In this document: positions 1 to 43,863 of the stretch, piece by piece
Numbering within the stretch: position 1 is the stretch's first letter
How the letters are laid out: the number at the start of each line of letters is the position of its first letter
Origin: an uncultured Desulfuromonadales bacterium
Lineage (GTDB): Bacteria; Desulfobacterota; Desulfuromonadia; Desulfuromonadales; Trichloromonadaceae
Direction of reading: 5' to 3'
DNA: 43,863 nucleotides
Assembly: GCA_945787285.1 (NCBI GenBank)
Contig: CALZIC010000120.1
Location: 1-43,863 of the forward strand
Position numbers and translations under genes: made by a program
The notes under the pieces: model-generated
Databases searched by the model: none
Told to the model about the DNA's origin: nothing
What the model saw: only the letters and a program-made list of their open reading frames with translations

Positions 1-1541
1 TCGAGGTAGTCGACCGTATCTTCCATATGGCGGGCTTTCTCGAGAATCGTCACGTCGCCACGCTCAAAACCGGAGAGGACAAACTGGAGAAACTCCCGGG
101 TCTTGTCACCGATTTCCCTGAGCTCCTCGTCGCCGGACTCGGAGAAGGTGATCTTCTGGTTGGCTTTGCGCTGGCCGAGACGCCAGAGGTTTTCACAATG
201 ATCGCCCACCCTCTCGAGGTCATTGACCATGTTCATCAACGAGCCGATGATTTTTGAGGTTTCCTGGGAAATCGATTTCTGCGACAAAGCAACCAAAAAA
301 TCGAGAATTTCCCGCTGCAGCAGATCGACGGTTTCTTCCTTTTTCTCCAGGGCGTCTATGCGCTTTTCATTGCCGTCTCGAAGATAGGCAAGGGTCTCTT
401 CCACCATTTCGTGCGCAATTTGCCCCATCCGCTTGGTTTCGGAGCGGGCCTGGCCGACGGCGATCGGCGGCGTGTTGAGAACCCGGTTGTCGATGAACTT
501 GAGGTGGAACTCCTGGTCCTCCTCACGACCGCGGATGATCATGGTGGTGAGCTTGGCCAGAATGCCGACCAGGGGCAGAAAGACCAGGGTGTTGACGACA
601 TTGAACAACGAGTGGGTATTGGCGATATGCCGCGCGATGTAAGGCTTGTCCCCGACCGTGACCCCCAAAGCTTGAGCCTGCTGATCGCTCTGCACAATAA
701 GGTCGGCGTTGCCGGGGGTGATACTGTCGACAAAGCCCATGAACACAGGAAGCAGCAACAGCATAAGGGCGGTGCCCAAAAAGTTAAACAGAAAGTGGGC
801 GAAGGCGGTTCGCCTGGCCGCGAGGTTGGTCCCGATTGCCGCCAGGTTTGCGGTAATGGTGGTACCGATATTCTCCCCCATGATCAGGGCGACCGCCGCC
901 GGAAAGGAAAGGAGCCCGCTGGTAGCCAGCGCGATGGTGATACCGATGGTCGCGCTACTGCTCTGTACAATGACGGTCAGAATCGCACCGATCGCCACGC
1001 CGAGCAGGGGGTTTTCGCCGACCAGGTAAAAGATATCGCGGAATTCAGTGCTGGCCTTGACCGGATCGAAGGCATGCTTCATGGTCGACAGACCATAGAA
1101 AAGGATACCGAAGCCGAGCACGATCTCACCGACATAGGTCCACTTCTTGCCCCGGGCGAAAAGTTTGAGAGCGGCACCGATGCCGATGGCAGGCAGTGCA
1201 TACTTGGTAATCTTGAACGCGATCAACTGGGCGGTTATCGTGGTGCCGATATTAGCCCCGAGGATAACCCCGATCGACTGCACCAGGGACATCAGCCCGG
1301 CATTGACGAAACCGACGACCATGACGGTGGTAGCGCTGGACGACTGAATGATAGCGGTAACGGCGAGGCCAACCAGCATGCCGATAAAGCGGTTGTTGGT
1401 GAGGGCGGCCAGAATTCTGCGCATCCGATCGCCAGCAATCTTCTGCAATCCCTCGGACATGATCTTCATACCGAAGAGGAAGAGACCAAGCCCCCCGACC
1501 AGACCGAAAATCACCTTCTCATTCAACAAAACGTCTAACAT
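1..1541 (-). CDS. Na+/phosphate cotransporter family protein (NptA/YjbB-like) with C-terminal PhoU-like domain; partial, C-terminus beyond window start
   Basis: Hand translation of minus strand from ATG at 1541: MLDVLLNEKVIFGLVGGLGLFLFGMKIMSEGLQKIAGDRMRRILAALTNNRFIGMLVGLAVTAIIQSSSATTVMVVGF..., typical Na/Pi-cotransporter II-related signature. The frame stays open to position 1, where it encodes the PhoU-like motif ERGDVTILEKARHMEDTVDYLE. Absent from the ORF track only because no stop codon lies inside the window. Confidence 0.8.
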   Translation of the reverse strand, partial: MLDVLLNEKVIFGLVGGLGLFLFGMKIMSEGLQKIAGDRMRRILAALTNNRFIGMLVGLAVTAIIQSSSATTVMVVGFVNAGLMSLVQSIGVILGANIGTTITAQLIAFKITKYALPAIGIGAALKLFARGKKWTYVGEIVLGFGILFYGLSTMKHAFDPVKASTEFRDIFYLVGENPLLGVAIGAILTVIVQSSSATIGITIALATSGLLSFPAAVALIMGENIGTTITANLAAIGTNLAARRTAFAHFLFNFLGTALMLLLLPVFMGFVDSITPGNADLIVQSDQQAQALGVTVGDKPYIARHIANTHSLFNVVNTLVFLPLVGILAKLTTMIIRGREEDQEFHLKFIDNRVLNTPPIAVGQARSETKRMGQIAHEMVEETLAYLRDGNEKRIDALEKKEETVDLLQREILDFLVALSQKSISQETSKIIGSLMNMVNDLERVGDHCENLWRLGQRKANQKITFSESGDEELREIGDKTREFLQFVLSGFERGDVTILEKARHMEDTVDYL

Positions 1542-1812
1542 CAAAATCAGGCCTGCGTCACCGACAAGGCCCCTGCCCCGGAACTACTGCAACAGATTGG
1601 TATAACTTCACTTTTTTGAGAATCCAGCATGCAGGATAGAGCCACAGCGGTCCTCCCCCTTTAACGGGGGGGACTATAACTGATGGGTGGTGCTTTTTCA
1701 ATGGAAAAGGGGAGATAAAAGATGACAGGCGATGGACGCGGGGAGATGTCTTGCCTTTGCTAATCGGCAGGTTGCCGAAGAATTTTAATAAGAAGGGAAT
1801 TCGGGAGGATAT

Positions 1813-2316
1813 TCAGCTATCAGAAGAACGGTCCAGAGCCCAGATCAGCATCTCACGATACTCTTCGTTATTCTCACGAATGCGCTGACTGAAAATCCGG
1901 ATAATGTTGCGCATCAGCTTCAGGGCAAGTGATGGATTTTTATCGCAAAGGTCCTCAAAATCACTTTTTTTGACACTGAGCAGAGTAGCTTCCTCAAGCA
2001 CCCGGGCCGTGGCGGAACGCGGGGCCCCATCCAGAACGGCCATTTCTCCAAAAGAGTCTTCAGCCCCTAGCACGACCAGGGTCTGCTCGTCCCCCTCGGC
2101 AATCATTTTGGAAATTTGCACCGCCCCACGCCGGACCAGGTAAAGCGACTCCCCCGGCATGTTCTCGATAAACACGGTGGTGCCGGCGCCCATTTTTTTT
2201 TCCTGGAAGATTTCGGTCAGTACGTCGATTTCCGAATCCGCCATGAGGTTAAAAAGGGCACTCTCTTTCAGGTTTTTCAGATCGGCTCCAGCCATACGGT
2301 TCCCATTCAAAACCAC
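1813..2316 (-). CDS. cyclic nucleotide-binding domain protein
   Basis: 167 aa; cNMP-binding motifs FGEMAVL and RSATARV; no HTH. Confidence 0.8.
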   Translation of the reverse strand: MVLNGNRMAGADLKNLKESALFNLMADSEIDVLTEIFQEKKMGAGTTVFIENMPGESLYLVRRGAVQISKMIAEGDEQTLVVLGAEDSFGEMAVLDGAPRSATARVLEEATLLSVKKSDFEDLCDKNPSLALKLMRNIIRIFSQRIRENNEEYREMLIWALDRSSDS

Positions 2317-2352
2317 TTTGCAAGTCTTAAAAAAAGTGCGCCGAAGGGCGCC

Positions 2353-3006
2353 TTAGCGAACGGTTCGAGCAGGCCTGAGAACCAGAATTTCGAGGCGCCG
2401 GTTGCGGCTGCGTCCTTCCGCGGTGCGGTTGCTCTCGATCGGCTCTTTTTCCCCGACCCCTTTGACAAAAAGGAGCCCAGGCGATATGCCGTTGCGCAAA
2501 CTCAGGTGGATTCCGGCGGCCACTGCACGTTCACGGGCCAGTTTCTCGTTGTAGCTGTCAGACCCCTGGTTGTCGGTATGGCCGTCAATGCGAAGGAGAT
2601 ATTCTGCAGGCCCCTTTCGCAGCGCATCGGCGATGAGAAAAAGGTCCTCCTCCCCCTGCGGGGAAAGATGATGCGGGTCCTCGCCGAACGTCGATTCCGG
2701 GAGCCGGAATTGTCTGACCACCACGGCAGAGACAGGCCGATTGATCACGGGAGTTTTACGACCTGCGACAAAGGGTGCGATGGCGATGGCTTCCCTCTTC
2801 ATGTCCCCGGGAATCTCGAGGCGCTGCAGGGGATCAACGACAACCTCGTCCCCCTGGGGCGAAACCGCCACCTCCAGCAAGGCCAACCGCGGTTCAGTTG
2901 CAGAAAAATCGCCTGCCGCCTGAGACGCCGGAGTCTCCGAGGCAGAGAGCAGCGTCAACCCGCCCGCCAACCAGGCTGCCACCACGAGACAGAAGCACCT
3001 TTTCAT
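2353..3006 (-). CDS. OmpA family protein (OmpA/MotB C-terminal peptidoglycan-binding domain) with N-terminal signal peptide
   Basis: IDGHTDNQGSDSYNEKLARERAVAA motif. The ORF extends to 3117, but the start is more likely Met at 3006 (MKRCFCLVVAAWLAGGLTLLSA signal peptide). Confidence 0.75.
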   Translation of the reverse strand: MKRCFCLVVAAWLAGGLTLLSASETPASQAAGDFSATEPRLALLEVAVSPQGDEVVVDPLQRLEIPGDMKREAIAIAPFVAGRKTPVINRPVSAVVVRQFRLPESTFGEDPHHLSPQGEEDLFLIADALRKGPAEYLLRIDGHTDNQGSDSYNEKLARERAVAAGIHLSLRNGISPGLLFVKGVGEKEPIESNRTAEGRSRNRRLEILVLRPARTVR

Positions 3007-3113
3007 GAAACACCTTTTGACATCATCATAAATCTGGCTCCTGCGCCAATGCTTTACAAATAACATTTCGAACTGTCGCAAATCAACCCGTAACCACGCA
3101 GCAAACAATCGAC

Positions 3114-3632
3114 TCACTCGCCCTGCGGATCAAGATAATCCTGCATGTAGCCGAGGTAATTCAGGGCCGACTGCTTCAGGTGCGCCACCTCCTGATCGGA
3201 AAGCGATCGCTTTATCCGCGCGGGCGCTCCAATGGCCAGACTGCGCGGAGGAATCCGGGTGCCCGGCGCCACCACCGCCCCTGCAGCGACCATCGAGTCC
3301 TCACCGACAACGACACCATCGAGCACGACCGCGCCCATTCCGATAAGACAGCGATTCTCGATGGTACACCCATGCAGCGTCACATTGTGCCCAATGGTCA
3401 CATCGTCTCCGATGAAAGTCGGGTGGGTATCGTGGGTGACATGAATCACCGACCCATCCTGCACGTTGGTACGATTGCCGATACGGATATAATTGACATC
3501 GCCGCGAATGACGACATTAAACCAGACGCTCGACTCTTCGCCGATCTTAACATCGCCGATGACAGCGGCACTCTGCTGGATGTAGGCCGACTCTGCAATT
3601 TCTGGAAAACGGTTGCGGTGAGGAATCAGCAT
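3114..3632 (-). CDS. gamma-carbonic anhydrase family / hexapeptide-repeat protein (YrdA/PaaY-like)
   Basis: 172 aa left-handed beta-helix hexapeptide repeats; histidines typical of gamma-CA family. Confidence 0.85.
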   Translation of the reverse strand: MLIPHRNRFPEIAESAYIQQSAAVIGDVKIGEESSVWFNVVIRGDVNYIRIGNRTNVQDGSVIHVTHDTHPTFIGDDVTIGHNVTLHGCTIENRCLIGMGAVVLDGVVVGEDSMVAAGAVVAPGTRIPPRSLAIGAPARIKRSLSDQEVAHLKQSALNYLGYMQDYLDPQGE

Positions 3633-3751
3633 GAAAGCTCCGGATAGACAGGAAGAGGTTCATTGGGCTGGTCCGGCGACACAAAGGACTGTACTCAACA
3701 CAGAGCGGGCCGGCGCTTCGGAAATAGAACGAAAGGCCCATCCAAAACGAA

Positions 3752-3778
3752 TGCCCGGAAACGACGGCGCGTTCCGGG
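3752..3778 (-). terminator. putative rho-independent terminator downstream of IHF/HU gene
   Basis: gcccggaa-N11-ttccgggc hairpin followed on the minus strand by attcgttttgg. Confidence 0.35.
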
Positions 3779-3819
3779 CGTACGAAAAATAAAATGTATA
3801 AGTTCGGATGAAATAGAGT

Positions 3820-4095
3820 TTACGAGTCGACCCGCTCGCGTAGTTCTTTGCCGACTTTGAAAAAGGGCAGCTTTTTGGGTTTGACCTCGATAACCTCCCC
3901 GGTTTTGGGGTTGCGCCCCATGTAAGCCTTGTAATCCTTGACGACAAAACTGCCGAAGCCCCGAATCTCGATGCGCCCTCCTTCAACCAGCGTATCGGTC
4001 ATGGAGTCGAAGATTATATTGACAATTTCTTCCGACTTCTTGTAGGTCAAACTCTTGGATTCGGCCAGGCTTTCCACCAGTTCTGACTTATTCAT
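3820..4095 (-). CDS. ihfB: integration host factor / HU family DNA-binding protein (IHF beta-like)
   Basis: 91 aa MNKSELVESLAE...IEIRGFGSFVVKDYKAYMGRNPKTGEVIEVKPKKLPFFKVGKELRERV; classic HU/IHF fold signature. Confidence 0.8.
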   Translation of the reverse strand: MNKSELVESLAESKSLTYKKSEEIVNIIFDSMTDTLVEGGRIEIRGFGSFVVKDYKAYMGRNPKTGEVIEVKPKKLPFFKVGKELRERVDS

Positions 4096-4216
4096 AGGGC
4101 CTCCCTGTGGTCACATACGACAATGTTCCTCAAAGCGGGGAATTTCATTGACCTATTTACGGGTAGAGTATACTTCCGTTAGCCCAACTGTCAAGGGTAA
4201 GCACATGAGTTTTCAG

Positions 4217-5119
4217 CTACTTAGTACAAGAATCAAGAAGAAGCCGCGCTTCTTCCCCATAATGCGGATCAAGTTCGGGATGATCGACGACTGTTTTCAG
4301 CATCGGAAGGCCCTCTTTCTTCCAGCCCAGTGCGAGATAGGCCTGGGCGATGCGAAAGACCCAGTACGGGTTGCCTGGCTCTTTACGACAGGCCCCTTTG
4401 AAGGCCTCCAGGGCTTTGGCGACCGATTTATCGTGGCGAAGCCAGAATTCGGCCAAAGCAATATTGGCCGAACCGGAACAACCCGACCCGGACAGAGCAC
4501 CCAGCTGCCTTTCTGCCCCCTCGAGATCCCCTTGCTGCTCAAGCAGGGAGGCCAAAAGAACCCGTATTTCGGGGGCCGCCGAGCCGGAGGCGATGGCGCG
4601 TTCACAGTGCGCAAGCGATTTGTCCGCCAGGCCGCGAGTAGCATAGAGTGCTGCCAGTTCGCCATGGCAATAGCCCGGATTTATTCCAAGATCAAGCATC
4701 CCCTGAAGACGCTTTTCAGCGGCATCGAGCTTCTTTTCAGCACGATCGAGCATCACAAGGCTTTCCAGGGCAGGAAAAAACGGGCCATTGGCCACCGCGG
4801 CCTTTTCCAGGTCACGACGGCCTGCAGCGGCTTTCTGCGTGCGTACCAGCAGCGAACCGCGCTCGAAGAAGTAAAGCTCGTCTCTCTCGCTGTTGTCGAC
4901 CCGGTCAAATGCCGCCAGCGCCTCCTTGTCGTTCCCGTCGTGGGCATGGAGAAAAGCGGTGCGGAAGGTCTCGCTTTTTTGTGCATAAAGGTCAGCGAGC
5001 TGTTCAGGGTATGTGGCAAGCAAAAGCTCAAGCCGCGATTCGGCATCCAGCCCCTCGGAGGCCCCTTCGTCAGCCACCTGCTCTGCTGAACACCCGGAGG
5101 CACAACACCCCGAAGCCAA
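4217..5119 (-). CDS. tetratricopeptide repeat protein, main body; appears frame-disrupted from its N-terminal part (5120-5433)
   Basis: 300-aa ORF with TPR-like helical repeats. It begins at TTG immediately where the coding-looking part of the overlapping ORF 4753..5433 stops making sense. Confidence 0.6.
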   Translation of the reverse strand: MASGCCASGCSAEQVADEGASEGLDAESRLELLLATYPEQLADLYAQKSETFRTAFLHAHDGNDKEALAAFDRVDNSERDELYFFERGSLLVRTQKAAAGRRDLEKAAVANGPFFPALESLVMLDRAEKKLDAAEKRLQGMLDLGINPGYCHGELAALYATRGLADKSLAHCERAIASGSAAPEIRVLLASLLEQQGDLEGAERQLGALSGSGCSGSANIALAEFWLRHDKSVAKALEAFKGACRKEPGNPYWVFRIAQAYLALGWKKEGLPMLKTVVDHPELDPHYGEEARLLLDSCTK

Positions 5120-5433
5120 GCGAGGCCTGAATGGGCCCGCTGCTTGAGATCCTCATCGCAGGCATGGGTGGCCGCAAGAGCGAAATGCTCATGGGCCCTT
5201 GCCGTATCGCCGCCCCTCAAGCAGGCCTCCCCCTCTGAAATGTTCATCTCAGCCAGCGAGTCGCCGGCCTGAACAAGGAGCTGCTGCAATTCCTCGAGGA
5301 GTTCGGAAGTAAGAGAGCTGCGGTCAATACACTCTCCGGAGACTAGGGCTTCGGCCCAGCGGCTCTGGGCCACCAACCGCCTGACGGAATCGAGCGGATG
5401 CTTACTGCCAAAAATGCGCTTCAGAAGACTCAT
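5103..5433 (-). pseudogene. N-terminal segment of the TPR protein in a different frame (frameshift near 5100-5125)
   Basis: ORF 4753..5433 reads plausibly for about 105 aa (MSLLKRIFGSKHPLDSVRRL...AHSGLAWLRG), then becomes P/W-rich junk exactly where ORF 4217..5119 starts. A C4/G4 run lies at 5108-5111. Confidence 0.45.
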
Positions 5434-5450
5434 AAAGAATAGAAAGTTCT

Positions 5451-6017
5451 CTAAATAGTGGTGAAAGGGGAAAGGGTCCAGATCACCTTGGCATCGCCCT
5501 CACCGACATTGTCCCAGCGGTGCGGAAGATGCGACTTGAAAGAGATGCTGTCGCCCGGGCTAAGGGAATGCTTTTCACCGGCGATTGTAACCTCTATCTG
5601 CCCCTCAAGTACATAGATAAGTTCATCCCCGGGGTGATACATATTTTTAACACCGCTGGTCCCCCCTTTGGGCACGGTACAGTAAAACGACATGAACTGG
5701 GGGTCACGCAGGCCCGAGGTGAAAGACTCGGTGTGCATATTGCTCTCATCATCGTAGACCGTTTGGTCGCGGGTACCCGGGGTGCTGAACACGACCTCAT
5801 GGGTGGTGCTCACCTCTTCGACGAAATAATTGATGCTCTTGTCAAAAACCCCGGCGAGCTTCAACAGGATCTCCACCGAGGGAATCGTCAGACCACGCTC
5901 GATGCGGGAAATCATGTTAGATGACACCTTGGACCTCTTCGCCAGGTCTTGGATGGTCATATCCTTTTTAAGACGGATCGCCTTGAGTTTTTTGCCAACG
6001 ATTTTTTTGGTCTTCAT
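5451..6017 (-). CDS. XRE-family HTH transcriptional regulator with C-terminal cupin domain
   Basis: 188 aa; HTH TIQDLAKRSKVSSNMISRIERG; cupin motif G-x5-H-x-H...GD. Confidence 0.85.
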   Translation of the reverse strand: MKTKKIVGKKLKAIRLKKDMTIQDLAKRSKVSSNMISRIERGLTIPSVEILLKLAGVFDKSINYFVEEVSTTHEVVFSTPGTRDQTVYDDESNMHTESFTSGLRDPQFMSFYCTVPKGGTSGVKNMYHPGDELIYVLEGQIEVTIAGEKHSLSPGDSISFKSHLPHRWDNVGEGDAKVIWTLSPFTTI

Positions 6018-6070
6018 TCAACTTCTCCAGGGAACAACCAGGAAGACTTCAATTCCAAGTGCGACAACGA

Positions 6071-6646
6071 CTATTGGGCCAGGTTAGGGGCCGGGGATAC
6101 GACCCACATAACGACCGTCTTCCCGTCATGGACATTCTTCCAGGTATGCGGAATCGACGCCTTGAAAATCAGCGAGTCCCCCTGGCCAAGCACATGATGT
6201 TCGTTGTTGACATTGAACTCTAGTCGTCCTTCGAGCACCAGGGCGAACTCTTCGCCGGTATGAACCATGCCCCCCTCTCCGCTGCTGCACCCCTCTTCCA
6301 GGGTGTCGTAAAAGACGGCAAAATTGGGGTCGCGAATCCCCTGGGTCAGGCTGGTGATCTGATGCTTGTCCTCAAAGAAGAATATCGGTTCGCCCTGCCC
6401 TTTTCTGGTCAGGACAACCGTCGAGCCCTTCTCCGCCTCTTCGACGAAATAATTAATGCTCATCCCGAAAGCATTGGCCAACTTCATCAGAATTTCGACC
6501 GAGGGCACGGTGAGCCCCCTTTCGATCCTTGATATCATGTTGGACGAGACCTTTGACCGGTCAGCCAGATCCTGAATGGTCATGTCATTTCGCAACCGGG
6601 TTGACTTAAGCTTCTTTCCTACCAACTGTTTAATCATGCCTGCCAT
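6071..6646 (-). CDS. XRE-family HTH + cupin transcriptional regulator (tandem paralog of 5451..6017)
   Basis: 191 aa; near-identical N-terminal HTH TIQDLADRSKVSSNMISRIERG; same architecture; 53-bp gap to the paralog. Confidence 0.85.
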   Translation of the reverse strand: MAGMIKQLVGKKLKSTRLRNDMTIQDLADRSKVSSNMISRIERGLTVPSVEILMKLANAFGMSINYFVEEAEKGSTVVLTRKGQGEPIFFFEDKHQITSLTQGIRDPNFAVFYDTLEEGCSSGEGGMVHTGEEFALVLEGRLEFNVNNEHHVLGQGDSLIFKASIPHTWKNVHDGKTVVMWVVSPAPNLAQ

Positions 6647-6787
6647 CCTGATAAATAATAGAAATAAAATGGTGTTTTATCACTGTAAATCTAATCTGTC
6701 AATACGATATGTAAAATCCTTACCCATTTTTGATATTTTAGCCTATTTTCCAGAGACATCAATTGTGAACCTCCAACCCTAAACAGG

Positions 6788-6815
6788 TTGACAATCAGAC
6801 AGAAACCCTTATAAT
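6788..6815 (+). promoter_or_regulatory. consensus sigma70 promoter for bioB (TTGACA-16 bp-TATAAT)
   Basis: TTGACA at 6788-6793, TATAAT at 6810-6815, about 40 bp upstream of the bioB ATG. Confidence 0.6.
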
Positions 6816-6855
6816 CCCGTCTTGTTCCCATGAAAAAAACGACAGGAGACCAACA

Positions 6856-7842
6856 ATGACCCCAACGACCATGACCCTGATAGAAAAAGCCCGAACAGGT
6901 GAGGCCCCGACACAGGAAGAAGCCCTTGCCATCCTCCAGGCCAGGGGCGCCGATCTCAACTTTATCCTGGCGGGAGCCAGTTTGCTGCGGGAAAAGACAT
7001 TTGGCAACGCAATAGAATTGTGTTCCATTATCAATGCCAAATCGGGGCGTTGTGCCGAGAACTGCGCGTTCTGCGCCCAGTCGACCCACCACCAGACCGA
7101 CGCTCCGGTATACCCCCTGCGCTCGTATGAAGAGATTGTCGCCGGTGCGCGCCAGGCCCAGGAAGAAGGGTCTCACTGCTACGGAATCGTGACCAGCGGC
7201 ACCCGGATCCGCGCCGGCGAAGAGCTCGACTCTGTTTTGGCCGCCATCCGCGAGATCCGGGGCACCACCAGCATCGCCCCCTCGGCGTCGCTCGGCATCC
7301 TGGATGAAGCCACGGCGCAGGCCCTGTACGATGCAGGATGCGTCACCTACCACCACAACCTTGAAACGGCCCGCTCCTTCTTTCCCAACATTTGCAGTAC
7401 CCATGCCTACGATGAGGATGTCGACACGGTCAAGCTGGCCAAGAAAATCGGCATGAAAGTCTGCTGCGGCGGCATCTTCGGCCTCGGCGAATCGCTCGAG
7501 CAACGGGTCGAGATGGCCTTCACCCTCAGGGAACTGAACGTCGACTCGGTGCCGCTCAACTTCCTCAACCCGATTCCAGGCACCCCCCTCGAGGGGGCAA
7601 ACGATCTTAAACCGCTCGACTGCATCCGCATTATCGCCTTGTTCCGCTACCTCCTTCCGCAAAAGCGCATCAGCGTCTGCGGCGGCCGGGAGCAAAATCT
7701 GAAAGATTACCAGTCGTGGATGTTCATGGCCGGTGCCAGCGGCACCATGGTGGGGAACTACCTGACGACCTGCGGCCGCAATCGCGAGGATGACCTGCAG
7801 ATGTTCCGGGATGGCGAGGTGGAAATCAATGGCTGCTGCTGA
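6856..7842 (+). CDS. bioB: biotin synthase (radical SAM)
   Basis: 328 aa; CxxxCxxC radical-SAM cluster (GRCAENCAFCAQS); full-length BioB similarity. Confidence 0.95.
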   Translation: MTPTTMTLIEKARTGEAPTQEEALAILQARGADLNFILAGASLLREKTFGNAIELCSIINAKSGRCAENCAFCAQSTHHQTDAPVYPLRSYEEIVAGARQAQEEGSHCYGIVTSGTRIRAGEELDSVLAAIREIRGTTSIAPSASLGILDEATAQALYDAGCVTYHHNLETARSFFPNICSTHAYDEDVDTVKLAKKIGMKVCCGGIFGLGESLEQRVEMAFTLRELNVDSVPLNFLNPIPGTPLEGANDLKPLDCIRIIALFRYLLPQKRISVCGGREQNLKDYQSWMFMAGASGTMVGNYLTTCGRNREDDLQMFRDGEVEINGCC

Positions 7843-8554
7843 TCGCCCCAGGGGGATTTTCGTTACCGGGACCGACACCGGAGTCGGCAAAACCCTTTTT
7901 GCCGCTGCCCTGGCCCGGTTTCTGCGCGAGAGGGGCATCGACGCAGGGGTCATGAAACCGGTCGAGTCGGGGGTTGAAAACCCGTCCGAACTCGGCCCCG
8001 ACGGGCGCCTTCTGAAATGGGCCTCCGGGACGACCGACGACGATGCGCTCATCTGTCCCTATCGACTGCGTGCTCCGCTGGCGCCTTCAGAGGCCGCCCG
8101 ACGCGAGTCGGTTCATATCGATTTCGGCCATCTCGGCCAGATCGCCCGCCAACTCGCAAGCCAGCATGAGTTTCTGATCGTCGAAGGGGCCGGCGGACTG
8201 ATGGTCCCCCTGGCCGGCGGCCTGCTGGTGGCAGACCTGGCCCGCGATATCGGACTGCCCCTGCTGACCGTATGTCGGCCCGGCCTGGGGACGATCAACC
8301 ACACGCTGCTGACCCTTTTTGCGGCACGGACGATGGAGATCCCCCTGGCCGGCTTCATGATCAACAACATGCCCAAAGAGCCGAATGACGCCGAAAAAGG
8401 GGCGCCCCATGCCCTGGCCTCGCTGGCCTCGGCCGACCTTCTTGGCGTACTCGACCACGTTTCGGCTTCGCCCGAGGAACAGGTTGAGGCACTGGCCGCC
8501 CAACTCAACGCCCTTCCGTCCCTCCCCTGGCTGCTGGCAGCCCTGGGAATTTAA
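7829..8554 (+). CDS. bioD: dethiobiotin synthetase
   Basis: P-loop GTDTGVGKT and overall BioD similarity. Start chosen at ATG 7829 (MAAADRPRGIFVTG), overlapping the bioB end by 14 nt; the ORF-track start at 7790 is probably too far upstream. Confidence 0.88.
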   Translation: MAAADRPRGIFVTGTDTGVGKTLFAAALARFLRERGIDAGVMKPVESGVENPSELGPDGRLLKWASGTTDDDALICPYRLRAPLAPSEAARRESVHIDFGHLGQIARQLASQHEFLIVEGAGGLMVPLAGGLLVADLARDIGLPLLTVCRPGLGTINHTLLTLFAARTMEIPLAGFMINNMPKEPNDAEKGAPHALASLASADLLGVLDHVSASPEEQVEALAAQLNALPSLPWLLAALGI

Positions 8555-8571
8555 CTTATTACGGTGTACCC

Positions 8572-9921
8572 ATGACCTCCGAAGAGATCCAGAGACTCGA
8601 CCGCAAACACGTCTGGCACCCCTGCACCCAGGAAAAAGACCTGGAATCGATGCCGCCGATCCCCATCAGCCACGCAGACGGGGTCTATCTTTACGACAGC
8701 GACGGCCGCAGTTATATCGACGGCGTATCCTCCTGGTGGGTCAACATCTTCGGACACAACCACCCGCGCTTGAACAGGGCACTGATCGACCAGGCCGGCA
8801 AGGTGTCGCACCATATCTTTGCAGGGTTTACCCATGAGCCTGGAGTCGAGCTTGCCCGCAGGCTCGCGGAGCTGACTCCCGGAGATCTCTGCAAGGTCTT
8901 TTTTACCGACAACGGCTCCTCGGCCGTCGAAGCGGCCCTGAAAATGAGCTTCCAGTACTGGCAACAGGTGGGAAAACCCCAAAAAACCCGCTTTGTTTCG
9001 ATCACCGAAGCCTATCATGGCGAAACCATCGGCTGCCTGTCGGTCAGCGGGTGCGATCTCTATCGGGAAATCTACCGGCCCATGCTCCTGGAGGAGTACC
9101 AGGTGCAAGGGCCGGACTGCTATCGCTGCCCTTACGGACTGACCCGCGAAGGCTGCAACGCCGAATGTTTCGAAAAGATGGAAACCCTGGTGGCCCGCGA
9201 GCATGAAAACATCGCCGGCATCATCATCGAGCCGCTGATTCAGGGGGCGGCCGGCATGCGCATCTACTCTGCCGAATACCTGAAGAAACTCAGGGCATTG
9301 TGCGACCGCTACCAGGTACACTATATTGCCGATGAAATCGCCGTCGGATTCGGCCGCACCGGGCGCCTGTTCGCCAACGAACATGCCGGGGTCGCGCCCG
9401 ACATCATGTGCCTGTCGAAAGGGATCACCGGGGGCTACATGCCGCTTGCCGTCGTGCTGACCCACCAGGCGATCTACGACGCTTTTTACGACGACTACCA
9501 GACGATGAAGGCCTTTCTGCACAGCCATTCCTACTCGGGCAATCCGCTGGCGTGCGCATTGGCGGTCGAAGTGCTGAAAATTTTCGAGGAAGAAAAGATC
9601 CTCGACCAGCTCCCGCCCAAAATGAATCTCCTGGATGCCGGCGCAGAGCGTTTTGAACAGCTCGACACGGTGGGCGAATTTCGCCGTTGCGGCATGGTGG
9701 CAGCCGTCGAACTGGTACAGGACAAAAAGAGCAAAACCCCCTTCCCGTGGCAACAGAGAAGGGGGCTTGAAGTGTTCAAAAAGGCGCTGCAAAAAGGGGC
9801 GCTGCTGCGCCCCCTGGGAAATGTCGTCTATTTCATGCCCCCCCTGACCATCGACGAACAGGCCCTGCAAGACCTTCTGGATGCGGCCTACGACTCGATT
9901 GTCGAGGTAACGCAAACCTGA
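8572..9921 (+). CDS. bioA: adenosylmethionine-8-amino-7-oxononanoate aminotransferase
   Basis: 449 aa class-III PLP aminotransferase with BioA-specific N-terminus (HVWHPCTQ) and PLP-lysine region SKGITGGYMPLAVV. Confidence 0.95.
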   Translation: MTSEEIQRLDRKHVWHPCTQEKDLESMPPIPISHADGVYLYDSDGRSYIDGVSSWWVNIFGHNHPRLNRALIDQAGKVSHHIFAGFTHEPGVELARRLAELTPGDLCKVFFTDNGSSAVEAALKMSFQYWQQVGKPQKTRFVSITEAYHGETIGCLSVSGCDLYREIYRPMLLEEYQVQGPDCYRCPYGLTREGCNAECFEKMETLVAREHENIAGIIIEPLIQGAAGMRIYSAEYLKKLRALCDRYQVHYIADEIAVGFGRTGRLFANEHAGVAPDIMCLSKGITGGYMPLAVVLTHQAIYDAFYDDYQTMKAFLHSHSYSGNPLACALAVEVLKIFEEEKILDQLPPKMNLLDAGAERFEQLDTVGEFRRCGMVAAVELVQDKKSKTPFPWQQRRGLEVFKKALQKGALLRPLGNVVYFMPPLTIDEQALQDLLDAAYDSIVEVTQT

Positions 9922-9933
9922 CAAATCTGCGGC

Positions 9934-10344
9934 CTACGCTCCGCGGCGAAGCGCCCCGATAAGTACGGCGGCAAAAACCAGCCCGGCTCCCACGCCGTTG
10001 GCGACGAAGTCGCCGAATTCGCTGAAGCGGCCCGTGCCGGCAACGGCCTGACAGCCCTCCATGACCGCGCCGTACACCACCGAACAGCCCAGGGCCCACG
10101 CCCACCCCCGAACCGGATGAGGGGTCAGCAGTACAAAAAACCGCCCCCCCGCAAGGGTGAGAACGGCATAGGCCGCAGCATGCTTGATCTTGTCCGAAGC
10201 GGACCAGATATCATCGATCTGATCCGTGTCCGGGGTGAGGGACAGCCACGCAATCGCCGCGGCAACCCCCACAAAAAGCGCCAATCGACACCAGAAATCT
10301 CTGTTCTTGAATCGCATCTCCGTCATATTGCTTGCAAAACCCAT
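9934..10344 (-). CDS. VanZ-like family membrane protein (start may be at internal Met about 10326)
   Basis: 136 aa; 3-4 TM segments; KIKHAAAYAVL resembles the VanZ-family conserved motif. Confidence 0.5.
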   Translation of the reverse strand: MGFASNMTEMRFKNRDFWCRLALFVGVAAAIAWLSLTPDTDQIDDIWSASDKIKHAAAYAVLTLAGGRFFVLLTPHPVRGWAWALGCSVVYGAVMEGCQAVAGTGRFSEFGDFVANGVGAGLVFAAVLIGALRRGA

Positions 10345-10435
10345 TCGATCCCGGTTATAAAAAACTGCTCATCCACCTTCCACTGTAAATGTTACCAAAC
10401 ATAGCAGAAACCATCCACGCACGACAGAGGTAGTT

Positions 10436-11074
10436 TTGAATACATCATTGTTAAGACGCATCTGGGTCACCTTTTCCGCCTACGTCATCGGGTTTTACGC
10501 TTCACTACTGAATCGTTTTCAAACGATTGGCTGGCAGAACATTCCTGAAAACGGCGGGACACTGCTGGCCTCCAACCACATATCGGAATTCGAGACCGTC
10601 TTTTTACCCTGGGCCCTGATCCGGCACCGGCCCCTGCAGATGGTCTGGGCTCCGGCCAAGGAAGAACTTTTTCGCAACCGCTTCCTGGGAGCTCTCTTTA
10701 GGTCCTGGGGCGCCTTTCCTGTGAAACGGGGAAGGGATGTGCGAGCGGGAAAAACCCTCAATGAACTTCTGAAAACTGAAAAAGTGATGCTTTTTCCTGA
10801 GGGGACCCGCAACAGGGATGGAAAACTCGGACGCGGCAACCGCGGGGTCGGCAAACTGATTTACGATGTACGTCCGCACGTCATTCCGACCGCAATGAGC
10901 GGCCTCAACACCTGGAAAGCGTTCAATTGGGGTCAACAGGGCAAAGTCACCTTCGGTGCCCCGATTGACTTTTCAGACCTCTTTGAGCTCGAAGACTGCA
11001 AAGAAACGCACATCCTGATCGTCGATCGGGTAATGACCTCGATCGGCCTGCTGCTGAGCGAGCCCGAGCAATAA
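10436..11074 (+). CDS. plsC: 1-acyl-sn-glycerol-3-phosphate acyltransferase family (PlsC-like lysophospholipid acyltransferase)
   Basis: 212 aa; NHISEFE (HX4D-type) and FPEGTRN acyltransferase motifs. Confidence 0.8.
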   Translation: MNTSLLRRIWVTFSAYVIGFYASLLNRFQTIGWQNIPENGGTLLASNHISEFETVFLPWALIRHRPLQMVWAPAKEELFRNRFLGALFRSWGAFPVKRGRDVRAGKTLNELLKTEKVMLFPEGTRNRDGKLGRGNRGVGKLIYDVRPHVIPTAMSGLNTWKAFNWGQQGKVTFGAPIDFSDLFELEDCKETHILIVDRVMTSIGLLLSEPEQ

Positions 11075-11107
11075 ATCCCGATCATTTTTTCGGACAGACA
11101 GCCTACT

Positions 11108-11147
11108 AAAAAAGCCCTCCCGGACCGGGAGGGCTTTTTGGTTTTTA
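11108..11147. terminator. bidirectional rho-independent terminator between convergent plsC and hydrolase genes
   Basis: aaaaaa-GCCCTCCCGG-ac-CCGGGAGGGC-tttttggttttt; perfect 10-bp stem flanked by A-run and T-run. Confidence 0.8.
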
Positions 11148-11960
11148 AGCGACCTTGCTCAATCTGCCAGCCCCGTGCCTCTGCACCCTGACCTGGTTGA
11201 GGAATTCGAGCAGATAACCATTGAACTCTTCAGGTTTTTCATAATTGATCAGTTTCCCGCCACCTTCAACTTCAACGATCGCACTCCCGGGCAGAGGCAT
11301 TGAGTGAAGTCGCAACGTATCGGCACTTCCCTGCACGACCAGGCAAGGAGGGATCTCCAGAAGACAAGTCGTCGCGCCAAAGTCTTTGCGGTCACGCACG
11401 GCCCTCAGACCATTAACCAGGGCCGTATAGTCTGCCGACCATATCATGCCGCTGATCAATGCCTTTTCCTCAGCAGAAATCGTCGCCTCCTCTGGAAACA
11501 ACGAGGCCAACTGCCCCTCGACAAGGTCATTCAAGTGGCCGGCTTCTGCCATCCAGATCAACTCATTGCACCGGGTCTTTTCCGCCTGATCGGCCCCCTT
11601 AATCGAAGTAGAGACCAGGCAGGCCCCGGCCACCCGCTGAGAAAACCGCTCAAGAATGTGCAAAACGACCGTACCGCCCATGGAGGATCCGCAGAAAACG
11701 GCCCTGCCGATCCCCAGGTAATTCAAAAGGTCAAGGACATCCCCAGCCATCGACTGCAGGGTCCAGGGGGTCTTGGACGTCGAACTGTCGCCGAACCCTC
11801 GCAGATCAGGCATGACCACGCGGTAGCCGGCCTTCACCAGCGGATCCACCTGGTGGGTCCACATCTGGCGGTTGAGCGGAAAACCGTGAATCAGAACAAT
11901 GGCGGGACCGCATCCATAATCATCATACGCCAGGGATTTACCATTAATCATAGCCCTCAT
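11145..11960 (-). CDS. alpha/beta hydrolase fold protein
   Basis: GSSMGG nucleophile-elbow motif with HGFPLN upstream. Start placed at MRAMINGK (ATG 11960); the longer ORF to 12275 overlaps the upstream satP gene. Confidence 0.8.
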   Translation of the reverse strand: MRAMINGKSLAYDDYGCGPAIVLIHGFPLNRQMWTHQVDPLVKAGYRVVMPDLRGFGDSSTSKTPWTLQSMAGDVLDLLNYLGIGRAVFCGSSMGGTVVLHILERFSQRVAGACLVSTSIKGADQAEKTRCNELIWMAEAGHLNDLVEGQLASLFPEEATISAEEKALISGMIWSADYTALVNGLRAVRDRKDFGATTCLLEIPPCLVVQGSADTLRLHSMPLPGSAIVEVEGGGKLINYEKPEEFNGYLLEFLNQVRVQRHGAGRLSKVA

Positions 11961-11977
11961 AATCAACCGCTCAGTAA

Positions 11978-12577
11978 CTACCCAAGGGGGAGGATGGGCC
12001 TTCCGCAAAGCTCGCGCAGACGAAGTGCCAATCCGGTATAAAGGGCGACACCCCCGACGCAGACCGAGGCGCCCCCTGTTATCAGGCTGAAATTTGCCGT
12101 CCCTGCCATCAGACTGCTTGACCACAGGGCAAAAAAGAGCACCAGGCTCGCGAAAAAAATACGCAGTGCGCGGCAGAGTTTGACTGAAGAAACCATCAGC
12201 AGCACGCTGAACATACCCCACAAAAACAGATAGGAGGCTAGGGTTTCGGCTTGGGGATGCTCGCCGAATCCGCACTTGGGCAGCAGCACCATCCCGAGCA
12301 GCGACAACCAGAAGAGCCCAAAGGCCACGAAGACGACCGAACCAAAGAGATTTCCGCGTTGACGCTCTATGAACCCTATGACCACCTGCCCGACTCCACC
12401 GTAAAAAATACCCATGGCCAGAACAATGCCGCTCACGGGAATCAGACCGGTGTAGCTCAACCCAAGAAGAATGGCCGTCAGCCCGAATGAGAAAAATCCG
12501 AGCGGAATAAAGTCTGATGAGATCTCGCTCGAGTTTATTTCGGCAGGTTTTGTCTGCGGAACCGCCAGTTTGACCAT
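11978..12577 (-). CDS. satP: GPR1/FUN34/YaaH family acetate/succinate uptake transporter
   Basis: ILAMGIFYGG motif and overall similarity to E. coli SatP (YaaH). Start at MVKLAVPQ (ATG 12577) preceded by an aaggagg RBS. Confidence 0.85.
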   Translation of the reverse strand: MVKLAVPQTKPAEINSSEISSDFIPLGFFSFGLTAILLGLSYTGLIPVSGIVLAMGIFYGGVGQVVIGFIERQRGNLFGSVVFVAFGLFWLSLLGMVLLPKCGFGEHPQAETLASYLFLWGMFSVLLMVSSVKLCRALRIFFASLVLFFALWSSSLMAGTANFSLITGGASVCVGGVALYTGLALRLRELCGRPILPLG

Positions 12578-12882
12578 TTTACCCTCCTTGTAATGGCTGC
12601 AAGCTTTTTCAATAAACACTACCAGCAACATTTATACCAGCGTTCTACGAAGTCGAAATCTTTTCAAACTTCTCTATCTTTTCGGTCACTTACCTTATCA
12701 TTTCAAGCAAGCCGCAATCGCTTCGAACGACCGCATGGTTTGCAGATCTGCAAACCAATAAGAAGCAATTTTATCCACATATGACCGTAGGAACTGTCAT
12801 CACCCGTCCTGAATTCATAAAAAACTTGTATTTTCGGTATATTCTCTTGCTTCACCCGCCAATCGGGCGAAGGACTGCCGCA

Positions 12883-12909
12883 ATGCAAAACGTAATTCTA
12901 TTTTTGCAT
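12883..12909. promoter_or_regulatory. perfect 8-bp inverted repeat ATGCAAAA-N11-TTTTGCAT in the satP/yhbY divergent intergenic region; possible operator
   Basis: seen directly in sequence; about 160 bp upstream of yhbY. Confidence 0.3.
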
Positions 12910-13067
12910 TTTTGCGAATTTACCAGCCCCCTCCACAAAGGCAAAACAGACGGTTGTCGCCGCCACGGCGGAAAAGATCCACCTCCTGACGGAAACTAGT
13001 TACAGGCACGATGTAAAAGGGTATAGTGGAGTGTTAATACGAACCTGTAGAAAGGAATTTTGATTAA

Positions 13068-13361
13068 ATGCAAGAACTCACCGGAAAACAGGTGCGTCAC
13101 CTCAGAGGACTGGGGCACCACCTGAAACCTGTCGTCATGATAGGAAAAGAAGAAATAGCGCCAGCCGTGCTGGCTTCGATCGAAGAGGCGCTGAACACCC
13201 ACGAACTGATAAAGGTAAAAATCCAGGAAGGGTGTATCATGGACCGCAAGGACGTGGCCTCGGCCCTCAGTACGGAAACGGGTGCAGCGATCGTTCAGAT
13301 TCTTGGCAAAACCATCCTGCTGTTTCGCCGCAGCGACGACCCGAAGATCAAACTTTCATAG
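13068..13361 (+). CDS. yhbY: ribosome assembly RNA-binding protein YhbY (CRS1/YhbY domain)
   Basis: 97 aa; GKQVRHLRGLGHHLKPVVMIGKEEI, typical CRM domain. Confidence 0.85.
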   Translation: MQELTGKQVRHLRGLGHHLKPVVMIGKEEIAPAVLASIEEALNTHELIKVKIQEGCIMDRKDVASALSTETGAAIVQILGKTILLFRRSDDPKIKLS

Positions 13362-13402
13362 ATTTTTCGGCGCAGCTTAACGGCAGATGGAACTCTGGGC
13401 AT

Positions 13403-13437
13403 AAAAAAAGAGAGGCGAAATCGCCTCTCTTTTTTTA
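13403..13437 (+). terminator. rho-independent terminator after yhbY
   Basis: aaaaaaagAGAGGCGaaatCGCCTCTCttttttt. Confidence 0.75.
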
Positions 13438-13576
13438 TGCTGCATCGGTTTAAGTGAATAACCTTATGTGACCTGACCGGCCAGCGGTGAGGCCGAGAAG
13501 TCTGTTGCCCTATTTCCAGGCCTGCCGGTATTGAGGGCAATTCTCTGGCCGACTGCCCCCCACACAGAAAGGAGCC

Positions 13577-14707
13577 TCAAACCCTTTCGTAGGGATCGAA
13601 CAGCCGATTATATTCATCCATCGCAAAACGATCGGTCATCCCGGCGATGTAGTCACAGACCACCCTTTCCTTGCCGAACAGCTCAAACTTGACCTGAACG
13701 GCGTTGGGCAAAAGGGATGGCGTTTTAATATAATTCTCAAAAAGGTGCTGCAAAATGCGCTCAGCCTTGACCCTCATGCGCTCGACCTTGTAATGCCGGT
13801 ACAGGTTGGTATGCAGAAACTCTTTCAGCTCCCTGCTCCTATGCGTCATGTCTTCCCCCAGGGCGACCAGGCGCCTGGGATGACTGCGGACGGCCTCAAG
13901 ACTCTCAATCCCGTTGCTTTTCAGATTCTTCTCCGTTGTCGCAACCAGGTCTTCGACCAGAGCGCCGATCAGGTGGCTGATCGTCTGGTAGAGGTGGCGT
14001 TCCTGGTTGATGCCGGGGAATTTGCCGGCGACCCGGTCGAAGGTCTCTTTCCAGATTTTCACTTCTGAAAGTTCTTCAAGACGGATATATCCGGACTTGA
14101 GCCCGTCATCGATATCGTGATTGTTGTAGGCGATCTCATCGGCCAGATCGATAAGCTGGGCTTCCATGCCGGGACGCTCTGAAGGCGCATATTCAGCGAC
14201 ATCGTCATCTTCCCCGAGATGGTCGCAGGAATGCTTGACGATTCCCTCGCGGGTTTCCCAGGTAAGATTGAGGCCGGGAAAGCCCGGATACCGCTCCTCG
14301 AGCACCTCAACAGTTCGCAGCGATTGCCGGTTGTGGTCGAAGCCGCCATACTCGGACATCAGGCGATTGAGCACATCTTCGCCGGTATGGCCAAAAGGGG
14401 TATGCCCCAAATCGTGAGCCAGGGACAGCGCCTCCACCAGGTCTTCGTTGAGCCTCAGGCAGCGGGCGATCCCCCGGGCAATCTGCGCCACCTCAAGAGA
14501 ATGGGTCAACCGCGTGCGGTAGTAGTCTCCCTCATGGTTGACGAATACCTGGGTTTTGTACTCCAGACGCCTGAATGCGGCGCAATGAATGATACGGTCG
14601 CGATCCCGTTCGAAAGCAGGGCGGTCGTCTTTAAAGGGTTCGGCATGACGGCGACCGCGGCTGGCACTGCTGAGAGTGGCGTAGGGGGCGAGATCGGGGC
14701 GTTCCAT
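13577..14707 (-). CDS. dgt: deoxyguanosinetriphosphate triphosphohydrolase-like protein (HD domain)
   Basis: HD-domain motifs RLTHSLEVAQIARG and HDLGHTPFGHTGE. Start at MERPDLAPYA (ATG 14707). Confidence 0.85.
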   Translation of the reverse strand: MERPDLAPYATLSSASRGRRHAEPFKDDRPAFERDRDRIIHCAAFRRLEYKTQVFVNHEGDYYRTRLTHSLEVAQIARGIARCLRLNEDLVEALSLAHDLGHTPFGHTGEDVLNRLMSEYGGFDHNRQSLRTVEVLEERYPGFPGLNLTWETREGIVKHSCDHLGEDDDVAEYAPSERPGMEAQLIDLADEIAYNNHDIDDGLKSGYIRLEELSEVKIWKETFDRVAGKFPGINQERHLYQTISHLIGALVEDLVATTEKNLKSNGIESLEAVRSHPRRLVALGEDMTHRSRELKEFLHTNLYRHYKVERMRVKAERILQHLFENYIKTPSLLPNAVQVKFELFGKERVVCDYIAGMTDRFAMDEYNRLFDPYERV

Positions 14708-14904
14708 AAGGGCCTCCACAAAAATACAAATGATAACCAAGGCGACACACGAGACGGAGCTGAACCATTAAACCTTCCGACCTACTCTATGTCAACAGCC
14801 AAGGAAGCTAAACCGTTGACCTTACAAGGCTCTTGTGATAGCTTCGCCCTCAAGTCGGTCCCCTTTCGGGACCGGTAAAAACATAATAAACAAAGGGCTT
14901 CAGG

Positions 14905-15477
14905 TTGCGAATAATCAGTGGCAGCGCCAGGGGAAAACGCCTGGAAACGTTTAAGGGAACGGACATTCGCCCCACACCGGATCGCGTCAGGGGCGCTATA
15001 TTCAGTATGCTGTTCAGCCGCCTGGGATCCTTTCAGGGCAAAACCGTCCTTGACCTGTACGCCGGCACCGGCGCCATGGCCATAGAGGCCCTCAGCCGCG
15101 GAGCATCGAAAGCCTGGCTGGTAGACCAGGGGCCCCAGTCTGCGCAGGTCATCGGCAAAAACCTGGAAAACTGCAGGGTCGCCGAGCGGGCGGTTTATTG
15201 CCGCTCGTCCGTGACCAGAGCTCTGGAACAGCTCGGAGGACAAAAACCGTTCGACCTGATTTTTCTCGACCCTCCCTACAAAAAAGAGCTTGCCACGCAA
15301 ACCCTTCGCCTCCTTGCCGACAAAGGGTTTGTGTCGAAAGACGGCGTCATCTGCGCCGAAGCCGACCGGTCAGAAGAAATCCCGTCAGAATTCGGCAATC
15401 TGACCCGCATTGACCGCCGCGACTACGGCACGACCTCCATCCACCTCTTTGCCCCAATCGACACCGACGAGGCCTGA
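14905..15477 (+). CDS. rsmD: 16S rRNA (guanine966-N2)-methyltransferase
   Basis: 190 aa; MRIISGSARGKRL start (TTG), DLYAGTGAMAIEALSRGA SAM motif, DPPY motif. Confidence 0.85.
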   Translation: MRIISGSARGKRLETFKGTDIRPTPDRVRGAIFSMLFSRLGSFQGKTVLDLYAGTGAMAIEALSRGASKAWLVDQGPQSAQVIGKNLENCRVAERAVYCRSSVTRALEQLGGQKPFDLIFLDPPYKKELATQTLRLLADKGFVSKDGVICAEADRSEEIPSEFGNLTRIDRRDYGTTSIHLFAPIDTDEA

Positions 15478-15480
15478 ACC

Positions 15481-15969
15481 ATGAGAAAACGCATCGCCGT
15501 CTATCCCGGCTCTTTCGATCCGATCACCAACGGTCATCTCGATATCATCAAGCGAGGTCTCGAGGTTTTCGACACAGTCATCGTTGCCGTCGCCAGAAAT
15601 TCCGAAAAATCCGGTCTGTTTACCACCGACGAACGGATCGAGATGATACAGGAAACGGTGGGAGACAACCCCCGCCTGAAGGTCGACACATTTAATGGAC
15701 TGCTGGTCGATTATGTGTCAGCGCAGGGAGCGAGGGTCATTTTACGCGGACTGCGTGCCGTATCCGACTTCGAGTACGAATTCCAGATCGCCCAGATGAA
15801 CCGTTCGGTCAACGAGGACATCGAGACTCTCTTCATGATGACCTCGGTCCCTTATGGCTACCTGAGCTCTTCCATCGTCAAGGAGGTGGCCTCACTCAAA
15901 GGCTCCATCGACACCTTTGTCCCCCCTCCCGTAAAAGCGGCTCTTGAACGAAAATTCAGAAAAGACTAG
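15481..15969 (+). CDS. coaD: phosphopantetheine adenylyltransferase
   Basis: 162 aa; [16 protein letters not shown] signature; conserved rsmD-coaD pairing. Confidence 0.95.
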
Positions 15970-15979
15970 GAGGTCTTCG

Positions 15980-16174
15980 ATGATTACCAAGGACATGACC
16001 ATCGGCGATGTCATGAGGGAGCACCCGGAAACGATTGCGGTTTTCAAGCGATTCGGCCTCAACTGCCATGACTGCCAGATCGCTGACATTGAAGAAGTCG
16101 AGCACGGTGCCGGGGTTCACCAGGTCGACATCGATCAGCTCCTTGGCGAGCTGAACAAAGCCATCGAAGAGTAA
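15980..16174 (+). CDS. DUF1858 domain small redox-disulfide-type protein
   Basis: MITKDMTIGDVMREHPETIAVFKRFGLNCHDCQIA...; taggagg RBS before ATG 15980. Confidence 0.65.
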   Translation: MITKDMTIGDVMREHPETIAVFKRFGLNCHDCQIADIEEVEHGAGVHQVDIDQLLGELNKAIEE

Positions 16175-17003
16175 CCCCGGGAGCCTGTAGGACTTGACGG
16201 ACCGTAACGAGAAATTGGATGTTCGAGACCAGATTTTCGAGAATTTGAGAGCGAATAGCAGGGCTATTTGTCGAAAATTGTCGAGGATACTCCATTTGCT
16301 CAAGCTGGGTGACCAATCGGTCCAAAGCATCGACCACCAGGGCCTCGAGTTGCGCCCCCTTTTCGGCGGTGGCCCGGGTCGGGTCGCCCCAAACCCCGCC
16401 AGGCCAGAAACGGCGCTTGTTTCTCACCAGAATGCCGCTCGGAAAGGACGGAAACTCCCGCCTCCCCTCCCCCTTTACCAGATGCGGGTGCGAGTTGAGA
16501 ATCCGTGAGGTTTCGATCTCGCCGGCGTGCGAATCGCCTTCGGTCTCGATGAGACCGCGCCCCTCCCTTGCCGCCAGCATGTACTCGGTCAAAACGGCGA
16601 TGCCGATATCTTCGAAGCGCTCAAGCAGTTCTTCCCCGGCGTCGATCAGGGCCGAGGTATGGGTCCCGCCGGCATGACCGGTGATCAAAACGAAATTGCG
16701 CAGCCCCTGGCGCCTCAGAGAGGTCACGATGTCGATGGCCAGAGCTCTGATCGTTGACGTGGTGATGCTGATGGTGCCGGGATGTTCGGCGGTGGACCGG
16801 CAGACCCCGTACGGAATCGGCGGGGCGATGAAGATCGGACGTTTCTCTGCGAGACGGCGGCCGACCTCCACGGCATGCAGGGTATCGGTCGAAAGGGGCA
16901 GATGATCGCCGTGCTGCTCGGTCGCCCCGAAGGGGATCAACACCGTGCGGGTCTTTTCGAGCCCATCGGCAAACTCGCACATGGTCATCTCTTCAATAAT
17001 CAT
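16059..17003 (-). CDS. creatininase (creatinine amidohydrolase) family protein; C-terminal ~35 aa are translated from the dispersed repeat
   Basis: Motifs EQHGDHLPLSTD, HAGGTHT, GHAGEIETS. The ORF has no stop until 16059, so it runs through repeat copy A and overlaps the convergent DUF1858 gene. Confidence 0.7.
   Translation of the reverse strand: MIIEEMTMCEFADGLEKTRTVLIPFGATEQHGDHLPLSTDTLHAVEVGRRLAEKRPIFIAPPIPYGVCRSTAEHPGTISITTSTIRALAIDIVTSLRRQGLRNFVLITGHAGGTHTSALIDAGEELLERFEDIGIAVLTEYMLAAREGRGLIETEGDSHAGEIETSRILNSHPHLVKGEGRREFPSFPSGILVRNKRRFWPGGVWGDPTRATAEKGAQLEALVVDALDRLVTQLEQMEYPRQFSTNSPAIRSQILENLVSNIQFLVTVRQVLQAPGVTLRWLCSARQGADRCRPGEPRHRARLLQCQRSGSHGS
16194..16289 (+). repeat. dispersed repeat copy A (~95 bp, about 90 percent identical to 25524-25618)
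   Basis: direct comparison: GACCGtAACGAGAAATTGGATGTTCGAGaCCAG...AATTTGAGAGCGAATAGCAGGGCTATTTGTCGAAAATTGTCGAGGATA. Confidence 0.85.
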
Positions 17004-17014
17004 GCAACCCGCCT

Positions 17015-17776
17015 TTACAGAATATCCATAAACCTGTGGGTCTGGGGAATCACCCGCACCAGGGGGTGTATCCCGGCTAGACGCCCCTGAAAATCGAGGA
17101 GCTTTTGCCCCGAAACGGCGATCCCGCGATCACCGGTGTAAGCCTGCAGAATAATCGTGACTTCGGGCGCTTCTTTTGCCACCAGGCCGGCCACCTTTTC
17201 GAGTTCAGAGACCGAGGTCTCCTCCCCCGCAATAACCTTCACCTGCAGCGAAGTCTTTCGTCCCGCCCGCAGAAATTTCCGATGCGCATCCCAGGGGGTG
17301 GGCACCCCCGTCATCGACTCCAACTTGATGTCCATGGCCACGTTATCGAGCCACGGCAAAACCTTTTCGAGAGCGGCAGGCAGGGTGCCGTTGGTTTCGA
17401 GGTGAACTGGCAGCAGCTTCTGCAGCGAGGGAAGCCACGCGGCCAGAGCATCGGCGTGAACCAGGGGCTCCCCCCCGGTGAGAGAAATCGAGTGATGCGC
17501 CCCGGGAAGAACCTTCAGCCACTGGCAGAGGGTATCGTGAACCAGGTCGAGAGAAACGGGGTTGCGCACCCCGACAAAGACCCCGGACCCGGGAGCGTCC
17601 TCAATACGGCAGGCGTCTTGGGGCTCGAAAGGGGTGTCGCAGTAGCGGCAGGCAAGGTTGCACCCGGCAAAGCGGATGAACACCTGCCGGCAGCCGACCA
17701 GCATCCCCTCCCCCTGGATGGAGGAGAAGACCTCCAGCAGCTGTGCGTCAGTCTTTGCTGTAGCTGGCACAGGCAT
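17015..17776 (-). CDS. queE: 7-carboxy-7-deazaguanine synthase (radical SAM)
   Basis: 253 aa; CNLACRYCDT cluster motif and QueE-like N-terminus (EVFSSIQGEG). Confidence 0.9.
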   Translation of the reverse strand: MPVPATAKTDAQLLEVFSSIQGEGMLVGCRQVFIRFAGCNLACRYCDTPFEPQDACRIEDAPGSGVFVGVRNPVSLDLVHDTLCQWLKVLPGAHHSISLTGGEPLVHADALAAWLPSLQKLLPVHLETNGTLPAALEKVLPWLDNVAMDIKLESMTGVPTPWDAHRKFLRAGRKTSLQVKVIAGEETSVSELEKVAGLVAKEAPEVTIILQAYTGDRGIAVSGQKLLDFQGRLAGIHPLVRVIPQTHRFMDIL

Positions 17777-18119
17777 GGTCCGACTCCCAGACGTTGACCT
17801 TTTCGACCGTGATATTGTCGCTGTTTAAGCGATCGGAAAGCTTATCAAAGAGAAACCGGGCGATATTTTCCGATGACGGACTGAGCTCCCGGAACGGTTC
17901 AAGATCGTTCAAATACTTGTGGTCGAGCAGATCGAGCATGGTGTTGGTTTCCTTTTTGAGGATCTTGAAATCGATCCCCAGGCCAGCCTTGTCCAACTCC
18001 CTGGCGGCAACCGTCACTTCAACCTTCCAGTTGTGCCCATGAAGATTTTCGCAGTCCCCCTGGTAATTCATCAGGTTGTGAGCTGCAGCAAAGTGCGTAT
18101 GAATTGTGAGACGATACAT
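17748..18119 (-). CDS. queD: 6-carboxy-5,6,7,8-tetrahydropterin synthase
   Basis: 123 aa; CENLHGHNWKVEV zinc-binding motif of PTPS/QueD. Confidence 0.9.
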   Translation of the reverse strand: MYRLTIHTHFAAAHNLMNYQGDCENLHGHNWKVEVTVAARELDKAGLGIDFKILKKETNTMLDLLDHKYLNDLEPFRELSPSSENIARFLFDKLSDRLNSDNITVEKVNVWESDHACASYSKD

Positions 18120-18150
18120 CTATAAACTCCTTAAAAGGGTAAAAAGCCAA

Positions 18151-18336
18151 TCAGTCGTACTGCTCTTCGGAAGGGGCGTCTTCTGCGGGAACACGATATT
18201 CCTCCTCCGCCCAGCGGCCAAGATCGATAAGCCGGCACTTCTCGGAACAGAATGGACGATGGGGGTTCCCTTCCCAGCTGACCCTTTCGCCGCAGCGGGG
18301 ACAGCGTACTTTTACCAGTTTTACGTTTCCTGCCAT
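18151..18336 (-). CDS. yacG: DNA gyrase inhibitor YacG (zinc-ribbon)
   Basis: 61 aa; CPRCGERVSWEGNPHRPFCSEKCRLIDLGRWAEEEY. Confidence 0.85.
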   Translation of the reverse strand: MAGNVKLVKVRCPRCGERVSWEGNPHRPFCSEKCRLIDLGRWAEEEYRVPAEDAPSEEQYD

Positions 18337-18416
18337 GAATCTACCTTGTTATTTCTGAATACAACTTTAGCGTACCCGGATTAGCAGGAAAAACCAACCC
18401 CTTGCAGACCCGGACA

Positions 18417-18462
18417 TGAAAAAAGCCCTGACACCGGAAGCATGAGGTCGGGGCTTCTATTT
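18417..18462. terminator. putative bidirectional terminator hairpin
   Basis: gaaaaaaGCCCTGAC-N15-GTCGGGGCttctatttt; A-run before and T-run after. Confidence 0.35.
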
Positions 18463-18793
18463 TATGAAGGAGTCGGCAGACGACCATCAACATAAAAGCT
18501 TAAAAAACAAACAGCGCGGAATATACCTTGAGGGAAGATCCAAGGCAAATGAAAAATCCTGTCCCCCGCTAAGGAATTAATTGGGGATGTATGCGTGTCG
18601 TAACCTTTCGGATGAATGGGGTCGTTATCAAAAGTGGACACCATAGAGGGGGCCGCCATCCGCAAGGCGAGCGAACCATTTTTGAACTATTTGTCAACTA
18701 TTTGCAGTATGACAAAGCTGTTTAACAAAGAAGCTGGACGCAGCTTTCAATTTACTCTAAGGAACGACTCTCCTTTTCCCCAGGCTCTTTTGA

Positions 18794-19114
18794 CTATTGG
18801 ACAGGGCCCTGTTGGCCACAGCGAGTGTCTGCGGCTTGGCCCAAACACTCGAAGCAGTTTCTCAGGGTGCAAAGCCCACAGGAGTGATACATATAAACAG
18901 GGACACCTTGTTTTTTGGCGCTATCAACGGCTTTGTTACGCGCCCCGTGCGAAACCTTGTTGGTGAAAAGAACTACCGCATCGGCGGCTTTAATGCTTTT
19001 GGCGATTTTTGAATTTTCAGTGGAATATATGGTGATTTGATGGCCGTGCTTTTTGGCTTCTCGGCGATAGTGCTGCGCCAGGCGATCCATCCCTCCGATC
19101 AATACTATACTCAT
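18794..19114 (-). CDS. DUF2325 domain protein
   Basis: 106 aa; MSIVLIGGMDRL...AADAVVLFTNKVSHGARNKAVDSAKKQGVPV pattern recalled for DUF2325. Confidence 0.55.
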   Translation of the reverse strand: MSIVLIGGMDRLAQHYRREAKKHGHQITIYSTENSKIAKSIKAADAVVLFTNKVSHGARNKAVDSAKKQGVPVYMYHSCGLCTLRNCFECLGQAADTRCGQQGPVQ

Positions 19115-19494
19115 ATTCCCTTCCTTCCCGTTAAGGTTAAACTCGATACCTAAATGAAAATGATTTTCACCTTCCCTGTCAACCGGGTATAGGACAAAGT
19201 CGGGTTCGACCTAAGCCAGGTGTTCCCTCCAAAAAACCTTTAGTTTTGCTTCCTTCTATATACTTTTGACGACGTCTTGGGAGACTCTCCGAAGGGATCT
19301 CTATTCAATTTCTCGGCACCCTTTTACAAATTATCTTCACCTGGGTACAAAGGTCACTGCATCTATCCGGAGGCAAATGGAAAGAGTCCCAGACAAGGTT
19401 TTTTTGTAATTGATGCATTTTTTTTGTTTTAGGGGTTGATTGTTTCTAAGTGTAACTGTATAAGTTTTTATATATAAACTTTAAAGGAGAAATT

Positions 19495-19932
19495 ATGTCC
19501 ACTTTACTTGAAATGGCTACCGACCTCGTCTCTGCACACGCTTCCACCTCAAAAATGACCAAGGAAGAACTTCTGGCTGAACTCAATGAGGTATACGGGG
19601 TTCTCCAGAAGATGGAGAAGGGTGAAGAGATTGTTACAGAGGGCGCAACCACTGAGGAAGAGGCTGGCCCTGCTGTTTCAATGCGAAAGGCGTTTGGAAA
19701 GAAGCAGGTATTCTGCATGATTTGCGGCAAAGGTTTTACGACTCTTGCTCGTCATCTCAACACTGCCCACGACATGAAGCCTGGAGAGTACAGAAAGCAG
19801 TTCGGTATCCCCAGAACCCAGTCTCTGGCTGCTAAAGACTACTCTGAAAGCAGACGCCAGATGGCTATTGAGAAAGATCTCGGCGCAGGGCTTGCCAAGG
19901 CCCGTGAAGCCAGAGCTAAAAAGAAAAAGTAA
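19495..19932 (+). CDS. MucR/Ros family transcriptional regulator (C2H2-type zinc finger)
   Basis: 145 aa; C-x2-C...H-x4-H zinc finger (FCMICGKGFTTLARHLNTAHDMKPGEYRKQFGIP) typical of Ros/MucR; aaaggag RBS; sits at the start of an AT-rich island. Confidence 0.8.
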   Translation: MSTLLEMATDLVSAHASTSKMTKEELLAELNEVYGVLQKMEKGEEIVTEGATTEEEAGPAVSMRKAFGKKQVFCMICGKGFTTLARHLNTAHDMKPGEYRKQFGIPRTQSLAAKDYSESRRQMAIEKDLGAGLAKAREARAKKKK

Positions 19933-20086
19933 TTCGTTTCTATTTGGAAACAATGGAAAGCCCCCTGGTCCTGATGGATTTGGGGGCTTTTTGTTTTTGG
20001 GTTGCCTGCAGTCTTTCAATTCTATCCATTGAAATTTTTTCAAGAATGGATAAAGTTAGTAAGATTTTTAAAACAGGAGGATCGGC

Positions 20087-20923
20087 CTTGAAATTTATAT
20101 TTTTAATAATTTTATGCCATTTGACTTTATGTTTTTCCGTTTCAGCCGAAACGTCTTTGTGGGTGGTAAATACGGACAATTCCGTCACATATATCGGAGG
20201 CACCAGTCATGTGCTTCGCCCCATTGATTATCCTTTGCCTCATGAATTTGAGGTGGCCTACGCAAACTCCGATTCTATCGTTTTGGAAGCTAATCCCAGC
20301 ACCTTTGCCAGTCCAGCAATTCAGCAACAACTCCTAAGGAGTTCTATTTACAATCTCCTAAAACGTTCAACCTCCTAAGGCAGTATTGCGAAAGTTCGGG
20401 TATTCCAGTTGCCAATTTAATTAAGTTCAAGCCTTCCATGGTAGCCATGGTATTAGTGGTCTTTGAGCTTCAGAAACTTGGCAGTGCCGAAAGTGGGGTG
20501 GATTTTCACTTCCACGCTAGAGCCACTACGGATAAAAAACTTATCGGAGAACTGGAAACGGCTGAGCAACAGCTGGGATTCCTCCTGTCAATGGGCGAAG
20601 GCAACGAGGACCAATTTATAAAGCATACGATTGCGGACCTAAAAAATACCAGGGAGTTTTTTGAAAATTTTATTTTGGCCTGGCGAAATGGAAATGAATC
20701 AGAACTGGAGAACCTTCTTATTACTGCAACAAAAGAGACCTCTCCGGATATCTACAAAACCCTTTTCAAGGACCGTAATGCCGCCTGGCTTCCCATGTTT
20801 GAAAAATACATCGAGTCACAAGAAACGGAGTTCATTTTAGTTGGTGTGGGCCATCTGGTGGGCGAAGACGGCCTGATCGAAACCTTGAGAACTCGCGGGT
20901 TTGATGTGCAAAAGATGAAATAA
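20087..20923 (+). pseudogene. TraB/GumN family protein gene disrupted by a 40-bp insertion (frame break about 20340-20379)
   Basis: N-terminal part in the frame of ORF 19944..20378 (signal peptide then SLWVVNTDNSVTYIGGTSHVLRPIDYPLP). C-terminal part in the frame of ORF 20438..20923, whose coding frame is open back to 20339. Removing 20340-20379 joins ...AIQQQLLR to QYCESSGIPVANLIKFKPSMVAMV... in one frame; the junctions carry a ctcctaagg direct repeat. Confidence 0.6.
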
Positions 20924-20979
20924 TATTTAACATTGTACTTATCAATGTCTGTTGAGCGCTTGCATATTGGTCTAATCCT

Positions 20980-21540
20980 ATGAAAGTACCATTTTTTCAC
21001 TACATTAGATTTTGGGCCTACAATTCCTTCCTCGCCTTTGGGACTGGTTTTGTCATAGGATACCTGTTTCAGAATTTCTTTTTCTTTTTGCTTTCCCCCA
21101 TTACATTTCCCTTCGCCTTTCTTTTTGTTTACCAATATTTCATAGCATCATTTTTCTGGGGTGATCGCAGGGGGGCTTTTGAGTTTTCCTACCTTGAAAG
21201 AGTTGCCTCTACAAATAAGTTCAATCCTGCTTTAGCCACCGTTTTCAAAGAGGTCAAGCAAGAGTACAAGTTGGGAGATCCTCAATCTGCTCTGCAGAAG
21301 CTTCAAAAGGCTGCAAGCTACTATTCATCCAGCTTTGCGGTTCAATTTAAGCTTGCCATTGCGTGTGAGAAACTTGGGCTGGGTGATGAGGCAATTACCG
21401 CATATAAAAACGCATTAGCGGTAGTGCCAAATAATGCACCCAAATTACTTCAACACGTCATAAGACAAATTGAGCATGTTCGCACTAAGGGGCCTCGCAG
21501 AAAGTCGAGTGCCCCAGGGTTGCAAATGGTAATTTATTGA
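20980..21540 (+). CDS. hypothetical membrane protein with C-terminal TPR-like segment
   Basis: 186 aa; hydrophobic N-terminus, AT-rich codon usage like the surrounding island; no recognised domain. Confidence 0.4.
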   Translation: MKVPFFHYIRFWAYNSFLAFGTGFVIGYLFQNFFFFLLSPITFPFAFLFVYQYFIASFFWGDRRGAFEFSYLERVASTNKFNPALATVFKEVKQEYKLGDPQSALQKLQKAASYYSSSFAVQFKLAIACEKLGLGDEAITAYKNALAVVPNNAPKLLQHVIRQIEHVRTKGPRRKSSAPGLQMVIY

Positions 21541-21602
21541 AAAACACCCCAGTGCCGGGGAATTCCTCAAAAGGCATATTTCCTCAACCACCAGGGAGAA
21601 TC

Positions 21603-21998
21603 ATGCAAGTATCTTATCCAACAATTCTAAGAAGATATATGTCAACTTTTATCGATGGGGCTTTCGTCGTCTCGACATTTATTGCGCTTTCATATGTATT
21701 TCAAGAGGATTCTCAACTGGAAAACAATATCCGAATTGCGGTATTTTTTACCATGTTCTTCATATATGAGCCAATATGCACAAGTCTGTTTTGTACTATG
21801 GGCCAAAGGCTTACCGGCATAAGGGTCAGGAAGTTCAACAGTAAAGACAGGATATCGATACCTGCCGCCTACTTACGCATAATTGTGAAGATTGTTCTGG
21901 GCTTTATCTCTCTCCTCACGATCCCTTTCACAAATGGCCGGAGAGCAATTCACGATTTTACGGTTAATTCTGTTGTTATAATGGAAAAAAAAGACTGA
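21603..21998 (+). CDS. RDD family membrane protein
   Basis: RDD-domain pattern (RRYMSTFIDGAFV ... GQRLTGIRV ... RAIHDFTVNSVVI). Start at MQVSYPTIL with gggag RBS; ORF-track start 21537 is probably too far upstream. Confidence 0.6.
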   Translation: MQVSYPTILRRYMSTFIDGAFVVSTFIALSYVFQEDSQLENNIRIAVFFTMFFIYEPICTSLFCTMGQRLTGIRVRKFNSKDRISIPAAYLRIIVKIVLGFISLLTIPFTNGRRAIHDFTVNSVVIMEKKD

Positions 21999-22092
21999 CT
22001 ACTGCCCGTGAGAGTACCCGTACTAAAGAGTCCTGAGGACCCGCATTCTGCCCTGCCGGTGCTGCGTAACGGTTGAAAAGGTCTCCTGATAA

Positions 22093-23043
22093 ATGAACCA
22101 AATTTCCTTCGCAAACTTTCTCCAAAGCTCCCCCTGCATCCTCGGCGAGGGGGCGGTCATCGAGCGCCTTCGACGCAACTGCGACCTGGAACTCGACCCC
22201 TACCTGGTCAATTCGGCCTTTATCTATGAAGATGCAAAACGTGCGGCCCTTGAGGCCATCTATCGGCAGTACCTGGACATCGGTCGCGCGTTCGGCTTGC
22301 CGCTTCTCATGTCCACCCCGACCTGGCGGGCAAGCCGGGAACGGATCGAGGCGGCCGGTTACGCCGGAGCCGATGTGAACGGCGACAATGTCAGGGTTTT
22401 TGATGCTGTGCGAAAGAGTTACGGTGAGTACGCTGAGAACGTTGTTGTCTGCGGTTTGATGAGCTGCCGCGGGGATGCCTACAGCCCTGCTGACGCGCTG
22501 GAAATTGACGAGGCGCTGGAGTTTCACGCCTGGCAGGCTGAGAAGCTGGCGGAGGCAGGAGTTGACTTCCTCCTCGCGGCAACTCTTCCAGCCTTCAGCG
22601 AGGCAACCGGCCTTGCCTTGGCACTTGCCGCCACCGGTAGGTCGTACGTCCTTAGTTTTGTTGTTCGCCCTGAGGGGACACTGCTGGATGGCGCGCCACT
22701 GAAAGAGGTCATCGCTGCCATCGATGCCGCCGTGACTCCACGGCCCTTGGCCTATCTGGTCAACTGCACCCATGCCTCCATTGCCAGGGCCGCGCTGACC
22801 CACGAAGTAAATTCTTCATCCCTGGTCCGGCAACGGATCATCGGCCTGCTGGCCAATACTGCCGCCCTAAGCCCCGAGGAGCTTAACGAGAGCACCAATC
22901 TGGTGGAGGAAGATCCGGAAACCTTTGGCCAAACTGTGGCCGGGCTGCACCGGGATCTGGGCTTGAAGATTCTGGGGGGCTGCTGTGGAACCGACGACCG
23001 GCATATTCGGTCTTTGGCCGCACAGCTTACAACAGGCGGCTAA
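22093..23043 (+). CDS. homocysteine S-methyltransferase family protein (MmuM/BHMT-like)
   Basis: 316 aa; GGCCGT zinc-binding motif near the C-terminus, homocysteine-binding domain layout. Confidence 0.8.
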   Translation: MNQISFANFLQSSPCILGEGAVIERLRRNCDLELDPYLVNSAFIYEDAKRAALEAIYRQYLDIGRAFGLPLLMSTPTWRASRERIEAAGYAGADVNGDNVRVFDAVRKSYGEYAENVVVCGLMSCRGDAYSPADALEIDEALEFHAWQAEKLAEAGVDFLLAATLPAFSEATGLALALAATGRSYVLSFVVRPEGTLLDGAPLKEVIAAIDAAVTPRPLAYLVNCTHASIARAALTHEVNSSSLVRQRIIGLLANTAALSPEELNESTNLVEEDPETFGQTVAGLHRDLGLKILGGCCGTDDRHIRSLAAQLTTGG

Positions 23044-23104
23044 TCGTGCCCTTTAACAGCGAGGTCGAAACCTCAACAGCTCTTTGCCCTCGAATTCCTG
23101 AACA

Positions 23105-23145
23105 ACAAAAGAGCCGGACTGAATTATCAGCCCGGCTCTTTTGAC
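23105..23145. terminator. bidirectional rho-independent terminator between convergent methyltransferase and rtcB
   Basis: aacaacaaaAGAGCCGGactgaattatcagCCCGGCTCTtttg. Confidence 0.75.
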
Positions 23146-23161
23146 TCCAATCTACTTCATT

Positions 23162-24395
23162 TCACTCTGACGCCATCTTCACCAGTCTCGGGTCGAACCG
23201 GGCCACCGTTTCCACCAGATCGGTCTGGGCCGCCATGACCTCATCGATATCCTTGTAGGCCATCGGCACCTCGTCCAGTCCGGCGGAGAGCAGGGTCACT
23301 CCGCGCTCATCGAGAAAAGCGCGTGCCTGCTTCCAGGTGAAATTCTGCCTGGCAGCCTTGCGGCTCATTTTTCGACCGGCACCATGGGAGGCGGAGCAGA
23401 GAGAGTCGGGGTGGCCCTTGCCGCGAACCACGTACCCTGACGTCCCCATGGAACCCGGGATGATGCCGAGAACGCCCATTCCTGCCGGGGTCGCCCCTTT
23501 TCGGTGAACCACCACCTGCTCACCGTTGTGAACCTCATTCCAGGCGAAGTTGTGATGATTCTCCACATCGAGAAGGACCTCGGCCCCGAGATGGTCGGCG
23601 ATGTCACGGTGGATCAGGGCATGATTGGCCGCTGAGTAAAGGCCCATCAGTTCCATGGCATTCCAGTACCCCTGCCCTTCTTCGCTCTGCAGATCGAGCC
23701 AGGCCAGCGGCTGAAGCTGGTTCGGGAGCTCGGGATGCAGCTCACGAGCAACACGGCTGTAGTGTTCAGCGATCGAACCGCCGGTCCCCCTGCTGCCGCT
23801 GTGGCTGAGCAGGGCCAGGTAAGTGCCGGCCTCCAGCCCCAGGTCAGACTGCAAAAGGGTCAGTTCACCAAACTCTACAAAGTGGTTGCCGCTGCCGCTG
23901 GTGCCCAGCTGCTTCCAGGCCTTGTCCTTTAGGCCGCGGGTCAGGCGGGTTATGCTCCAATCTGCATCCATGACATCGTGCTCTTTGCGGTGTGAAAAGG
24001 TGGCCCCGACACCAAAAGAGGTCGATCGGCAGCCCGTACCCCTGATGCGCATCGGGCATCAGCGCGCCGGAGACCGAAACCGGCAACCTGCAGGCGTTTT
24101 CCATCTGCTCTACCGCACTCTGTTCAAGGTCGGTCCCCCAGCGGCAATAGGGAGCAGGATCCTGCCGATGATCGAAGCGGGCCCGGAACTCCTTGACCTC
24201 CTGGTAGGTGAGCGCAAAGGAGCCGAACAGCTCATGCTCAAGATAGTCCTGCGGATTATCAACGACCGCGGACATCATCGCCCGGATCGACTGTTTATCC
24301 TGGCCCGCCCTGGCCGCCTGAGCGGTGGCCTGCTGAGCCAGTTTCATCAGGGAGCCCTTGGGGACCCCGAGATTTGTCAATTCTCTGTTTTTCAT
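23162..24395 (-). pseudogene. rtcB: RNA-splicing ligase RtcB, split into two overlapping ORFs by a frameshift at an A4/T4 run (about 24014-24020)
   Basis: ORF 23865..24395 carries the N-terminal part ending MPDAHQGYGLPI. ORF 23162..24052 carries the rest: GSGNHF, HHNFAWNE, RKGATPAGMGVLGIIPGSMGTSGYVVRGKG, SHGAGRKMSR, MAYKDIDEVMAAQTDLVE. The frames switch right after the metal-binding PDAHQGYG motif. Confidence 0.85.
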
Positions 24396-25462
24396 TGTTG
24401 ATCTCCTTCCTTGCCCGTGATCCGGATCTCCCAGACCTTAGGCGCAACCTTCACCATGTCCACCCAGACCTTAGGCGCAACCTTCACCATGTCCACCTCG
24501 ATATCCAGGAACTCTTTGAGTACTTCGATATTGGTCGTGGTATGGCGACTGGGCGCCAGGGTCCGAAATGCCCCGCCACCGGCCAGGGCCATCGGCAGCA
24601 GCAGCTGGTCGGCCAGGTGCTGCCCCACCGGGACCCCTGCGGCCAGATAGTCCTGAACCTGCTTGACGGTCTGGCTCGCCACCTTTTCGGCCCGCACACG
24701 CCATTCGCCGAAACCGGTGAAGATCTCGGTCAGGTTTTCGCTGGCCACCTCAAGGGTGAGGATATTGCCCGGACCTTGCGATTCAGCGACTTCTTCCACC
24801 TGCAGAGATTCCGCTGGCCAGGAGAGCTTGTTGCGCACCACTCGGATTTCACGCTCGCCGATGCTACGTGGCAGCCTGGCGACCATGGCACTGGCCCGAC
24901 GCCCGACGATATCGCCCCGTTCGAGCAGGCTGATCCTCGAGAAACGGGACACCGGTTCAATATGAACGAAAAACCTTCCGCCACCGGCCGGGTAAAAACC
25001 TGGCCGTTCCAGGGTTGCGGACACCTTGGGCCCCATGCGCTGCAGCAGGGGGAGAAAGGACCGGGCCAGAAAATCGAATGGGGGCGCATGAGGGTTATGG
25101 GTTCCCCCTTCCAGAACCAGTTCCGAAGCCCCTTCCGCCAGGCAAAGGGCCGGCAGAACAGTCTGCAGCACCAGGGTGCAGCTCCCGGCCGTGCCTATGG
25201 AGAAATGATACTGCCCCGCCTCGATGGCCTTGGGAATAAAGACCAGGTCTTGAGAACCGATCCGATTCCCTTCAACCTCGGCAGCACCGACCTCCACTGC
25301 GGCATTCACCGCGGTAAGGTGTTGCCTCATCAGCCCGGGCTTGTTGCGCCGAGCGCGGATTTTTTCGATTCGAAATGGTTTTCCGGTCACCAGGGAGAGG
25401 GCCAGCGAGCTGCGCAGAATCTGTCCGCCTCCTTCGCCTTGGGACCCGTCAATGGTAATCAT
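24392..25462 (-). CDS. rtcA: RNA 3'-terminal phosphate cyclase
   Basis: 356 aa; MITIDGSQGEGGGQILRSSLALSLVTGKPFRI N-terminus and RtcA-wide similarity; 4-bp overlap with rtcB start. Contains an in-frame 33-bp tandem duplication near the 3' end (24432-24497). Confidence 0.9.
   Translation of the reverse strand: MITIDGSQGEGGGQILRSSLALSLVTGKPFRIEKIRARRNKPGLMRQHLTAVNAAVEVGAAEVEGNRIGSQDLVFIPKAIEAGQYHFSIGTAGSCTLVLQTVLPALCLAEGASELVLEGGTHNPHAPPFDFLARSFLPLLQRMGPKVSATLERPGFYPAGGGRFFVHIEPVSRFSRISLLERGDIVGRRASAMVARLPRSIGEREIRVVRNKLSWPAESLQVEEVAESQGPGNILTLEVASENLTEIFTGFGEWRVRAEKVASQTVKQVQDYLAAGVPVGQHLADQLLLPMALAGGGAFRTLAPSRHTTTNIEVLKEFLDIEVDMVKVAPKVWVDMVKVAPKVWEIRITGKEGDQQ
24432..24497 (-). repeat. 33-bp perfect tandem duplication (x2) inside rtcA 3' end, in frame (VDMVKVAPKVW x2)
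   Basis: cagaccttaggcgcaaccttcaccatgtccacc repeated twice in direct sequence. Confidence 0.9.
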
Positions 25463-25523
25463 GGGTTGACTCCTTGCATTTCAGTATTCATGGAATGAGG
25501 CTTACCCAGGAGGCTGTCGGGCT

Positions 25524-25690
25524 TGCCGGACCGAAACGAGAAATTGGATGTTCGAGGCCAGTTTTTCTTGAATTTGAGAGCGAATAGCAGGGCTATTTGT
25601 CGAAAATTGTCGAGGATATGGGCCGATCAGCCTATTTCGGGCTATTTGTCGAAAATTGTCGAGGATATGGGCCGATCAGCCGATTTCGCA
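25524..25690 (+). repeat. dispersed repeat copy B with internal 49-bp tandem duplication (25591-25639 and 25640-25688)
   Basis: the first ~95 bp match 16194-16289; the unit ggctatttgtcgaaaattgtcgaggatatgggccgatcagccNatttcg is repeated twice in tandem with 1 mismatch. Confidence 0.85.
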
Positions 25691-25732
25691 GTCGGTTTCT
25701 GGTAAGTCCGAGAGCCTCCTAGCATACAGCGG

Positions 25733-26839
25733 TCAAAGAAGATTGACCACCCGCTCGGCAAGACCTTTTTCGCCAAGAACGACATTCATTTTGGAACTGC
25801 CGGCCACCTTCTCCAGCACTTCGAGTTCGCGCAGTCGCATGAGGGTCGGGTTGTTCTCCAGCAGGCGGGCCGTATTGGCCTGGCTGCGCATGGCGGCCGT
25901 CTCTTCGCGGCGCACGATGAGGTTGGCCTCCGCGGCCTTGCGTGCCTGGATGACCTGGTTGAGCAGGTCTTTCATCTCCCCCGGCAGGATCAGATCACGG
26001 ATGCCGAGGCGGATGATTTCTATACCGAAACTGCCTGAGCGCTGGCGCAAATTCCCCTCGAGTTCGCCAGCCACCCGGTCCTTTTCACTGAGCAGGGCAT
26101 CGAGGCTGCAAGTTCCGATGATCTCCCGCAGGGCCAGCTGGGCCTCGCGGTAAAGCGCCTGCTCGATGTTTTCAACGGCCTTCACCGCCCGGTGCGGGTC
26201 GGTAACCCGGTAGACGGCCTGGGCGTTGAGACGCAGGGTGACGTTGTCTGCGGTCATGATCTCCTGGCCCGAGATGTCGAGGACCGTCTCACGCAGGTCG
26301 ACCTGCTGAATCCGCAGCCGTCCGGCATTCTTCCAGAACATGTAGCGCCCCGGACCGAAGGTCTTTACGTATTCTCCGTCTTTGAAGAAAACCGCGGCAA
26401 AACCATCTTCGACAACAACACTCTCCAATTTTTCATCGGCCCCCGTCGACAAAAGAATTGCGCTCATCTCCTTGTGCTCAAACCGCACCTGACGTGCATC
26501 AACGATTTCAATCTTGATATCGCGAAGTCCTGTCCAAAGGGCATAGATCCCAGGGCCAACAACCTTGGCAAAACGCCCTTCGATCCAGACCAGGGCTCGC
26601 TGGCTATCCTTAAGGTCGAGCACCACGGCCTCTTCCCCGAGAACGCCCGCCTTGACAATCAGATCAAGCTTGTCGTGCACCAGCCAGGGATCACGCTGGG
26701 AGACTACATCGACCCGGATTTTGTTCAACGGATCGGTAAACCAGTGACGACCGGTGCCCAGAAGACCCTCGAACTCCTTATCTTTGAACAACAGACCCTT
26801 TTCGTGTGAGCGGACTTTTACGCTGCCGATTCCAATCAT
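25733..26839 (-). CDS. SPFH/Band 7 domain protein (stomatin/prohibitin-like) with C-terminal coiled coil
   Basis: SPFH-like core with coiled-coil tail (ARKAAEANLIVRREETAAMRSQANTARLL). Start at MIGIGSVKV (ATG 26839) with ggaggagaaggag RBS. Confidence 0.75.
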   Translation of the reverse strand: MIGIGSVKVRSHEKGLLFKDKEFEGLLGTGRHWFTDPLNKIRVDVVSQRDPWLVHDKLDLIVKAGVLGEEAVVLDLKDSQRALVWIEGRFAKVVGPGIYALWTGLRDIKIEIVDARQVRFEHKEMSAILLSTGADEKLESVVVEDGFAAVFFKDGEYVKTFGPGRYMFWKNAGRLRIQQVDLRETVLDISGQEIMTADNVTLRLNAQAVYRVTDPHRAVKAVENIEQALYREAQLALREIIGTCSLDALLSEKDRVAGELEGNLRQRSGSFGIEIIRLGIRDLILPGEMKDLLNQVIQARKAAEANLIVRREETAAMRSQANTARLLENNPTLMRLRELEVLEKVAGSSKMNVVLGEKGLAERVVNLL

Positions 26840-27036
26840 CTCCTTCTCCTCCTGTTGTCTCCATCCACCCTGGAAATAGGTGGCCCTCGGGGGGCGAGAC
26901 TTCCTCACGTTAGCCACATCGCCGATGCGGAGTGTCGTTTAAGAATATGCGCCCGGTTGTTTTCAGCAGGGGTCGCGGCCATCGGTTCGACTTTTGTTGC
27001 CGCCGAAGGCCGGGTGGCTCTGATCGCTGCCGTCTG

Positions 27037-27050
27037 CTACCGGTCTGCCC
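27037..27050 (-). promoter_or_regulatory. weak candidate sigma54 -24/-12 element (GGCAG-N7-AGCA) upstream of the SPFH gene
   Basis: the reverse complement reads tGGGCAGaccggtAGCAg with correct GG-N10-GC spacing but 2 mismatches to TGGCAC-N5-TTGCA; speculative. Confidence 0.2.
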
Positions 27051-27193
27051 AAACGGAATCCACGCACTGCATAGCATCTGACCGATGTTGTCCTCGACCG
27101 GACCGGGTCCAATCGATTCGGCTGACGGGAAGCCTCTCCCCCCTCAGGCCGGGTTGGTGACCGCCTGCGCGGTCAAGACGGGTTAATAGCCCG

Positions 27194-27264
27194 TTGTTGG
27201 TGCAGGACTCGAACCTGCGACTCCCGTGGGGTACACGGTGCTCTACCGACTGAGCTAACCAGAG
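27194..27264 (-). pseudogene. tRNA-like element / probable degenerate tRNA (intact D-arm and T-arm; 5-nt anticodon loop; acceptor stem only 4 of 7 bp)
   Basis: minus strand reads CTCTGGT-TA-GCTC-AGTCGGTA-GAGC-A-CCGTG-TACCC-CACGG-GAGTC-GCAGG-TTCGAGT-CCTGC-ACCAACA-A. Canonical GCTCAGTCGGTAGAGC D-arm and GGTTCGAGTCC T-arm. Anticodon loop has 5 nt instead of 7. No CCA. Confidence 0.5.
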
Positions 27265-27478
27265 ACTGCTACCGGCCTTCGTTAGAACCCATTTCGGAAC
27301 ACACAGCTCTGACCGCATCGTGCGTAGCGCTGTGAGCCGATGGCCCGGCGGTATCAGCCGCTTGTGTCTTTGGATATTTCAATGGTTGTGCCAAAGGAAT
27401 TCCAAAACCCTGACAATCTCATACTGGCATGTATTTACACTATTTTTACGGTTTAAAGAACAGCTCGTGGATGTTTGC

Positions 27479-27508
27479 TTGACATAACCATTCGGAATTT
27501 TCTATAAA
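27479..27508 (+). promoter_or_regulatory. sigma70-type promoter for rtcR (TTGACA-18 bp-TATAAA)
   Basis: TTGACA 27479-27484, TATAAA 27503-27508, 28 bp before the rtcR ATG. Confidence 0.45.
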
Positions 27509-27535
27509 TGCCTATACTTTTCTATAGGATTTTAT

Positions 27536-29146
27536 ATGAAAAAATCAGTCGCCATCGGCCTGCTCGGACCGGTTCTGGATAACGGCAAAGGCGCTAAGCG
27601 CTGGGAGCGCTGGCGCCCCTCGGTCGCACTCTGTCAACACGAGGAGCTGCTCGTTGACCGTTTCGTCCTGCTCTACCAGCGGCGCTACGCCAGCCTTCTG
27701 GAACGCATTGTCGAAGACATTCGCCAGGTCTCCCCGGAAACGGAAGTCGTCCCTCAGCTCATGGAGTTCGACGACCCGTGGGATTTCGAAAACGTCTTTG
27801 GAGCCCTGCACGACTTCGCCCGTGAATATCCGTTTGATCCCGACCAGGAGGACTACCTGGTACATATCACGACAGGCACCCATGTGGCCCAGATCTGCCT
27901 GTTTCTGCTGACCGAGGCGCATTATTTCCCGGCCCGCCTGATCCAGACCAGCCCCTCGCGCAAAGCGGACCAGCTTGCCTCGGGCACCTATTCCATCATC
28001 GACCTCGACCTTTCGCGCTACGACCGCATTGCCACCCGTTTCAGCCAGGAACAGCGGGATGATATCTCGTTTCTCAAATCAGGCATTGAAACCCGCAATG
28101 CCCGATTCAACCATTTGATCGCGCAGATCGAGCAGGTGGCGATCCGGTCGGTGGACCCGATTTTGATTACCGGCCCAACAGGTGCAGGCAAGTCAAAACT
28201 GGCCCGACGGATATTCGAACTGAAAAAGGCGCGGCGCCAAATCCCAGGGAACTTCGTCGAGGTCAATTGCGCCACCCTGCGTGGCGACGCCGCCATGTCC
28301 GCCCTCTTCGGCCATCGCCGCGGGGCGTTCACCGGCGCTTTGCAGGACCGTCAGGGGCTGCTGCGTGCTGCCGACGGCGGGATTCTCTTTCTCGATGAAG
28401 TGGGGGAGTTGGGACGGGATGAGCAGACCATGCTGCTGCGCGCCGTCGAGGAGAAGCGTTTTATGCCCCTGGGCTCGGATGCTGAAACAGAGAGCGATTT
28501 CCAACTTCTATGCGGTACCAATCGGGACCTTTACCAGGATGTGGACAAGGGGCGCTTCCGTGAAGACCTGCTGGCCCGGATAAACCTCTGGACCTTCGCT
28601 CTGCCGGGGCTGGCCGATCGCCCCGAGGATATCGAACCCAATCTCGATTACGAGCTCGACCGGTTCACGAGCCGCACCGGTGCCCGCATCACCATCAACA
28701 AAGAGGCGCGCCAGCATCTGCTCCGTTTCGCCACCTCCGCCGAGGCCACCTGGCCAGCCAATTTCCGCGATCTCAACGGCGCGGTCACGCGCATGGCCAC
28801 CCTCGCCCCGACCGGCCGCATCACCACCGAAACCGTAAAGGAAGAGGTTGCGCGTCTTCACCATGCCTGGCGGTCGCGAGGTGGAAATATAAAGGAGGAA
28901 ATTCTTCTGGAAGTACTCGGGCAGGGTGGGATTGAAAAACTCGACCTGTTCGACCGGGCCCAACTGGCCGAGGTGTTGCGCGTCTGCCGCGCCTCAAAAA
29001 ACCTTTCGGAGGCGGGCCGCACCCTGTTTGCCGTGTCGCGCCAGGAGAAAAAGCAGGCCAACGACGCCGACCGACTGCGCAAGTATCTCGCCCGGTTTGA
29101 CCTGAACTGGGAAAGCGTCCGAAGCACGGGGTCCACACCTCATTAA
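27536..29146 (+). CDS. rtcR: sigma54-dependent transcriptional regulator RtcR (N-terminal CARF domain, AAA+ sigma54-interaction domain)
   Basis: 536 aa; collinear with E. coli RtcR as recalled (MKKSVAIGLLGPVLDNGKGAKRWERWRPSVALCQHEEL..., DYLVHITTGTHVAQICLFLL, ARLIQTSPSRK, GPTGAGKS Walker A, GAFTGA, FREDLLARINLWTF). Confidence 0.9.
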   Translation: MKKSVAIGLLGPVLDNGKGAKRWERWRPSVALCQHEELLVDRFVLLYQRRYASLLERIVEDIRQVSPETEVVPQLMEFDDPWDFENVFGALHDFAREYPFDPDQEDYLVHITTGTHVAQICLFLLTEAHYFPARLIQTSPSRKADQLASGTYSIIDLDLSRYDRIATRFSQEQRDDISFLKSGIETRNARFNHLIAQIEQVAIRSVDPILITGPTGAGKSKLARRIFELKKARRQIPGNFVEVNCATLRGDAAMSALFGHRRGAFTGALQDRQGLLRAADGGILFLDEVGELGRDEQTMLLRAVEEKRFMPLGSDAETESDFQLLCGTNRDLYQDVDKGRFREDLLARINLWTFALPGLADRPEDIEPNLDYELDRFTSRTGARITINKEARQHLLRFATSAEATWPANFRDLNGAVTRMATLAPTGRITTETVKEEVARLHHAWRSRGGNIKEEILLEVLGQGGIEKLDLFDRAQLAEVLRVCRASKNLSEAGRTLFAVSRQEKKQANDADRLRKYLARFDLNWESVRSTGSTPH

Positions 29147-29206
29147 TCACTGGGGCGGAGAGGCACCTGCCATTTCACGTCCATGTGTTTTACCTGGTGA
29201 AATTTT

Positions 29207-29896
29207 ATGCTCAAAGTGATCTTCGCCATATTTATCCTGCTGACGAGCCCAGCCTCCCTCCTTTCTGCCGAGGAGGGAAGCATATGCTATGGGACGACCA
29301 GCAAAGGGCGACTGGAGGGAGGGGTTTCTTTTCCGACATCCGGCAACAACTATAAAAGCTACAGCACTCTGGGCAACCTGCTTGGCCGGACGTATGTTCA
29401 CAGCAGCGTTCAGAAAGTCGTTCTCAATGCTTTCACAACCCTTGAGAAAAGCTATCCCGATAGAGTCTTTATGTACGGTGAAACGGGCTGGAAAAGCGGC
29501 GGTCGATTCAAACCGCACAAAACACATCAGAACGGGCTTTCCGTTGACTTTATGGTTCCGGTATTGAACAGCGACAAACAGTCAGTTTATCTGCCGACCA
29601 GTCCGTTCAATAAATTCGGTTATGACATCGAATTCAATGATCGAGGACAATACGAAAATTACACCATCGATTTTGAGGCAATAGCCGCCCACCTCGTCGA
29701 ACTTCACAAAGAAGCAAGGAGCTCCAGTATTGATATCTGGCGGGTTATTTTTGCCCCCAAGCTACAGCCACAGCTGTTCAGCACCAAGCATGGTACCTAT
29801 CTGAAAAAGAATCTGGAATTTTCCAAACGGCCATCCTGGGTTCGCCACGATGACCATTACCATGTTGACTTCAAGCTCCCATGTGAAAAACTCTAG
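29207..29896 (+). CDS. mepA: penicillin-insensitive murein endopeptidase (peptidase M74, MepA-like) with signal peptide
   Basis: 229 aa; signal peptide; LAS-type zinc motifs HKTHQNGLSVDF and HDDHYHVDF matching MepA's HASHQNGLDVD and HRAHMHVRL. Confidence 0.7.
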   Translation: MLKVIFAIFILLTSPASLLSAEEGSICYGTTSKGRLEGGVSFPTSGNNYKSYSTLGNLLGRTYVHSSVQKVVLNAFTTLEKSYPDRVFMYGETGWKSGGRFKPHKTHQNGLSVDFMVPVLNSDKQSVYLPTSPFNKFGYDIEFNDRGQYENYTIDFEAIAAHLVELHKEARSSSIDIWRVIFAPKLQPQLFSTKHGTYLKKNLEFSKRPSWVRHDDHYHVDFKLPCEKL

Positions 29897-29986
29897 TGGC
29901 CTGTTTGGTTAATCGCGTCGATTAATTCTGAGGCATTTTTGACCCTGTCAAGGCGCACCGACGCAGCCCTAGCTGAGCTTAAGTCA
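29892..29986 (+). repeat. ~95-bp direct repeat R1 (about 85 percent identical to R2 at 31545-31640), immediately after the mepA stop
   Basis: ctagtggcctgtttggttaatcgcgtcgattaattctgaggcatttttgaccctgtcaaggcgcaccgacgcagccctagctgagcttaagtca aligned against R2. Confidence 0.8.
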
Positions 29987-30053
29987 TTTCCGGCTGAGGC
30001 TACCCCCCCCAAAAAAAAATTACAAATGGGTTTATAACCCTAAATAAGGTTCT

Positions 30054-30142
30054 TACCACAGAGGCACAGAGCCACAGAGCAAGGCAGAGATTTTGCCTTT
30101 ATTAATCGATTTTTCCTCTGTGACTCAGTGTCTCTGTGGTTG
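30054..30142. repeat. long imperfect inverted repeat built from tandem SCACAGAG octamers (arms ~26 bp, 3 mismatches, ~30-nt spacer)
   Basis: accacagaggcacagagccacagagc ... (rc) accacagagacactgagtcacagagg; preceded by a C8A9 homopolymer tract at 30003-30019. Confidence 0.7.
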
Positions 30143-30177
30143 CTTTGATATTTTCGGCCTCAACCTTCTTTTGGGTT

Positions 30178-30220
30178 ATAAAACCGAAAACAAAAGCCAC
30201 AGGAGTTATCTGTGGCTTTT
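30178..30220 (-). terminator. rho-independent terminator downstream of the 402-aa ORF
   Basis: AAAGCCACAGgagttatCTGTGGCTTT hairpin followed on the minus strand by ttgttttcggtttt. Confidence 0.6.
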
Positions 30221-30262
30221 GAAATGCTGATCAAAATAGGGTTTGGCTATAGTCGCATCAAA

Positions 30263-31471
30263 TTAAACCTTAACCGCACGCTCCCGAAGATACTCAACCT
30301 GTTCTGGTAAAAGCGGATCCATCACTTTGTACCTGGCAGGTATTTCATCCTCCACCGCTGAAATGTAGTCAGGACCCAGACAAGCGTTAAACACCGACCA
30401 GCCCACATTACCTAGAATTTCCTCATTTTCATGATCATAAAGAGAGACTTCGTCAGTCAACGGCAAATATGTAGGAATGTTCAAAGTGTAAACCGAAAAG
30501 GTCATGATTCCAGCCTCGCTATTAGTCGCCTGGAATTTCGAAACAAAAACCTCCTCTCCTACTTGCGCCTGCAGATGCTCTTTCTGCTCATCATATTGCG
30601 TAAAAGCTTCTTTCACACGTTGGAGGGACGCAGCTTGTCGACCAGGTTCACCCTCAAGCGGCAACCATTGCTTCCAAAGCCCATCGTTACTTTTTTGCCA
30701 GAAACTTTGGCTAAAGGGCCTGTGATTTTCAGAGAACTTTTCCCCAATCGCGATCATTCTCAATAAAGTTTCATCCGTCCCCTGGTCTGTGACCAAGCAA
30801 ATAGAATGGGACGGTGCAAAAAATATCGGATTCCCATCAAAAGGAATACGGACATTATCGTCAGCCGCAACGATCCGCGCAAAATCATAGTCATCTTGAT
30901 ATGTTGACATCCAAATGTGCGGCTCCACCTGTTCCCACTGATCTAACCCAGTGGCTCTTACCAAGGCAGCACCAGCTATCCGAAGGCCTTCTTCTTTTGT
31001 AATCCCAGCTTTTTCTATATCTTCATTTTTGACGGTGGATATGGATTCTTCGTTGTCGGAAATCAGCTCCAATAACGCCTCGCCAATTCTAAATAGTGAT
31101 AAATCTGTCTGCTCATACCCTTTTGAGGCCATCATTTTTTTTCTCAAAGAGATTTCAAAATCGGTGCGTACTCGTATTGCAAGTGAGTTCATGAAATCGT
31201 CTGGGTCAAACACACGGGGAGAGAGCAGTTCGTTAAGAAGCCGCTCAATAGATGGAGCTCTCTCTTTTCTTCCAAGCTCTTTCATTTTCATGAAAATGTT
31301 GCCCAGGAAAATGCTGGTGGGGGCCTTGTCCCGACCTCTCTCCTCGACCGACAGAGTCACTTCGCGGGCCTCAGGCTTATATTCAATCACCAATGAAGGA
31401 TCAATATACTTGGCAATACGACCAATATCTTTGGCTAGCTTCTTCTCGGTATATCGAAACATTTTAGTCAT
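30263..31471 (-). CDS. hypothetical protein, 402 aa, no recognised domain; low-GC gene flanked by direct repeats R1/R2
   Basis: long ORF with coherent codon usage, terminator downstream, AT-rich relative to flanks; no family recognised from sequence. Confidence 0.6.
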   Translation of the reverse strand: MTKMFRYTEKKLAKDIGRIAKYIDPSLVIEYKPEAREVTLSVEERGRDKAPTSIFLGNIFMKMKELGRKERAPSIERLLNELLSPRVFDPDDFMNSLAIRVRTDFEISLRKKMMASKGYEQTDLSLFRIGEALLELISDNEESISTVKNEDIEKAGITKEEGLRIAGAALVRATGLDQWEQVEPHIWMSTYQDDYDFARIVAADDNVRIPFDGNPIFFAPSHSICLVTDQGTDETLLRMIAIGEKFSENHRPFSQSFWQKSNDGLWKQWLPLEGEPGRQAASLQRVKEAFTQYDEQKEHLQAQVGEEVFVSKFQATNSEAGIMTFSVYTLNIPTYLPLTDEVSLYDHENEEILGNVGWSVFNACLGPDYISAVEDEIPARYKVMDPLLPEQVEYLRERAVKV

Positions 31472-31517
31472 TTCCTCACGTATTAAATCGCTATTCCATT
31501 GTTTATAACTAATCTAA

Positions 31518-31543
31518 AATCCGTGACCTATCACGGATTTGAA
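31518..31543. promoter_or_regulatory. perfect 10-bp inverted repeat AAATCCGTGA-cctat-TCACGGATTT just upstream of the 402-aa ORF start; candidate operator
   Basis: seen directly; 47 bp upstream of ATG 31471 on the minus strand. Confidence 0.4.
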
Positions 31544-31544
31544 A

Positions 31545-31640
31545 GCTAGTGGGCTGTTTGGTTATTCGTGTCAGTTAATTCTGAGTCATTTTGGTTGCTG
31601 TCAAGGCGCGCCGACGCAGGCCTAGCCTTGCGTTAAGTCA
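31545..31640 (+). repeat. ~95-bp direct repeat R2 (pair of R1)
   Basis: ctagtgggctgtttggttattcgtgtcagttaattctgagtcattttggttgctgtcaaggcgcgccgacgcaggcctagccttgcgttaagtca. Confidence 0.8.
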
Positions 31641-31847
31641 AGGAGGCGCAACGAAGACAGCGGCGGTACTCTCAACGTAATTGACCGCACGGTCCACATC
31701 CTCCTCGCTGAAGGTGATGTGCTTGTGGCAATTCGGACACTTGCAGGATTTTCCCGGAACGATGTCCTTCAACTGGTTTTTGACAACTCCTCTACAGTAG
31801 GGGCATTCAAGGCGAATCGAAAAATCCACTCCTTTTACTCCTCTCAT
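31638..31847 (-). CDS. small zinc-ribbon protein (two CxxC pairs), hypothetical
   Basis: MRGVKGVDFSIRLECPYCRGVVKNQLKDIVPGKSCKCPNCHKHITFSEEDV...; start chosen at internal Met; its stop lies inside R2. Confidence 0.45.
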   Translation of the reverse strand: MRGVKGVDFSIRLECPYCRGVVKNQLKDIVPGKSCKCPNCHKHITFSEEDVDRAVNYVESTAAVFVAPP

Positions 31848-31961
31848 CTCTAATTGGGCAAATTGATTTCTGCGCGCAATCTTCTGTGAGTCCAAAATAA
31901 AAAAGGCGAAACCACATGGTCCCGCCTTTTTTACAATGGGAGGGCACATCAGGGCCTACGG

Positions 31962-32321
31962 TTATTTCACTTCGGCCGCAGGTGTCATGATCGCGGCGTA
32001 CTCAGCGGCATCCAGGTTACCGTCCTGATTAGCGTCGGCTGATTCAAAACTCAGCTGCAGCGCATCACTGGCGCCAGCTTCTTCCTTGCTGATAGTGCTG
32101 TTCTGGTCAACATCCAGGGCTTCAAAGATCGCATTCCGCTCCTCAGCCACGCCCTGCTCCTCAGCCACGCCCTGCTCCTCAGCCACGTTCTGCTCCTCAG
32201 CCACGTTCTGCTCCTCAGCCACGTTCTGCTCCTTAGCCACACCCTGCTCTTGGGTTGGGGCACAAGCGGCACAAGTAAGCATCAGGGCAGCAAGAAGAGT
32301 CAAAATTACATTTTTGTTCAT
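31962..32321 (-). CDS. lipoprotein with seven 6-aa tandem repeats (VAEEQN) and two EF-hand-like Ca-binding loops
   Basis: Start at MNKNVILTLLAALMLTCAACA (lipobox LTC, aaggag RBS). Then 7 x VA(K/E)E(Q/R)(N/G) encoded by 18-bp tandem repeats at about 32115-32240. Then DVDQNSTISKEE and DANQDGNLDAAE EF-hand loops. ORF-track start 32546 is likely too far upstream. Confidence 0.65.
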   Translation of the reverse strand: MNKNVILTLLAALMLTCAACAPTQEQGVAKEQNVAEEQNVAEEQNVAEEQGVAEEQGVAEERNAIFEALDVDQNSTISKEEAGASDALQLSFESADANQDGNLDAAEYAAIMTPAAEVK

Positions 32322-32628
32322 TTTTTTAGCTCCTTCTAAAGGGTCTGTTGAAATGCCATATTGGCTGTCTATTCTACCCTTCAGCAACCGCTGTGCCATG
32401 ATAGTTTTATCTACAAAAAACGATGCCTTACATTGACCCGCCAGAATTTCTGCCTTGCTTGGGGAAAATTTCTGTTCGCCGGCTGCGACAGATAGAAGGG
32501 GTCGGCCATAAAAGGGGCGCAAAAACAACAAGTTCGTTTGTCTCAAAATAGCGACCGCTCATGGTAGTGCATGAATCTTCAAGGGGAATGTGATCCGGAT
32601 TACGATCCCTATAATTTTCACTTTTTCC

Positions 32629-33942
32629 CACTACTGTCCGGTTAAAAAAGTTTGTACGTCCGTAACCTCTTGATTCTTTTTGTTCTTTGACATAACTGTT
32701 CTTTTTTCGATTTGAATTTGAGTATGCTGGCACCTTCCCGCGACTTGAGGAGGGGACCAATGAATTCTGGCAAAACCGTTTTCAGGCAGCTACTCGAGAT
32801 TCTCCCACGACATGAATTCAACGTTTGCGTGCGTCGCTATCGCGGTGAGTATCGGGCCAAGACTTTTTCCACCTTCGATCAGTTCCTCTGTCTTGCCTAT
32901 GCACAACTGACCGGGCGTGAAAGTCTGCGTGACATTGAAACCTGCCTAAACTCCCAAAGGGAGAAGCTTTACCATGTTGGGTTTCGAGGTAGCGTGTCTC
33001 GGGCAACGCTTGCCGATGCCAATGAGCGAAGGGACTACCGCATTTTTCAGGATTTTGGACACGTCCTGATCGGCATTGCGCAACGTCTGTACCAAAACGA
33101 GCCCCTTGCTATCGAATTGAAGCAGCCCCTTTATGCCTTCGATTCCTCAACCATCGACCTTTGTCTTTCTCTGTTTCCATGGGCTGAATTCCGAAAGACG
33201 AAGGCGGCGGTTAAAATGCACACTCTGATTGACCTACGTGGCTCAATTCCGACGTTCGTGGCCATCACAACAGGCAAGGTTCATGATGTCAGAATGCTGG
33301 ACGAGGTTCCGATCCATGAGGATGCTGTTTATACAATGGATCGAGGGTACATCGATTATGCTCGGCTCTATGCAATTCATAAGCAGTCAGCATTCTTCGT
33401 GATACGGGCCAAGGCCAATCTGCGTTACCAGCGACTGTACTCGCAACCGAAGGACAAGGCCGCGGGGATCCGGGCTGATCAGGTCATAACCCTGGGGACG
33501 CAGAAATCGAAAGAAGGCTATCCCGAACGACTTCGACGGGTCAGTTATGTTGACAAAGAGCGGAACAAGCGGCTGGTTTTCCTCACCAACCACTTCGATA
33601 TTTCAGCACGCACAGTTGCCGATATCTATAAGCAGCGCTGGCAGGTGGAGCTCTTCTTCAAATGGATAAAACAGCATCTGCGGATCAAGTCGTTCTACGG
33701 TACGTCGATCAACGCCGTTAAGAGCCAGATCTGGGTTGCCCTGTGCATTTACCTGCTGGTGGCTATAACCAAGAAGACGCTTGGCATACCTTGCAAGCTC
33801 TACACTTTTCTACAGATTATTGAGGTCAATTTGTTTGAGAAAAAGCCCATTTCATCGCTGGTTGCAGAGGCACTTAAACAAACCACAGACAGCCTCGAAT
33901 GTAACCAGCCGAATTTATTCACAAGTTAACCGGACAGTAGTG
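32629..33942 (+). mobile_element. IS4-family insertion sequence (1314 bp) with perfect 17-bp terminal inverted repeats CACTACTGTCCGGTTAA
   Basis: IRL 32629-32645 and IRR 33926-33942 (reverse complement identical); single DDE transposase ORF inside; flanks share only a tttttc motif, no clean target-site duplication. Confidence 0.8.
32760..33929 (+). CDS. IS4-family DDE transposase
   Basis: YKQRWQVELFFKWIKQHLRIKSF motif typical of IS4/IS5-superfamily DDE_Tnp_1; start at MNSGKTVFRQLL with gaggagg RBS. Confidence 0.85.
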   Translation: MNSGKTVFRQLLEILPRHEFNVCVRRYRGEYRAKTFSTFDQFLCLAYAQLTGRESLRDIETCLNSQREKLYHVGFRGSVSRATLADANERRDYRIFQDFGHVLIGIAQRLYQNEPLAIELKQPLYAFDSSTIDLCLSLFPWAEFRKTKAAVKMHTLIDLRGSIPTFVAITTGKVHDVRMLDEVPIHEDAVYTMDRGYIDYARLYAIHKQSAFFVIRAKANLRYQRLYSQPKDKAAGIRADQVITLGTQKSKEGYPERLRRVSYVDKERNKRLVFLTNHFDISARTVADIYKQRWQVELFFKWIKQHLRIKSFYGTSINAVKSQIWVALCIYLLVAITKKTLGIPCKLYTFLQIIEVNLFEKKPISSLVAEALKQTTDSLECNQPNLFTS

Positions 33943-33947
33943 ATTTT

Positions 33948-34730
33948 TCAAACCTTTCCGACCGGTGCTAGATAGATGGTGAATTCGTTTTCACCGTCGA
34001 CGCCGAGGAGTTGGTCCATTTTGTCCTGGTGGAAGGCGGCGATGGCGCAGGCCCCGGCGGAAATAGCCTGGCAAGCCAGGTAGAGGTTCTGGCAGACGTG
34101 CCCGGCGTCGATGGCGATGACCCGGTGGGCCGCGGTGTGGTAGCGCCATTCCATACGGTAGGGGATGACCGCCCAAATGAAGGTGACCGGGGCGGTGGCG
34201 ATGAAGTCCTGGTTCAGGGTTGCCCGGGAGAGTTCTGGCTGAAGGTGCTCCCGTTCATGTTCGAAAACCAGGGCATGTTCCACGGCAAGGTAGCGGTAAA
34301 TGCCGGGCGGCAGTCCCTCGACGTTCGACACCGCCAAGTAGGTTTCAAAGGCGTGGCGGCATCCTGCCGAAGGAACCACCCGAAAGGCGCATCCGGGGTG
34401 TACTACTTCCCGGATGCCCTGGGTGGCCCACAGCAGAAAAGAGAGTTCGGGCAGGGTCAGGGGGGCGTCTGTGAACTTTCGGTGGCTGCTGCGGTTTCTG
34501 ATCGCGTCGACCAGGTCGGTTCCGGCAAAGGTGCTCCAGGAAGGGCGATCAAGGGTTGATTTTTCTTTGCCGGTTTTTGAATCGGGGGTGGGGGCACTCC
34601 CTTGTTCTGGTCGGTCTGACGGAAGTCGATTTCCAGGCGCAGGGAGTCTTTCAGAAAGTCCCTGCAGGTATGAATCGCGTTCTTTCCCATCGATATCTCC
34701 TTGTAGTGAAAAACAGTCCATCAACAGCAC
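33948..34730 (-). CDS. SagB-type dehydrogenase / nitroreductase-family protein
   Basis: RNRSSHRKFTDAPLTLPELSFLLWATQGI nitroreductase-like FMN-binding motif; 5' end uncertain. Confidence 0.65.
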   Translation of the reverse strand: MLLMDCFSLQGDIDGKERDSYLQGLSERLPAPGNRLPSDRPEQGSAPTPDSKTGKEKSTLDRPSWSTFAGTDLVDAIRNRSSHRKFTDAPLTLPELSFLLWATQGIREVVHPGCAFRVVPSAGCRHAFETYLAVSNVEGLPPGIYRYLAVEHALVFEHEREHLQPELSRATLNQDFIATAPVTFIWAVIPYRMEWRYHTAAHRVIAIDAGHVCQNLYLACQAISAGACAIAAFHQDKMDQLLGVDGENEFTIYLAPVGKV

Positions 34731-34745
34731 CTTGTGCTCCGCCGA

Positions 34746-37277
34746 TTACTCTCCCCTCAAATAGACCGCCGGTTTCTGACCCAGAGCCTTCCAGGTTCCT
34801 GCCAGCCCCAGCAGCAGGGTCAGCCCGATGCCTGCAGCCAGGGTGCCGAGCACCACGAGGGGGTGGAGGGTGAAAGGGGTGTCCATGAATCCTTGCAGAA
34901 TGCCGAACGCGGCCAGGCTGCCGGCCAGGGCGGCAATCGCTCCTGCGGCCAGGCCGAGAATGGCGAATTCCATGGAGAAGGCGGTGACGATGTCGCCCCG
35001 GGTGGCGCCGCACACCTTGAAGATTACCGCATCGTGAATGCGCCGGTGCTGATCGGCTGAAACCGCACCGGCCAGAACCAGAAAGCCGGTCAGCAAAACG
35101 ACGGTTGCCATCGCTTTGAAGGCGCCTCCGATGCGTTTGAGGGTACGCGAGACGTTGCTGAGGACCTCCCGGGTGCCGATCGCCGAGATATTGGGGAAGG
35201 TGCCGGTCACGGCGCGGAACACCGCCTCTTCAGAGGCCTGGGGAACGTAGATGGTGGCGATGTGGGTCTGCGGGGCGTTTTCGAGAACACCCGGAGCGAA
35301 CAGCACCGCGAAGTTCAGTTCAAGGGTCGACCAATCGACGATGCGCAGGTTGGCGATCCGGGCCGTGATGTCGCGCCCGAGGACGTTCACCGTGAGGGTA
35401 TCGCCCACCTGAACCCCGAACCCGCGGGCGACATCCGCCGTCAAGGAGACTTGCGGGGCTCCGCTGTAGGCCGAAGGCCACCACTGGCCGGCACTTAGGG
35501 TGGTCCCCTGGGGCGGGTCCTGGGCATAACTGAGAAAACGGTCCCCCCGTACCGCCCAGCGAACCTCGGGGGCAATCGCCGCTTTTTCAACCGGAACGCC
35601 GTCGATCCGGGTGATGCGGCCGCGCAGGGTCGGGTAGCGCTCGACCCTGGGGGGTGCCGGCAGGGCGCTGAGGGTCTGCTCAAGGGCGGCAACCTGGCCG
35701 GGTTGTATATCGAGCAGGAAAAAGGCCGGAGCCTGATCGGGAACCTGTTCCTCGACCAGATCGTTGAGGTTGGCCTGCACCAGGGCGATCATGACCAGCG
35801 CGGTTAGGCCGAGCCCGAGCGAAAAGAGAACGCTTGCCGCGGGAGAGCCACGTCGGTGAATGTTGGAGAGCCCGAGGCGCAGGCGCGGATCGGCGGGTCG
35901 GGGAAGGCGGCGGGCCAGGTGAATGACCAGGGCGGCCAGCAGGCGGAACAGCAAAAAGCACCCTCCAGCCCCCACAATGAACCAAAGAGCCAGGCGACGG
36001 TCTCCGCTGGTCAGCACGGCCAGTGAACAGAGGAGCAGGGCGGCCAGGGCGATGGCCGTCCAGATGGCTTTACCCGGGCTACGCCTGCCGCTGTCGGTAT
36101 AACTGCGAAACAGGAGGCCCGGGGGAATGCGGCGGGCCAAGCCAAGTTCCTTGAGGGAAAAGAGCAGGGCGATAATCAAACCGAATAGGGCGGCGGTGAC
36201 CAGGACCTTCGGGTGGATGCCCGGCGACAGGGGAATGGGCAGGATGTCTCCGATGATCCAGGCGGCCAGGTAGGGGAGAGCGGCCCCGGCCAGCAGGCCC
36301 GCGACGGTGCCGATGAGCCCGAGAATGAGAATCTGCAGCCGGTAGGCGATGAAGATGACCCGGCCGGTGGCGCCAAGGCACTTCATGGCGGCGATGTGCA
36401 TGATTTTACCGGACAGGTAGCCCCGCACCGCCCCCGATACGCCGAGTCCGCCGACCAGCAGGGCGCAGAGGCCGACAAGGGTCAGGTTGGTGTTCATGCG
36501 GTCGAGAAAAAAACGCACTCTCGGCGCCGCCTGGCGCCAGGTTGTCAGGCGCCAGCCTGCCTCCGGAAAGGCGGCCTGCATCGCGTCTTTGAGGGCTTCG
36601 GTCTGCTCCCGGTCGGGCAGGCGCAGGCGGTACCCATAGGTGACCAGGCTGCCCGGCTGCACAAGCCCGGTTGCGGCGAGTCCCTCCCTGCTCATCATCA
36701 GTCGAGGCCCCAGGGTGAAGGCCCTTACGGTTCGATCCGGTTCGGTCGTCAGCACCCCGCTGATGCGAAACAGGGCGTCGCCGACCTCGACCGTCTCTCC
36801 GACATGGAGGTCGAAGCGCTGCATAAACGCCTCTTCGGCTAGAGCCCCGTAGGCGTTGCCGACACGGCCGAAGGCCTCCCTCAGCCCCAGAGCCGGCCGG
36901 GTCGAAAGGTGTCCATAGAGGGGGTAGCGGTCATCGACCGCTTTTACTTCCACCAGGGCCCGTCGCGAGCCGTCGTGCGCGGCGGCCATGGTCCTCATCT
37001 GGATGACTTCGGAAAGGGTCCCGCGCTCCTCCAGAAAGGATCGTTGTGCCGAAGTCAGCTCCCGCTGGGCCAGGCGGACCTCCAAATCTCCCCCGAGCAG
37101 GGCGCCGGCGTCAGCCAGTAGCCCCGACCGGGCCGATGCCGAAAAACTGCCGATCGCGCTGATGGCGAAGACCCCGAGAAAGAGGCAGGCAAGAAACACC
37201 CCGAAGCCGCCCACGCCGGAGCGTATTTCACGCCGCACCAGGATGATGGCCTGGTCCAGGCTCGAGAGGCGTTTCAC
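34746..37277 (-). CDS. ybbP: ABC transporter permease, FtsX-family, YbbP-like (two FtsX domains, about 10 TM)
   Basis: 843 aa; architecture and start ([18 protein letters not shown]) match E. coli YbbP; 4-bp overlap with the ATPase gene. Confidence 0.85.
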   Translation of the reverse strand: MKRLSSLDQAIILVRREIRSGVGGFGVFLACLFLGVFAISAIGSFSASARSGLLADAGALLGGDLEVRLAQRELTSAQRSFLEERGTLSEVIQMRTMAAAHDGSRRALVEVKAVDDRYPLYGHLSTRPALGLREAFGRVGNAYGALAEEAFMQRFDLHVGETVEVGDALFRISGVLTTEPDRTVRAFTLGPRLMMSREGLAATGLVQPGSLVTYGYRLRLPDREQTEALKDAMQAAFPEAGWRLTTWRQAAPRVRFFLDRMNTNLTLVGLCALLVGGLGVSGAVRGYLSGKIMHIAAMKCLGATGRVIFIAYRLQILILGLIGTVAGLLAGAALPYLAAWIIGDILPIPLSPGIHPKVLVTAALFGLIIALLFSLKELGLARRIPPGLLFRSYTDSGRRSPGKAIWTAIALAALLLCSLAVLTSGDRRLALWFIVGAGGCFLLFRLLAALVIHLARRLPRPADPRLRLGLSNIHRRGSPAASVLFSLGLGLTALVMIALVQANLNDLVEEQVPDQAPAFFLLDIQPGQVAALEQTLSALPAPPRVERYPTLRGRITRIDGVPVEKAAIAPEVRWAVRGDRFLSYAQDPPQGTTLSAGQWWPSAYSGAPQVSLTADVARGFGVQVGDTLTVNVLGRDITARIANLRIVDWSTLELNFAVLFAPGVLENAPQTHIATIYVPQASEEAVFRAVTGTFPNISAIGTREVLSNVSRTLKRIGGAFKAMATVVLLTGFLVLAGAVSADQHRRIHDAVIFKVCGATRGDIVTAFSMEFAILGLAAGAIAALAGSLAAFGILQGFMDTPFTLHPLVVLGTLAAGIGLTLLLGLAGTWKALGQKPAVYLRGE

Positions 37278-37963
37278 GCGGGGGCTCCCGCTGGGGGGAC
37301 AAGAACGCCGTCTGCCATCTCGATTGTGCTGCCGCAGCGGCTGGCCAGCCGTTCGTCATGGGTTACCAGGATCAAGGTGGTTCCTTGTTGGCGCTGCAGG
37401 TTGAAGAGCAGATCCATCACCCTCTGACCGGTTTCCCGGTCGAGGTTTCCGGTCGGTTCATCGGCCAGAATCAGCGAGGGGTTGGCGACAAAGGCCCTGG
37501 CCAGGGCCACCCGCTGCTGTTCTCCGCCGGAGAGTTCGCCCGGAAAATGCTCGAGCCGGTCGGCCAGGCCGGTGGCCGAAAGGGCTGCTTCCGCCCGCTT
37601 CAGGGCATCGGTCGCGCCGGCGAATTCCAGGGGCAGCGCAACGTTTTCCAGGGCGGTCATGGTCGGCACCAGGTGAAAGGACTGAAAGACGATGCCGATG
37701 TGTTGTCGGCGAAAGCGGGCCAGTCCGTCCTCGTCGATTTCGCCAAGATCGATGTCGGCCACGCATATCCGCCCGGAGGTGGGACGTTCCAGACCCGAAA
37801 GGGCCATCAGCAGGGTTGTTTTGCCGGCTCCGGAAGGGCCGACGATGCTCATCGTTTCTCCTCGCTCGACGCGCAGATCGACCCCCCGCAGAATGTTGAC
37901 CGGGCCCCCGCCCCCCGCTAGACTTAAATGCAGGTTCTCAATGCAAACAATCGGTGGTGACAT
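37274..37963 (-). CDS. ybbA: ABC transporter ATP-binding protein YbbA-like
   Basis: Walker [24 protein letters not shown] signature, Walker [13 protein letters not shown]. Start chosen at [11 protein letters not shown] (ATG 37963), which aligns with the E. coli YbbA N-terminus; the ORF-track start 38041 overlaps tesA. Confidence 0.85.
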
Positions 37964-38621
37964 GAATGCTCCAAGCGTATGGCTTCTGACGACCCTGCTC
38001 GCCCTTTTGCTATTCCCGGCAAGCGGCATCTGCAACGGCACAACGCCGCCGACATGGCGTATAGCAGTGCTCGGTGATAGCCTGGTTGCCGGTTACGGGC
38101 TCCCCGCCGAGCAGGCCTTCCCGGCACGTTTGCAGGAGGCCCTGCTCGAAAGAGGGCACCGGGTGGTGGTGCAAAATGCCGGCGTCTCCGGCGACACCAC
38201 GGCCGGAGGCCTGGCGCGGCTGGAGTGGACCCTGGCTGAGCGTCCCGACCTGGTGATCGTCGAACTCGGCGGCAATGACGCCCTGCGGGGGCTCGACCCT
38301 CAACAGACCCGAGAAAATGTCGATGCCATTCTCTCCCGCCTGCACACCGCGGGCGTCCGGGCGCTGCTGGCCGGCATGCGGGCCCCGCGCAACCTCGGCA
38401 GTGACTATTATACCAAGTTTGACCGTATCTACCCCGATCTCGCCATCAGGCATGCGGTGCCGCTCTATCCCTTTTTCCTCGAAGGAGTGGCAGGGCATCC
38501 GGAGCTCAACCTGCAGGACGGCATCCATCCCAATGTCGACGGAGTCGCGGTTATCGTATGCGGCATTCTGCCGCAGGTGGAGGAGGCGCTGGGCAGGTTG
38601 GAAAAGATCGTGTCCGATTGA
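37962..38621 (+). CDS. tesA: arylesterase / acyl-CoA thioesterase I (SGNH/GDSL hydrolase) with signal peptide
   Basis: Start at MNAPSVWLL (ATG 37962); GDSLVAGYG (GDS motif), GGNDALRG, DGIHPN. Divergent from ybbA as in E. coli. Confidence 0.8.
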   Translation: MNAPSVWLLTTLLALLLFPASGICNGTTPPTWRIAVLGDSLVAGYGLPAEQAFPARLQEALLERGHRVVVQNAGVSGDTTAGGLARLEWTLAERPDLVIVELGGNDALRGLDPQQTRENVDAILSRLHTAGVRALLAGMRAPRNLGSDYYTKFDRIYPDLAIRHAVPLYPFFLEGVAGHPELNLQDGIHPNVDGVAVIVCGILPQVEEALGRLEKIVSD

Positions 38622-38735
38622 TGTTTTCTCGAAAAAACACCGGAGTTGCATTTCATTCCGCGGGTATTAGTCTTGTAGGCAGGACGCAAACCGAAAGCAC
38701 ACGTTCGAGAAGACACTTATCAGAGGGAGGCTTTT

Positions 38736-39386
38736 ATGGGATGTGTCAGGTTCAAGGTGTTTATCCTACAGATTGTTCTGCTCTTCAGCCTGCCGGCGCT
38801 CTCTTTTGCCGAGCAGCCTGCGGCAGTTCAGACAGTAGCTACATCGCCCGACGCTATCTGTCCGCTGCTGATCGGCAGCCCGGTTCCGGACCTTACCGTC
38901 AAGACGGTCGCGGGCGAGTCGTTTGACCTGAAAGCCGCCATTCGCTCGAAACCAACGGTTCTGATCTTTTATCGGGGCGGCTGGTGACCGTACTGTAATC
39001 TCCAGTTGGGAGAACTGATTAAAATCGAACCGGAACTTCTCAAAATCGGCTACCAGGTCATCGCCCTCAGTGCCGACAAGCCGGAATATCTGCAGAAAAG
39101 CCAGTTGAAGCACAAGCCGAACTACCTGCTTCTCTCGGACAGCACCATGGAGGCCGCCATGGCCTTTGGGGTCGCCTTTAAAGTGGATGCGCAAACGGTA
39201 GAGAAGTATAAGGAGTTCGGGGCCGATTTAGAGCAAGCCTCAGGAAAAACCCACCATCTGCTGCCGGTGCCTGCCGCCTTCGTGATCGGCTCGGATGGGG
39301 TCGTCAAATTTTCCTACGTCAATCCAGACTTCAAGACCAGGGTGAGTTCCGATGTGCTGCTGGCAGCGGCGAAATCTGCCTTGTAA
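38736..39386 (+). CDS. predicted selenoprotein: secreted Prx-like/redoxin-family thiol-disulfide oxidoreductase with in-frame TGA (Sec) at 38985-38987 in a W-U-PYCN active site
   Basis: ORF-track pieces 38736..38987 and 39006..39386 share one frame. The only interruption is TGA, exactly where Cys sits in the redoxin F-Y-R-G-x-W-C-P-x-C motif (FYRGGW-TGA-PYCNLQ). Signal peptide at the N-terminus. A 5-bp stem-loop TCTCC-aguug-GGAGA starts 11 nt after the UGA, which matches bacterial SECIS geometry. Confidence 0.7.
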
Positions 39387-39451
39387 CTGATCCTGTGAGT
39401 TTTGCCCGGTCAGAACTCGCGGAAGCAGGATCATGAGAGAAGGGGAGTGCC

Positions 39452-40099
39452 ATGGGGTTGAAATCCAGGCTAGAGGCCATGAAGTCCGACTTCATCCGTA
39501 ACGCCGATCCGGTCATACTTGAGAAAATGCAGCATGCAACCCGGGTTCTCGAAGAACCCGACCATCTGGCCTTTGTCCTGAATGTGGGGGAGCGAGCTCC
39601 GGAATTCAGCCTGAATGACGCCCGGGGACAGGCCGTCAGCAGCCAGGATCTGCTGCTGAAAGGACGGCTTCTGGTTGCCTTTTATCGAGGGGTGTGGTGA
39701 CCGTATTGCAACGCGGAGCTGGAGGCTCTGCAGGAAATCTGGCAGGAAATCGAGAAGACGAAAACCACCCTGGTTGCCATTTCTCCCATGCAGGATAAAT
39801 ACGCTCCCCAACTGGTTCAGAAACTTCAGCTGAGCTTTCCGGTTCTCAGTGATCCGGGCAATCGGGTGGCGGAGCAGTTCGGTGTCGTCTATACCCTGTC
39901 CAACGGAATGAAAGAGATCTACAAAGATCTCGGTATTGACCTGGAGCGCTTCAACGGCGATACCAACTTGCGGCTGCCGATGCCGGGACGCATCATTATC
40001 GATGGCGGGGGGATAATTCGCGACGTCGATATCCACCCCGATCACACCACCCGTCCCGAGCCGGAAGAGACCCTGGCCATTCTGAGATCACTGAAATAA
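39452..40099 (+). CDS. predicted selenoprotein: cytoplasmic Prx-like/redoxin paralog with in-frame TGA (Sec) at 39698-39700 in a W-U-PYCN active site
   Basis: ORF-track pieces 39452..39700 and 39788..40099 share one frame (FYRGVW-TGA-PYCNAELEALQEIWQ...), checked by hand translation of 39701-39790. Hairpin GCGGAGC-uggag-GCUCUGC starts 12 nt after the UGA. Confidence 0.7.
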
Positions 40100-40101
40100 A
40101 A

Positions 40102-40135
40102 AGCCGGATGCCCCCTGGGGGGAATCCGGCTTTGG
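40102..40135. terminator. bidirectional rho-independent terminator between the second selenoprotein gene and the GGDEF gene
   Basis: aaaaaGCCGGATgccccctggggggaATCCGGCtttgg. Confidence 0.7.
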
Positions 40136-40169
40136 ATTGTCAGCAATTGGGTCGGGGAAAAGGGTTGTT

Positions 40170-40916
40170 TCACTCCTGCGGGGGATCCTCCTCAAGGCCC
40201 TTGCCGCTGAAGAGGTTGAACAGAACCTCTTTTTCATCATGGCTGACGCTGCTGATATCCTCAATGTGTTTGAAGGGTGCGTGGCAGGTGCGGTTGCGCC
40301 CTTCACTTTTCGCCTGGTAAAGGTATTGGTCGGCTTTCTTGACCAGGTCCTCGGCGGTGTCGGCCTGCCCGGCGTAATGGACCTGGATTCCGAGGCTGGC
40401 CGTCATGATAAGGTCCTTATCTCCCACCGTCAGCGGGGAGGCCTCGATAATCTTGCGCATCCGTTCCGCCAGTACAATGCTTCCGGCCAGGTCGGTCCCA
40501 GGCAGGATGATGCCGAACTCTTCTCCCCCGTAGCGACAGGGGATATCAAACGTTCGTACCGACTGGCGCATCAGCTGGGCGATATGGATAAGCGCCTTGT
40601 TGCCGACCTCGTGTCCCCAGGAATCGTTGATTTTTTTGAAAAAATCGAGATCTACCATGACCAGCGCCATCGGCTGGCCGCTGCGCCGGGTGCGTTCCAT
40701 TTCCTGCCCGAGGGCCTGAATGAAGTAGCGGAAGTTGGCTATTCCCGTAAGCGTGTCCGTGTGAACCAGTTCGGACAATTGGGCGATCTTTTCGCGCAAT
40801 TCGGCGGCCTCGGAAAGAAAGGCACAATTGGCCTCTCCGAGAGGACAGTCCTTTGGGGAAGAGTGGTCGTCAGCCATATCTATCGGTCGTTTTTGTCGGT
40901 CGTTTGTTGTTTTCAT
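40170..40916 (-). CDS. diguanylate cyclase (GGDEF domain protein)
   Basis: RYGGEEF active-site motif and GGDEF-domain layout; start chosen at MKTTNDRQKRP (ATG 40916). Confidence 0.8.
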   Translation of the reverse strand: MKTTNDRQKRPIDMADDHSSPKDCPLGEANCAFLSEAAELREKIAQLSELVHTDTLTGIANFRYFIQALGQEMERTRRSGQPMALVMVDLDFFKKINDSWGHEVGNKALIHIAQLMRQSVRTFDIPCRYGGEEFGIILPGTDLAGSIVLAERMRKIIEASPLTVGDKDLIMTASLGIQVHYAGQADTAEDLVKKADQYLYQAKSEGRNRTCHAPFKHIEDISSVSHDEKEVLFNLFSGKGLEEDPPQE

Positions 40917-41012
40917 TTTCGTATGTCTTGCCACAGAGTATGGAACAAACAGCAGCGGGCCAAGCCGCAACGTTCACCAAGGCCTCTGTATTAGAATAAT
41001 CCAGTCACTTTT

Positions 41013-41172
41013 TTGACAAGTCCCCCTTCATACCATAAAAAAATGAAAAAAAGTAATTAAAGGTGCAAGTTTTGCGTATCGTGCCTGTGGATGGCAGAGG
41101 CCGCCGGCATTCCCGGTCCCAAATAGCAAGCCGGATTTTCCCCAAAGGGAAGCTCCGGCTTGCTTTTTGTTT
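41013..41172 (+). ncRNA. candidate small RNA: sigma70-like promoter (TTGACA 41013-41018, TAAAAA 41036-41041) to a strong intrinsic terminator (41126-41172)
   Basis: perfect 10-bp stem GCAAGCCGGA...TCCGGCTTGC followed by tttttgttt on the + strand. No + strand protein gene upstream; lies between GGDEF and kinase genes, both on the minus strand. Confidence 0.3.
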
Positions 41173-41222
41173 GGAATTTGACGGCTTGTGTACCGTGCGG
41201 GTAGTCGTGTCAAATTATTCGC

Positions 41223-42598
41223 TCAGCCCGACAGAACGATCTCCACGATCAGTCCTCCATCTGTCGCATTGCGTGCCGTGACCGACCCGCCGTGTCGCCG
41301 GGCGGCCCGCTCGACAATGGCCAGGCCGATACCGGTACCGCCGCTCTTGCGGTCGCGGGCCACGGCGGTGCGGTAGAATGGCTCGAATATTTTCTGCAGC
41401 TCTTCATCCGGCACTCCCGGCCCATGGTCGCGTACGCGTATCGTCACCAGCCCCGACGCTTCATCCCTTGCCAGATCGACCTCTACGGAAGTCCCCTCGT
41501 CGGTGTAGTTCACCGCGTTGCGAACCACGTTTTCGCCAATCCTGCGCAGCAGGTCCACCGAGCCTTTGATGAAAATGTCGTCGCTCTGGTGCAATTGGAC
41601 CGTGCGGTTGCGGCTGCGGGCCTCGAAATCGGCGTCGGAGACGATGTCGCGCACCAGGCCGGAGAGGTCGACCTCCTGCTGTGGAGCTTGACGGGTGCCG
41701 GTTTCGAGCAGGTTCAGACTGAGAAGCTGGCCGATCATCTCGTTCATGCGATCGGTTTCCCGTTCGATGCGGTCCAGGGACGCCCTGGCTTCTTCACCCG
41801 AACGTTGCCGGGCCAGTTCGAGAGCGACGTTGAGGCGGGCGAGGGGAGAGCGCAGTTCGTGGGAGATGTCCCGTTGCAGGCGTTTCTGCGAATCGATCAG
41901 GTCCTCGATGCGTTCGGCCATCCGGTCGAAATCGCGGGCCAGGTTGCCGATTTCGTTTTTTGGCTGACCCGGGTTGAAAGGTCGCCGTCGGCAAACTGGC
42001 GGGTCGCTTCGCTCAATTTGCGGATCGGCTTGGTCAAAGAGCGGGTCAGGACGAAGCAGACGATTCCCCCGACCACCAGCAAAGCGCTGAGACCGACCCC
42101 CTGGCCAGGTAAATAGTCCCGGTGTCGCGGGGGGCGACGAATTTTCCCTGTCCGTGCGGAAGATACTTTCAGCTCGATGACCAGCACCGAGTGGGGCAGG
42201 TCAGGCAGGGGCAGGGGGCGGCCGAAGTAAAAGTAGGGGTAAGCGCGGAGGGCCTTGACGCTCCGCTCGGCAAAAATCAGATCCGCCAGTCGGGTGGCAA
42301 GCTTCGGGGCCCTTTGGCCCGTGAGGGTCCTGTCCTTTTCGGTAAAGAGGAAGGGGCGTGGAGATTCCGGGTCCAGATCGTCGAGGTACTGGCTCCAGCC
42401 CTCGGTTCCACCCCTTGCAAGAGCTTCGGCCGCCTCACGGGCATAGCCGTCGAGTCCTTTGGAGGCGAACTGAAGCTGGTTTTCGAGAATCGGCCGTTCC
42501 TCCGGGCGGTTCAGGTAGCTGATCACGTGGACGGTCGCTCCGGTCAGGGTGACCGTCAGCCAGAAGCTGAGGAAGATTTTGACGAACAGGCTACGCAT
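41223..42598 (-). pseudogene. two-component sensor histidine kinase (periplasmic sensor-TM-HAMP-HisKA-HATPase; CpxA/EnvZ-like), split by a frameshift in an A6/T6 run at about 41957-41962
   Basis: ORF 41897..42706 carries TM1, the sensor, TM2 and HAMP, ending in out-of-frame junk. ORF 41223..41921 carries the HisKA H-box (SHELRSPL) and HATPase (G-box GGTGIGLAIV). Adding one A to the A6 run restores ...RVSQKNEIGNLARDFDRMAERIEDL.... Start at MRSLFVKIF (ATG 42598) overlaps the end of the regulator gene. Confidence 0.8.
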
Positions 42599-43310
42599 GG
42601 GGTTCCTCGCTGCTGTCGGCATACAGGTAGCCGACACCGCGGACTGTCTTGATCCGCTCGCTGTCGCCGATACGGTTGCCGAGTTTTTTGCGCAGGCTGC
42701 TGACATGTACGTCGATGCTGCGGTCGTAGGGGGAGAGGCGCCGTCCCAACACCTTGCGGACCAGTTCTTCCCGTTCGATCACCTTTCCCGCCGAGCGCAT
42801 CAGCACTTCGAGCAGGGTGAACTCCACCGCAGTCAGTTCGATGGCCTCCCCGTTGCGTCTGACTTCCCGGGTGCCGCCGTTGAGCTCGAGATCACCGATT
42901 AAAAGGCGTGGGACGCTCTCTGCGGTTGATTCCTCCTTTTCAACAGGAGCTTCGGCCCGGCGCTGGATGGCTCGGATACGAGCAACCAGTTCGCGTGGAT
43001 TGAAGGGCTTGGGCAGGTAATCGTCGGCGCCCATCTCCAGACCGACGATGCGGTCGATATCGTCGCCTCGGGCAGTCAGCATGATCACCGGCACTTTCGA
43101 TTTTTCACGGATGTGACGCAGCACGTCGAAGCCGCTCATCCCCGGCAGCATCACGTCGAGCACCACCAGACCGTATTCTACGGCAAGAGCCTTTTCGACC
43201 CCGGCGTGGGCTTCGTTGACCGTTTCGATCTCGAACCCCTCGGGGGTCAGGTAGTCGCAAAGGAGTTCGCAGAGTTCGGTGTCGTCGTCGATAACGAGAA
43301 TGCGGTTCAT
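42591..43310 (-). CDS. OmpR-family response regulator (CpxR-like), receiver plus winged-helix
   Basis: 239 aa; MNRILVIDDDTELCELL...VLDVMLPGMSGFDVL receiver domain; C-terminal TVRGVGY winged helix. Confidence 0.9.
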   Translation of the reverse strand: MNRILVIDDDTELCELLCDYLTPEGFEIETVNEAHAGVEKALAVEYGLVVLDVMLPGMSGFDVLRHIREKSKVPVIMLTARGDDIDRIVGLEMGADDYLPKPFNPRELVARIRAIQRRAEAPVEKEESTAESVPRLLIGDLELNGGTREVRRNGEAIELTAVEFTLLEVLMRSAGKVIEREELVRKVLGRRLSPYDRSIDVHVSSLRKKLGNRIGDSERIKTVRGVGYLYADSSEEPHA

Positions 43311-43479
43311 GGTCGGCTCCTGGGTTCATTGGTGATTTCATCTTATCTCAATCCGTATTGGTGCGCTGTAAAGAAATGTAAAGAGAGGGCTTTTTCCATT
43401 TACAAAACTTTACCCGGGTTTCCCGACTCTTAACACTCTGTTCAGGTTGGGTTCTGTATGATCTGGCCATACGAATTAA

Positions 43480-43863
43480 ACGGATATTTTATGTCCATAG
43501 AAGGTTTCATATTTGATTTTTGGATGTCACCCCTTTCAGTGCCGCCGAACGGAGGTGTTTTTAATCTGGATGGTTGTGGACGACTGTTCGAGCGTAGCGA
43601 GTTTTCGTCCACGTCCAGATTAAAAATGCCGGAGCGAGGGTCCCCCGCAGGGGCAAACGGTGGGGCGGCCTTCTTTGGGTTACCTTTCTTGGCCGTCAAG
43701 AAAGGTAACTCGCCTGGCGGGGCGAGTCCCGCATGTTTTTTCCAGATCAGTGAATTGTTGAAAACAAAACCGAGGGGTTGCGCCCCCTCACGGCGCCTTA
43801 CTCTTTTTGCTTGCCCTAAAAGAGTAAGCAGAAAAAGGGCACCCCGCTCCTTGCCCTTCGGGT
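43480..43863. other. hairpin-dense GC-rich intergenic region at the window edge (several perfect stem-loops); possible structured RNA/leader or palindromic-repeat cluster
   Basis: e.g. GTTACCTTTCTTG-gccgtc-CAAGAAAGGTAAC, CTCGCC-tggcgg-GGCGAG, CTTACTCTTTTT-gcttgcccta-AAAAGAGTAAG; no convincing ORF. Confidence 0.3.

What the first reader, a model, noticed from the sequence alone, without database searches (positions are those of the whole stretch)
4217..42706. Four disrupted genes in one window (TPR, TraB/GumN, rtcB, sensor kinase), two of them at homopolymer runs
rtcB shifts at an A4 run and the histidine kinase at an A6 run, where adding one A restores the HAMP-HisKA linker RVSQKNEIGNLARDFDRMAERIEDL. 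The TPR gene shifts near a C4 run, and TraB carries a 40-bp insertion. Either the assembly carries homopolymer indel errors, as from pyrosequencing, Ion Torrent or nanopore, or this strain is accumulating pseudogenes, or some are slipped-strand phase-variable. The distinction matters, because the same data support the UGA-selenoprotein calls, which are not homopolymer-associated and are motif-conserved twice.
Basis: seen in the sequence. Interest (0 to 1): 0.5.

Follow-up and report, generated by a model that had tools for sequence, protein, structure and literature searches.

The report
Contig-specific medium deletions breaking seven genes
The four "frameshifted" genes are broken by clean 13 to 146-base deletions, not one-base slips at homopolymer runs, and the same contig carries at least three more; these deletions are absent from near-identical sister genomes and are more likely an assembly defect than biology.

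Summary
The cause is different. Comparison with conspecific and congeneric metagenome-assembled contigs and with protein homologues shows that each lesion is a multi-base deletion: 46 nt (TPR), about 28 nt (TraB), 146 nt (rtcB, removing the metal-binding Asp/Cys motif) and 13 nt (kinase).

- The kinase A6 run is created by the deletion junction.
- The TraB "40-bp insertion" encodes conserved residues and is genuine gene sequence.

- 13 nt, frameshifting a nitroreductase.
- 46 nt, removing the ribosome-binding site of a hydrolase.
- 57 nt, removing the stop codon of a creatininase-family gene.

Five of the six junctions whose flanks could be read show no microhomology and one shows 1 nt. None of the seven deletions is shorter than 13 nt, and two sizes recur (13 and 46). 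Over about 3,500 codons the window lineage has only 3 point changes, against 3 deletions in the same 13 kb.

This rules out homopolymer sequencing error and slipped-strand phase variation. The spectrum is not natural. I favour a technical origin at about 0.6 (collapsed gaps, merging or polishing of a draft metagenome genome), and a real recent burst of deletions at about 0.3. The two UGA selenoprotein calls are conserved in a relative and are unaffected.

The parts
4217..5433 (-). TPR-repeat gene (orthologues 413-435 aa) split by a 46-nt deletion between window bases 5117 and 5118
   Evidence: contig L085, 98.5% identical, has 46 extra nt (TGCGAAGC...GGATCCTG) here; all 15 homologues carry a linker of about 12-20 residues that the window lacks..
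11145..11970 (-). Alpha/beta-hydrolase gene (ATG at 11960) with a 46-nt deletion between 11964 and 11965 that removes the AGAAGGAGAA ribosome-binding site and a TTGACA-containing upstream stretch
   Evidence: L084 and L087 carry the whole 46 nt, L085 ends 22 nt into it, and all three have flanks identical to the window. Pfam Abhydrolase_1.
16059..17003 (-). Creatininase-family gene. A 57-nt deletion between 16289 and 16290 removes its last codon and stop codon, giving a 314-aa ORF instead of 239 aa
   Evidence: L087, 98-99.6% identical, has 57 extra nt encoding ...LEQMER*; orthologues are 239 aa.
19944..20923 (+). TraB/GumN gene split by a deletion of about 28 nt at about 20354/20355. The size is inferred from homologue length, because no close relative is available
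   Evidence: Pfam PF01963 positions 2-66 and 105-262 lie in two frames; ten homologues, ungapped here, have nine more residues between IYN and SP(K/R)T. DNA sequence.
23162..24395 (-). rtcB split by a 146-nt deletion between 24022 and 24023. The lost segment covers residues aligned to P. horikoshii RtcB G75 to about G131, including D95 and C98
   Evidence: L083 (intact, 459 aa) has 146 extra nt, and inserting them restores a full ORF; intact homologues; alignment to 1UC2/4DWQ.
33948..34690 (-). The true start ATG at 34690 is in a different frame from the 260-aa ORF
   Evidence: tblastn gives two frames. L088 and L081 both have 13 extra nt (CGGGCAAAGAGAG / CGGGAAAAGAGAA), and the N-terminus MGKNAIHTCRDFLK... 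lies in the other frame.
41223..42598 (-). CpxA-like HAMP/HisKA/HATPase sensor kinase split by a 13-nt deletion at 41960/41961. The A6 run 41956-41961 is the junction product
   Evidence: all 10 homologues have four more residues (EIKG, DIKA, SIGG...). L081 and L089 each have 13 extra nt, and at least 45 nt on each side of the junction are near-identical to both relatives (a single mismatch in L081).
38736..40099 (+). Two AhpC/TSA-type selenoprotein candidates with in-frame TGA at 38985-38987 and 39698-39700. Context only; not damaged
   Evidence: the same TGA position and the same FYRG(G/V)W-U-PYCN motif occur in both genes of relative L081, and the coding sequence downstream is conserved.

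Best explanation
The broken genes are not homopolymer slips. This 43,863-bp contig is a complete, unannotated public contig, probably from a metagenome-assembled genome of a Desulfuromonadales bacterium. It carries at least seven private deletions of 13, 13, about 28, 46, 46, 57 and 146 nt.

Shown:
- Each deletion removes sequence that the closest available relatives and wider homologues retain.
- Five deletions frameshift a gene, one removes a ribosome-binding site, and one removes a stop codon.

Inferred:
- The deletions most likely arose while the sequence was built, not in the organism. Possible routes are small unsequenced gaps collapsed when pieces were joined, faulty merging or scaffolding, local reassembly during polishing, or consensus drop-outs at low coverage in a community that holds several close relatives.
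- On this reading the genes are probably intact in the cell.
For: - **Exact deletions against near-identical contigs.** 46 nt at 5117/8, 46 nt at 11964/5 and 57 nt at 16289/90.
- **Deletions against congeneric contigs.** 146 nt, 13 nt and 13 nt.
- **TraB.** About 28 nt missing, judged from ten ungapped homologues.
- **Deletions match point changes in number.** Over 15 intact genes (about 3,500 codons) the window lineage has only 2 synonymous and 1 non-synonymous change, polarised with an outgroup. The same 13 kb holds 3 deletions.
- **No small indels.** No window-specific 1-2 nt indel occurs in that 13 kb. The only other private change is one in-frame 3-nt insertion in a gene (11346, absent from both conspecifics); a second 3-nt difference (8556, intergenic) is specific to L085.
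- **Truncated, repeating sizes.** None is under 13 nt, and 13 and 46 each occur twice.
- **Blunt junctions.** Microhomology is 0 nt at five junctions and 1 nt at one.
- **Single hits.** Each affected gene has one lesion and is otherwise well conserved, 79-92% amino-acid identity to congeners on both sides of the break.
- **Other genes are whole.** The rest of the roughly 40 distinct syntenic genes are collinear and unbroken.
- **One-sided pattern.** The sister contigs carry no deletion of 6 nt or more relative to the window.
- **Coincidence with a contig break.** The sister assembly's break between L085 and L087 (an exact 121-nt overlap) spans the 11964/5 site.
- **Mixed community.** One sister bin holds relatives at 87%, 89% and 97% identity for the same region.
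Against: - I cannot name the technical step.
- A plain short-read de Bruijn contig needs reads that span each junction, which would make the deletions real molecules.
- I had no reads, coverage or assembly metadata. The source record is withheld from the look-up tool, and searches for the sister accessions found no paper.
- A hand test for polishing-window boundaries (positions modulo 500) showed no pattern.
- The three conspecific sequences are identical around the 11965 site, so a strain-bubble origin is not supported there.
- All hits fall in dispensable genes or elements, which also fits real deletions that selection tolerated.
Confidence: 0.6

Rival explanations
1. The deletions are real. 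One clonal lineage of this population very recently acquired many blunt 13-146-bp deletions, for example by end-joining repair of double-strand breaks or a deletion-prone repair defect. TPR, TraB, rtcB, the nitroreductase and the kinase would then be fresh pseudogenes.
For: - The deletions are in the deposited record, and gene calls P0122 (286 aa) and P0180 (161 aa) on the 43,863-bp contig match the broken state.
- A contig-level short-read assembly would need junction-spanning reads.
- The contig also has a perfect in-frame 33-nt tandem duplication in rtcA next to the damaged rtcB, and an IS4-like insertion absent from relatives, so some private structural change is real.
- No clearly essential gene is hit.
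Against: - The ratio of deletions to point substitutions is about 1:1 in this lineage.
- There are no 1-2 nt indels or nonsense mutations, and almost no microhomology. To my knowledge, spontaneous bacterial mutation spectra are dominated by substitutions and small indels, and their deletions are usually flanked by short repeats.
- Extrapolated, about one deletion per 4-7 kb means hundreds of inactivated genes in a genome about 99.9% identical to an intact sister. That is hard to reconcile with viability, or with drift in the absence of substitutions.
Confidence: 0.3
2. Homopolymer-length sequencing errors (pyrosequencing, Ion Torrent or nanopore) at the A4, A6 and C4 runs caused one-base frameshifts.
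For: One added A restores the kinase frame. Runs of 4-6 nt lie at or within about 8 nt of three of the junctions.
Against: - Every lesion is 13 nt or longer compared with relatives.
- Runs of 4 nt or more occur once per 50 nt.
- The A6 run is a junction product.
- There are no 1-nt differences from conspecific contigs in 13 kb.
Confidence: 0.02
3. Slipped-strand phase variation: the kinase and rtcB are switched on and off by changes in tract length.
For: An A6 run sits at the kinase frameshift.
Against: - Intact alleles have only A5 or A6 next to 13 further bases that the window lacks.
- A +1 slip would give a HAMP connector four residues shorter than in all 10 homologues.
- rtcB has lost 146 nt, including catalytic residues, and cannot be switched back.
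Confidence: 0.01

Closest known systems
Local misassembly, collapsed gaps or indel errors in draft metagenome-assembled genomes
   Same: The lesions are private to one assembly and absent from a near-identical sister assembly. Their sizes are of tens of bases, there is no accompanying point divergence, one junction coincides with a contig break in the sister assembly, and the community holds several close relatives.
   Different: No reads or assembly history were available, and I identified no specific assembler behaviour that yields blunt 13-146-nt losses. The match of 46 nt to K-1 of Pilon's default K = 47 (PMC4237348) is numerology, not a test.
Deletional pseudogenes in bacteria (deletional bias; Mira, Ochman and Moran 2001, cited from memory)
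   Same: Genes are inactivated by loss of tens of bases, and the deletions are not multiples of three.
   Different: Natural pseudogene sets also contain 1-2 nt indels, nonsense mutations, older multi-hit genes and accompanying substitutions. Here every event is a single hit of 13 nt or more, with almost no point change.
Homopolymer contingency loci (phase-variable genes of Haemophilus, Neisseria, Campylobacter; from general knowledge)
   Same: There is a frameshift at an A6 run in a signalling gene.
   Different: The run is created by a 13-nt deletion, the intact alleles have no long tract, and the tract cannot restore the orthologous protein.
Bacterial non-homologous end joining (Ku/LigD) repair scars (from general knowledge)
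   Same: The deletions are short with little or no microhomology at the junction.
   Different: No Ku or LigD gene lies in the window, there is no evidence of breakage, and the density would be far beyond anything I know of in a viable wild lineage.

Membership tests
Homopolymer sequencing indel error | The lesion is a 1-2 nt change in the length of a mononucleotide run compared with the true sequence | tested here: not met
   The lesions are 13, 13, about 28, 46, 46, 57 and 146 nt compared with relatives.
Homopolymer sequencing indel error | Many such errors are scattered over the contig, including in intergenic runs | tested here: not met
   There is no window-specific 1-2 nt indel in 13 kb aligned to conspecific contigs.
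Slipped-strand phase-variable (contingency) gene | A long homopolymer or short tandem repeat tract is present in the intact allele at the switch site | tested here: not met
   At the kinase site the intact alleles read GGGAAAAAC and GCAAAAAAC next to 13 nt absent from the window. No such tract flanks the TPR or rtcB junction; the TraB intact allele is not available.
Slipped-strand phase-variable (contingency) gene | A change in tract length restores the full orthologous protein | tested here: not met
   Adding one A gives a HAMP connector four residues short of all 10 homologues. rtcB lacks 49 codons, including D95 and C98 equivalents.
Deletional pseudogene (real) | Sequence present in orthologues is missing and the reading frame or expression signals are lost | tested here: met
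Deletional pseudogene (real) | The deletion exists in the organism's DNA, with reads spanning the junction at full depth | not testable with these tools
   No reads or coverage data were available, and the source record is withheld.
Deletional pseudogene (real) | Signs of relaxed selection or further decay accompany the lesion in the lineage | tested here: not met
   Each gene has a single lesion, and the flanking halves are 79-92% identical to congeners. The lineage has 2 synonymous and 1 non-synonymous change in about 3,500 codons.
Assembly artefact (collapsed gap or misjoin) | The lesions are private to one assembly of a population whose other assemblies are intact | tested here: met
   Three of three testable sites are intact in L084, L085 and L087, and there are no reciprocal deletions.
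Assembly artefact (collapsed gap or misjoin) | The junctions lack read support or coincide with joins between assembly pieces | not testable with these tools
   There is only an indirect hint: the sister assembly's contig break (121-nt overlap) spans the 11964/5 site.
   Both genes have TGA in FYRG(G/V)W-U-PYCN in the window and in L081.
   I did not examine this. The Rfam gathering-threshold scan returned only the tRNA-like hit.

The most novel reading that the evidence does not exclude
The deletions are real. A single clonal lineage, about 99.9% identical to intact sister genomes, has just suffered a burst of blunt 13-146-bp deletions, as numerous as its point substitutions. This would point to massive DNA breakage repaired by end joining, or to a deletion-prone repair defect, in a free-living Desulfuromonadales bacterium caught before selection or further decay.
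Probability: 0.2. Interest if true: 0.55.

Novelty: not a real feature. Interest (0 to 1): 0.2.

Why it matters
- **For annotation.** These genes should not be recorded as homopolymer frameshifts, phase-variable loci or ancient pseudogenes. The contig, and probably the whole assembly, should be treated as carrying medium-sized drop-outs that silently remove codons, ribosome-binding sites and stop codons.
- **Hidden damage.** Two of the three extra lesions are masked by chance ORFs: the 260-aa nitroreductase ORF and the 314-aa creatininase-family ORF. Counting split genes therefore underestimates the damage.
- **Selenoproteins.** The UGA calls in the same window rest on conservation in a relative and are safe.
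- **If the deletions are real.** A deletion-to-substitution ratio near 1 would be an unusual mutational event worth following up.

Tried and rejected
- **Finding the source record.** Exact-protein look-ups of window proteins found nothing, because the record is withheld. Cluster look-ups show only that the contig is an unannotated NCBI record of 43,863 bp.
- **Genome-collection scan with RtcB.** The best hit was 72% identical, so there is no close genome among the species representatives.
Removing 40 bp between the CTCCTAAGG repeats restores the frame but deletes 16 residues, and the result falls about 23 residues short of the homologues at this spot. I rejected it.
- **A 1-nt repair plus a naturally short linker for TPR.** Rejected, because the 98.5%-identical contig has exactly 46 more nt.
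- **Strain-bubble drop-out.** This predicts that deleted segments are bounded by polymorphic sites. The three conspecific sequences are identical around 11965, so it is not supported there.
- **Simple abutment of overlapping pieces.** This predicts perfect tandem duplications. I found only one, 33 nt in rtcA, and none of 121 nt.
- **Polishing-window boundaries.** Deletion positions modulo 500, calculated by hand, show no pattern.
- **Pilon default K = 47.** This makes 46 equal to K-1 (PMC4237348), but Pilon closures need read support, so I leave it as an unverified lead.
- **Shared motif at breakpoints.** None found.
- **Literature searches.** Searches for the sister-assembly accessions and for SRR31444216 found nothing.
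- **Rfam scan.** It returned only the tRNA-like hit.


Full report
**What the window is.** The window is a complete public contig. Gene calls identical to its fragments (P0122, the 286-aa TPR C-terminal piece; P0180, the 161-aa TraB C-terminal piece) come from an NCBI record whose longest contig is 43,863 bp. That record carries no protein names or accessions, which is typical of an unannotated metagenome-assembled genome. The homologues that carry source names are mostly Desulfuromonadales: Trichloromonas sp. at 61% identity, and Desulfuromonas, Geoalkalibacter, Geotalea and Geopsychrobacteraceae at 38-51%. The record itself is withheld from the contig look-up tool. No close genome exists among the species representatives (best RtcB match 72%).

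**The observation.**
- TPR: 4217-5119 and 4753-5433 (-).
- TraB/GumN: 19944-20378 and 20438-20923 (+). Pfam PF01963 positions 2-66 and 105-262 fall in different frames.
- rtcB: 23162-24052 and 23865-24395 (-).
- HAMP/HisKA/HATPase kinase: 41223-41921 and 41897-42706 (-), with the true start probably the ATG at 42598.

**What the lesions really are.** I recovered related DNA through homologous proteins and their contigs.

| Locus | Source | Identity to window | Window region |
|---|---|---|---|
| L085 | GCA_945787475.1 | 98.5% | 4227-11964 |
| L087 | GCA_945787475.1 | 98.3-99.6% | 11866-17373 |
| L084 | GCA_945787145.1 | 97.4% | 6920-12205 |
| L081, L082, L083, L086, L088 | GCA_945787145.1 | 76-89% | 1-18560, 23128-29121, 33945-43863 |
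| L089 | Logan SRR31444216 | 83% | kinase gene |

- **TPR.** L085 has exactly 46 more nt between window bases 5117 and 5118. All 15 aligned homologues have a linker of about 12-20 residues where the window has two.
- **rtcB.** L083 encodes an intact 459-aa protein and has exactly 146 more nt between 24022 and 24023. Inserting them restores a full ORF. Intact homologues from three other phyla show the same missing block, GGVLA...VG(V/M)DIACRM...E(T/A)x. The block aligns to P. horikoshii RtcB residues 75 to about 131 and includes D95 and C98. From my own knowledge, these are metal ligands of the active site.
- **Kinase.** L081 and L089 each have 13 more nt (GGAGATCAAGGGG and GGACATCAAGGCA). At least 45 nt on each side of the junction are near-identical to both relatives, with a single mismatch in L081. 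All 10 homologues have four more residues here. The A6 run is therefore A + AAAAA brought together by the deletion.
- **TraB.** The best homologues are only about 52% identical, so the exact size is inferred. Ten homologues, ungapped in this region, have nine residues between IYN and S-P-(K/R)-T that the window lacks, and the serine codon has lost its first base. That makes about 28 nt missing at about 20354/20355. Deleting it restores the frame but removes 16 residues and leaves the protein about 23 residues short of the homologues at this spot, so the 40 bp are genuine gene sequence.

- **46 nt at 11964/11965.** The deletion ends 4 nt upstream of the hydrolase ATG (11960). It removes AGAAGGAGAA and a TTGACA-containing stretch. 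L084 and L087 carry the whole segment and L085 ends 22 nt into it; the flanks are otherwise identical.
- **57 nt at 16289/16290.** The deletion removes the last codon and stop codon of a creatininase-family gene (...LEQMER* in L087). This produces a 314-aa ORF instead of 239 aa.
- **13 nt at 34538/34539 in the nitroreductase gene.** Its true N-terminus (MGKNAIHTCRDFLK..., ATG at 34690) lies in a different frame from the body. A fortuitous GTG-started 260-aa ORF hides the frameshift.

A tblastn screen with the called genes of the relatives' contigs (about 40 distinct syntenic genes) found frame breaks only in TPR, rtcB, the kinase and the nitroreductase. Other gaps against the 83-89% relatives lie in poorly conserved intergenic DNA and cannot be polarised.

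**Why homopolymer error and phase variation fail.**
- No lesion is a 1-2 nt change in tract length.
- Runs of 4 nt or more occur 877 times, one per 50 nt, so lying near one means little.
- The window has no private 1-2 nt indel in 13 kb of conspecific alignment. The two 1-nt differences seen belong to L084.
- A +1 slip in the kinase cannot recreate the orthologous HAMP connector, and rtcB cannot be switched back.

**Real deletions or artefact?** Several features are unlike natural decay.

1. I polarised codon differences with an outgroup over 15 intact genes (about 3,500 codons). The window lineage has 2 synonymous and 1 non-synonymous change. The sister lineage has 55, of which 44 sit in one bioB patch. 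In the same 13 kb the window has three deletions and the sister none.
2. All seven deletions are 13 nt or longer, and two sizes recur (13, 13; 46, 46).
3. Microhomology is 0 nt at five junctions and 1 nt at one.
4. Each affected gene has one lesion and is otherwise as conserved as its neighbours.
5. The only other window-private indel is an in-frame 3-nt insertion in a gene (11346), as expected of natural polymorphism; a second 3-nt difference at 8556 belongs to L085.
6. The sister assembly breaks its contigs, with an exact 121-nt overlap, across the 11964/5 site. One sister bin contains three different relatives of the same region. This is a setting prone to assembly trouble.

If one deletion per 4-7 kb held genome-wide, it would mean hundreds of broken genes in a genome almost identical to an intact one.

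Against an artefact:
- I cannot name the step responsible.
- A plain de Bruijn contig needs junction-spanning reads.
- The tests I could run were negative or uninformative: window boundaries modulo 500, strain-bubble boundaries and abutment duplications.
- The equality 46 = K-1 for Pilon's default K = 47 (PMC4237348) is only a lead.

I put a technical origin at about 0.6 and a real recent burst of deletions at about 0.3.

**Selenoproteins.** Both AhpC/TSA-type genes (38736-39386 and 39452-40099) carry an in-frame TGA in FYRG(G/V)W-U-PYCN. Relative L081 has the same TGA, the same motif and conserved downstream coding sequence. These calls do not depend on the deletion problem.

**Verdict.** The finding is ordinary in kind: a damaged draft contig or, less likely, fresh deletional pseudogenes. 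Interest is low unless read mapping shows that the deletions are real.

Noticed in passing
window 27193-27264 (-), with promoter-like site 27393-27378 (-): ARAGORN calls a 'tRNA-Gly(ACC)' here. Rfam scores it at only 39 bits, and it has a 5-nt loop where the anticodon loop should be. It lies in the leader between a sigma-54-like TGGCAC-N5-TTGAA site and the band7-rtcA-rtcB genes, divergent from rtcR. It recalls the tRNA-like domains of bacterial Y RNAs found next to rtcBA (from memory). ARAGORN finds none in the congeneric L083.
   Followed up: partly
window 24430-24495 (rtcA 3' end): A perfect in-frame 33-nt tandem duplication repeats VDMVKVAPKVW. It is absent from L083 and lies 440 nt from the rtcB deletion. 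It could be natural, or a join of overlapping assembly pieces.
   Followed up: partly
window 16176-16289 and 25505-25687: An intergenic repeat of about 115-150 nt occurs in two copies at 91% identity. The second copy carries a 49-nt tandem duplication, and the 57-nt deletion starts inside the first copy.
   Followed up: partly
window 18500-23100 and 29100-33950: Two stretches break synteny with the relatives, and their cores (about 18-22 kb and 30-34 kb) are low in GC (0.42-0.49). They hold a ROS/MucR regulator, TraB/GumN, TPR and RDD proteins, a peptidase M74, an EF-hand protein with six 18-nt tandem repeats (32116-32259), 81-nt direct repeats at 29893 and 31546 flanking a 402-aa ORF with no Pfam match, and an intact IS4-like transposase (32712-33929; DUF4372 + DDE_Tnp_1).
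   Followed up: no
L085 2676-3662 (bioB of sister assembly GCA_945787475.1): Of the sister lineage's 55 codon changes, 44 sit in bioB alone, while the window's bioB matches the outgroup. This looks like a recombined or chimeric patch in the sister contig.
   Followed up: no
L081, L084 and L088 (all GCA_945787145.1): One deposited bin holds contigs 87%, 89% and 97% identical to the same window regions, so it mixes at least two or three related populations.
   Followed up: no
window 38736-40099 (+): Two adjacent AhpC/TSA-type genes each have an in-frame TGA in W-U-P-Y-C, conserved in L081. One has a signal peptide-like N-terminus.
   Followed up: partly

Follow-up and report, generated by a model that had tools for sequence, protein, structure and literature searches.

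A previously undescribed family of putative miniature transposable elements in Desulfuromonadales bacteria, with one copy in an RNA-repair operon and one at the stop codon of a creatininase-family gene

The DNA analyzed here, referred to as the window, is a stretch of 43,863 nucleotides that makes up the whole of one contig of a metagenome-assembled genome (MAG) from an uncultured Desulfuromonadales bacterium. In it, queE-like and queD-like genes are followed by a creatininase-family gene, which converges with a gene for a DUF1858 protein. Elsewhere in the window, rtcR (27536–29146, + strand) is divergent from a sigma-54-like promoter, TGGCACAACCATTGAA (27393–27378, – strand), after which come a conserved leader, an SPFH/band-7 gene (band7), rtcA and rtcB. 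A repeat is present at both loci as two direct copies, 9,329 bp apart: copy A lies between the creatininase-family and DUF1858 genes, 5 nt beyond the DUF1858 stop codon, and copy B lies between band7 and rtcA. The coordinates of these features are collected in Table 1.

Table 1. Features of the two repeat copies and their neighboring genes in the window.
Feature	Coordinates	Strand	Basis or remark
DUF1858 gene, convergent with the creatininase-family gene	15980..16174	+	Pfam PF08984
Aberrant extension of the creatininase-family ORF, 76 codons and stop	16059..16289	–	Translation; through copy A, antisense to the DUF1858 gene
Copy A of the putative MITE, left 110 bp only	16180..16289	+	nhmmer, profile positions 1–110
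Creatininase-family gene proper, residues 1–238	16290..17003	–	Pfam PF02633, E 1.8e-61
rtcA, which lies downstream of copy B with respect to transcription	24392..25462	–	Pfam RTC, RTC_insert
Left flank dinucleotide of copy B, CA, with C before it; interpreted as a degenerate form of the TA duplication	25507..25508		Flank table
Copy B of the putative MITE, full length with 49-bp internal duplication, 211 bp	25509..25719	+	nhmmer
Inverted repeat at the left end of copy B, GGAGGCTGTCGGGCTTGCC	25509..25527	+
49-bp tandem unit 1 in copy B	25590..25638	+	Repeat search
49-bp tandem unit 2 in copy B	25639..25687	+	98% identity with unit 1
Inverted repeat at the right end of copy B, reading GGAGGCTCTCGGACTTACC on the – strand	25701..25719	–
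Right flank dinucleotide of copy B, TA, followed by G; CTAG regenerated (CTAG at 25719)	25720..25721		Flank table
SPFH/band-7 gene, in one operon with copy B and upstream of it	25733..26917	–	Pfam Band_7

Within the element proper, the two copies are identical at 101 of 110 bases (16180–16289 against 25509–25618). An earlier note, made from the letters of the window, had described two related copies with about 90% identity, and this is borne out (91% over 114 nt, 16176–16289 against 25505–25618), with the similarity beginning ~18 nt further to the left than had been noted. Both copies are real over the extents described at that time, but copy A is truncated, and copy B runs on to 25719, where its right inverted repeat had gone unrecognized. 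The 49-bp tandem duplication reported inside copy B was found again, displaced by one base from its noted position, which is a matter of phase only; nhmmer aligns copy B in two parts, with profile positions 1–131 at 25509–25639 and positions 82–162 at 25639–25719. In the alignment, all other full copies carry the 49-bp stretch once only.

Further copies were sought with exact 20- and 21-mers from the core of the repeat, in a collection of one genome per species and then in JGI metagenomes. The seed scan matched three Desulfuromonadales MAGs, one MAG labeled Pseudodesulfovibrio and two metagenome contigs. Four additional seed matches (L005, L010, L011 and L012) are unrelated to the element and were rejected as chance, with those in L005, L010 and L011 apparently lying within coding sequences. 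Thus the repeat does occur in other genomes, a point that the earlier note had left to a wider search: in total, ten full and two truncated copies were assembled from eight contigs, i.e., the window and seven others from Desulfuromonadales MAGs and metagenomes, and they stand in unrelated contexts. An nhmmer profile built from nine of the full copies recovers the ten full and the two truncated ones. By source, there are two copies in the 44-kb window contig, two in L009 and at least four in the MAG CALZIZ01 (one each in L001 and L002 and two in L006), these per-genome counts being lower bounds, and the yield of about a dozen copies from very large collections is that of exact 20- or 21-mer seeds.

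The family unit is 162 bp long and, in the aligned copies, reads GGAGGCTGTCGGACTTGACGG ... GGTTCATGTTAAGCCCGACAGCCTCC. It is bounded by terminal inverted repeats, GGAGGCTGTCGG...CCGACAGCCTCC, with the terminus motif GGAGGCTGTC(C/G)G; when the two ends of the consensus are compared in inverted orientation, the first 12 positions all agree, as do 16 of the first 19. Full copies align end to end with pairwise identities of 84–95%, copy B being a typical family member at ~90% identity to the others, and the element has a G+C content of 50%. The profile scores on the opposite strand of each copy as well (E about 1e-11), and the 162-bp element is therefore an imperfect palindrome from end to end. 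An intact copy is predicted to fold as RNA into a single long hairpin (–64.4 kcal/mol, z = –6.3), and copy B gives –66.6 kcal/mol (z = –4.1). An invariant core 19-mer, TTGTCGAAAATTGTCGAGG, has three occurrences in the window when up to three mismatches are allowed, against 0.02 expected from shuffled sequence. In L006, a full copy is abutted by a sister element of 145 bp that has the same termini and a different interior; sister elements of 145 bp and of about 60 bp share this arrangement of common termini and differing interiors.

The flanks of the copies follow the pattern C-TA, element, TA-G. This is the form taken by the target-site duplications for which the earlier note had suggested looking: the two dinucleotides are a perfect TA/TA pair in four of ten copies, and in five more one of the two has one changed base (CA, TG or GA). 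Flank pairs are imperfect in six of the ten, and in the L006 copy the right end is disrupted by the second element. All ten copies have C immediately ahead of the left dinucleotide, and G follows the right one in six of nine. The tetranucleotide CTAG is ~9-fold depleted in the window (19 observed, 167 expected), so that landing sites of this type are scarce.

Comparison of the same gene neighborhoods with and without the element provides a second line of evidence. At the copy-A site, L063, whose creatininase-family protein falls into the same 90%-identity cluster, has an empty 37-bp spacer, and L055 (83% identity) has an empty spacer of 5 bp, while the MAG that contains L055 carries the element elsewhere. 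At the copy-B site, L059 (RtcA 86% identical) has the left flank CCGCTGTATGC-TG in common with the window and no element after it. The genes beside the other copies are housekeeping genes unrelated to one another and include those for a DbpA helicase, a GNAT protein, a 5′-3′ exonuclease and an E2 acyltransferase. At the level of sequence comparison, the filled and empty sites, together with the TA flanks, indicate that the element has transposed.

The history of copy A can be read from L007 (GCA_945787475.1), a near-identical strain that carries an intact 162-bp element exactly at the copy-A site, with flanks that are 100% identical over ~500 nt. The creatininase-family protein proper of the window is 100% identical to P0001 of L007, and the DUF1858 protein is also identical in the two. 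Relative to L007, the window has a clean gap of 57 bp, corresponding to AGGACCGATCAGCC...GACAGCCTCCTACCT. Lost with it are the element's right terminus, the TA flank and the end of the creatininase-family gene (its final sense codon and the TAG stop); of the element itself, the right 52 bp are missing. In L007, the TA flank and the element's first G together form the stop codon, and the protein is 239 aa long; in the window, the ORF (16059–17003, – strand) encodes 314 aa. Among the close relatives listed, most have proteins of 239–242 aa, and the Pfam domain in the window ORF ends at residue 230. The earlier note had correctly seen that this ORF continues through copy A and overlaps the DUF1858 gene on the opposite strand, but the tail that it put at ~35 aa is 76 aa long, with ~37 codons in the repeat and ~38 antisense to DUF1858. 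The comparison with L007 traces the gene fusion to the secondary deletion and not to the insertion itself, a point that the note had missed. In the order of events that we propose, copy A would have inserted at the TA of the creatininase-family TAG stop codon, the G at the start of the element making the stop codon complete again, and a later 57-bp deletion in the window genome would have removed the right terminus and with it the stop codon, giving rise to the 314-aa read-through ORF. The fusion would thus be the product of a deletion after insertion or, alternatively, of an error in assembly.

Copy B appears to be an intact insertion in the band7-rtcA spacer of an operon that would be controlled by RtcR and sigma-54, and to have gained its 49-bp duplication later, by slippage. 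L059, L060 and L064 share this arrangement of genes, rtcR and then band7-rtcA-rtcB; exact look-ups of the window RtcA, SPFH and RtcR proteins returned no other strain. A promoter within copy B was considered and rejected, as scanning found no sigma-70 or sigma-54 consensus there, and the only good sigma-54-like site at the locus is the one upstream of band7; nor was a terminator-type T-run found after the hairpin. With no sigma-70 consensus and no T-run to set it apart, copy B is probably co-transcribed with its neighbors, forming a long RNA hairpin within the mRNA. The band7-rtcA spacers of L060 and L064 contain hairpins of ~60 bp with terminus-type stems, GGGGCCTGTCGG and GGAGCCCGTCGG. These hairpins and copy B all begin at the same distance from band7, exactly 13 nt beyond its stop codon; their interiors are unrelated, and the stems in the three spacers differ by compensatory changes. 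Similar mini-hairpins also occur elsewhere, for example at 5742–5794 of L002.

An autonomous partner, i.e., a transposase gene between the same termini, was not found in the window or in the fetched Desulfuromonadales and metagenome loci that were checked for pairs of termini. A blastn search of PLSDB plasmids returned no paired termini, and a scan of IMG/VR with TAGGAGGCTGTCGGR gave 42 viral matches, all of them single and none with paired termini, which is consistent with chance; in the same search for a parent IS, 20-nt matches in Azospirillum and Hymenobacter, isolated or within a gene, were also attributed to chance. The IS4-like element of the window (32629–33942) was considered as a partner and rejected, since its termini, CACTACTGTCCGGTTAA, differ; only an internal CTGTCCG heptamer in it resembles the second MITE family, and its terminal bases are CA... 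as against GG.... IS630-family elements duplicate TA and require little beyond their terminal repeats, and TA within CTAG is a reported target preference of IS630 (Tenzen and Ohtsubo, 1991, among the references of PMC2170065). The flank table records just this for the present family: insertion at TA, within CTAG, with duplication of the TA. Given that no partner transposase was found, it is from this target signature alone that we infer an element of the IS630 type, and because CTAG is palindromic, the 2-bp duplication is not fully separable from one of 3 or 4 bp, as in some IS5-family groups. In the mechanism that we envisage, a transposase encoded elsewhere would recognize the termini and move the element by cut-and-paste, inserting it at TA, preferably within CTAG, and duplicating the TA, as is the signature of IS630/Tc1-mariner transposition.

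These observations agree with those expected of a MITE, or miniature inverted-repeat transposable element: the element is short (below about 500 bp), lacks coding capacity and has terminal inverted repeats, and it shows flanking target duplication, occupation of several unrelated loci per genome, and presence/absence polymorphism. A search of the full-text literature with the terminus and core sequences retrieved unrelated primer matches only. We consider that the repeat is, with a probability of roughly 0.9, a previously undescribed, non-coding and non-autonomous MITE family of Desulfuromonadales bacteria, with the anatomy and mobility proposed above. The earlier note had offered a MITE as one of several suggestions, and it is this one that the terminal inverted repeats, TA flanks, unrelated contexts, filled and empty sites and truncated copies uphold. 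With respect to function, the best-supported reading is that of a selfish, non-autonomous transposon.

A small protein gene might be suspected from the consensus, in which one frame of the – strand is open over all 162 bp and one + frame is open for 44 codons; the copies, however, include a 1-nt deletion (L002), a 2-nt insertion (L006) and truncations (window copy A and L006 1068–1187), and no conserved start codon or ribosome-binding site was seen by eye in the copy alignment. The indels and truncations add to the argument that the earlier note had already made against a small protein. An operator array for a host regulator, made up of the direct TGTCGA-N4-TGTCGA half-sites that the note had pointed out, could draw on these hexamers, which almost every copy has without change. 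The hexamers are indeed present, but they are the right-arm partner of TCGAGA..TTTTCGAGAA in the left arm, and this pairing within the palindrome explains their conservation without a regulator; the genes adjoining the copies are, moreover, functionally unrelated. Either a small protein or an operator array is very improbable. A structured regulatory RNA, be it an sRNA gene or a cis-acting leader with a functional hairpin, for instance one for processing or attenuation between band7 and rtcA, deserves somewhat more attention, given the very stable predicted hairpin, the three stem pairs with double compensatory changes that RNAalifold reports, which leave some room for selection on the hairpin, and the recurrence of related stems with differing interiors at +13 nt after band7 in the window, L060 and L064. 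Against it, the same RNAalifold analysis has ~30 pairs broken in at least one copy and an unfavorable covariation term (+1.18), the copies lie in varied and unrelated gene contexts, two of them are truncated, and the TA flanks and filled/empty polymorphism are those of a mobile element. In Rfam 15, no family exceeded the gathering threshold anywhere in the window, and permissive E-values over both copies yielded noise only (14 bits, E about 5). The earlier suggestion of an sRNA or a protein-binding array thus found no support, and we regard a regulatory RNA as improbable. The narrower proposal that the band7-rtcA hairpin is a retained functional RNA structure of RtcR-controlled operons, for which MITE termini were recruited, is similarly doubtful. 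If it were true, the hairpin might serve, for example, for RNase III processing or for attenuation, uncoupling rtcAB from the leader RNA and the SPFH gene. The hairpins at +13 nt are more simply accounted for by repeated insertion at one rare CTAG-type site, since the closest relative, L059, has no such stem and copy B does not stand out from the rest of its family; the scarcity of CTAG can explain the reuse of the same TA.

Two further explanations concern the arrangement of the window and not the function of the repeat. Direct repeats 9,329 bp apart could be attL/attR-like ends of a 9.3-kb island (16.2–25.6 kb), the more so as a low-GC block between them (18–22 kb) encodes MucR, TraB-like, TPR and RDD proteins. 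No integrase or recombinase lies between the copies, however, and the interval includes core genes that keep their order with the outside flank in relatives without the repeat: queD-queE-creatininase-DUF1858 in L063 and L056, and band7-rtcA-rtcB in L059, L060 and L064. The element occurs singly elsewhere, and both copies possess inverted termini of their own (for copy A, at an earlier stage, as judged from L007), so that an island with these boundaries is hardly credible. Errors of metagenome assembly are a more serious concern, in that the 57-bp deletion, with the fusion that follows from it, and the 49-bp duplication might have arisen in assembly even though the repeat is real. The window is a whole MAG contig with frameshifts in rtcB, a break in a traB-like gene and 33 bp perfectly duplicated within rtcA, irregularities that make such artifacts conceivable, and it differs from L007 at four positions inside the element and at none in the ~500 nt of flanks, as might result from mixing of reads between copies. 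On the other side, the junctions of both the deletion and the duplication are clean and lie in otherwise colinear sequence, and rearrangements of this kind are common in palindromic repeats. We therefore hold assembly artifacts at these two points to be unlikely, though by no means negligible.

Among known systems, MITEs derived from IS630/Tc1-mariner elements are comparable with the present family, being alike in small size, lack of coding capacity, inverted termini, and TA flanks with a preference for CTAG. The IS630 derivation of our family is a presumed one, as no IS630-family transposase with matching termini was found in the loci searched. ISY100 needs only ~24–30 bp of each end for transposition, and such a short requirement fits families that have common termini and different interiors. 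REP elements are G+C-rich stem-loops of 20–40 nt that are mobilized by RAYT (Y1) transposases and have neither terminal inverted repeats nor target duplications. REP sequences and BIMEs resemble the element in being intergenic, palindromic and multicopy, but the element is 162 bp long and has defined termini and TA flanks. The Correia elements (CREE) of Neisseria have inverted termini, TA duplication and the potential to form a hairpin over their whole length; they often lie beside or between genes and are co-transcribed with them, and promoter creation, an IHF site and RNase III processing are known for them. They belong to a different host phylum, copy B has no sigma-70 consensus in the scan, and their termini are probably different in sequence from those described here. 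Their size class is ~104–157 bp (PMC3184786). Chunjie, a MITE of Geobacter uraniireducens Rf4, is found in the same bacterial order as the element. It is 178–235 bp long and A+T-rich, with 21-bp inverted repeats and 9-bp direct repeats (PMC3184786), and it inserts inside an operon without destroying the operon structure and has many partial copies (PMC3184786; PMC10969869). With 162 bp, 50% G+C, termini of ~12–19 bp and a 2-bp TA flank, the element is unlike Chunjie in size, repeats and flanks, and by Chunjie's published description the two are separate families.

The family is real but ordinary, and it leaves the current understanding of MITEs unchanged. For annotation, the repeat is to be masked as a mobile element and not called as a gene or an sRNA, and the 314-aa 'creatininase' ORF would be a secondary artifact of MITE decay, the real protein having 239 aa. 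The copy-A site illustrates that an element targeting CTAG can insert at a TAG stop codon and restore the stop, and copy B adds another case of a MITE inside an operon, here an RtcR-regulated RNA-repair operon. The termini of the family may be used in seeking the active transposase, and the family itself marks recent genome flux in uncultured Desulfuromonadales.

On L006, a contig of the metagenome-assembled genome CALZIZ01 with further MITE copies, a 145-bp sister MITE has the termini GGAGGCTGTCCGA in common with the 162-bp MITE and differs from it in the interior. Because this sister element directly abuts a full 162-bp copy and replaces its last bases, the arrangement suggests that one element inserted at the end of the other, in the target regenerated there. 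For copy A, window positions 16180-16289 were compared with 3201-3310 of L007, the near-identical strain (GCA_945787475.1) in which the MITE at this site is intact. There are four differences across the MITE plus flank, i.e., one in the flanking dinucleotide and three in the 110 MITE bases common to both, whereas ~500 nt of the flanking genes show zero. This pattern suggests either gene conversion among MITE copies or a metagenome assembly that mixed reads of different copies. The IS4-like insertion sequence of the window, with perfect 17-bp termini (CACTACTGTCCGGTTAA), was rejected as the partner of the MITE.

The window holds other repeats. In both copies the 81-nt direct repeat has CTAG at its start and CTAGC at its end, the two accounting for 4 of the 19 CTAG sites in the window; its inverted termini (G(T/G)GGC(C)TG... 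type) are weak. This repeat may be a further small element that targets TA/CTAG. The ORF between its copies gave no match in Pfam. A second palindromic repeat family has the outer arms GGGTTTATAACC/GGTTATAAAACC; in the related locus L059 (~4815-4925), the band7-rtcA spacer carries a relative of this family in the place of the window's MITE. Tandem 18-nt units within the EF-hand ORF translate into a hexapeptide repeat. The block at 18000-22000, with a GC content of 42-49% compared to ~58% elsewhere, was probably acquired horizontally.

Coordinates of the features in the window and in related loci
Feature	Sequence	Position	Strand	Details
Sister MITE, 145 bp	L006	2906-3050		
Full 162-bp MITE copy	L006	3051-3212		adjoins sister element
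Low-GC block	window	18000-22000		DUF2325 protein, Ros/MucR regulator, TPR protein, RDD protein, TraB/PrgY-family gene
TraB/PrgY-family gene	window	19944-20378; 20438-20923		split into two ORFs
Broken rtcB	window	23162-24395	-	
Tandem duplication in rtcA, 33 bp	window	24430-24495		perfect
Non-coding leader, SPFH/band-7 operon	window	26918-27535	-	
Leader counterparts	L059; L060	2975-3679; 2876-3579		
tRNA-like module in leader	window	27193-27264		Rfam tRNA match
Sigma-54-like promoter	window	27393-27378		
81-nt direct repeat	window	29893-29973; 31546-31626		two copies, 85% identity
Second palindromic family	window	30028-30185		ACCACAGAGGCACAGAG...CTCTGTGTCTCTGTGGT
402-aa ORF between 81-nt repeats	window	30263-31471	-	low-GC stretch
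EF-hand ORF	window	31962-32546	-	
18-nt tandem units	window	32116-32259		~6-7 copies, CTGCTCCTCAGCCACGCC or similar
IS4-like insertion sequence, 1,314 bp	window	32629-33942		complete
IS4-like transposase	window	32712-33929		DUF4372 + DDE_Tnp_1

When the frames of rtcB in the window were compared with the intact 459-aa L059 protein, residues 1-124 and 172-459 (L059 numbering) fell in different frames. The rtcA product, with the 33-bp duplication, is 356 aa long, whereas relatives have 345 aa. The broken rtcB, the rtcA duplication and the MITE in the spacer may together reflect decay of the rtc operon, or else there may be assembly errors in the MAG contig.

Upstream in the same RtcR-controlled operon, ~450 nt of non-coding leader separate the sigma-54-like promoter TGGCACAACCATTGAA from the SPFH/band-7 gene. 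This leader is strongly conserved across three lineages, even though their RtcA identity is only 72-86%. Its tRNA-like module scores 38-43 bits against Rfam tRNA, and ARAGORN returned odd anticodons (ACC, or 'aa') or no call. The Salmonella rsr-yrlBA-rtcBA operon encodes the tRNA-mimicking YrlA Y RNAs (PMC4201824, PMC7790460), which the module resembles. However, neither the annotated window genes nor the gene tables of the related loci L059, L060 and L064 showed a Ro60/Rsr gene; the operon has a gene for an SPFH protein. The leader with its tRNA-like module may be a distinct RNA that serves the RNA-repair system as partner or sensor.

Follow-up and report, generated by a model that had tools for sequence, protein, structure and literature searches.

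A variable AT-rich locus with a MucR-family gene and a broken TraB/GumN gene in a Desulfuromonadales contig

MucR is a silencer of AT-rich DNA in alphaproteobacteria (PMC9410896, PMC8857273). In the Desulfuromonadales contig described here, a MucR-family gene adjoins an AT-rich stretch that includes a TraB/GumN gene with a broken reading frame. The locus raises two questions: whether the regulator heads an acquired AT-rich island that it represses, and what kind of event broke the TraB/GumN gene. The window, the whole 43.9-kb stretch of DNA analyzed, is an entire NCBI contig, presumably from a metagenome-assembled genome. We consider it probable that 18.56-23.13 kb is a small strain-variable chromosomal islet of mosaic makeup in which TraB was broken by a single ~28-nt deletion. 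The features of the region are as follows.

18557-23127, no strand: strain-variable segment, between two blocks conserved in the closest relative
18794-19114, minus: 106-aa DUF2325 protein, transcribed divergently from MucR (PF10087, E=2.6e-27)
19115-19494, no strand: AT-rich divergent intergenic region, GC 0.39, with the presumed DUF2325 and MucR promoters
19495-19932, plus: Ros/MucR-family C2H2 zinc-finger regulator, 145 aa (PF05443, Ros87 alignment)
19952-19998, plus: hairpin resembling an intrinsic terminator, at the end of the MucR transcription unit (fold -32.3 kcal/mol, z=-5.5; U tract behind it)
20088-20354, plus: TraB/GumN pseudogene, 5' part, frame 0 (PF01963 positions 2-66; homologue alignment)
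20331-20339 and 20372-20380, plus: CTCCTAAGG 9-bp repeat pair, coding (Leu-Leu-Arg in two frames), a chance repeat
20352-20356, plus: putative deletion junction, frame 0 to frame 2, ~28 nt (9 codons + 1 nt) missing relative to intact homologues
20354-20923, plus: TraB/GumN pseudogene, 3' part, frame 2 (PF01963 positions 77-262, E=8.9e-42)
20980-21540, plus: membrane-anchored TPR protein, 186 aa (TPR_2 and TPR_19 above Pfam cut-offs)
21603-21998, plus: RDD-family small membrane protein (PF06271, E=2e-10)
22093-23043, plus: homocysteine S-methyltransferase-family gene (PF02574, E=4e-36; GC 0.60, host-like)
23106-23143, no strand: hairpin where the S-methyltransferase and rtcB genes converge (fold -25.7 kcal/mol, z=-8.2)

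Extent and composition of the variable segment

Windowed GC is 0.41-0.49 across 19.0-22.0 kb versus 0.57-0.62 on either side, in agreement with the sharp drop at 19.1-22.0 kb noted in the sequence-only reading. The deviation from the host composition is found over 20.0-22.0 kb, where GC is 0.42 and GC3 is 0.40-0.49 versus 0.56-0.79 in the surrounding genes; by gene, GC is 0.40-0.44 for TraB, 0.42 for TPR and 0.39 for RDD. Flanking genes conserved in a close relative have GC 0.56-0.66, except QueD (0.50). The S-methyltransferase gene does not deviate from the host, and lies inside the variable segment despite its GC.

The extent of the segment was defined by comparison with GCA_945787145.1 (~85% DNA identity), which is syntenic with window positions 10938-18560 and 23128-29121. 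In this one relative the two blocks lie on separate contigs (74-89% DNA identity in the alignment), and none of the genes between 18560 and 23128 is found at those contig ends. Since the relative lacks everything between these positions, the variable segment (18.56-23.13 kb) exceeds the island originally reported and is mosaic, and it should be drawn with these limits. The proposal of an acquired AT-rich island therefore holds in that the region belongs to the flexible genome and is missing from the syntenic site of a relative; its extent and its description as a single unit did not hold. Because the two contigs of the relative are separate and end in non-homologous DNA, a rearrangement instead of gain or loss is possible, and the change at the site may be a gain here, a loss in the relative or a rearrangement. 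The right boundary, placed by alignment with the second of these contigs, falls inside the 23106-23143 hairpin.

The segment shows none of the hallmarks of mobility that we looked for. No integrase or transposase genes were detected among ORFs and Pfam matches within 18.5-23.2 kb, and no tRNA flanks the segment, the sole tRNA-like gene lying at 27.2 kb. Flanking direct repeats as att sites were rejected: the single 15/16 match (18780 and 23131) is off the left boundary and near chance, with ~0.2 such matches expected by a rough estimate. PADLOC returned 0 defence-system matches for the six proteins of the segment, an NCBIfam search added nothing, and Rfam at the gathering threshold gave no structured RNA match in the AT-rich intergenic regions.

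The region resembles genomic islets, or flexible-genome hot spots, in its deviating composition, patchy accessory genes, absence in a close relative and pseudogene. It differs from them in lacking an integrase, a flanking tRNA and clear direct repeats, and in having at least three origins rather than being one element. Three parts would make up the mosaic: the divergent DUF2325/MucR pair, with MucR an ordinary member of a family abundant in the order; three low-GC genes for predicted exported or membrane proteins (TraB/GumN, TM+TPR and RDD); and the S-methyltransferase-family gene, with its host-like GC and patchy distribution. The segment is an ordinary strain-variable islet; its regulator is a common MucR-family protein, accompanied by three accessory genes of low GC.

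The MucR gene and its AT-rich leader

The regulator gives a full-length match to PF05443 (E=1e-37, 129.3 bits, cut-off 25.4; residues 4-130 on profile positions 2-123 of 123), so that its initial identification as a Ros/MucR homologue with a C2H2 finger stands. It resembles Agrobacterium Ros and Sinorhizobium MucR1 in this match, in the zinc site and in the presence of the N-terminal domain. Alignment to Ros87 (2JSP; E=1.6e-14) conserves C-x2-C-x9-H-x4-H, with vfCmiCgkgfttlarHlntaH over ivClECggsfkslkrHltthH of 2JSP, and thereby the single C2H2 site; the Ros zinc ligands are Cys79/Cys82/His92/His97. Only the C-terminal 78 residues of the window protein align to Ros87.

A MucR homologue had been considered unusual in a deltaproteobacterium. 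We found 1173 matches at E<=1e-8, and every one with a named source comes from Desulfuromonas, Desulfuromonadales, Trichloromonadaceae or Geopsychrobacteraceae, which overturns that view. The origin of the family has been placed in alpha- and delta-proteobacteria (PMC9410896). A phage origin was rejected, with no relative among viral contigs. Our literature search on MucR surfaced only alphaproteobacterial work, and we know of no Ros/MucR member from a Desulfuromonadales-type genome that has been studied.

The AT-richness around MucR is not specific to this locus. The 400 bp upstream of the gene have GC 0.41-0.44 in 6/6 homologous loci, and the local dip over the gene and ~400 bp upstream recurs in all six, which indicates that it belongs to the gene family; counting the window, the ~400-bp AT-rich leader is seen at 7/7 loci. 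The leader resembles the AT-rich regions of autoregulated mucR/rosR promoters. MucR GC3 is 0.52 versus 0.40-0.49 in the three AT-rich genes, the closest MucR homologues occupy other genomic contexts, and homology with two related loci (L059 and L060) stops at 19999, just past the MucR terminator. MucR would be transcribed alone, from its AT-rich leader to its own terminator. The own terminator, the family-wide GC dip and the other contexts of the homologues contradict the idea that MucR heads the AT-rich island as a unit.

The pairing with DUF2325 is also not general. It is kept in L059 at ~80% nucleotide identity, and conservation of 19115-19494 with relatives is limited to the last ~65 bp. 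Another five DUF2325 loci, including one with 81% identity, have no MucR, and the MucR of the closest relative (91% identical) has no DUF2325. On these grounds we rejected DUF2325/MucR as a general conserved or mobile cassette.

The MucR gene adjoins 2 kb of DNA of GC 0.42 and lies in different contexts in close relatives, implying that it does move. Might it form a self-silencing module, acquired with the AT-rich genes and repressing them? H-NS-family 'stealth' silencers such as Sfh of R27 are known from plasmids and islands, some of which encode H-NS-like proteins that act in this way; the alphaproteobacterial role of MucR also favors such a module, and the window resembles these systems in placing a nucleoid-associated silencer-type gene beside AT-rich accessory DNA. 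Unlike in those systems, MucR and the AT-rich genes are never linked in relatives. At six loci (L059 and L061-L065) MucR occurs without TraB, TPR, RDD or an extended AT-rich tract downstream, and around its closest homologues GC recovers to the value of the host within 1 kb. None of the six TraB homologue loci (L001-L006) has MucR as a neighbor. Together with the terminator behind MucR and its differing GC3, these observations make a self-silencing module very unlikely.

A broader proposal is that Desulfuromonadales MucR proteins would be the H-NS-like xenogeneic silencers of the order, with the ~400-bp AT-rich leaders serving autoregulation and the window copy silencing the low-GC TraB, TPR and RDD genes; taken as a whole we regard this as unlikely. 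To our knowledge, there has been no experimental test of MucR as a nucleoid-associated silencer outside alphaproteobacteria. By analogy to alphaproteobacterial MucR, the window protein probably binds AT-rich DNA, its own leader included. The wider point is that Desulfuromonadales-type genomes contain many MucR homologues, which always have an AT-rich leader ahead of the gene. For the silencing question this locus has no particular advantage, and its significance is mainly one of annotation.

Accessory genes downstream of MucR

Pfam bore out the description of the two genes behind TraB as a TM+TPR protein and an RDD membrane protein. The TPR protein belongs to a very small family, with 8 proteins among 5.8 billion; the homologue from Desulfuromonas sp. 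TF, at 54% identity, is encoded next to a tyrosine integrase within DNA of low GC. The RDD protein scores 41.5 bits (cut-off 24.1), its likely start being ATG 21603 with GGGAGA ahead, and a search at E<=1e-3 gave 829 relatives, with ~55% identity to the nearest. Genomes that encode the closest TraB homologues have a GC of 0.41-0.43, and the TraB, TPR and RDD genes were probably acquired from lower-GC lineages. No MucR, TPR or RDD neighbors were found around three TraB homologues (the six loci L001-L006). TraB-TPR-RDD as a conserved module was rejected, being unseen at those loci and at the TPR homologue of Desulfuromonas sp. TF.

The S-methyltransferase gene has homologues with 64-84% identity at 52 loci in 50 genomes, including Dechloromonas and Rhodocyclaceae MAGs. 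No homologue of 13 flanking window proteins was found within 10 kb of these 52 loci. Judged by these matches, the gene is patchily distributed, and the genome scan is uninformative on the islet.

The lesion in the TraB/GumN gene

TraB is not an intact translatable gene in the window: its coding sequence runs in frames 0 and 2, a stop codon closes the frame-0 ORF at 20376-20378, and the two parts together lack nine residues. The two Pfam matches (PF01963 positions 2-66 in frame 0 and 77-262 in frame 2) uphold the original observation that the gene is broken into halves in different frames. The likely start, as read from the sequence, is TTG 20088, with AGGAGGA at 20075-20081. The 5' part encodes a signal peptide and a GGTSH motif, and the 3' part a VGVGHLVG motif. 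By these features the reconstructed protein resembles YbaP-type periplasmic members of the TraB/PrgY/GumN (Tiki-like) superfamily, from which the window gene differs in its broken frame and nine missing residues.

We compared the gene with 119 intact homologues (39-53% identity) from several orders. The distance between the SIVLEAN and KFKPSM anchors is 65 residues in 118/119 homologues and 66 in one; it is 56 residues in the window. The nine residues absent here (e.g. DELSLDKVL) are present in 119/119 homologues, with no gap in those columns. From TTG 20088 the window encodes 278 aa, and the nine missing residues bring this to 287 aa, the length of most intact homologues. A homologue-built profile gave 381.9 bits in one domain with the frame switched at the deletion site, and the one-shift reconstruction matched PF01963 continuously over positions 2-262 of 263 (187.8 bits). 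By these sequence comparisons, the simplest lesion would be one ~28-nt (3n+1) deletion near 20352-20356. Such a single deletion would have taken out a loop segment that no intact homologue lacks and changed the reading frame, so that the GTxH motif of the N-terminal part and the GxxH motif of the C-terminal part are separated.

The sequence-only reading had instead described a precise 40-bp insertion or duplication (20340-20379) bounded by CTCCTAAGG repeats, the excision of which would restore the native gene. Both repeat copies are there, and removing 41 bp (20340-20380) does open the frame, as the quoted ORF requires; excision of the 40 bp leaves stop codons and a broken frame. The repeats fail as boundaries, being chance-level coding sequence: isolated 9-mer direct repeats within 60 bp occur at ~20 places in the window, and composition-preserving shuffles gave 11.6 +/- 4.8, i.e. 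~12 per window by chance. The supposed insert is itself found in intact homologues. It encodes residues conserved in 119/119 of them, in two frames that meet inside it, and the Pfam match of its frame-2 translation begins at position 77 of the profile. Frame-2 SPKTFNLLR carries the conserved S (92/119), P (64), T (90), aromatic residue (Y 106, W 5, F 4) and L (119/119), and frame-0 SSIYN aligns with Y in 111/119 homologues. Excision would leave the product 23 residues short (42 residues between the anchors) and split the profile match into two domains (363.5 bits, 18 bits lower) and the Pfam match into two stretches (176.9 bits, 11 bits lower). Since intact homologues contain the segment, the lesion is not an insertion, and we regard that origin as extremely improbable.

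Programmed frameshifting was rejected, since recoding cannot supply the nine conserved residues that the junction lacks. With the frame broken and these residues missing, no full-length TraB product is expected from the window sequence.

The nearest intact homologue is only 52-53% identical, so the nine-residue gap could be an older in-frame shortening, with a separate 1-nt deletion (or 2-nt insertion) in 20337-20356 that later broke the frame of a natively shorter lineage. No orthologue above 53% identity fixes the ancestral length, and frame-2 KEFYLQ nearly equals frame-0 RSSIYN, so that a frame switch upstream of the deletion scores 378.1 bits versus 381.9. Against this, 0/119 homologues are gapped in those nine columns, 278 plus 9 gives exactly the family length, and two events are required where one suffices. 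We give the two-step history a small chance.

The remaining sequence is free of decay. The window protein keeps 54/54 columns that are invariant in a 15-sequence alignment, among them G51, G52, T53, H55, G267 and H270 of the GTxH and GxxH motifs. Because the gene carries no further lesion and has lost none of its other invariant residues, the damage is either recent or an artefact of assembly or consensus calling in the metagenome-assembled contig, in which case the organism's own TraB would be intact. The lack of other decay fits such an artefact, as does a second out-of-frame deletion of 146 bp in rtcB, 4 kb away, which may together with a 33-bp exact tandem duplication in rtcA indicate local assembly irregularities. 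Deletions of 28 and 146 bp are unlike the usual homopolymer-type sequencing errors, however, and neither junction lies in a repeat able to explain a collapse, so that an artefact appears rather unlikely. We favor an ordinary islet of the flexible genome whose TraB gene was inactivated recently, or is possibly broken only in the assembly. The TraB/GumN gene is accordingly to be annotated as a deletion pseudogene, or subject to a read check, and not as insertion-disrupted. The out-of-frame deletion in rtcB is compatible with a real lesion or with an assembly artefact.

A variable segment between conserved blocks

In the composition profile of the window, which is one complete NCBI contig of 43,863 bp, GC content lies at 0.41-0.49 across 19.0-22.0 kb and at 0.57-0.62 on both flanks, bearing out the sharp fall that the sequence-only reading had placed at 19.1-22.0 kb. 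Pfam likewise upheld its gene identities (MucR/Ros, TraB/GumN, TM+TPR and RDD). The assignments to PF05443, PF01963 and PF06271 all held, with the sole exception that TraB is not intact, and all components are members of known families.

Genes in and around the low-GC segment
Left side: YacG, QueD and QueE, with DUF2325
18794-19114, minus strand: DUF2325, left of MucR
19495-19932: MucR/Ros (PF05443, E=1e-37, full length)
TraB/PrgY/GumN, N part, frame 0: Pfam profile positions 2-66
TraB/PrgY/GumN, C part, frame 2: Pfam profile positions 77-262
20980-21540: TPR protein with hydrophobic segments at the N-terminus (Pfam)
21603 (likely start, ATG) to 21998: RDD protein (Pfam)
22093-23043: homocysteine S-methyltransferase-family gene, right side
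Right side, with the S-methyltransferase gene: rtcBA-rtcR locus

In the close relative GCA_945787145.1, two contigs match the window: L066 over 10938-18560 (74-85% DNA identity) and L067 over 23128-29121 (86-89%). Past the break points the genes of the relative are unrelated: one contig encodes a DUF2278/LTD protein and a protein of 1090 aa, the other has a GC-rich gene of 187 aa, and both contigs end thereafter. Because synteny stops at 18560 and restarts at 23128, the variable segment comprises 18557-23127. The proposal of an island thus stands as far as variability against one relative is concerned, but its extent is larger than reported and takes in DUF2325 and the GC-normal S-methyltransferase gene. 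Atypical composition was found at 20.0-22.0 kb only, and absence in one relative; the difference from GCA_945787145.1 may reflect gain, loss or rearrangement. The nearest MucR in that genome (91% amino acid identity) is encoded on a third contig, between DUF4340 and multihaem cytochrome genes, and the DNA similarity of this contig to the window is confined to 19428-19916. A further gene-content difference, within the otherwise syntenic left block, is a 693-aa GGDEF/EAL gene of the relative (L066 9941-12022) that is missing from the window at about 13436-13579.

The segment is a mosaic. The DUF2325/MucR pair is found again, about 80% identical in DNA, at another locus (L059), where a transposase fragment adjoins and an unrelated gene follows; the other DUF2325 loci examined are without MucR. 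TraB homologues stand alone in varied contexts, the closest coming from genomes of 0.41-0.43 GC. Only eight members of the TM+TPR family were detected, and the RDD protein has many distant relatives, the closest about 55% identical. Homologues of the S-methyltransferase (64-84% identity) occur in 50 genomes, betaproteobacterial MAGs among them, and no homologues of 13 tested flanking window proteins were found beside it in other genomes. The hallmarks of mobility sought at the segment borders (integrase, transposase, flanking tRNA) were not found, nor were defence-system components within the segment. The best-supported reading is that the segment is a flexible-genome islet between conserved blocks, put together bit by bit from accessory genes that differ in origin.

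The only named TM+TPR homologue, in Desulfuromonas sp. TF (KI421421.1), directly follows a tyrosine integrase where the dcw (ftsZ) cluster ends, downstream of ftsZ. This stretch (L068 6811-11000) is low in GC (0.38-0.53) and made up of hypothetical genes, and so looks like an integrated element.

The lesion in the TraB/GumN gene

The TraB/GumN gene is indeed broken into two frames, as Pfam matches to the N part in frame 0 and the C part in frame 2 confirm. The proposed cause, a precise 40-bp insertion (20340-20379) bounded by repeats, did not survive analysis. With these 40 bp removed, the two parts still do not share a frame, and the quoted ...LLR|QYCESS... junction arises only from removal of 41 bp (20340-20380). 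The supposed insert is coding sequence found in intact homologues, a finding that the sequence-only reading itself had named as contradicting it. Its frame-2 translation, SPKTFNLLR, lies inside the part of the C half that Pfam matched and lines up with SPQTYDLLR, which is conserved in intact homologues. Over 119 such homologues (39-53% identity) the corresponding columns have S in 92/119, P in 64/119, T in 90/119, L in 119/119 and an aromatic residue in 115/119 (Y 106, W 5 and F 4). In frame 0, the first 15 bases of the supposed insert encode SSIYN, which aligns without gaps to RKGIYND-type sequence (Y in 111/119). The CTCCTAAGG pair encodes Leu-Leu-Arg, read in two frames, and isolated 9-mer repeats up to 60 bp apart occur at ~20 places in the window versus 11.6 +/- 4.8 expected from shuffles, which argues against the repeats as insertion bounds.

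The distance between the SIVLEAN and KFKPSM anchors is 65 residues in 118 homologues and 66 in one; in the window it is 56 if the frame is switched once, and the 41-bp excision cuts it to 42. In all 119 homologues the nine columns absent from the window's TraB (typically DELSLDKVL) are free of gaps. Read with a single change from frame 0 to 2, TraB gave one Pfam match over positions 2-262 (187.8 bits), and the excised version gave two pieces (176.9 bits). When the 119 homologues were themselves made into a profile, the scores against it were 381.9 bits with the switch after ...IYN, 378.1 bits with an earlier switch, and 363.5 bits, in two domains, for the excised version. Support for frame 0 reaches to 20354 and support for frame 2 begins at 20354, and nine residues are missing exactly there; the most economical lesion would therefore be one deletion, 27+1 = 28 nt long (or any 3n+1 length near it), at about 20352-20356. 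Translation probably starts at TTG 20088, behind AGGAGGA (20075-20081); this yields 278 aa, and 278+9 gives 287 aa, the length of most intact homologues. In a 15-sequence alignment the window's TraB keeps 54/54 invariant columns and no second lesion was found, and therefore the event is recent or an assembly artefact. The best-supported reading is a gene for a periplasmic (Tiki-like) protein, inactivated by a ~28-nt deletion.

The MucR/Ros regulator

MucR can be aligned with Ros87, a domain of solved structure (2JSP, E=1.6e-14), and keeps the Cys-x2-Cys-x9-His-x4-His site. Its presence had been called unusual for a deltaproteobacterial host but is not: a search at E<=1e-8 returned 1173 homologues, the top matches 62-85% identical, and the named sources are only Desulfuromonas, Desulfuromonadales, Trichloromonadaceae and Geopsychrobacteraceae. 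PMC9410896 already notes that the family may trace its ancestry to alpha- and delta-proteobacteria. A strong hairpin with a U tract behind it (-32.3 kcal/mol, z=-5.5) closes the gene, which is therefore monocistronic.

At six homologous loci, GC is 0.51-0.55 in MucR itself, 0.41-0.44 in the 400 bp upstream and 0.55-0.65 in the remainder, and about 1 kb downstream of MucR it is back at host level. The dip at 19.1-19.9 kb thus belongs to the gene family and does not indicate that MucR came in together with the AT-rich genes. An AT-rich stretch of ~400-500 bp precedes every MucR homologue examined (L059, L061-L065; GC 0.41-0.44), whatever the GC of the locus (0.55-0.65), and the corresponding window region, 19115-19494, has a GC of 0.39. 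By analogy with alphaproteobacteria, this region is plausibly a candidate conserved autoregulatory leader. A resident-type regulator in its own transcription unit is the best-supported reading of MucR. Repression of the neighbouring AT-rich genes is conjecture, and we consider it improbable that the MucR proteins of Desulfuromonadales work as H-NS-like silencers and that the window copy acts on these genes.

The rtc locus and a second low-GC region

Deletion has also made a pseudogene of rtcB (23162-24395, minus strand). Compared with GCA_945787145.1, where RtcB is intact at 459 aa, the gene lacks about 146 bp (residues 125-171) at the junction 24022/24023 and its halves lie in different frames, making two out-of-frame deletions, in TraB and rtcB, within 4 kb. 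Inside rtcA (24392-25462, minus strand) there is an exact 33-bp tandem duplication at 24430-24497; RtcA has 356 aa in the window and 345 aa in the relative, which fits an 11-residue in-frame duplication. The intergenic stretch from the Band7/SPFH gene to rtcA contains a ~49-bp tandem direct repeat in two copies (25590-25680). A tRNA-like gene (27193-27264, minus strand) has the Band7-rtcA-rtcB genes on one side and the divergent rtcR on the other. It was called as tRNA-Gly with an ACC anticodon, which is unusual (ARAGORN; Rfam tRNA, 39 bits), and may belong to the rtc locus as a tRNA-like element and not be a decoding tRNA.

GC is low again at 29.5-34 kb, within a variable region (29122-34000). 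Besides a Peptidase_M74-like gene and a 402-aa ORF with no assignment, this region encodes an EF-hand protein, whose gene has an 18-bp tandem repeat in five copies (32138-32225), and a transposase (32712-33929) that combines DDE_Tnp_1 and DUF4372 domains. At this position GCA_945787145.1 has CHAT and caspase-like (Peptidase_C14) genes instead. A 150-bp segment at 30025-30175 matches L067 3399-3540 at 77% identity, in opposite orientation and non-syntenically, and may be a small dispersed repeat.

Follow-up and report, generated by a model that had tools for sequence, protein, structure and literature searches.

A probable RtcR/sigma-54-controlled RNA-repair operon of the Band-7 (SPFH), b7a tRNA-like RNA, RtcA and RtcB type in a Desulfuromonadales bacterium

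Introduction

In a 43,863-nt contig of an uncultured Desulfuromonadales bacterium (hereafter the window), the gene of the RNA-repair regulator RtcR is separated from rtcA and rtcB by an SPFH/Band-7 gene, a dispersed repeat and a piece resembling a tRNA, which raises the question whether the locus is a scarred version of a familiar one or an operon of a kind of its own. A first-pass annotation had taken the locus as unusual and the tRNA-like piece as a degenerate remnant. As summarised in 10.1101/312249, Burroughs and Aravind (2016) placed a Band-7 gene and a predicted b7a-tRNA next to RtcB; the pair is occasionally interchanged with Rsr/YrlA, and the system is described there as experimentally unvalidated. 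Our analysis gives a probability of roughly 0.75 that the window carries an RtcR/sigma-54-controlled RNA-repair operon of this type, composed of Band-7 (SPFH), b7a tRNA-like RNA, RtcA and RtcB, and we are highly confident of the identity of the genes and elements and of the operon structure, taken jointly.

Results and discussion

Searches with Pfam/NCBIfam, ARAGORN and Rfam confirmed the order rtcB(-), rtcA(-), repeat, SPFH(-), tRNA-like element(-), rtcR(+) across the locus (Table 1). The rtcR product matches Pfam RtcR (8.1e-87) and Sigma54_activat (5.3e-48) and the NCBIfam equivalog RNA_repair_RtcR at 826 bits (cut-off 650), and the rtcA product its NCBIfam equivalog at 460 bits (cut-off 352). 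The supposed peculiarity of the locus did not survive a check of synteny: an equivalent layout of rtcR, ~0.7 kb of non-coding DNA and then SPFH-rtcA-rtcB recurs in Syntrophotalea carbinolica, in a MAG related at 93% and in roughly a dozen contigs from metagenomes, and in P. aeruginosa PA14 an SPFH gene, PaFlo8 (PA14_60630), likewise lies among rtcR, rtcA and rtcB (PMC13086221). The window shares with the E. coli rtcR/rtcBA locus the regulator family, both enzymes, the divergent orientation and sigma-54 control, but differs from it in the ~1.9 kb (RNA, SPFH, repeat) between promoter and rtcA, in the order rtcA-rtcB rather than rtcB-rtcA and in an RtcB subtype with an N-terminal extension of ~85 residues.

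Table 1. Features of the rtc locus and their positions in the window.
Feature	Position	Strand	Basis
rtcR, sigma-54 enhancer-binding activator, RtcR/CARF-type N-terminal domain	27536-29146	+	Pfam, NCBIfam
Putative upstream activating sequence for RtcR (CTATAR-type repeats, three copies)	27502-27528		recurrence in relatives
Sigma-54 -24/-12 promoter TGGCACAACCATTGAA (TGGCAC-N5-TTGAA)	27378-27393	-	consensus match
Conserved structured RNA, ~483 nt, three domains, ahead of SPFH	26883-27365	-	nhmmer, profile HMM
RNA 5' domain, nested helices	27269-27354	-	RNAalifold on 45 sequences + pair counts
5'-domain helices	27354-27349/27274-27269; 27343-27341/27291-27289; 27339-27323/27315-27295		
tRNA-like domain	27198-27261	-	ARAGORN (27193-27264), Rfam tRNA
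Two small hairpins 3' of tRNA-like domain	27158-27194	-	alignment A4
RNA 3' domain, long-range closing helix 27149-27134/26898-26883	26883-27149	-	MAFFT + RNAalifold
SPFH/Band-7 (slipin-type) protein, 368 aa, without membrane anchor	25733-26842	-	Pfam Band_7 2.7e-33
Lineage-specific small dispersed repeat, SPFH-rtcA spacer	25505-25688		sequence self-match
rtcA, RNA 3'-terminal phosphate cyclase, intact	24392-25462	-	Pfam RTC 2.2e-80
rtcB pseudogene, two frames	23162-24395	-	tblastn, DNA alignment
Second dispersed-repeat copy, 3' end of creatininase-family ORF	16176-16289		91% identity

Sigma-54 promoters were scored against the consensus TGGCAC-N5-TTGCW, from which TGGCACAACCATTGAA differs by one mismatch. 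The first-pass annotation had regarded its sigma-54 candidate as weak and as lying upstream of SPFH; the element is not weak, nor does it adjoin SPFH: divergent from rtcR, it precedes the tRNA-like element and stands ~535 nt ahead of the SPFH ATG, in a position conserved in relatives. It precedes the ~483-nt RNA by about 12 nt, and transcription is predicted to start near 27367. Of 13 RtcR-linked loci, 12 have an equivalent element 10-22 nt ahead of the RNA; among 44 loci without a detected RtcR, L071 alone has one, and this rtcA/rtcB-linked contig does not extend far enough for rtcR to be visible. In addition, three repeats spaced about one helical turn (CCTATAG-N4-GTATAGG-N4-TTATAG) adjoin the rtcR start, ~110-135 nt upstream of the promoter; such CTATAR-type repeats occupy the equivalent position in 9 of 11 displayed RtcR-linked relatives, lie at a greater distance from the start of rtcR in L052 and L076, and are candidates for the RtcR upstream activating sequence. 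Since the sigma-54 promoter immediately precedes the RNA, we read the operon as P(sigma54) > RNA > SPFH > rtcA > rtcB. The SPFH-rtcA-rtcB operon proposed earlier is retained as the best reading: neither a promoter nor a terminator-like site was detected on the operon strand of the SPFH-rtcA spacer, and a scan allowing up to two mismatches found no -24/-12 match in it, in agreement with the previous failure to see one directly upstream of rtcA.

The RNA contains the element named b7a-tRNA in the literature. Using nhmmer with the window leader, 64 loci were matched, every one just upstream of SPFH, and a profile HMM found the RNA in 67 of the 71 SPFH loci having enough upstream sequence (undetectable in L010, L036, L040 and L078) and gave a single match within the window (27363-27130, 176 bits). 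Against Rfam 15, the tRNA part alone matched and no other family. The 5' half, including the tRNA-like domain, is 93.2% paired compared with 33-44% in slid controls, with compensatory changes in 29 of 45 pairs and values reached by none of 500 shuffles; in helices 1 and 3 of the 5' domain such changes affect 18 of 22 pairs (RNAalifold, 45 sequences). The stems of the two hairpins that follow the tRNA-like domain (ACGGG-CTATTAA-CCCGT and GACCGC-GCAG-GCGGTC) also vary compensatorily among relatives, e.g. GCAGG/CCTGC and CAGGG/CCCTC, as seen by inspection of alignment A4 without a formal pair count. The 3' domain, where the GAGGGGGG box pairs with CCCCCC in the closing helix, comprises 37 pairs (MAFFT and RNAalifold, 37 sequences), 27 of them compensatory, and is 92.2% paired versus 36-48% with the partner slid.

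Its middle domain scores 39 bits against Rfam tRNA (E 7e-5 for the whole window) and combines canonical D and T arms with an acceptor stem of just 4 bp and, in the window, an anticodon stem of 5 bp bearing a 5-nt loop (TACCC). Across the family the D stem is invariant and all five anticodon-stem pairs show compensatory changes (99.6% paired). Because only 3-4 acceptor pairs are conserved, the anticodon loop varies between 5 and 8 nt and U33 is not conserved, the domain is not a decoding tRNA; it mimics the tRNA elbow (D, anticodon and T arms) without a full acceptor stem or a normal anticodon loop. The incomplete acceptor stem and the shortened loop in the window are what could be expected of a decayed tRNA gene that marks a former integration site and lies beside the rtc genes by chance, and the first-pass annotation had considered such a remnant and a coincidence. 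Comparative data refute this reading, to which we assign next to no probability: none of the D, anticodon and T arms has decayed, both sequence and position (fixed before SPFH) are conserved, with compensatory base changes, in Desulfuromonadales, in Planctomycetota and in further phyla, and the element forms part of a larger conserved RNA behind a conserved sigma-54 promoter. Relatives sharing the arrangement keep the element, the opposite of what an incidental piece would predict. The tRNA-like element itself stands, though not as a decaying piece. There is support for its functional connection with the Rtc genes.

Thirty related loci have the RNA-SPFH pair behind a tRNA array on the same strand, with 3 to about 30 tRNA genes and an HNH endonuclease gene, while the window has a single tRNA-like match in 43.9 kb and no array. 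These loci resemble the L-arrays, for which an HNH neighbour is likewise reported, along with a link to rtcB, but the L-array paper does not mention SPFH, band 7, stomatin, prohibitin or HflC. Operonic tRNAs of such arrays were proposed there as possible sponges for toxin RNases, and the abstract of PMC12803027 presents tRNA array units as a putative anti-defence system. This association lends some weight to the tRNA-like domain being a bait or decoy for anticodon nucleases, with SPFH as an accessory, either by competition with cellular tRNAs or by cleavage into a cyclic-phosphate fragment that would activate RtcR in a positive feedback. Salmonella RtcR is activated by tRNA fragments, but the YrlA tRNA-like domain is not cleaved in that organism (PMC7790460); within a domain that is highly conserved elsewhere, hypervariability is confined to the anticodon loop, but this could reflect a mere absence of constraint, and a loop of just 5 nt, as in the window and its two closest relatives, is an unlikely nuclease substrate. 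We regard this bait or decoy reading as improbable.

The SPFH protein belongs to a family of 368 aa, so that its start is the ATG at 26842; a GTG at 26917 was rejected on the same ground. It is soluble with a stomatin-like core, built of three five-stranded beta modules, then the SPFH core and finally a helix of 60 residues. Members of the SPFH family build large rings and cages. MVP was the sole PDB protein that Foldseek aligned along the full length of the model (409-466 columns, E about 1e-10), and the eukaryotic vault (major vault protein and vault RNA) offers the same combination of a soluble protein, repeated beta modules, an SPFH-like shoulder, a long helix and an accompanying small ncRNA. 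The Salmonella rsr-yrlBA-rtcBA operon is likewise under RtcR/sigma-54, with rtcBA preceded by the gene of a ring/cage-forming RNA-binding protein and an ncRNA with a tRNA-like domain (PMC7790460; 10.1101/312249); in the window, in contrast, the protein is SPFH instead of TROVE/Ro60 and the RNA precedes the protein gene. A search for YrlA with E values up to 1 found nothing in the window; the S. carbinolica RNA scored a weak, sub-threshold 19.6 bits, which fits tRNA mimicry of the YrlA kind. For the P. aeruginosa locus an associated RNA is not mentioned in PMC13086221, and deletion of PaFlo8, the homologue there, had no phenotype in growth, virulence-factor, motility, biofilm and oxidative-stress assays, which counts against the reading proposed below.

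We propose that the CARF-type domain of RtcR senses damaged-tRNA signals, as has been shown for its Salmonella counterpart, and switches on the operon, whose predicted transcript would open with the three-domain RNA and continue into SPFH, rtcA and rtcB. The RNA, as a released species or as a 5' leader, might associate with the soluble SPFH protein into a ribonucleoprotein corresponding to Ro60-Y RNA (Rsr-YrlA), where the tRNA-like domain could serve as scaffold, substrate mimic or decoy when RtcA and RtcB handle cleaved tRNAs. The transcription start, RNA processing and RNA-SPFH binding are inferred, and we give such a ribonucleoprotein function slightly less than an even chance. An RNA immediately upstream of SPFH, always on its strand, 30-100 nt before the start codon, with no terminator-like site and no separate SPFH promoter found in between, fits a cis-acting leader equally well; it would control translation or stability of the SPFH-rtcAB mRNA in the manner of a riboswitch or attenuator and might bind a tRNA-interacting factor or a damaged-RNA signal, instead of acting in trans as an SPFH partner. 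However, ~41 nt separate the end of the 3' closing helix from the ATG, so that the helix is clear of the ribosome-binding site, most non-rtc loci have the RNA at the end of a long tRNA array, a kind of transcript normally processed into stable RNAs, and the known analogue, the Y RNA beside rsr, is trans-acting and encoded next to its protein. A purely cis-acting role seems unlikely to us.

The N-part (24395-24024) and C-part (24028-23165) of rtcB lie in different frames, with the junction (~24022-24028) directly after PDAHQGYGLPI. The split noticed earlier at this site is present in the sequence, but instead of a frameshift at an A4 run it is due to an internal 146-nt deletion. tblastn against the intact 459-aa RtcB of the closest relative (L014) showed residues 125-171 to be absent (GGVLAAKGVVIPFAVGMDIACRMKL...), a loss of 47 conserved residues including a conserved metal-site segment, and the DNA alignment revealed a clean gap. 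No other rtcB is present anywhere in the window. The disruption could be an assembly or sequencing artefact, with an intact ligase gene in the organism: the window possibly comes from a metagenome assembly, the rest of the operon is intact and the protein encoded by the gap flanks shares 88-92% identity with the intact homologue. We consider this rather unlikely, as a clean 146-nt loss is unlike a homopolymer error and perfect 33-bp and 49-bp tandem duplications nearby suggest real recent indel activity, making three recent indels within 1.7 kb. The former (24430-24495) is in frame and adds 11 residues near the C-terminus of RtcA; the latter (25590-25688) lies inside the dispersed repeat, whose earlier detection was borne out by the second copy (91% over 114 nt with 25505-25618). 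The repeat is absent from the corresponding spacers of L014, where another insert of 215 nt is found, and L013 (10 nt).

Conclusions

The locus is neither odd nor scarred, and its operon type was already predicted in 2016. All components of the Band-7/b7a-tRNA/RtcB system, as summarised in 10.1101/312249, are present in the expected neighbourhood, here together with RtcA and RtcR, but the tRNA-like part belongs, as a single domain, to a covarying RNA of ~483 nt, and rtcB is a pseudogene. Owing to the loss of the metal-site segment, the repair arm in the source genome is probably inactive, with the RNA, SPFH, rtcA and rtcR still intact, so the operon may be decaying in its host organism. For the family, what is possibly new is that the RNA far exceeds a tRNA in size and is without an Rfam family, and that the RNA-SPFH pair closes long tRNA arrays in most loci outside the rtc context.

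Gene order and its conservation

ORF listing and domain scans returned the gene order described in the first-pass annotation, with rtcR divergent from a minus-strand operon in which the SPFH (Band-7) gene precedes rtcA and rtcB. A Band-7 gene, an adjacent gene for a tRNA-like RNA and an rtcB gene are all present in this neighbourhood, together with the divergent rtcR and a candidate -24/-12 promoter ahead of the operon. Unlike in the canonical rtcR-rtcBA locus of E. coli, rtcA is not immediately adjacent to rtcR and the promoter region; between the promoter and rtcA come an RNA of about 483 nt, the gene for SPFH and a spacer of 270 nt. On the operon strand, neither sigma-70-like promoters nor terminator-like sites were found between the RNA, SPFH, rtcA and rtcB, and the sole minus-strand “terminator” match (27074-27060) coincides with a conserved helix of the RNA.

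Features of the rtc locus and of other parts of the window, with their positions.
Feature	Position	Strand	Evidence or detail
rtcR	27536-29146	+	Pfam RtcR and Sigma54_activat; NCBIfam RtcR equivalog, 826 bits (cut-off 650)
CTATAR-type repeats	27502-27528		candidate RtcR sites
Putative sigma-54 promoter	27393-27378	-	pattern search
Structured RNA (predicted span)	~27365-26883	-	5' and 3' domains, 483 nt
tRNA-like element	27193-27264	-	ARAGORN; Rfam tRNA, 39 bits, model positions 4-67 only
SPFH/Band-7 gene	25733-26842	-	ORF listing and domain scans
rtcA	24392-25462	-	ORF listing and domain scans
Tandem duplication in rtcA	24430-24495		33 bp, perfect
rtcB, two frames	23162-24395	-	Pfam RtcB, 2.7e-67 on the C-terminal part
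Second copy of the spacer repeat	16176-16289		91% over 114 nt
Peptidase_M74 gene	29207-29896		
81-nt direct repeats	29893-29973 and 31546-31626		85% identical
402-residue ORF	30263-31471	-	
18-bp tandem repeat, six copies	32138-32249		in lipoprotein-like ORF
Perfect -24/-12 match	32383-32398	-	
196-nt direct repeats	5813-6008 and 6436-6631		71% identity

The arrangement had been regarded as unusual, yet an identical layout was found in 13 non-redundant RtcR-linked loci, mostly metagenome contigs. Both in Syntrophotalea carbinolica DSM 2380 and in the closest relative, a locus from a metagenome-assembled genome (L014), rtcR is followed by about 0.7 kb of non-coding DNA and then by SPFH, rtcA and rtcB, which here is intact and encodes 470 or 459 residues; the SPFH protein of L014 is 93% identical to that of the window. 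The SPFH gene PaFlo8 sits within the rtc locus of P. aeruginosa PA14 (PMC13086221). A contig scan of genomes with a single SPFH protein gave only 11 loci, mostly Planctomycetota, and a metagenome scan with an alignment as query gave far more. On a Citrobacter freundii plasmid (NZ_CP151862.1, 3954-7907; locus L098), rtcR and a slipin-family gene diverge, the latter with a nucleotidyltransferase-domain gene after it, and rtcBA is absent; a TGGCAC-type promoter lies in the 449-nt gap, as does a T-arm-like GGGTTCGATTCCC, and neither ARAGORN nor Rfam detected a tRNA in it.

On the rtcR side, the neighbours in the window begin with a Peptidase_M74 gene and differ from those of L014, in which large Peptidase_C14 (caspase-like) and CHAT-domain genes adjoin rtcR (L014 1-5555). 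Two 81-nt direct repeats lie either side of a 402-residue ORF without a Pfam match, and the ORF and repeats may constitute a small inserted cassette. A pair of 196-nt direct repeats, 623 nt apart, was also observed.

Wang et al. 2018 (bioRxiv 10.1101/312249) summarise the Band-7/b7a-tRNA/RtcB system of Burroughs and Aravind 2016, the b7a-tRNA being a predicted tRNA-like RNA beside a Band-7 gene. The window locus has every testable feature of the system as outlined in that summary and, on the same outline, belongs to a kind of RNA-repair operon that is computationally predicted and experimentally untested; the literature searched contained no follow-up on the b7a-tRNA, so that as far as we found the 2016 prediction still stands untested. 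With these features, the locus matches the Salmonella rsr-yrlBA-rtcBA operon as its SPFH counterpart; in that operon tRNA fragments activate RtcR (PMC7790460). In contrast to this Ro60/Y RNA system, window positions 25400-27600 gave no YrlA match at E values up to 1, and domain scans found no TROVE domain among the ORFs of the locus.

Putative sigma-54 promoter and RtcR sites

A search of the operon strand for TGGCAC-N5-TTGCW yielded TGGCACAACCATTGAA, which deviates from the pattern by one mismatch (TGGCAC-N5-TTGAA), and the transcription start is predicted near 27367. The promoter had previously been called weak, wrongly, and placed upstream of the SPFH gene; it does not adjoin SPFH but precedes the tRNA-like element, and in 12 of 13 RtcR-linked loci a -24/-12 element stands 10-22 nt ahead of the first conserved position of the RNA. 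Of the loci in which no RtcR was detected, 43 lack the element and one has it, namely L071, a contig linked to rtcA/rtcB whose length is too small to reveal rtcR. The predicted sigma-54 promoter accordingly belongs to the RNA, as judged from its position and conservation. The same pattern had no match in the SPFH-rtcA spacer, in agreement with the earlier statement that no sigma-54 element stands directly upstream of rtcA.

Beside the rtcR start codon lie three CTATAR-type repeats about 10-11 nt (one helical turn) apart, which recur in most RtcR-linked relatives, and about 20 nt beyond them a GTCAAG is conserved in the window and the RtcR-linked loci. Together these are candidate RtcR binding sites. 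Elsewhere in the window, a perfect sigma-54 -24/-12 match, TGGCACAGCGGTTGCT, precedes a small ORF of lipoprotein-like type (MNKNVILTLLAALMLTCAAC...), whose 18-bp tandem repeat encodes EEQNVA-type repeats.

A large structured RNA upstream of SPFH

The whole stretch from promoter to SPFH can be aligned between the window, L014 and S. carbinolica. Using nhmmer with the window leader, we matched 64 loci, always just upstream of an SPFH gene and often over leader positions 40-520. Of 71 non-redundant loci with at least 650 nt of upstream sequence, 67 contained the RNA according to a profile HMM based on 45 sequences, which matched the window once only. The profile did not detect it in four SPFH loci (L010, L036, L040, L078) despite ample upstream sequence; among them, L036 is rtcA/rtcB-linked and L040 has an rtcB gene upstream of SPFH.

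RNAalifold analysis of the 45 sequences predicted nested helices in a 5' domain and, after it, cloverleaf-like D, anticodon and T arms. In an independent pair count of this 5' part, 93.2% of cells were paired, compared with 33-44% when partners were slid by 1-3 columns, compensatory changes occurred in 29 of 45 pairs, and none of 500 shuffles attained the values observed. A long-range helix (27149-27134 with 26898-26883) closes the domain made up by the 3' half. This 3' domain comprises 37 pairs and was 92.2% paired, compared with 36-48% in the slid controls, and 27 of its pairs carried compensatory changes. From the 5' and 3' domains and the closing helix we infer the span of the RNA, which would end 41 nt before the SPFH ATG.

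At permissive thresholds, Rfam 15 found no family for the 5' or 3' domains in the window or in two relatives' loci (L026 and L013), where it recognised solely the tRNA part; one extra signal was a sub-threshold YrlA match of 19.6 bits in S. carbinolica. Because of this lack of a match, GOLLD, ROOL and similar large RNAs were rejected as its identity. The RNA is about six times the size of a tRNA and shows strong covariation without belonging to an Rfam family.

The tRNA-like domain

ARAGORN and Rfam each found only one tRNA-like element in the 43.9-kb window. The D and T arms of a tRNA form its elbow, and the conserved elbow nucleotides are present here in the D arm (GCTCAG-TCGG-TAGAGC) and the T arm (GCAGG-TTCGAGT-CCTGC). 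Across the 45 sequences the T stem is 100% paired, the D stem does not vary, and the anticodon stem covaries. Unlike a decoding tRNA, the element has neither a 7-bp acceptor stem nor a 7-nt U33 loop. Its acceptor stem has four pairs instead of seven (3-4 conserved across the family, with positions 1-3 unpaired), and the anticodon loop has 5 nt in the window (TACCC) and the two closest relatives. Across the family this loop varies from 5 to 8 nt and is hypervariable, with position 33 often C, A or G. One rival explanation gives the RNA a bait or decoy role in which this variable loop is central.

The sequence comparison points to a tRNA mimic, not a tRNA. A decayed tRNA or integration scar, such as the “remnant” of the first-pass annotation, was rejected by the covariation and by conservation of the element upstream of SPFH in the 67 of 71 loci.

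The SPFH protein

The SPFH family is tight, with 368 residues and more than 60% identity across distant taxa, and because of this length we placed the start at the ATG at 26842, not at the upstream GTG of the longest ORF. In the AlphaFold model (mean pLDDT 84), residues 1-182 form three five-stranded beta modules, which show the sequence repeat hhhF-DG-x-a-x-x-h-GPG-x-a-x-hW, followed by an SPFH alpha/beta core and a helix of about 60 residues. The N-terminus is made up entirely of beta modules in the AF2 model, and a search for an N-terminal membrane anchor was negative, the maximum 19-residue Kyte-Doolittle hydropathy being 1.33, below the usual 1.6. The protein is thus predicted to be soluble and, as modelled, differs from membrane-anchored SPFH proteins (stomatin, HflK/C, QmcA) in having no N-terminal transmembrane or hairpin anchor. 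The modelled beta modules, SPFH core and long helix might be comparable with the beta-repeat modules, SPFH-like shoulder and cap helix from which MVP-type vaults build a cage. PADLOC returned no match for the protein, and NCBIfam no specific family.

The RNA-SPFH pair at the end of tRNA arrays

Of the first 94 loci collected, no more than about 20 contained rtc genes. In the non-rtc loci, the RNA-SPFH pair is very often the final element of a same-strand tRNA array, with at least 10 upstream tRNA genes in 16 loci and 36 on one IMG/VR contig. The array order recurs (... Ser-gct, Arg-tct, His-gtg, gap, Trp, Thr, Arg(s), Cys), and the gap is occupied by a gene for a 198-residue HNH endonuclease. 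Arrays ending in the RNA and SPFH were observed in the relatives' loci L006, L022, L026, L029, L042, L045, L051, L061, L088, L095 and others, near which rtc genes are absent; the genes that follow SPFH in non-rtc loci have no relation to each other. In the rtc-linked loci L020, L024, L031, L032 and L036 a tRNA array is found not upstream of SPFH but some 3 kb downstream, past rtcB, and in L024 and L036 this region also contains an HNH-type ORF.

In contrast to an L-array operon, the window has no dense same-strand tRNA array, only the single tRNA-like match, whereas 30 related non-rtc loci have at least 3 upstream tRNA genes. In cyanobacteria, long arrays with an HNH neighbour are linked to rtcB by neighbourhood and co-regulated with it (PMC8421152); a text search of that paper found no mention of an SPFH gene.

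Lesion in rtcB and nearby indels

Relative to the intact 459-residue RtcB of L014, residues 125-171 are absent in the window. What had been taken for a frameshift at an A-run proved in the DNA alignment to be one clean 146-nt gap directly after the codons for PDAHQGYGLPI. The deleted segment (GGVLAAKGVVIPFAVGMDIACRMKL...) is kept in both intact relatives compared and takes in metal-binding residues. Judging from its deletion and frameshift, the rtcB present in the window is probably non-functional; no second rtcB was found within the window, and the ligase is probably inactive in this genome, unless the gap is an assembly artefact.

Near its 3' end, rtcA carries an in-frame tandem duplication that adds 11 residues (VDMVKVAPKVW twice) compared with L014 and with L013. 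The SPFH-rtcA spacer contains a small repeat with a 49-bp tandem duplication inside; this is the dispersed repeat already noted in the first reading, with its second copy at 16176-16289. With the rtcA duplication alongside the other indels, three recent indels fall within 1.7 kb. The dispersed repeat was rejected as a part of the system, since the window holds two copies and relatives lack it in the equivalent spacer. In L014 this spacer holds a different insert of 215 nt (9107-9322) with the inverted repeat CACAGAGGCAC ... GTGCCTCTGTGG, and the SPFH-rtcA junction seems to attract small insertions. In this genome, the locus is an ordinary family member with a broken ligase gene.

Proposed function and significance

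Of the first reading, the gene order stands, and the most interesting part lies beyond its framing, in the large RNA, its near-constant pairing with SPFH and its position, in most relatives, at the end of long tRNA arrays. The sequences show the parts and their order, the conservation of the putative promoter, and the structure and conservation of the RNA; the mechanism is a proposal. Damaged-tRNA signals would activate RtcR and thereby transcription from about 27367. Either freed from the transcript or still attached as its leader, the RNA would then bind the oligomeric SPFH protein to give a ribonucleoprotein like Ro60-Y RNA, in which the tRNA-like elbow might be a scaffold, imitate a substrate or act as a decoy for the enzymes that work on cleaved tRNAs (RtcA, RtcB). 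A rival explanation takes the RNA to be a purely cis-acting leader. A further-reaching reading, with a probability of roughly one in four, is that the published b7a-tRNA is only the core of a three-domain RNA of about 480 nt without an Rfam family, and that this RNA is obligately partnered with a soluble SPFH protein that forms a cage, possibly of vault-like kind. The two would make up a widespread bacterial ribonucleoprotein, the conserved closing module of RtcR-controlled repair operons as well as of HNH-bearing long tRNA arrays, with nuclease toxins driving diversification of the anticodon loop.

The locus and its relatives give the b7a-tRNA/Band-7 prediction a testable anatomy, comprising a predicted sigma-54 start, RNA boundaries, a covariation structure and a soluble SPFH partner, and S. 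carbinolica and P. aeruginosa PA14 (PaFlo8) are cultivable organisms carrying relatives of the system. The near-obligate RNA-SPFH pairing and its position at array ends connect three subjects that mostly receive separate treatment, namely Rtc repair, tRNA arrays as a reaction to toxins or translational stress, and non-membrane SPFH assemblies. If the further-reaching reading is right, the ribonucleoprotein would be a general device for the surveillance or decoying of tRNA damage.

Follow-up and report, generated by a model that had tools for sequence, protein, structure and literature searches.

Two dispersed MITE-like copies very probably account for the apparent cassette boundaries around a divergent DUF1444 superfamily gene in an uncultured Desulfuromonadales bacterium

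The question raised by this locus is whether a low-GC gene for a 402-aa protein, which lies between two same-orientation repeats (R1 and R2), is carried by a cassette bounded by those repeats, and what the repeats and the protein are. The window, by which we mean the whole 43,863-nt stretch of DNA analysed, comes from an uncultured Desulfuromonadales bacterium and its features of interest are collected in Table 1. A preliminary description of this DNA had proposed a horizontally acquired, possibly mobilisable cassette and a possible defence function for the protein. The same-orientation repeats and the other features that it listed were all found in place. R1 and R2 are, however, very probably two independent copies of a non-autonomous MITE scattered through the Desulfuromonadales, and the gene between them an ordinary accessory gene. 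The value of the analysis is mainly corrective, in that the apparent cassette boundaries would be two unrelated MITE copies of a genome-wide kind.

Table 1. Features of the locus (positions in the window).
Feature	Position	Strand	Evidence and remarks
mepA-like murein endopeptidase gene (Peptidase_M74)	29207..29896	+	Pfam PF03411 1.5e-10; NCBIfam PRK09429
R1	29893..29985	+	MITE-like element (~165 nt) present as a truncated copy; model positions 1-93
Junction 3' of the R1 truncation point	29986..30027		contains C8A9 (30003-30019)
Element B, ~150-nt palindromic repeat	30025..30175		arms of SCACAGAG octamers; second dispersed repeat family
Intrinsic terminator of the 402-aa gene	30191..30221	-	12-pair stem then TTTTCGGTTT, 42 nt after the stop codon
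402-aa ORF	30263..31471	-	divergent protein placed by remote homology in the DUF1444 (YtpQ/CgoN) superfamily, cytoplasmic
Perfect 10-bp inverted repeat, 4-nt spacer	31517..31540		AAATCCGTGA-CCTA-TCACGGATTT; between R2 and the start of the 402-aa gene
R2	31546..31700	+	full-length, degenerate copy of the MITE-like element
Zinc-ribbon ORF	31638..31847	-	69 aa from Met35 of a 103-aa ORF; weak matches to DUF7836 and the YnfU family
IS4-family insertion sequence	32629..33942	+	closes the low-GC stretch
Third element fragment	41186..41220	+	35 nt of the left end; nhmmer E 0.0012, hmm 2-36

Aligned in the same orientation, R1 and R2 are 85% identical over 81 ungapped nucleotides (29893-29973 and 31546-31626), and blastn extends the match to 95 nt at 83% identity (E 3e-23); they are the only long repeat copies within the window. 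The repeats had been described as ~95 bp long and about 85% identical, and that identity was borne out, but 95 nt is only the portion that R1 and R2 have in common, and R2 runs on to 31700 as a full element. R1 was matched by nhmmer over model positions 1-93 (74 bits, E 2.6e-22), which hold the left terminal repeat, the left arm and most of the core, and scored only 16.6 bits as a whole element with the covariance model. R2 was matched by cmsearch over model positions 1-165 (93 bits, E 6.8e-23) and by nhmmer with 115.5 bits; it has decayed by a deletion of ~11 nt in the right arm and by a right end that reads CCACAT instead of CACTAG. The 35-nt fragment, directly 3' of the stop of a histidine-kinase gene (HisKA and HATPase_c domains), brings the element copies within the 44-kb window to three.

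The element itself is dispersed, non-coding and ~165 nt long, forms one long imperfect hairpin and is placed between genes or at gene ends. A 19-base core pattern matched 76 loci in a collection of species-representative genomes, a scan that covers genomes other than the window's own, for which the count is the three copies in 44 kb. About 20 of the 76 loci are in one Desulfuromonadales MAG (LH_M60), many of these 20 at contig ends. There is usually one copy per 8-kb locus, and the element occurs as single copies at numerous loci and in numerous genomes. What the copies have in common is the whole 165-nt element with its inverted ends. The terminal inverted repeats begin GTGTCC... or GTGGCC... 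(CTAGTGTCCCGTGCGG...CCGCACGGGGCACTAG in the copy at locus L066), and the ends pair in the consensus fold and read CTA-G...C-TAG. Of 26 copies, 19 have CTAG at the left end and 15 have it at the right end. Truncated copies occur elsewhere (L017, L044, L058 and L061), and at L058 one copy is nested within an internal CTAG of another. These copies establish the family membership, copy number, ends and truncation of the element. No match to it was found in a plasmid collection, and no paper on the core sequence was found in the literature. One exact match in viral contigs was taken as a chance match, as the rest of the core is missing there and the surroundings read like coding DNA. In a related lineage, Geobacter uraniireducens has the Chunjie MITE, which is 178-235 bp long and has 38 full-length and 57 partial copies (reviewed in PMC10969869); like our element it is a MITE family with many copies, complete and partial, that are mostly intergenic. 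Our element is 165 nt long as against 178-235 bp, and the two, compared by description only, may or may not be identical.

The ends suggest how the element could have reached its present positions. IS630 makes a 2-bp TA duplication at a 5'-CTAG-3' target (PMC2577343, Table 1, citing Tenzen and Ohtsubo 1991), and the element would likewise use CTAG as its target, most likely with a duplication of TA in the manner of IS630-type transposases, and would presumably depend on a mobilising partner of that type. Like MITEs mobilised by IS630/Tc1-mariner transposases, it is short, non-coding and multi-copy with terminal inverted repeats, its CTAG ends fit a TA duplication, and its copies can be nested, truncated or inserted at gene ends. 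It differs from them in lacking, within the 76 loci (8 kb each), a partner transposase gene whose ends match its own: no transposase adjoined any copy there, and there was neither an autonomous IS with matching ends nor a pair of ends at IS-like spacing. A second difference is the conservation of its inner 56 nt across phyla, which goes far beyond the needs of transposition. No pair of empty and filled sites was found for the element, and the TA duplication is read from the end statistics alone. Locus L017, considered as a junction with a partner IS, proved to be a fusion of a truncated copy with a hydrolase-like ORF and was rejected, and the resemblance between the element ends and those of the neighbouring IS4-family element was too weak to use.

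An element that inserts into CTAG would often land exactly on TAG stop codons, because CTAG contains TAG on both strands. The abutment of the repeats on the stop codons of the flanking genes, to which the preliminary description had rightly drawn attention, is explained in this way, since, of 26 full copies elsewhere, six likewise coincide exactly with the TAG that ends an open frame of 80 codons or more. Here the CTAG that forms the left end of R1 includes the mepA stop (29894-29896), and R2 encodes the last 20 codons and the stop (31638-31640) of the zinc-ribbon ORF. R1 would be a copy that inserted at the mepA stop and from which the right-hand 70 nt were later lost, and R2 would be another, which landed in the 3' end of the zinc-ribbon gene, whose last 20 codons it would now supply. 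The element can in this manner rewrite the C-terminus of a gene, and it is relevant to the annotation of Desulfuromonadales genomes and to explaining contig breaks in MAGs. The 103-aa version of the zinc-ribbon ORF contains a terminator-like hairpin (31898-31933) that belongs to the upstream gene.

The relationship of the two copies bears directly on the proposed cassette. R1 and R2 are 82% identical to each other; each, however, has a nearer match in another genome, R1 being 93.5% identical to the copy at L085 and R2 91.5% identical, over its first 93 nt, to the copy at L030 in yet another genome. R1 and R2 therefore were not made by one insertion event, and comparison of the copies identifies them as independent. 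With R1 and R2 belonging to a repeat that is dispersed singly in many genomes, and nearer to foreign copies than to each other, the claim of a cassette bounded by them did not hold; one search of other genomes for the repeat settles the cassette question. The suggestion to look for other cassettes bounded by the repeat led only to scattered single copies, with none at the 11 loci of homologs of the 402-aa protein.

That the repeats are attC-like sites of an integron-type array, with the 402-aa gene as a cassette, is a reading to which we give almost no credence. As in integron cassettes, same-orientation repeats (here ~95 nt) adjoin the ends of unrelated genes, and the neighbourhood is variable and of low GC, but the attC core sites and a self-folding repeat unit are lacking: no RYYYAAC...GTTRRRY pair frames R1 or R2 (a GTTAAGT near the 3' end of R2 has no matching RYYYAAC at the R2 5' end, and R1 has neither), and the 95-nt unit, folded as DNA, does no better than its shuffles on either strand of either repeat (z -0.84 to +0.15). 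The true unit is the 165-nt hairpin with CTAG ends, of which the 95 nt are one arm, and its copies are scattered singly over many contigs instead of standing in arrays. The nine principal ORFs in the interval 25.7-37.3 kb, scanned with Pfam, include no recombinase and no integrase. Locus L009, considered as a possible cassette array, has no repeated units and was rejected.

A capture or transport of the 402-aa gene by the two element copies deserves somewhat more weight, though it too is unlikely, and it comes in two variants. MITE pairs can carry genes between them as MITE-flanked composite units, and one gene does lie here between two same-orientation MITE copies, so that the R1-R2 pair might be a composite transposon made of the left end of R1 and the right end of R2. 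The direct orientation, the intact outer left end at R1 and the still recognisable outer right end at R2 agree with such a unit. R1, however, is truncated on its inner side, the outer end of R2 has decayed to CCACAT without TA, no matching duplication is found around the 1.8-kb unit, and R1 and R2 each resemble a different subfamily. In the second variant, foreign DNA with a partial copy would have entered a resident copy by homologous (Campbell-type) recombination, a route expected to produce one truncated and one full copy, on opposite sides of the insert; the observed order of positions 1-93, insert and positions 1-165 is that expected from a single crossover with a circle carrying 1-93, and the R1-R2 interval has the lowest GC of the region (0.45). 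On the other hand, no homolog of the 402-aa protein is linked to the element elsewhere (11 loci), and mepA, on the other side of R1, is also low in GC and without close relatives, so that the acquired block extends beyond the R1-R2 unit.

The reading of R1 and R2 as two independent insertions leaves the segment between R1 and the 402-aa gene to be accounted for. It had been described as 270 bp of structured non-coding DNA, and the C8A9 run, the inverted repeats and the terminator are indeed present, but it is actually a second dispersed repeat, element B, together with the terminator of the gene. The junction that follows R1 has no similarity to the remainder of the MITE-like element. Element B has an inner inverted repeat with arms of 28 nt that are 86% complementary (30055-30082 and 30113-30140) and an outer pair of arms (30028-30051 and 30162-30185). 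A copy is present at a different locus, between rtcA and band7, in one relative (L088; 77% identity over 151 nt, E 2e-26), and the arm motif recurs in six metagenome contigs. Upstream of the 402-aa start, the perfect 10-bp palindrome is present as described; TTTTAG follows it on the minus strand, and a terminator scan that requires 3 G-C pairs did not pick it up. It may serve as an operator, or else as a weak terminator of transcription that arrives from upstream.

The broader claim of an acquired accessory region fared better. The 402-aa gene has, as described, a low GC content (0.451 against 0.554 for the window), mepA has 0.483, and the rtcR and nitroreductase genes have 0.605 and 0.59. The low-GC stretch reaches from the end of rtcR (~29122) to the IS4-family element, which does close it as had been reported: its transposase gene (32712-33929; DDE_Tnp_1 and DUF4372) lies between perfect 17-bp terminal inverted repeats (32629-32645 and 33926-33942). 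A search for an empty site based on mepA returned no syntenic relative, because the nearest mepA homologs are only ~70% identical; those that are named are mostly gammaproteobacterial. In the search based on rtcR, three relatives were found to have rtcB-rtcA-band7-rtcR in common with the window, but all three diverge right after rtcR, synteny stopping at about 29111-29121, and each has different genes from there on. This comparison placed only the left border of the variable region. As everything after rtcR differs among the relatives and is low in GC, the region is supported as an acquired accessory one.

The 402-aa protein had been reported to have no recognisable family, and direct searches agreed, with no match in Pfam, NCBIfam, PADLOC or PHROGs. 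Profile searches, however, place it in the DUF1444 superfamily. Its true start is likely the second ATG (31462), giving 399 aa, because the GAGGA spacing, the family consensus and a 399-aa product on record all fit that start; a look-up of the window's own protein returned no record. There are 38 close homologs, all of ~400 aa and patchily distributed, and the profile of this family matches 2627 representative clusters. Three proteins so matched (P0400, P0407 and P0423; E 1e-39 to 5e-40, nearly full length) score 29-39 bits on PF07285, for which the Pfam gathering cut-off is 23.8 bits and to which the 402-aa protein itself has no match. Among the distant full-length relatives, 38 of 72 match PF07285 at E up to 0.001 (best 4.7e-14), and one of the 38 close homologs reaches E 0.0026. 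Judged through these intermediate sequences, remote membership of the superfamily is established for the protein, the homology extending over its first ~250-290 residues.

An orphan protein can now be placed in a large superfamily with one characterised member. That member, the only one studied, is a haem-pathway enzyme: YtpQ (CgoN) of Priestia megaterium is an FAD-dependent, oxygen-independent coproporphyrinogen III oxidase (PMC10965808). Both are soluble multi-domain alpha/beta proteins, neither with a solved structure; an AlphaFold2 model of the 402-aa protein has a pLDDT of 90.5, and a search with it found no structural neighbour. The window protein differs from YtpQ in its length (400 aa against 270, with an extra C-terminal part of ~110 aa), in having no direct Pfam match, in that no haem-synthesis gene adjoins its gene, and in a host that is not among the Bacillaceae, the group in which the coproporphyrin pathway is predominant. 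It cannot be assigned the YtpQ/CgoN function; our best guess by analogy, held with low confidence, is that it may be a cytoplasmic redox enzyme.

A role as an anti-phage defence or anti-defence factor on mobile DNA, as had been suggested, is very unlikely. The family is patchily distributed, an integrative conjugative element carries one homolog in its cargo region, adjoining RadC and DUF6573 genes, and another is found among small ORFs of unknown function with a nuclease and a Schlafen-like gene. The absence of PADLOC and PHROG matches speaks against the suggestion, as do the varied contexts of the homologs: two of them have a conserved chromosomal context in common, adjoining peroxiredoxin-like and HxlR genes, with synteny around the peroxiredoxin-like gene conserved between the two genomes, and others lie among TonB-receptor, ECF-sigma or ExbD genes. 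Homologs in conserved contexts are among the outcomes that the preliminary description had itself named as refuting its proposal. The size of the superfamily and its overlap with DUF1444, which includes the haem-pathway enzyme, point the same way. The upstream neighbour of one homolog, checked as a paralog or partner, showed no similarity and no domain.

The interior of the MITE-like element raises a point of its own. Its 56-nt core consists of GUCAAGGCGCGCCGACGCAG, a short hairpin and AAGGAGGCGCAACGCAG, and is nearly invariant in multi-copy elements of Desulfuromonadales, Thermoanaerobaculia/Acidobacteriota, Neisseriales and Methyloversatilis; the arms and ends of the core-bearing elements differ completely among those lineages. 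The arms are of three types, and cultivated carriers such as Aquitalea and Chromobacterium have a form of 118 nt. A plain MITE would not need such near-invariance across phyla, and the core is a candidate for a new structured-RNA family. In Rfam, the window and three element types gave no covariance-model match at the gathering score, and only miRNA and snoRNA noise at E up to 10. There is some prospect, if a rather doubtful one, that the element carries an undescribed functional module of structured RNA or single-stranded DNA; possible roles are those of a cofactor in transposition, of a small ribozyme, or of a regulatory RNA that transposition has spread. The helices of the core stay paired through double changes (covariation), and one strand folds ~17 kcal/mol better as RNA in all 25 of the copies tested.

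The same-orientation repeats on either side of the 402-aa ORF, R1 and R2, had been read in the preliminary description as the boundaries of a gene cassette. The repeat is confirmed at 85% identity over 81 ungapped nt and, by blastn, at 83% over 95 nt (E 3e-23). R1 carries the mepA stop TAG within its first four bases, R2 contains the stop of a small zinc-ribbon ORF, and the other features first described between mepA and the IS were found at the positions listed in the table. We scanned one genome per bacterial species with the 19 best-conserved specified bases common to R1 and R2, GTCAAGGCGCNCCGACGCAG, and obtained 76 loci. In most of the matches from Desulfuromonadales MAGs the whole neighbourhood of the pattern is common, giving a unit of ~165 nt that starts with CTAGTGTCCCGTGCGG, ends with CCGCACGGGGCACTAG and folds as a single long, imperfect hairpin with 57 base pairs, of which 12 show compensatory changes. 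Rfam searches at gathering score, and again with E relaxed to 10, gave no family for this MITE-like element. MAG LH_M60 has about 20 pattern matches, and further carriers are FO_M_Desulfobacterota_21, _23 and _25, Pelobacter sp. UBA6093, one Syntrophotalea MAG and one Geopsychrobacter MAG. There is usually one copy per 8-kb locus, and many copies lie at extreme contig ends, as expected of high-copy repeats.

A covariance model and HMM built from 20 full copies and run on the window identified R2 as a complete copy (93 bits, E 7e-23) whose right arm has lost 11 nt and whose right end has decayed, R1 as model positions 1-93 only, and a third copy, a 35-nt left-end fragment directly 3' of a histidine-kinase gene stop. 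Because R1 is truncated and R2 is full, the 95-bp repeat is merely their common part. Over the common 93 nt, R1 shares 82% identity with R2 and 93.5% with a copy in another MAG (locus L085), and R2 shares 91.5% with one in Pelobacter sp. UBA6093 (L030). Judged from their sequences, R1 and R2 are not a pair from one event: they are unrelated members of a dispersed MITE-like family, R1 being a truncated one. The proposed cassette is not supported, given the dispersed single copies, this low mutual identity and the lack of any link to homologs of the 402-aa protein, the element being absent from all 11 loci that carry one. An attC-like nature of the repeats fared no better: the scan returned scattered hairpin-element copies rather than arrays, R1 and R2 on either strand fold no better than shuffles, and neither a core-site pair framing the repeats nor an array or nearby recombinase was found. 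Truncation is frequent among members of the family (for example at loci L017, L044, L058 and L061). In L017, from LH_M60, a copy comprising model positions 53-122 runs up to the end of the locus sequence and is fused to a hydrolase-like ORF at the ORF's 3' end; the ORF reads on into the element, a mirror image of R1.

The element starts with CTAG in 19 of 26 copies and ends with it in 15 of 26, and in L058 one copy is nested in a CTAG internal to another. These ends and the nesting would fit insertion into CTAG with TA duplication, as in IS630 (PMC2577343, Table 1), the agreement being judged from end statistics; no partner transposase was found in the 76 loci (8 kb per locus). CTAG includes TAG on both strands, so a copy can abut a stop codon: six of 26 full copies elsewhere have their terminal TAG as the stop of an open frame (88 to 453 codons), and R1 on the mepA stop is a further case. 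R2 would have landed in the zinc-ribbon ORF at its 3' end, and the last 20 codons of this ORF are element sequence.

The 19-base pattern also occurs in multi-copy ~118-nt elements of Aquitalea, Chromobacterium and a Neisseriaceae isolate and in ~170-nt elements of Thermoanaerobaculia and other Acidobacteriota, with single matches in Methyloversatilis, Gemmatimonadetes and Myxococcales assemblies. The arms and ends of these elements are completely unlike the Desulfuromonadales type, whereas the inner 56 nt, consisting of GTCAAGGCGCGCCGACGCAG, a short hairpin and then AAGGAGGCGCAACGCAG, are almost identical. Multi-copy hairpin elements with this core are found in Desulfuromonadales, Acidobacteriota, Neisseriales and Methyloversatilis. 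We aligned 36 sequences across these groups; they had been selected because part of the core matched exactly, and copies from the same family are not independent. The proposed structure has 80.8% of cells paired, versus 29-41% with partners slid, although a palindromic DNA element would likewise pair. Double-change cells number 72 versus 41.8 +/- 5.3 in shuffles (0 of 500 reach 72), the closing helix has two-sided changes in six of its ten pairs, and one core pair takes G-C, A-U, C-G and G-U forms. Folded as RNA, the shown strand of the Desulfuromonadales copies averages -84.0 kcal/mol versus -66.9 for the complement (25 of 25 copies), and the difference runs the same way in the other two element types. 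A plain MITE would not require such conservation in the unselected half of the core, nor the one-strand G-U excess. The core has no Rfam match and a literature search found no paper with its sequence; we regard this cross-phylum core as a lead, of modest weight, towards a new structured-RNA family.

Coordinates and GC content of features in the window and in loci of other genomes or metagenome contigs (L-numbers; the core examples are among L012-L087)
Sequence	Feature	Position	Strand	GC
Window	Ros/MucR-type regulator	19495-19932		
Window	TraB/PrgY/GumN-family ORFs	19944-20378; 20438-20923		
Window	rtcB-rtcA-band7-rtcR	23128-29121		
Window	49-nt unit, two tandem copies	25590-25688		
Window	tRNA-Gly	27193-27264	minus	
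Window	rtcR			0.605
Window	mepA			0.483
Window	R1	29893-29985		
Window	mepA stop TAG	29894-29896		
Window	C8A9 homopolymer	30003-30019		
Window	Element B	30025-30175		
Window	Inverted repeat, outer pair	30028-30051 / 30162-30185		
Window	Inverted repeat, 28-nt arms	30055-30082 / 30113-30140		
Window	Octamer-repeat motif	30046-30077; 30113-30140		
Window	Terminator-like hairpin	30221-30191	minus	
Window	402-aa ORF	30263-31471	minus	0.451
Window	Perfect 10-bp palindrome	31517-31540		
Window	R2	31546-31700		
Window	Core example	31600-31665		
Window	Zinc-ribbon ORF stop	31638-31640		
Window	ORF with 18-nt repeat	31962-32546	minus	
Window	18-nt tandem repeat	32138-32249		
Window	IS4-family element, 17-bp terminal repeats	32629-33942		
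Window	IS transposase			0.498
Window	Nitroreductase			0.590
Window	Third element copy	41186-41220		
L014	Core example	2700-2830		
L018	Core example	4290-4460		
L077	Core example	7259-7313		
L017	Truncated copy and ORF fusion	4696-5291		
L088	Octamer-repeat motif, element B copy	3399-3540		
L088	Cargo after rtcR: CHAT-domain and caspase-like Peptidase_C14 proteins	7120-14422		
L089	Cargo after rtcR: acetyltransferase	6902-7441		
L090	Cargo after rtcR: RF-1-like protein	10639-12525		

The segment between R1 and the 402-aa gene had been described as structured and non-coding; the structure and the terminator are present, the hairpin being the terminator of the 402-aa gene, but the palindrome is a dispersed repeat. 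We assign this 150-nt palindrome, element B, to a second repeat family on the strength of a copy in the related locus L088, 77% identical over 151 nt (E 2e-26), that lies in the interval separating rtcA from the band-7 gene. The same interval of the window has sequence unrelated to element B; it holds two tandem copies (98% match) of a 49-nt unit. The arms of element B consist of the octamer-repeat motif GGTTCTTACCACAGAGGCACAGAGNCACAGAG, which six unrelated metagenome contigs (L092-L097) also carry, either singly or in inverted pairs. The 42 nt between R1 and element B, C8A9 included, matched nothing.

The 402-aa protein had been placed in an unknown family, and it has no direct match in Pfam, NCBIfam, PADLOC or PHROGs; distant relatives found with a profile, however, do match DUF1444. 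The profile of its 38 close homologs (~400 aa, ~45% identity) matches 2627 representative clusters (E up to 0.001), and among 72 distant full-length relatives 38 have a Pfam DUF1444 match (E up to 0.001, best 4.7e-14), with three of ten individually scanned relatives above the gathering cut-off. The only studied DUF1444 protein, YtpQ/CgoN, is a 270-aa FAD-dependent coproporphyrinogen III oxidase (PMC10965808); since the window protein exceeds it by 130 residues and is related only remotely, we do not transfer this function. Translation likely starts at the ATG at 31462; the resulting length of 399 aa agrees with the family consensus and the product on record. A distant relative of 1059 aa (P0372) combines DUF1266, a right-handed beta-helix region and, at its C-terminus, a domain of this family. 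Nothing indicates the defence role first suggested: there is no PADLOC match, and homolog contexts vary, one being in an integrative conjugative element adjoining RadC, two in a common conserved chromosomal context beside a peroxiredoxin-like gene and HxlR, one among small ORFs of unknown kind and others among transport or regulatory genes. Between R1 and R2 lies an ordinary accessory gene; it belongs to a large function-unknown family and sits in a variable low-GC region.

The rtcB-rtcA-band7-rtcR block is common to the window and three relatives, L088 (87% nucleotide identity) and the more distant L089 and L090, and gene content after rtcR differs in each. The closest homologs of mepA are just ~70% identical, the named ones mostly gammaproteobacterial. 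Because the relatives diverge after rtcR, GC is low and mepA homologs are remote, we consider ~29.1-33.9 kb acquired and variable, and for this span the original proposal of an acquired accessory region holds. The site just 3' of rtcR may be a hotspot for variable genes. The L088 cargo looks like a defence-type pair. The band-7 gene and rtcR flank a tRNA-Gly gene (ARAGORN prints its anticodon as ACC) located 1.9 kb upstream of the point where synteny stops; no adjoining integrase was seen. Between R2 and the IS, 6.2 copies of an 18-nt tandem repeat encode (A/V)AEEQ(N/G)V-type repeats in a likely lipoprotein whose C-terminus has EF-hand calcium-binding motifs. GC is also low (0.42-0.45) in a second stretch, at 19000-22000, which contains a Ros/MucR-type regulator, TPR and RDD proteins and an apparently split TraB/PrgY/GumN-family gene, which may be a frameshift or pseudogene.

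Follow-up and report, generated by a model that had tools for sequence, protein, structure and literature searches.

An octamer-built inverted repeat in a Desulfuromonadales contig, probably a copy of a widespread dispersed palindromic element

The inverted repeat at positions 30055–30140 of a 43,863-nt contig from an uncultured Desulfuromonadales bacterium (the whole stretch of DNA analysed, here called the window) has a little better than an even chance of being a somewhat degenerate, inserted copy of a widespread, REP-like dispersed palindromic DNA element. Its arm pattern matches at least 120 loci in species-representative genomes and 119 stretches of IMG/VR viral contigs, and the chance expectation for its 20 specified bases is about one match. 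New here are the hairpin shape, the spread over at least 13 phyla and the phage occurrence of a barely described repeat. For the window, the practical message is modest: the copy there is a passenger between the 3' ends of convergent genes, and not a switch.

The repeat and its neighbours in the window

Each arm of the repeat is built of three SCACAGAG octamers, and the arms, 28 nt each and 86% complementary, lie 30 nt apart. The region contains the following features.

29207–29896, + strand: Peptidase_M74-like gene, 229 aa (Pfam PF03411, E = 1.5e-10), convergent, on the upstream side of the repeat
30003–30019, no strand: C8A9 double homopolymer (C8 30003–30010, A9 30011–30019), a local feature outside the repeat family
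30028–30051, no strand: left arm, 24 nt, of the outer inverted repeat around the octamer hairpin; 88% complementary to 30162–30185
30055–30082, no strand: 5' arm ('>' arm) ACCACAGAGGCACAGAGCCACAGAGCAA, three tandem octamers, A-CC-ACAGAG-G-CACAGAG-C-CACAGAG-CAA
30083–30112, no strand: loop, 30 nt, unconserved, holding a small internal hairpin AAGGCA/TGCCTT
30113–30140, no strand: 3' arm ('<' arm) TTCCTCTGTGACTCAGTGTCTCTGTGGT, TT-CCTCTGTG-A-CTCAGTG-T-CTCTGTGG-T, with one core mismatch, CTCAGTG
30162–30185, no strand: right arm of the outer inverted repeat, partner of 30028–30051
30191–30221, − strand: terminator hairpin of the 402-aa gene, 12-bp stem and 7-nt loop, then TTTTCGGTTT, outside the element
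30263–31471, − strand: convergent gene, 402 aa, function not assigned, without a Pfam match

The 23 core pairs comprise 20 Watson-Crick pairs, one G.T, one A.C and one other, and TRF assigns the 5' arm a period of 8 with 3.1 copies. The match to CACAGAGNCACAGAGNCACAGAG is exact for the 5' arm and, on the − strand, has one mismatch for the 3' arm. When up to 3 mismatches are allowed, these two arms are the only occurrences in 43.9 kb (expected 0, from 100 shuffles), and the contig holds one copy of the element. The CACAGAG heptamer occurs seven times in the window against 4.4 expected, five of these inside the arms, and it is not enriched outside the element. Folding gives minimum free energies of −45.7 kcal/mol on the + strand (z = −6.4) and −44.3 kcal/mol on the − strand (z = −6.9), and none of 200 shuffles folds as well. 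Going outward along the stem, ACC...GGT pairs, after which pairing breaks at TT/TG, and in the folds the small AAGGCA/TGCCTT hairpin spans 30081–30099, beginning inside the 5' arm. The outer repeat pairs in the + strand DNA fold, not in the − strand RNA minimum-free-energy structure, and it is locus-specific, not being common to other family loci.

The 5' arm starts 158 nt past the stop codon of the peptidase gene, and 122 nt separate the stop of the 402-aa gene from the 3' arm, with that gene's own terminator between them. This terminator is bidirectional, canonical and separate from the octamer repeat. A T-rich stretch, TTGCTTTGATATTTT, lies 3' of the repeat hairpin on the + strand and is not called by the terminator scan. 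The 402-aa gene has a best homologue at 46% identity, and its homologous loci neither show synteny nor contain a member of the family. The flank of the repeat has no match among metagenome contigs, and no related contig appeared in the protein collection. Placed in the 3' region common to two convergent genes, the window copy could plausibly act locally only on the 3' end of the peptidase transcript.

Much of the preliminary description agrees with these results. The inverted repeat with its spacer of about 30 nt and the C8A9 tract are present as described, a very stable cruciform or large hairpin is possible, as the proposed folding check shows, and the statement that neither the adjacent ORF nor a terminator explains the repeat is borne out, the canonical terminator being a separate hairpin. 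It places the repeat downstream of one gene; the region lies between convergent genes, so the repeat is 3' of both. The outer repeat, the loop hairpin, the bidirectional terminator and the convergent gene setting had been missed.

The C8A9 tract is the only adjacent homopolymer pair of at least 6+6 in the window, which contains six homopolymer runs of at least 8 against 2.7 in shuffles. Read on the − strand, the tract is T9G8 and follows, at a distance of 8 nt, a small hairpin (30040–30028) flagged by the terminator scan. It lies 107 nt past the + gene stop and 244 nt past the − gene stop, with no promoter-like site and no credible ORF at the tract.

Anatomy and distribution of the repeat family

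The octamer search that had been proposed found the arms massively conserved in non-homologous loci. Among the matches listed, first 98 and then 169 paired hairpins follow one common plan: the outer stem covaries, three CACRGAG-R units make up an arm, the loop is not conserved and the second arm mirrors the first. An arm carries three, sometimes 2 to 5 or more, tandem CAC-R-GAG-R units, and its mirror reads Y-CTC-Y-GTG; octamer arrays reach 13 units in one locus (L213) and 7 in another (L171). The six fixed heptamer positions are 93–100% invariant, a figure that for units 1 and 3 partly reflects ascertainment because the search pattern fixed CACAGAG there. A spacer is invariably a purine on one arm and a pyrimidine on the other, and the matching of spacers is barely above chance (position 15, 81 observed vs 72.5 expected). 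The arms stand in '><' order in at least 54 loci vs 3 with '<>', and the window copy has the '><' order.

Beyond the arms, the outer bases are few, lineage-specific and mutually complementary, typically TNAC...GTNA. Outer stem positions −1 to −5 form Watson-Crick pairs far above shuffles (0/1000) and use several pair types, with AT 102, GC 33 and CG 15 at position −2; the median outward stem extension is 6 bp. Loops measure 6–647 nt (median 45), are unrelated between taxa and can hold nested hairpin repeats of like architecture built from other unit types (CACGAAG, CGCAGAT, TAAGAAGT); the elements are about 55 to 700 nt long. The window copy shares only its arms with the family, and not its loop, outer repeat or C8A9 tract. 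In diverged phages, orthologous hairpins differ in spacers and loop but have identical heptamers, and the flanking coding DNA is about 80–85% identical as judged by eye on the alignment. This phage conservation could instead reflect a host function or gene conversion, and not a mobiliser binding site.

Several known signal classes were set aside. Family hairpins are followed by GTGAA, GTTAA or GTTCA with no T-run, and the intrinsic terminator class was rejected because no U-tract lies directly 3' of them. By eye against consensus sequences, LexA, DnaA, sigma-54 and IHF sites, uptake signals, Chi-like palindrome protection and 16S rRNA complementarity did not fit, and the R'/R'' boxes of integron attC were absent. 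CsrA GGA motifs, also judged by eye, are buried in the stem. An E-value scan of Rfam gave no bacterial family at the region, only spurious eukaryotic miRNA-hairpin matches below the gathering score, and scans at the gathering threshold gave nothing at the element in the window or in 14 canonical loci.

Bacteria of at least 13 phyla carry the family, as do phage contigs. Carriers belong to Acidobacteriota, Planctomycetota, Gemmatimonadota, Verrucomicrobiota, Spirochaetota and several proteobacterial classes, and also to Bacteroidota, Bacillota, Chloroflexota and Nitrospinota. Most family loci come from MAGs, and copies are also present in isolates (Magnetospirillum, Pelomonas, Propionivibrio, Undibacterium, Roseateles, Bacteroides) and in complete chromosomes; Magnetospirillum sulfuroxidans and Bacteroides finegoldii are among the carriers. 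In the isolate collections, one plasmid-labelled Bacteroides record and one gut phage carry family arms, and none of the E. coli genomes does. Many genomes are multi-copy, some with several copies per 8 kb, and copies within a genome share loops, as in Gemmatimonadota.

Copies occupy all intergenic types, mostly between co-directional or convergent genes. With genes called by a crude ORF + GC3 heuristic, the matches listed divide into 81 co-directional, 12 convergent and 4 divergent contexts, and arms lie a median of 15 nt past the stop codon. Some copies lie inside core operons (sucCD, nuoD-E) and phage late operons. Unpaired 'solo' arms between co-directional genes show CACAGAG in the sense direction in 15 cases vs 4, and a start codon lies within 0 to 15 nt of many of them. 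All-against-all clustering of the ORFs of 120 and then 239 loci revealed no recurrent gene family near the copies, only clusters of housekeeping or phage structural families.

Insertion and competing explanations

One clear gain event shows that the element arrives by insertion at sucC-sucD. In a Methylophilaceae locus (L120), it lies within a 236-nt sucC-sucD spacer, and in ten related loci the two genes overlap by 4 nt. This gain lacks sharp boundaries, the hairpin being flanked by 33 and 25 additional nt. Similarly, one phage (L250) is without a hairpin at a site where three related phages have one, and three flank scans for further empty sites in phages returned filled contigs only. Copies in general would arrive in this way. 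A near-identical Methylophilaceae strain carries an identical element, the same copy being recovered independently in two assemblies; since it is kept unchanged, this comparison gives no sign of current mobility. Direct repeats of 3–8 nt at the stem ends are no commoner than in shuffled flank pairs. A phmmer search with RAYT and IS200 TnpA queries found no match in 2663 ORFs of 120 loci, no arm pair encloses a transposase-sized ORF, and no transposase lies between the arms. That no mobilising enzyme was found in the loci, and no target-site duplication above chance, counts against the favoured reading.

If the repeat is an inserted REP-like element, its heptamer core may serve as a recognition-site array for a putative protein that spreads or maintains it, and hairpin geometry would matter, whether in single-stranded DNA or in a cruciform. 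In RNA, the element would fold into a hairpin of about −45 kcal/mol, which might act as REP sequences do, as a 3' exonuclease barrier or an attenuator of flanking cistrons.

A bolder account, which is possible but on the whole doubtful, sees the CACRGAG hairpin as an element of many phyla that is kept by a dedicated, horizontally transferred machine or is read by a host factor as an intercistronic signal. The machine could be a nuclease or recombinase that binds iterons and acts on DNA hairpins; the host factor, in the other case, would be conserved and would read an orientation-independent signal that phages exploit too. If this is true, the family would make up a new class among mobile or regulatory palindromes, separate from both REP/RAYT and MITEs, and the combination of a strict heptamer with free spacers and nested 'onion' growth would suggest a so far undescribed mechanism. 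A single factor that reads or spreads the element would have to be widely shared and would matter for operon expression in most soil and freshwater bacteria. There are also consequences for annotation, since covariance models take the hairpins for miRNA precursors and spurious GTG-started ORFs arise from them, and for assembly, because long perfect palindromes break contigs.

Placement close to genes raises the question of RNA function, and a rather unlikely alternative is an RNA stem-loop under selection in hosts and phages, orientation-independent and intercistronic or in the 3'-UTR. It might act as a processing site, decay barrier, factor-dependent terminator or translational insulator, the purine arm (GAGG/GGAG every 8 nt) in the last case mimicking a Shine-Dalgarno sequence that the pyrimidine arm masks. 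The hairpin is very stable on either strand, copies lie 3 to 15 nt past stop codons and ahead of the next gene's ribosome-binding site, phage late operons included, and the sense bias of solo arms adjoining start codons fits as well. There is also a precedent, as E. coli REPs at most 15 nt from a stop codon reportedly affect expression of the upstream gene, a result ascribed to Liang, Rudd and Deutscher in 2015. However, mismatches read in the mRNA sense are A.C (78) more often than G.U (50), the opposite of what selection on RNA pairing predicts, and deviations show no arm asymmetry relative to gene direction (19 vs 28). The heptamers contain no compensatory changes, though pure structure selection would allow them; the flanks inspected have no U-tract 3' of the hairpins, Rfam offers no matching family, and the − strand transcript in the window should already end at 30191–30221. 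Binding of double-stranded DNA is a distinctly less probable alternative, in which the arms are arrays for a global regulator or nucleoid-associated protein with one subunit per 8-bp unit. Strict heptamers, free spacers and free arm distance suit such a protein, and cooperative ribbon-helix-helix repressors, MetJ at its metboxes for example, work with an 8-bp period. Recognition of a double-stranded site, however, needs no pairing, and the outer stem shows strong covariation, the arms almost always stand in '><' order, divergent promoter regions are avoided, and copies sit in phage late operons, sucCD and nuoD-E. No gene family is associated with the arms, and a core common to more than 13 phyla would require an equally conserved protein. 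The locus-specific transcription-factor array of the preliminary description also fails on the missing gene-family link, the 4 divergent vs 81 co-directional contexts and the arm spacing of 6–647 nt.

The same description had raised phase variation and an attP-like site, and we consider it very improbable that C8A9 and the inverted repeat together form a contingency locus or an attP/attB-type recombination site. C8 and A9 are physically good slippage substrates, their pairing is unique in the window, and an IS4-type transposase (32712–33929) lies 2.6 kb from the repeat. The tract, however, stands between convergent stop codons with no ORF or promoter to switch, no integrase or recombinase is found near the repeat in the window, and an arm-pattern scan of the window found no octamer arms at the transposase. 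The same arms recur in hundreds of unrelated intergenic settings, next to which no gene family is repeatedly found, and the dispersed family has no homopolymer partner anywhere else. A double tract lies within 150 nt of none of the 169 family hairpins, and runs of at least 7 lie within that distance of 8 of them, about background. C8A9 is unrelated to the family and most probably does not act as a switch. The idea of a chance microsatellite-derived palindrome or of an assembly artefact, without family identity, is effectively refuted. Octamer arrays can expand, as the two longest show, and the family is known largely from MAGs, but zero chance matches are expected in the window, 15 control loci have no arm even with up to 4 mismatches, and hundreds of copies with one oriented architecture stand in unique flanks, including those of isolates and complete chromosomes. 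The recovery of one copy in two independent assemblies also speaks against an artefact.

Comparison with known repeats

REP-type dispersed palindromes are normally lineage-specific and rely, in the cases whose mechanism is understood, on a domesticated transposase. Cyanobacterial STRR sequences are short tandemly repeated repetitive heptamers in intergenic arrays. Like the family, they and the Geobacter class 1 (GTTGCTYN x4) and class 3 (MTYCTGA x5) sites are intergenic 7–8-nt tandem units, often in inverted pairs, and the unit sequences of all three differ from the CACRGAG octamers.

Like the family, the REP, BIME and REPIN sequences of E. coli and Pseudomonas are short, high-copy, extragenic palindromes (Di Nocera et al. 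2013, PMC3733652). REP pairs are likewise inverted, 20–100 bp apart and able to form a larger hairpin, and they share placement at gene 3' ends and inside operons, the lack of target-site duplications and nested or clustered occurrence (PMC3733652). The units themselves differ: a REP unit is an imperfect palindrome of 20–40 nt, whereas a family arm consists of three direct octamers with no internal palindrome and cannot self-pair, its bases being limited to A, C and G (or T, C and G). REP sequences carry an unpaired GTAG or CGTC tag, whereas the family has variable, mutually paired outer bases (TNAC/GTNA), GTAG being seen in one phage subgroup only. The REP sequences are lineage-specific, in contrast to a heptamer core that is the same in at least 13 phyla, and REPs have RAYT transposases, whereas phmmer found no RAYT among the ORFs of 120 family loci.

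Prokaryotic MITEs such as Correia and Chunjie (review PMC10969869) also resemble the family in having terminal inverted repeats and no coding capacity, in inserting intergenically and into operons without breaking them, and in producing folded RNA (PMC10969869). Unlike MITEs, the family has no target-site duplication above chance, loops that differ between taxa, lengths of about 55 to 700 nt, no parent IS seen with matching ends, and a 'TIR' that is an iteron array. The MITE class was rejected on its duplication, parent-IS and internal-sequence criteria, and Chunjie and the other elements of the review are of a different kind.

The closest precedent comes from Geobacter. A literature search with the arm strings found no paper, and the consensus strings led only to Aklujkar 2009 (BMC Microbiol 9:109, PMC2700814), whose Additional file 8 lists 'class 2 predicted global regulator binding sites' of Geobacter metallireducens. 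As given there, these are three tandem TCTCCGTS[Y] units in opposite-strand pairs at variable distance, multicopy and intergenic, with 47 sequences in 21 pairs (PMC2700814). The file calls them unique to G. metallireducens and offers IHF/HU binding as a guess (PMC2700814), a suggestion that favours the reading as a double-stranded binding array. TCTCCGTS[Y] is the complement of CACGGAGA, the G variant of the octamer unit described here, and two Geobacterales loci (L049, L070) carry the same arms as class 2. Relative to what that file reports, the hairpin geometry, the spread over many phyla, the occurrence in phages and the insertion polymorphism are additions of the present analysis.

The repeat in its spacer

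Two convergent genes flank the whole 366-nt spacer that holds the element. The outer repeat, the small loop hairpin and the terminator hairpin listed here were absent from the preliminary description.

Features of the spacer and its flanking genes
29207-29896, + strand: Peptidase_M74-like gene, left convergent neighbour
30003-30010: C8 tract, read from the sequence
30011-30019: A9 tract, directly abutting C8, read from the sequence
30028-30051 and 30162-30185: outer inverted repeat, 24 nt, 88%
30055-30082: 5' arm ACCACAGAGGCACAGAGCCACAGAGCAA, 28 nt
30081-30099: small hairpin within the loop
30113-30140: 3' arm TTCCTCTGTGACTCAGTGTCTCTGTGGT, 28 nt
30191-30221, both strands: ordinary bidirectional terminator hairpin
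30263-31471, - strand: 402-aa gene without a Pfam match, right convergent neighbour

Direct reading confirms the C8A9 tract (30003-30019) and, thirty-five bases beyond the A9 end, the octamer-built inverted repeat reported with it, whose 28-nt arms are 86% complementary and 30 nt apart. These arms are the sole matches to the three-octamer pattern in the window at up to 3 mismatches (0 expected), and the bare heptamer CACAGAG is not enriched in the window outside the element. The suggested hairpin or cruciform is supported as a hairpin, with a minimum free energy (MFE) of about -45 kcal/mol on either strand and a z-score near -6.5, and the repeat is far above chance. Its spacers G and C, its CTCAGTG unit and an outer stem broken beyond ACC/GGT mark the copy at 30055-30140 as a somewhat decayed family member, nested within a locus-specific outer repeat. 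It lies 158 nt from the peptidase stop codon and 122 nt from that of the 402-aa gene, whose own terminator stands between. Its sole likely local effect is a stable structure at the 3' end of the peptidase transcript; because a T-rich run (TTGCTTTGATATTTT) follows on the + strand, some terminator activity on that strand is conceivable.

The interpretation first placed on this region is partly supported. C8A9 is the only such double tract in the window, and homopolymers checked around 169 paired copies among the matches listed show it to be no family feature. With neither an ORF nor a promoter around it, the proposed phase-variable switch has nothing to act on and is not supported. For the window repeat, an attP-like recombination site and a local transcription-factor array likewise found no support. 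On the - strand, T9 comes 8 nt after a weak hairpin (30040-30028) and may thus be the remnant of a U-tract, a reading that does not cover the G8/C8 half. Relatives of the contig were found in none of the collections searched. Rfam gave no family match for the window region or 14 canonical loci. An E-value search of 29850-30300 scored eukaryotic miRNA precursor models (best mir-999, 30 bits, E = 1e-4); long, clean hairpins can yield misleading sub-threshold Rfam hits.

Elsewhere in the window, a tRNA-like gene (27193-27264, -) lies between rtcR (27536-29146, +) and a divergent SPFH-rtcA-rtcB operon (23162-26917, -). ARAGORN assigns it to tRNA-Gly, though its ACC anticodon is unusual, and its Rfam tRNA score is 39 bits. 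In the Salmonella rsr-yrlBA-rtcBA locus, which this layout recalls, tRNA-like Y RNAs precede rtcBA; instead of a decoding tRNA, the gene may encode an RNA that resembles Y RNA or mimics a substrate. RtcB is apparently split (23162-24395, -): a 296-aa ORF spans only PF01139 profile positions 133-423, and a separate 176-aa ORF (23865-24395) overlaps it upstream, which could reflect a frameshift, assembly error or insertion. Around rtcA, near the apparently split RtcB, there are two perfect tandem duplications, one of 33 nt (24430-24497) and one of 49 nt (25590-25688). Additionally, an 18-nt unit repeated 6.2 times at 93% identity (32138-32249) sits within a small EF-hand protein ORF (31962-32546, -), adjoined by an IS4-type transposase (DUF4372 + DDE_Tnp_1, 32712-33929).

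Distribution and anatomy of the family

Scanned over one genome per species (596 Gb), the arm pattern CACAGAGNCACNGAGNCACAGAG matched at least 120 loci, where 20 specified bases would be expected about once by chance; the proposed search for the octamer elsewhere was thus productive, and 119 stretches of IMG/VR contigs also carry the pattern. On these matches, the window repeat is best read as belonging to a family rather than as a local structure. Genes for portal, capsid, terminase and tape-measure proteins lie on the viral contigs, some of which hold three or four hairpins.

Loci per group among the matches listed, assigned by record title
Acidobacteriota: 43
Planctomycetota: 15
Betaproteobacteria: 15
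Alphaproteobacteria: 8
Spirochaetota: 8
Gemmatimonadota: 7
Bacteroidota: 5
Verrucomicrobiota: 3
Bacillota: 3
Other Pseudomonadota (Thiotrichales, Mariprofundaceae, one unclassified): 3
Desulfuromonadales/Geobacterales: 2
Chloroflexota: 2
Nitrospinota: 2
Unclassified: 2
Actinomycetota: 1
Methanotrichaceae MAG (possibly contamination): 1

Many family loci are MAGs; isolate carriers among the matches listed are Magnetospirillum sulfuroxidans, Pelomonas caseinilytica, Propionivibrio limicola, Roseateles aquae and three Undibacterium. In a Bacteroides finegoldii record, a variant with 9-nt units directly adjoins the stop codon of miaB. The arm pattern was absent from 5,426 complete E. coli genomes and, even at up to 4 mismatches, from 15 control loci fetched for other reasons. 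Other family loci have only the arms in common with the window, lacking its loop, outer repeat and C8A9.

The 169 paired copies among the matches listed reveal a common plan. Complementary outer bases are followed inward by three CAC-R-GAG-R octamers, in many cases by a few A/T pairs, and then by a loop (6 to 647 nt, median 45, its sequence unconserved between taxa), beyond which comes the mirror arm. The outer bases vary by lineage (TCAC/GTGA, GAAC/GTTC, TAAC/GTTA, TAGC/GCTA, CTCA/TGAG) and extend the stem outward by a median of 6 bp. Their pairing is far above shuffled controls (0/1000, a statistic inflated by related copies) and uses several pair types, position -2 being A-T in 102, G-C in 33 and C-G in 15 copies. 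Invariance at the six fixed positions of the heptamer is 93-100%, a figure that is partly ascertainment because the search fixed units 1 and 3 and so biased the apparent core. Spacers are purines on one arm and pyrimidines on the other but hardly matched (position 15, 81 observed vs 72.5 expected), which makes regular A.C or G.T mismatches common. Among the matches listed, the purine (CACAGAG-sense) arm comes first in 54 loci with a single pair and in most loci with several copies, an order that reads identically on both strands, and second in 3.

Copies within a genome have loop and flank in common (e.g. Gemmatimonadota loops ATGAAGTTGT), and the hairpin is tandemly duplicated in one Thiotrichales and one Mariprofundaceae MAG. 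Loops hold other hairpin repeats and appear to be their preferred landing sites; some nested repeats are built of other 8-9-nt tandem units (CACGAAG, CGCAGAT, TAAGAAGT, ACGGAA), and such 'onion' palindromes reach 650 nt with an MFE of -383 kcal/mol, the values of an acidobacterial series (L017). Three Acidobacteriota loci (L017 6020-6675; L113 1380-1480; L047 6070-6140) have the same blocks inward of the CACAGAG arm, namely CATCGCA, then CACGAAG/CACAAAG, then CGCAGAT, which suggests that the palindrome grows by nesting or that the element is a longer composite. An alphaproteobacterium (L004 4222-4340, GTCATTCCCGCGAAAGCGGGAATC...) and an acidobacterium (L022 6270-6420, TCATTCTGAGCGCAGCGAAGAATCC...) carry different, well-paired REP-like hairpins inside the octamer hairpin or next to it. 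Two viral contigs carry the octamer as a plain microsatellite with no inverted partner nearby: (CACAGAGT)13 at L213 82-184 and seven units at L171 71-125.

Placement, gain and conservation

By a crude, GC3-filtered ORF heuristic, 81 of the 169 listed hairpins lie between co-directional genes, 12 between convergent and 4 between divergent ones, the remainder being near contig ends or distant from any gene call. Among these copies, the first heptamer follows the upstream stop codon by a median of 15 nt (about 5-10 nt to the stem base), and the last precedes the next start codon by a median of 17 nt. Copies occur within core operons (nuoD-nuoE, L095; sucC-sucD, L120) and between phage late genes, where a normal ribosome-binding site follows the hairpin. 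No protein family recurs beside the genome and IMG/VR copies among the matches listed, phmmer with RayT and IS200 TnpA queries found no RAYT or IS200-like ORF among 2663 ORFs of the genome loci listed, and target-site duplications do not exceed chance at the copies. Another short-unit array at a gene 3' end, a tandem 10-mer (GCCCGTGGCT) x4, lies immediately 3' of a homologue of the 402-aa gene in an unrelated genome (L256 3720-3770).

The analysis documents a single gain event, in Methylophilaceae TrH-20 (L120). There, a 236-nt spacer made up of the element and short flanks separates sucC from sucD, two genes that overlap by 4 nt in ten related loci of the same synteny (Methylotenera and others; L121-L130); this is an insertion specific to the lineage, placed between two translationally coupled genes. 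A near-identical metagenomic strain retains the element unchanged. With the insertion (L120 4600-4836), the 20 nt before the sucD ATG contain no obvious Shine-Dalgarno sequence, and the sucC C-terminus is unlike that of the relatives.

Three related phage contigs (L133, L157, L239) carry the hairpin at one orthologous site, where L157 and L239 are identical and a fourth contig (L250) has unrelated sequence. In diverged phage carriers, with flanking coding DNA about 80-85% identical by eye, heptamers are identical while spacers differ without compensation and loops are unalignable. It follows that selection or homogenisation preserves the sequence of the heptamers as well as their pairing.

As a palindrome, the element yields the same RNA hairpin from either transcription direction, so its orientation is not directly scorable. 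Two tests relative to gene direction, among the listed copies, gave no sign of strand-specific RNA constraint: mRNA-sense mismatches were A.C 78 vs G.U 50, and core deviations numbered 19 in the 5' arm vs 28 in the 3' arm. An orientation signal does appear in the solo arms that lie between co-directional genes: among the matches listed, they are CACAGAG-sense in 15 vs 4 cases, and many abut a start codon. The purine arm has GAGG or GGAG every 8 nt and contains no T, which excludes start and stop codons; its complement, the pyrimidine arm, is anti-Shine-Dalgarno-like. One lead is that the bias comes from a filter that determines which half outlasts decay. Unpaired purine arms (CACAGAG x3) lie flush against start codons at L100 2516-2538, 3961-3983 and 4954-4976, and others abut starts at L162 849, L180 3070, L232 6566, L236 4384, L083 189 and L020 2958 (e.g. 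CACAGAGATG, CACGGAGAAATG); in some cases the arm is all that separates two genes. Such arms may serve as leaders that lack T and abound in Shine-Dalgarno-like motifs.

Relation to known systems

The family, rather than the window copy, is worth pursuing, given its phylum breadth, strict heptamer and free spacer, phage presence and the question of mechanism. The element is a dispersed extragenic palindrome recorded once before, in one genome: the Geobacter metallireducens paper describes its sites as class 2, with three TCTCCGTS units, lists them as unique to that genome and guesses at IHF/HU binding (Aklujkar et al. 2009, PMC2700814), and our literature search found no other description. Unlike MITEs, the family has no target-site duplications, parent IS or conserved interior. 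It shares copy behaviour and placement with REP/REPIN but not their defining features, a self-palindromic unit and a GTAG or CGTC tag (Di Nocera 2013, PMC3733652). Geobacter classes 1 and 3 (GTTGCTYN x4, MTYCTGA x5; PMC2700814), as that paper presents them, have the same architecture as the family.
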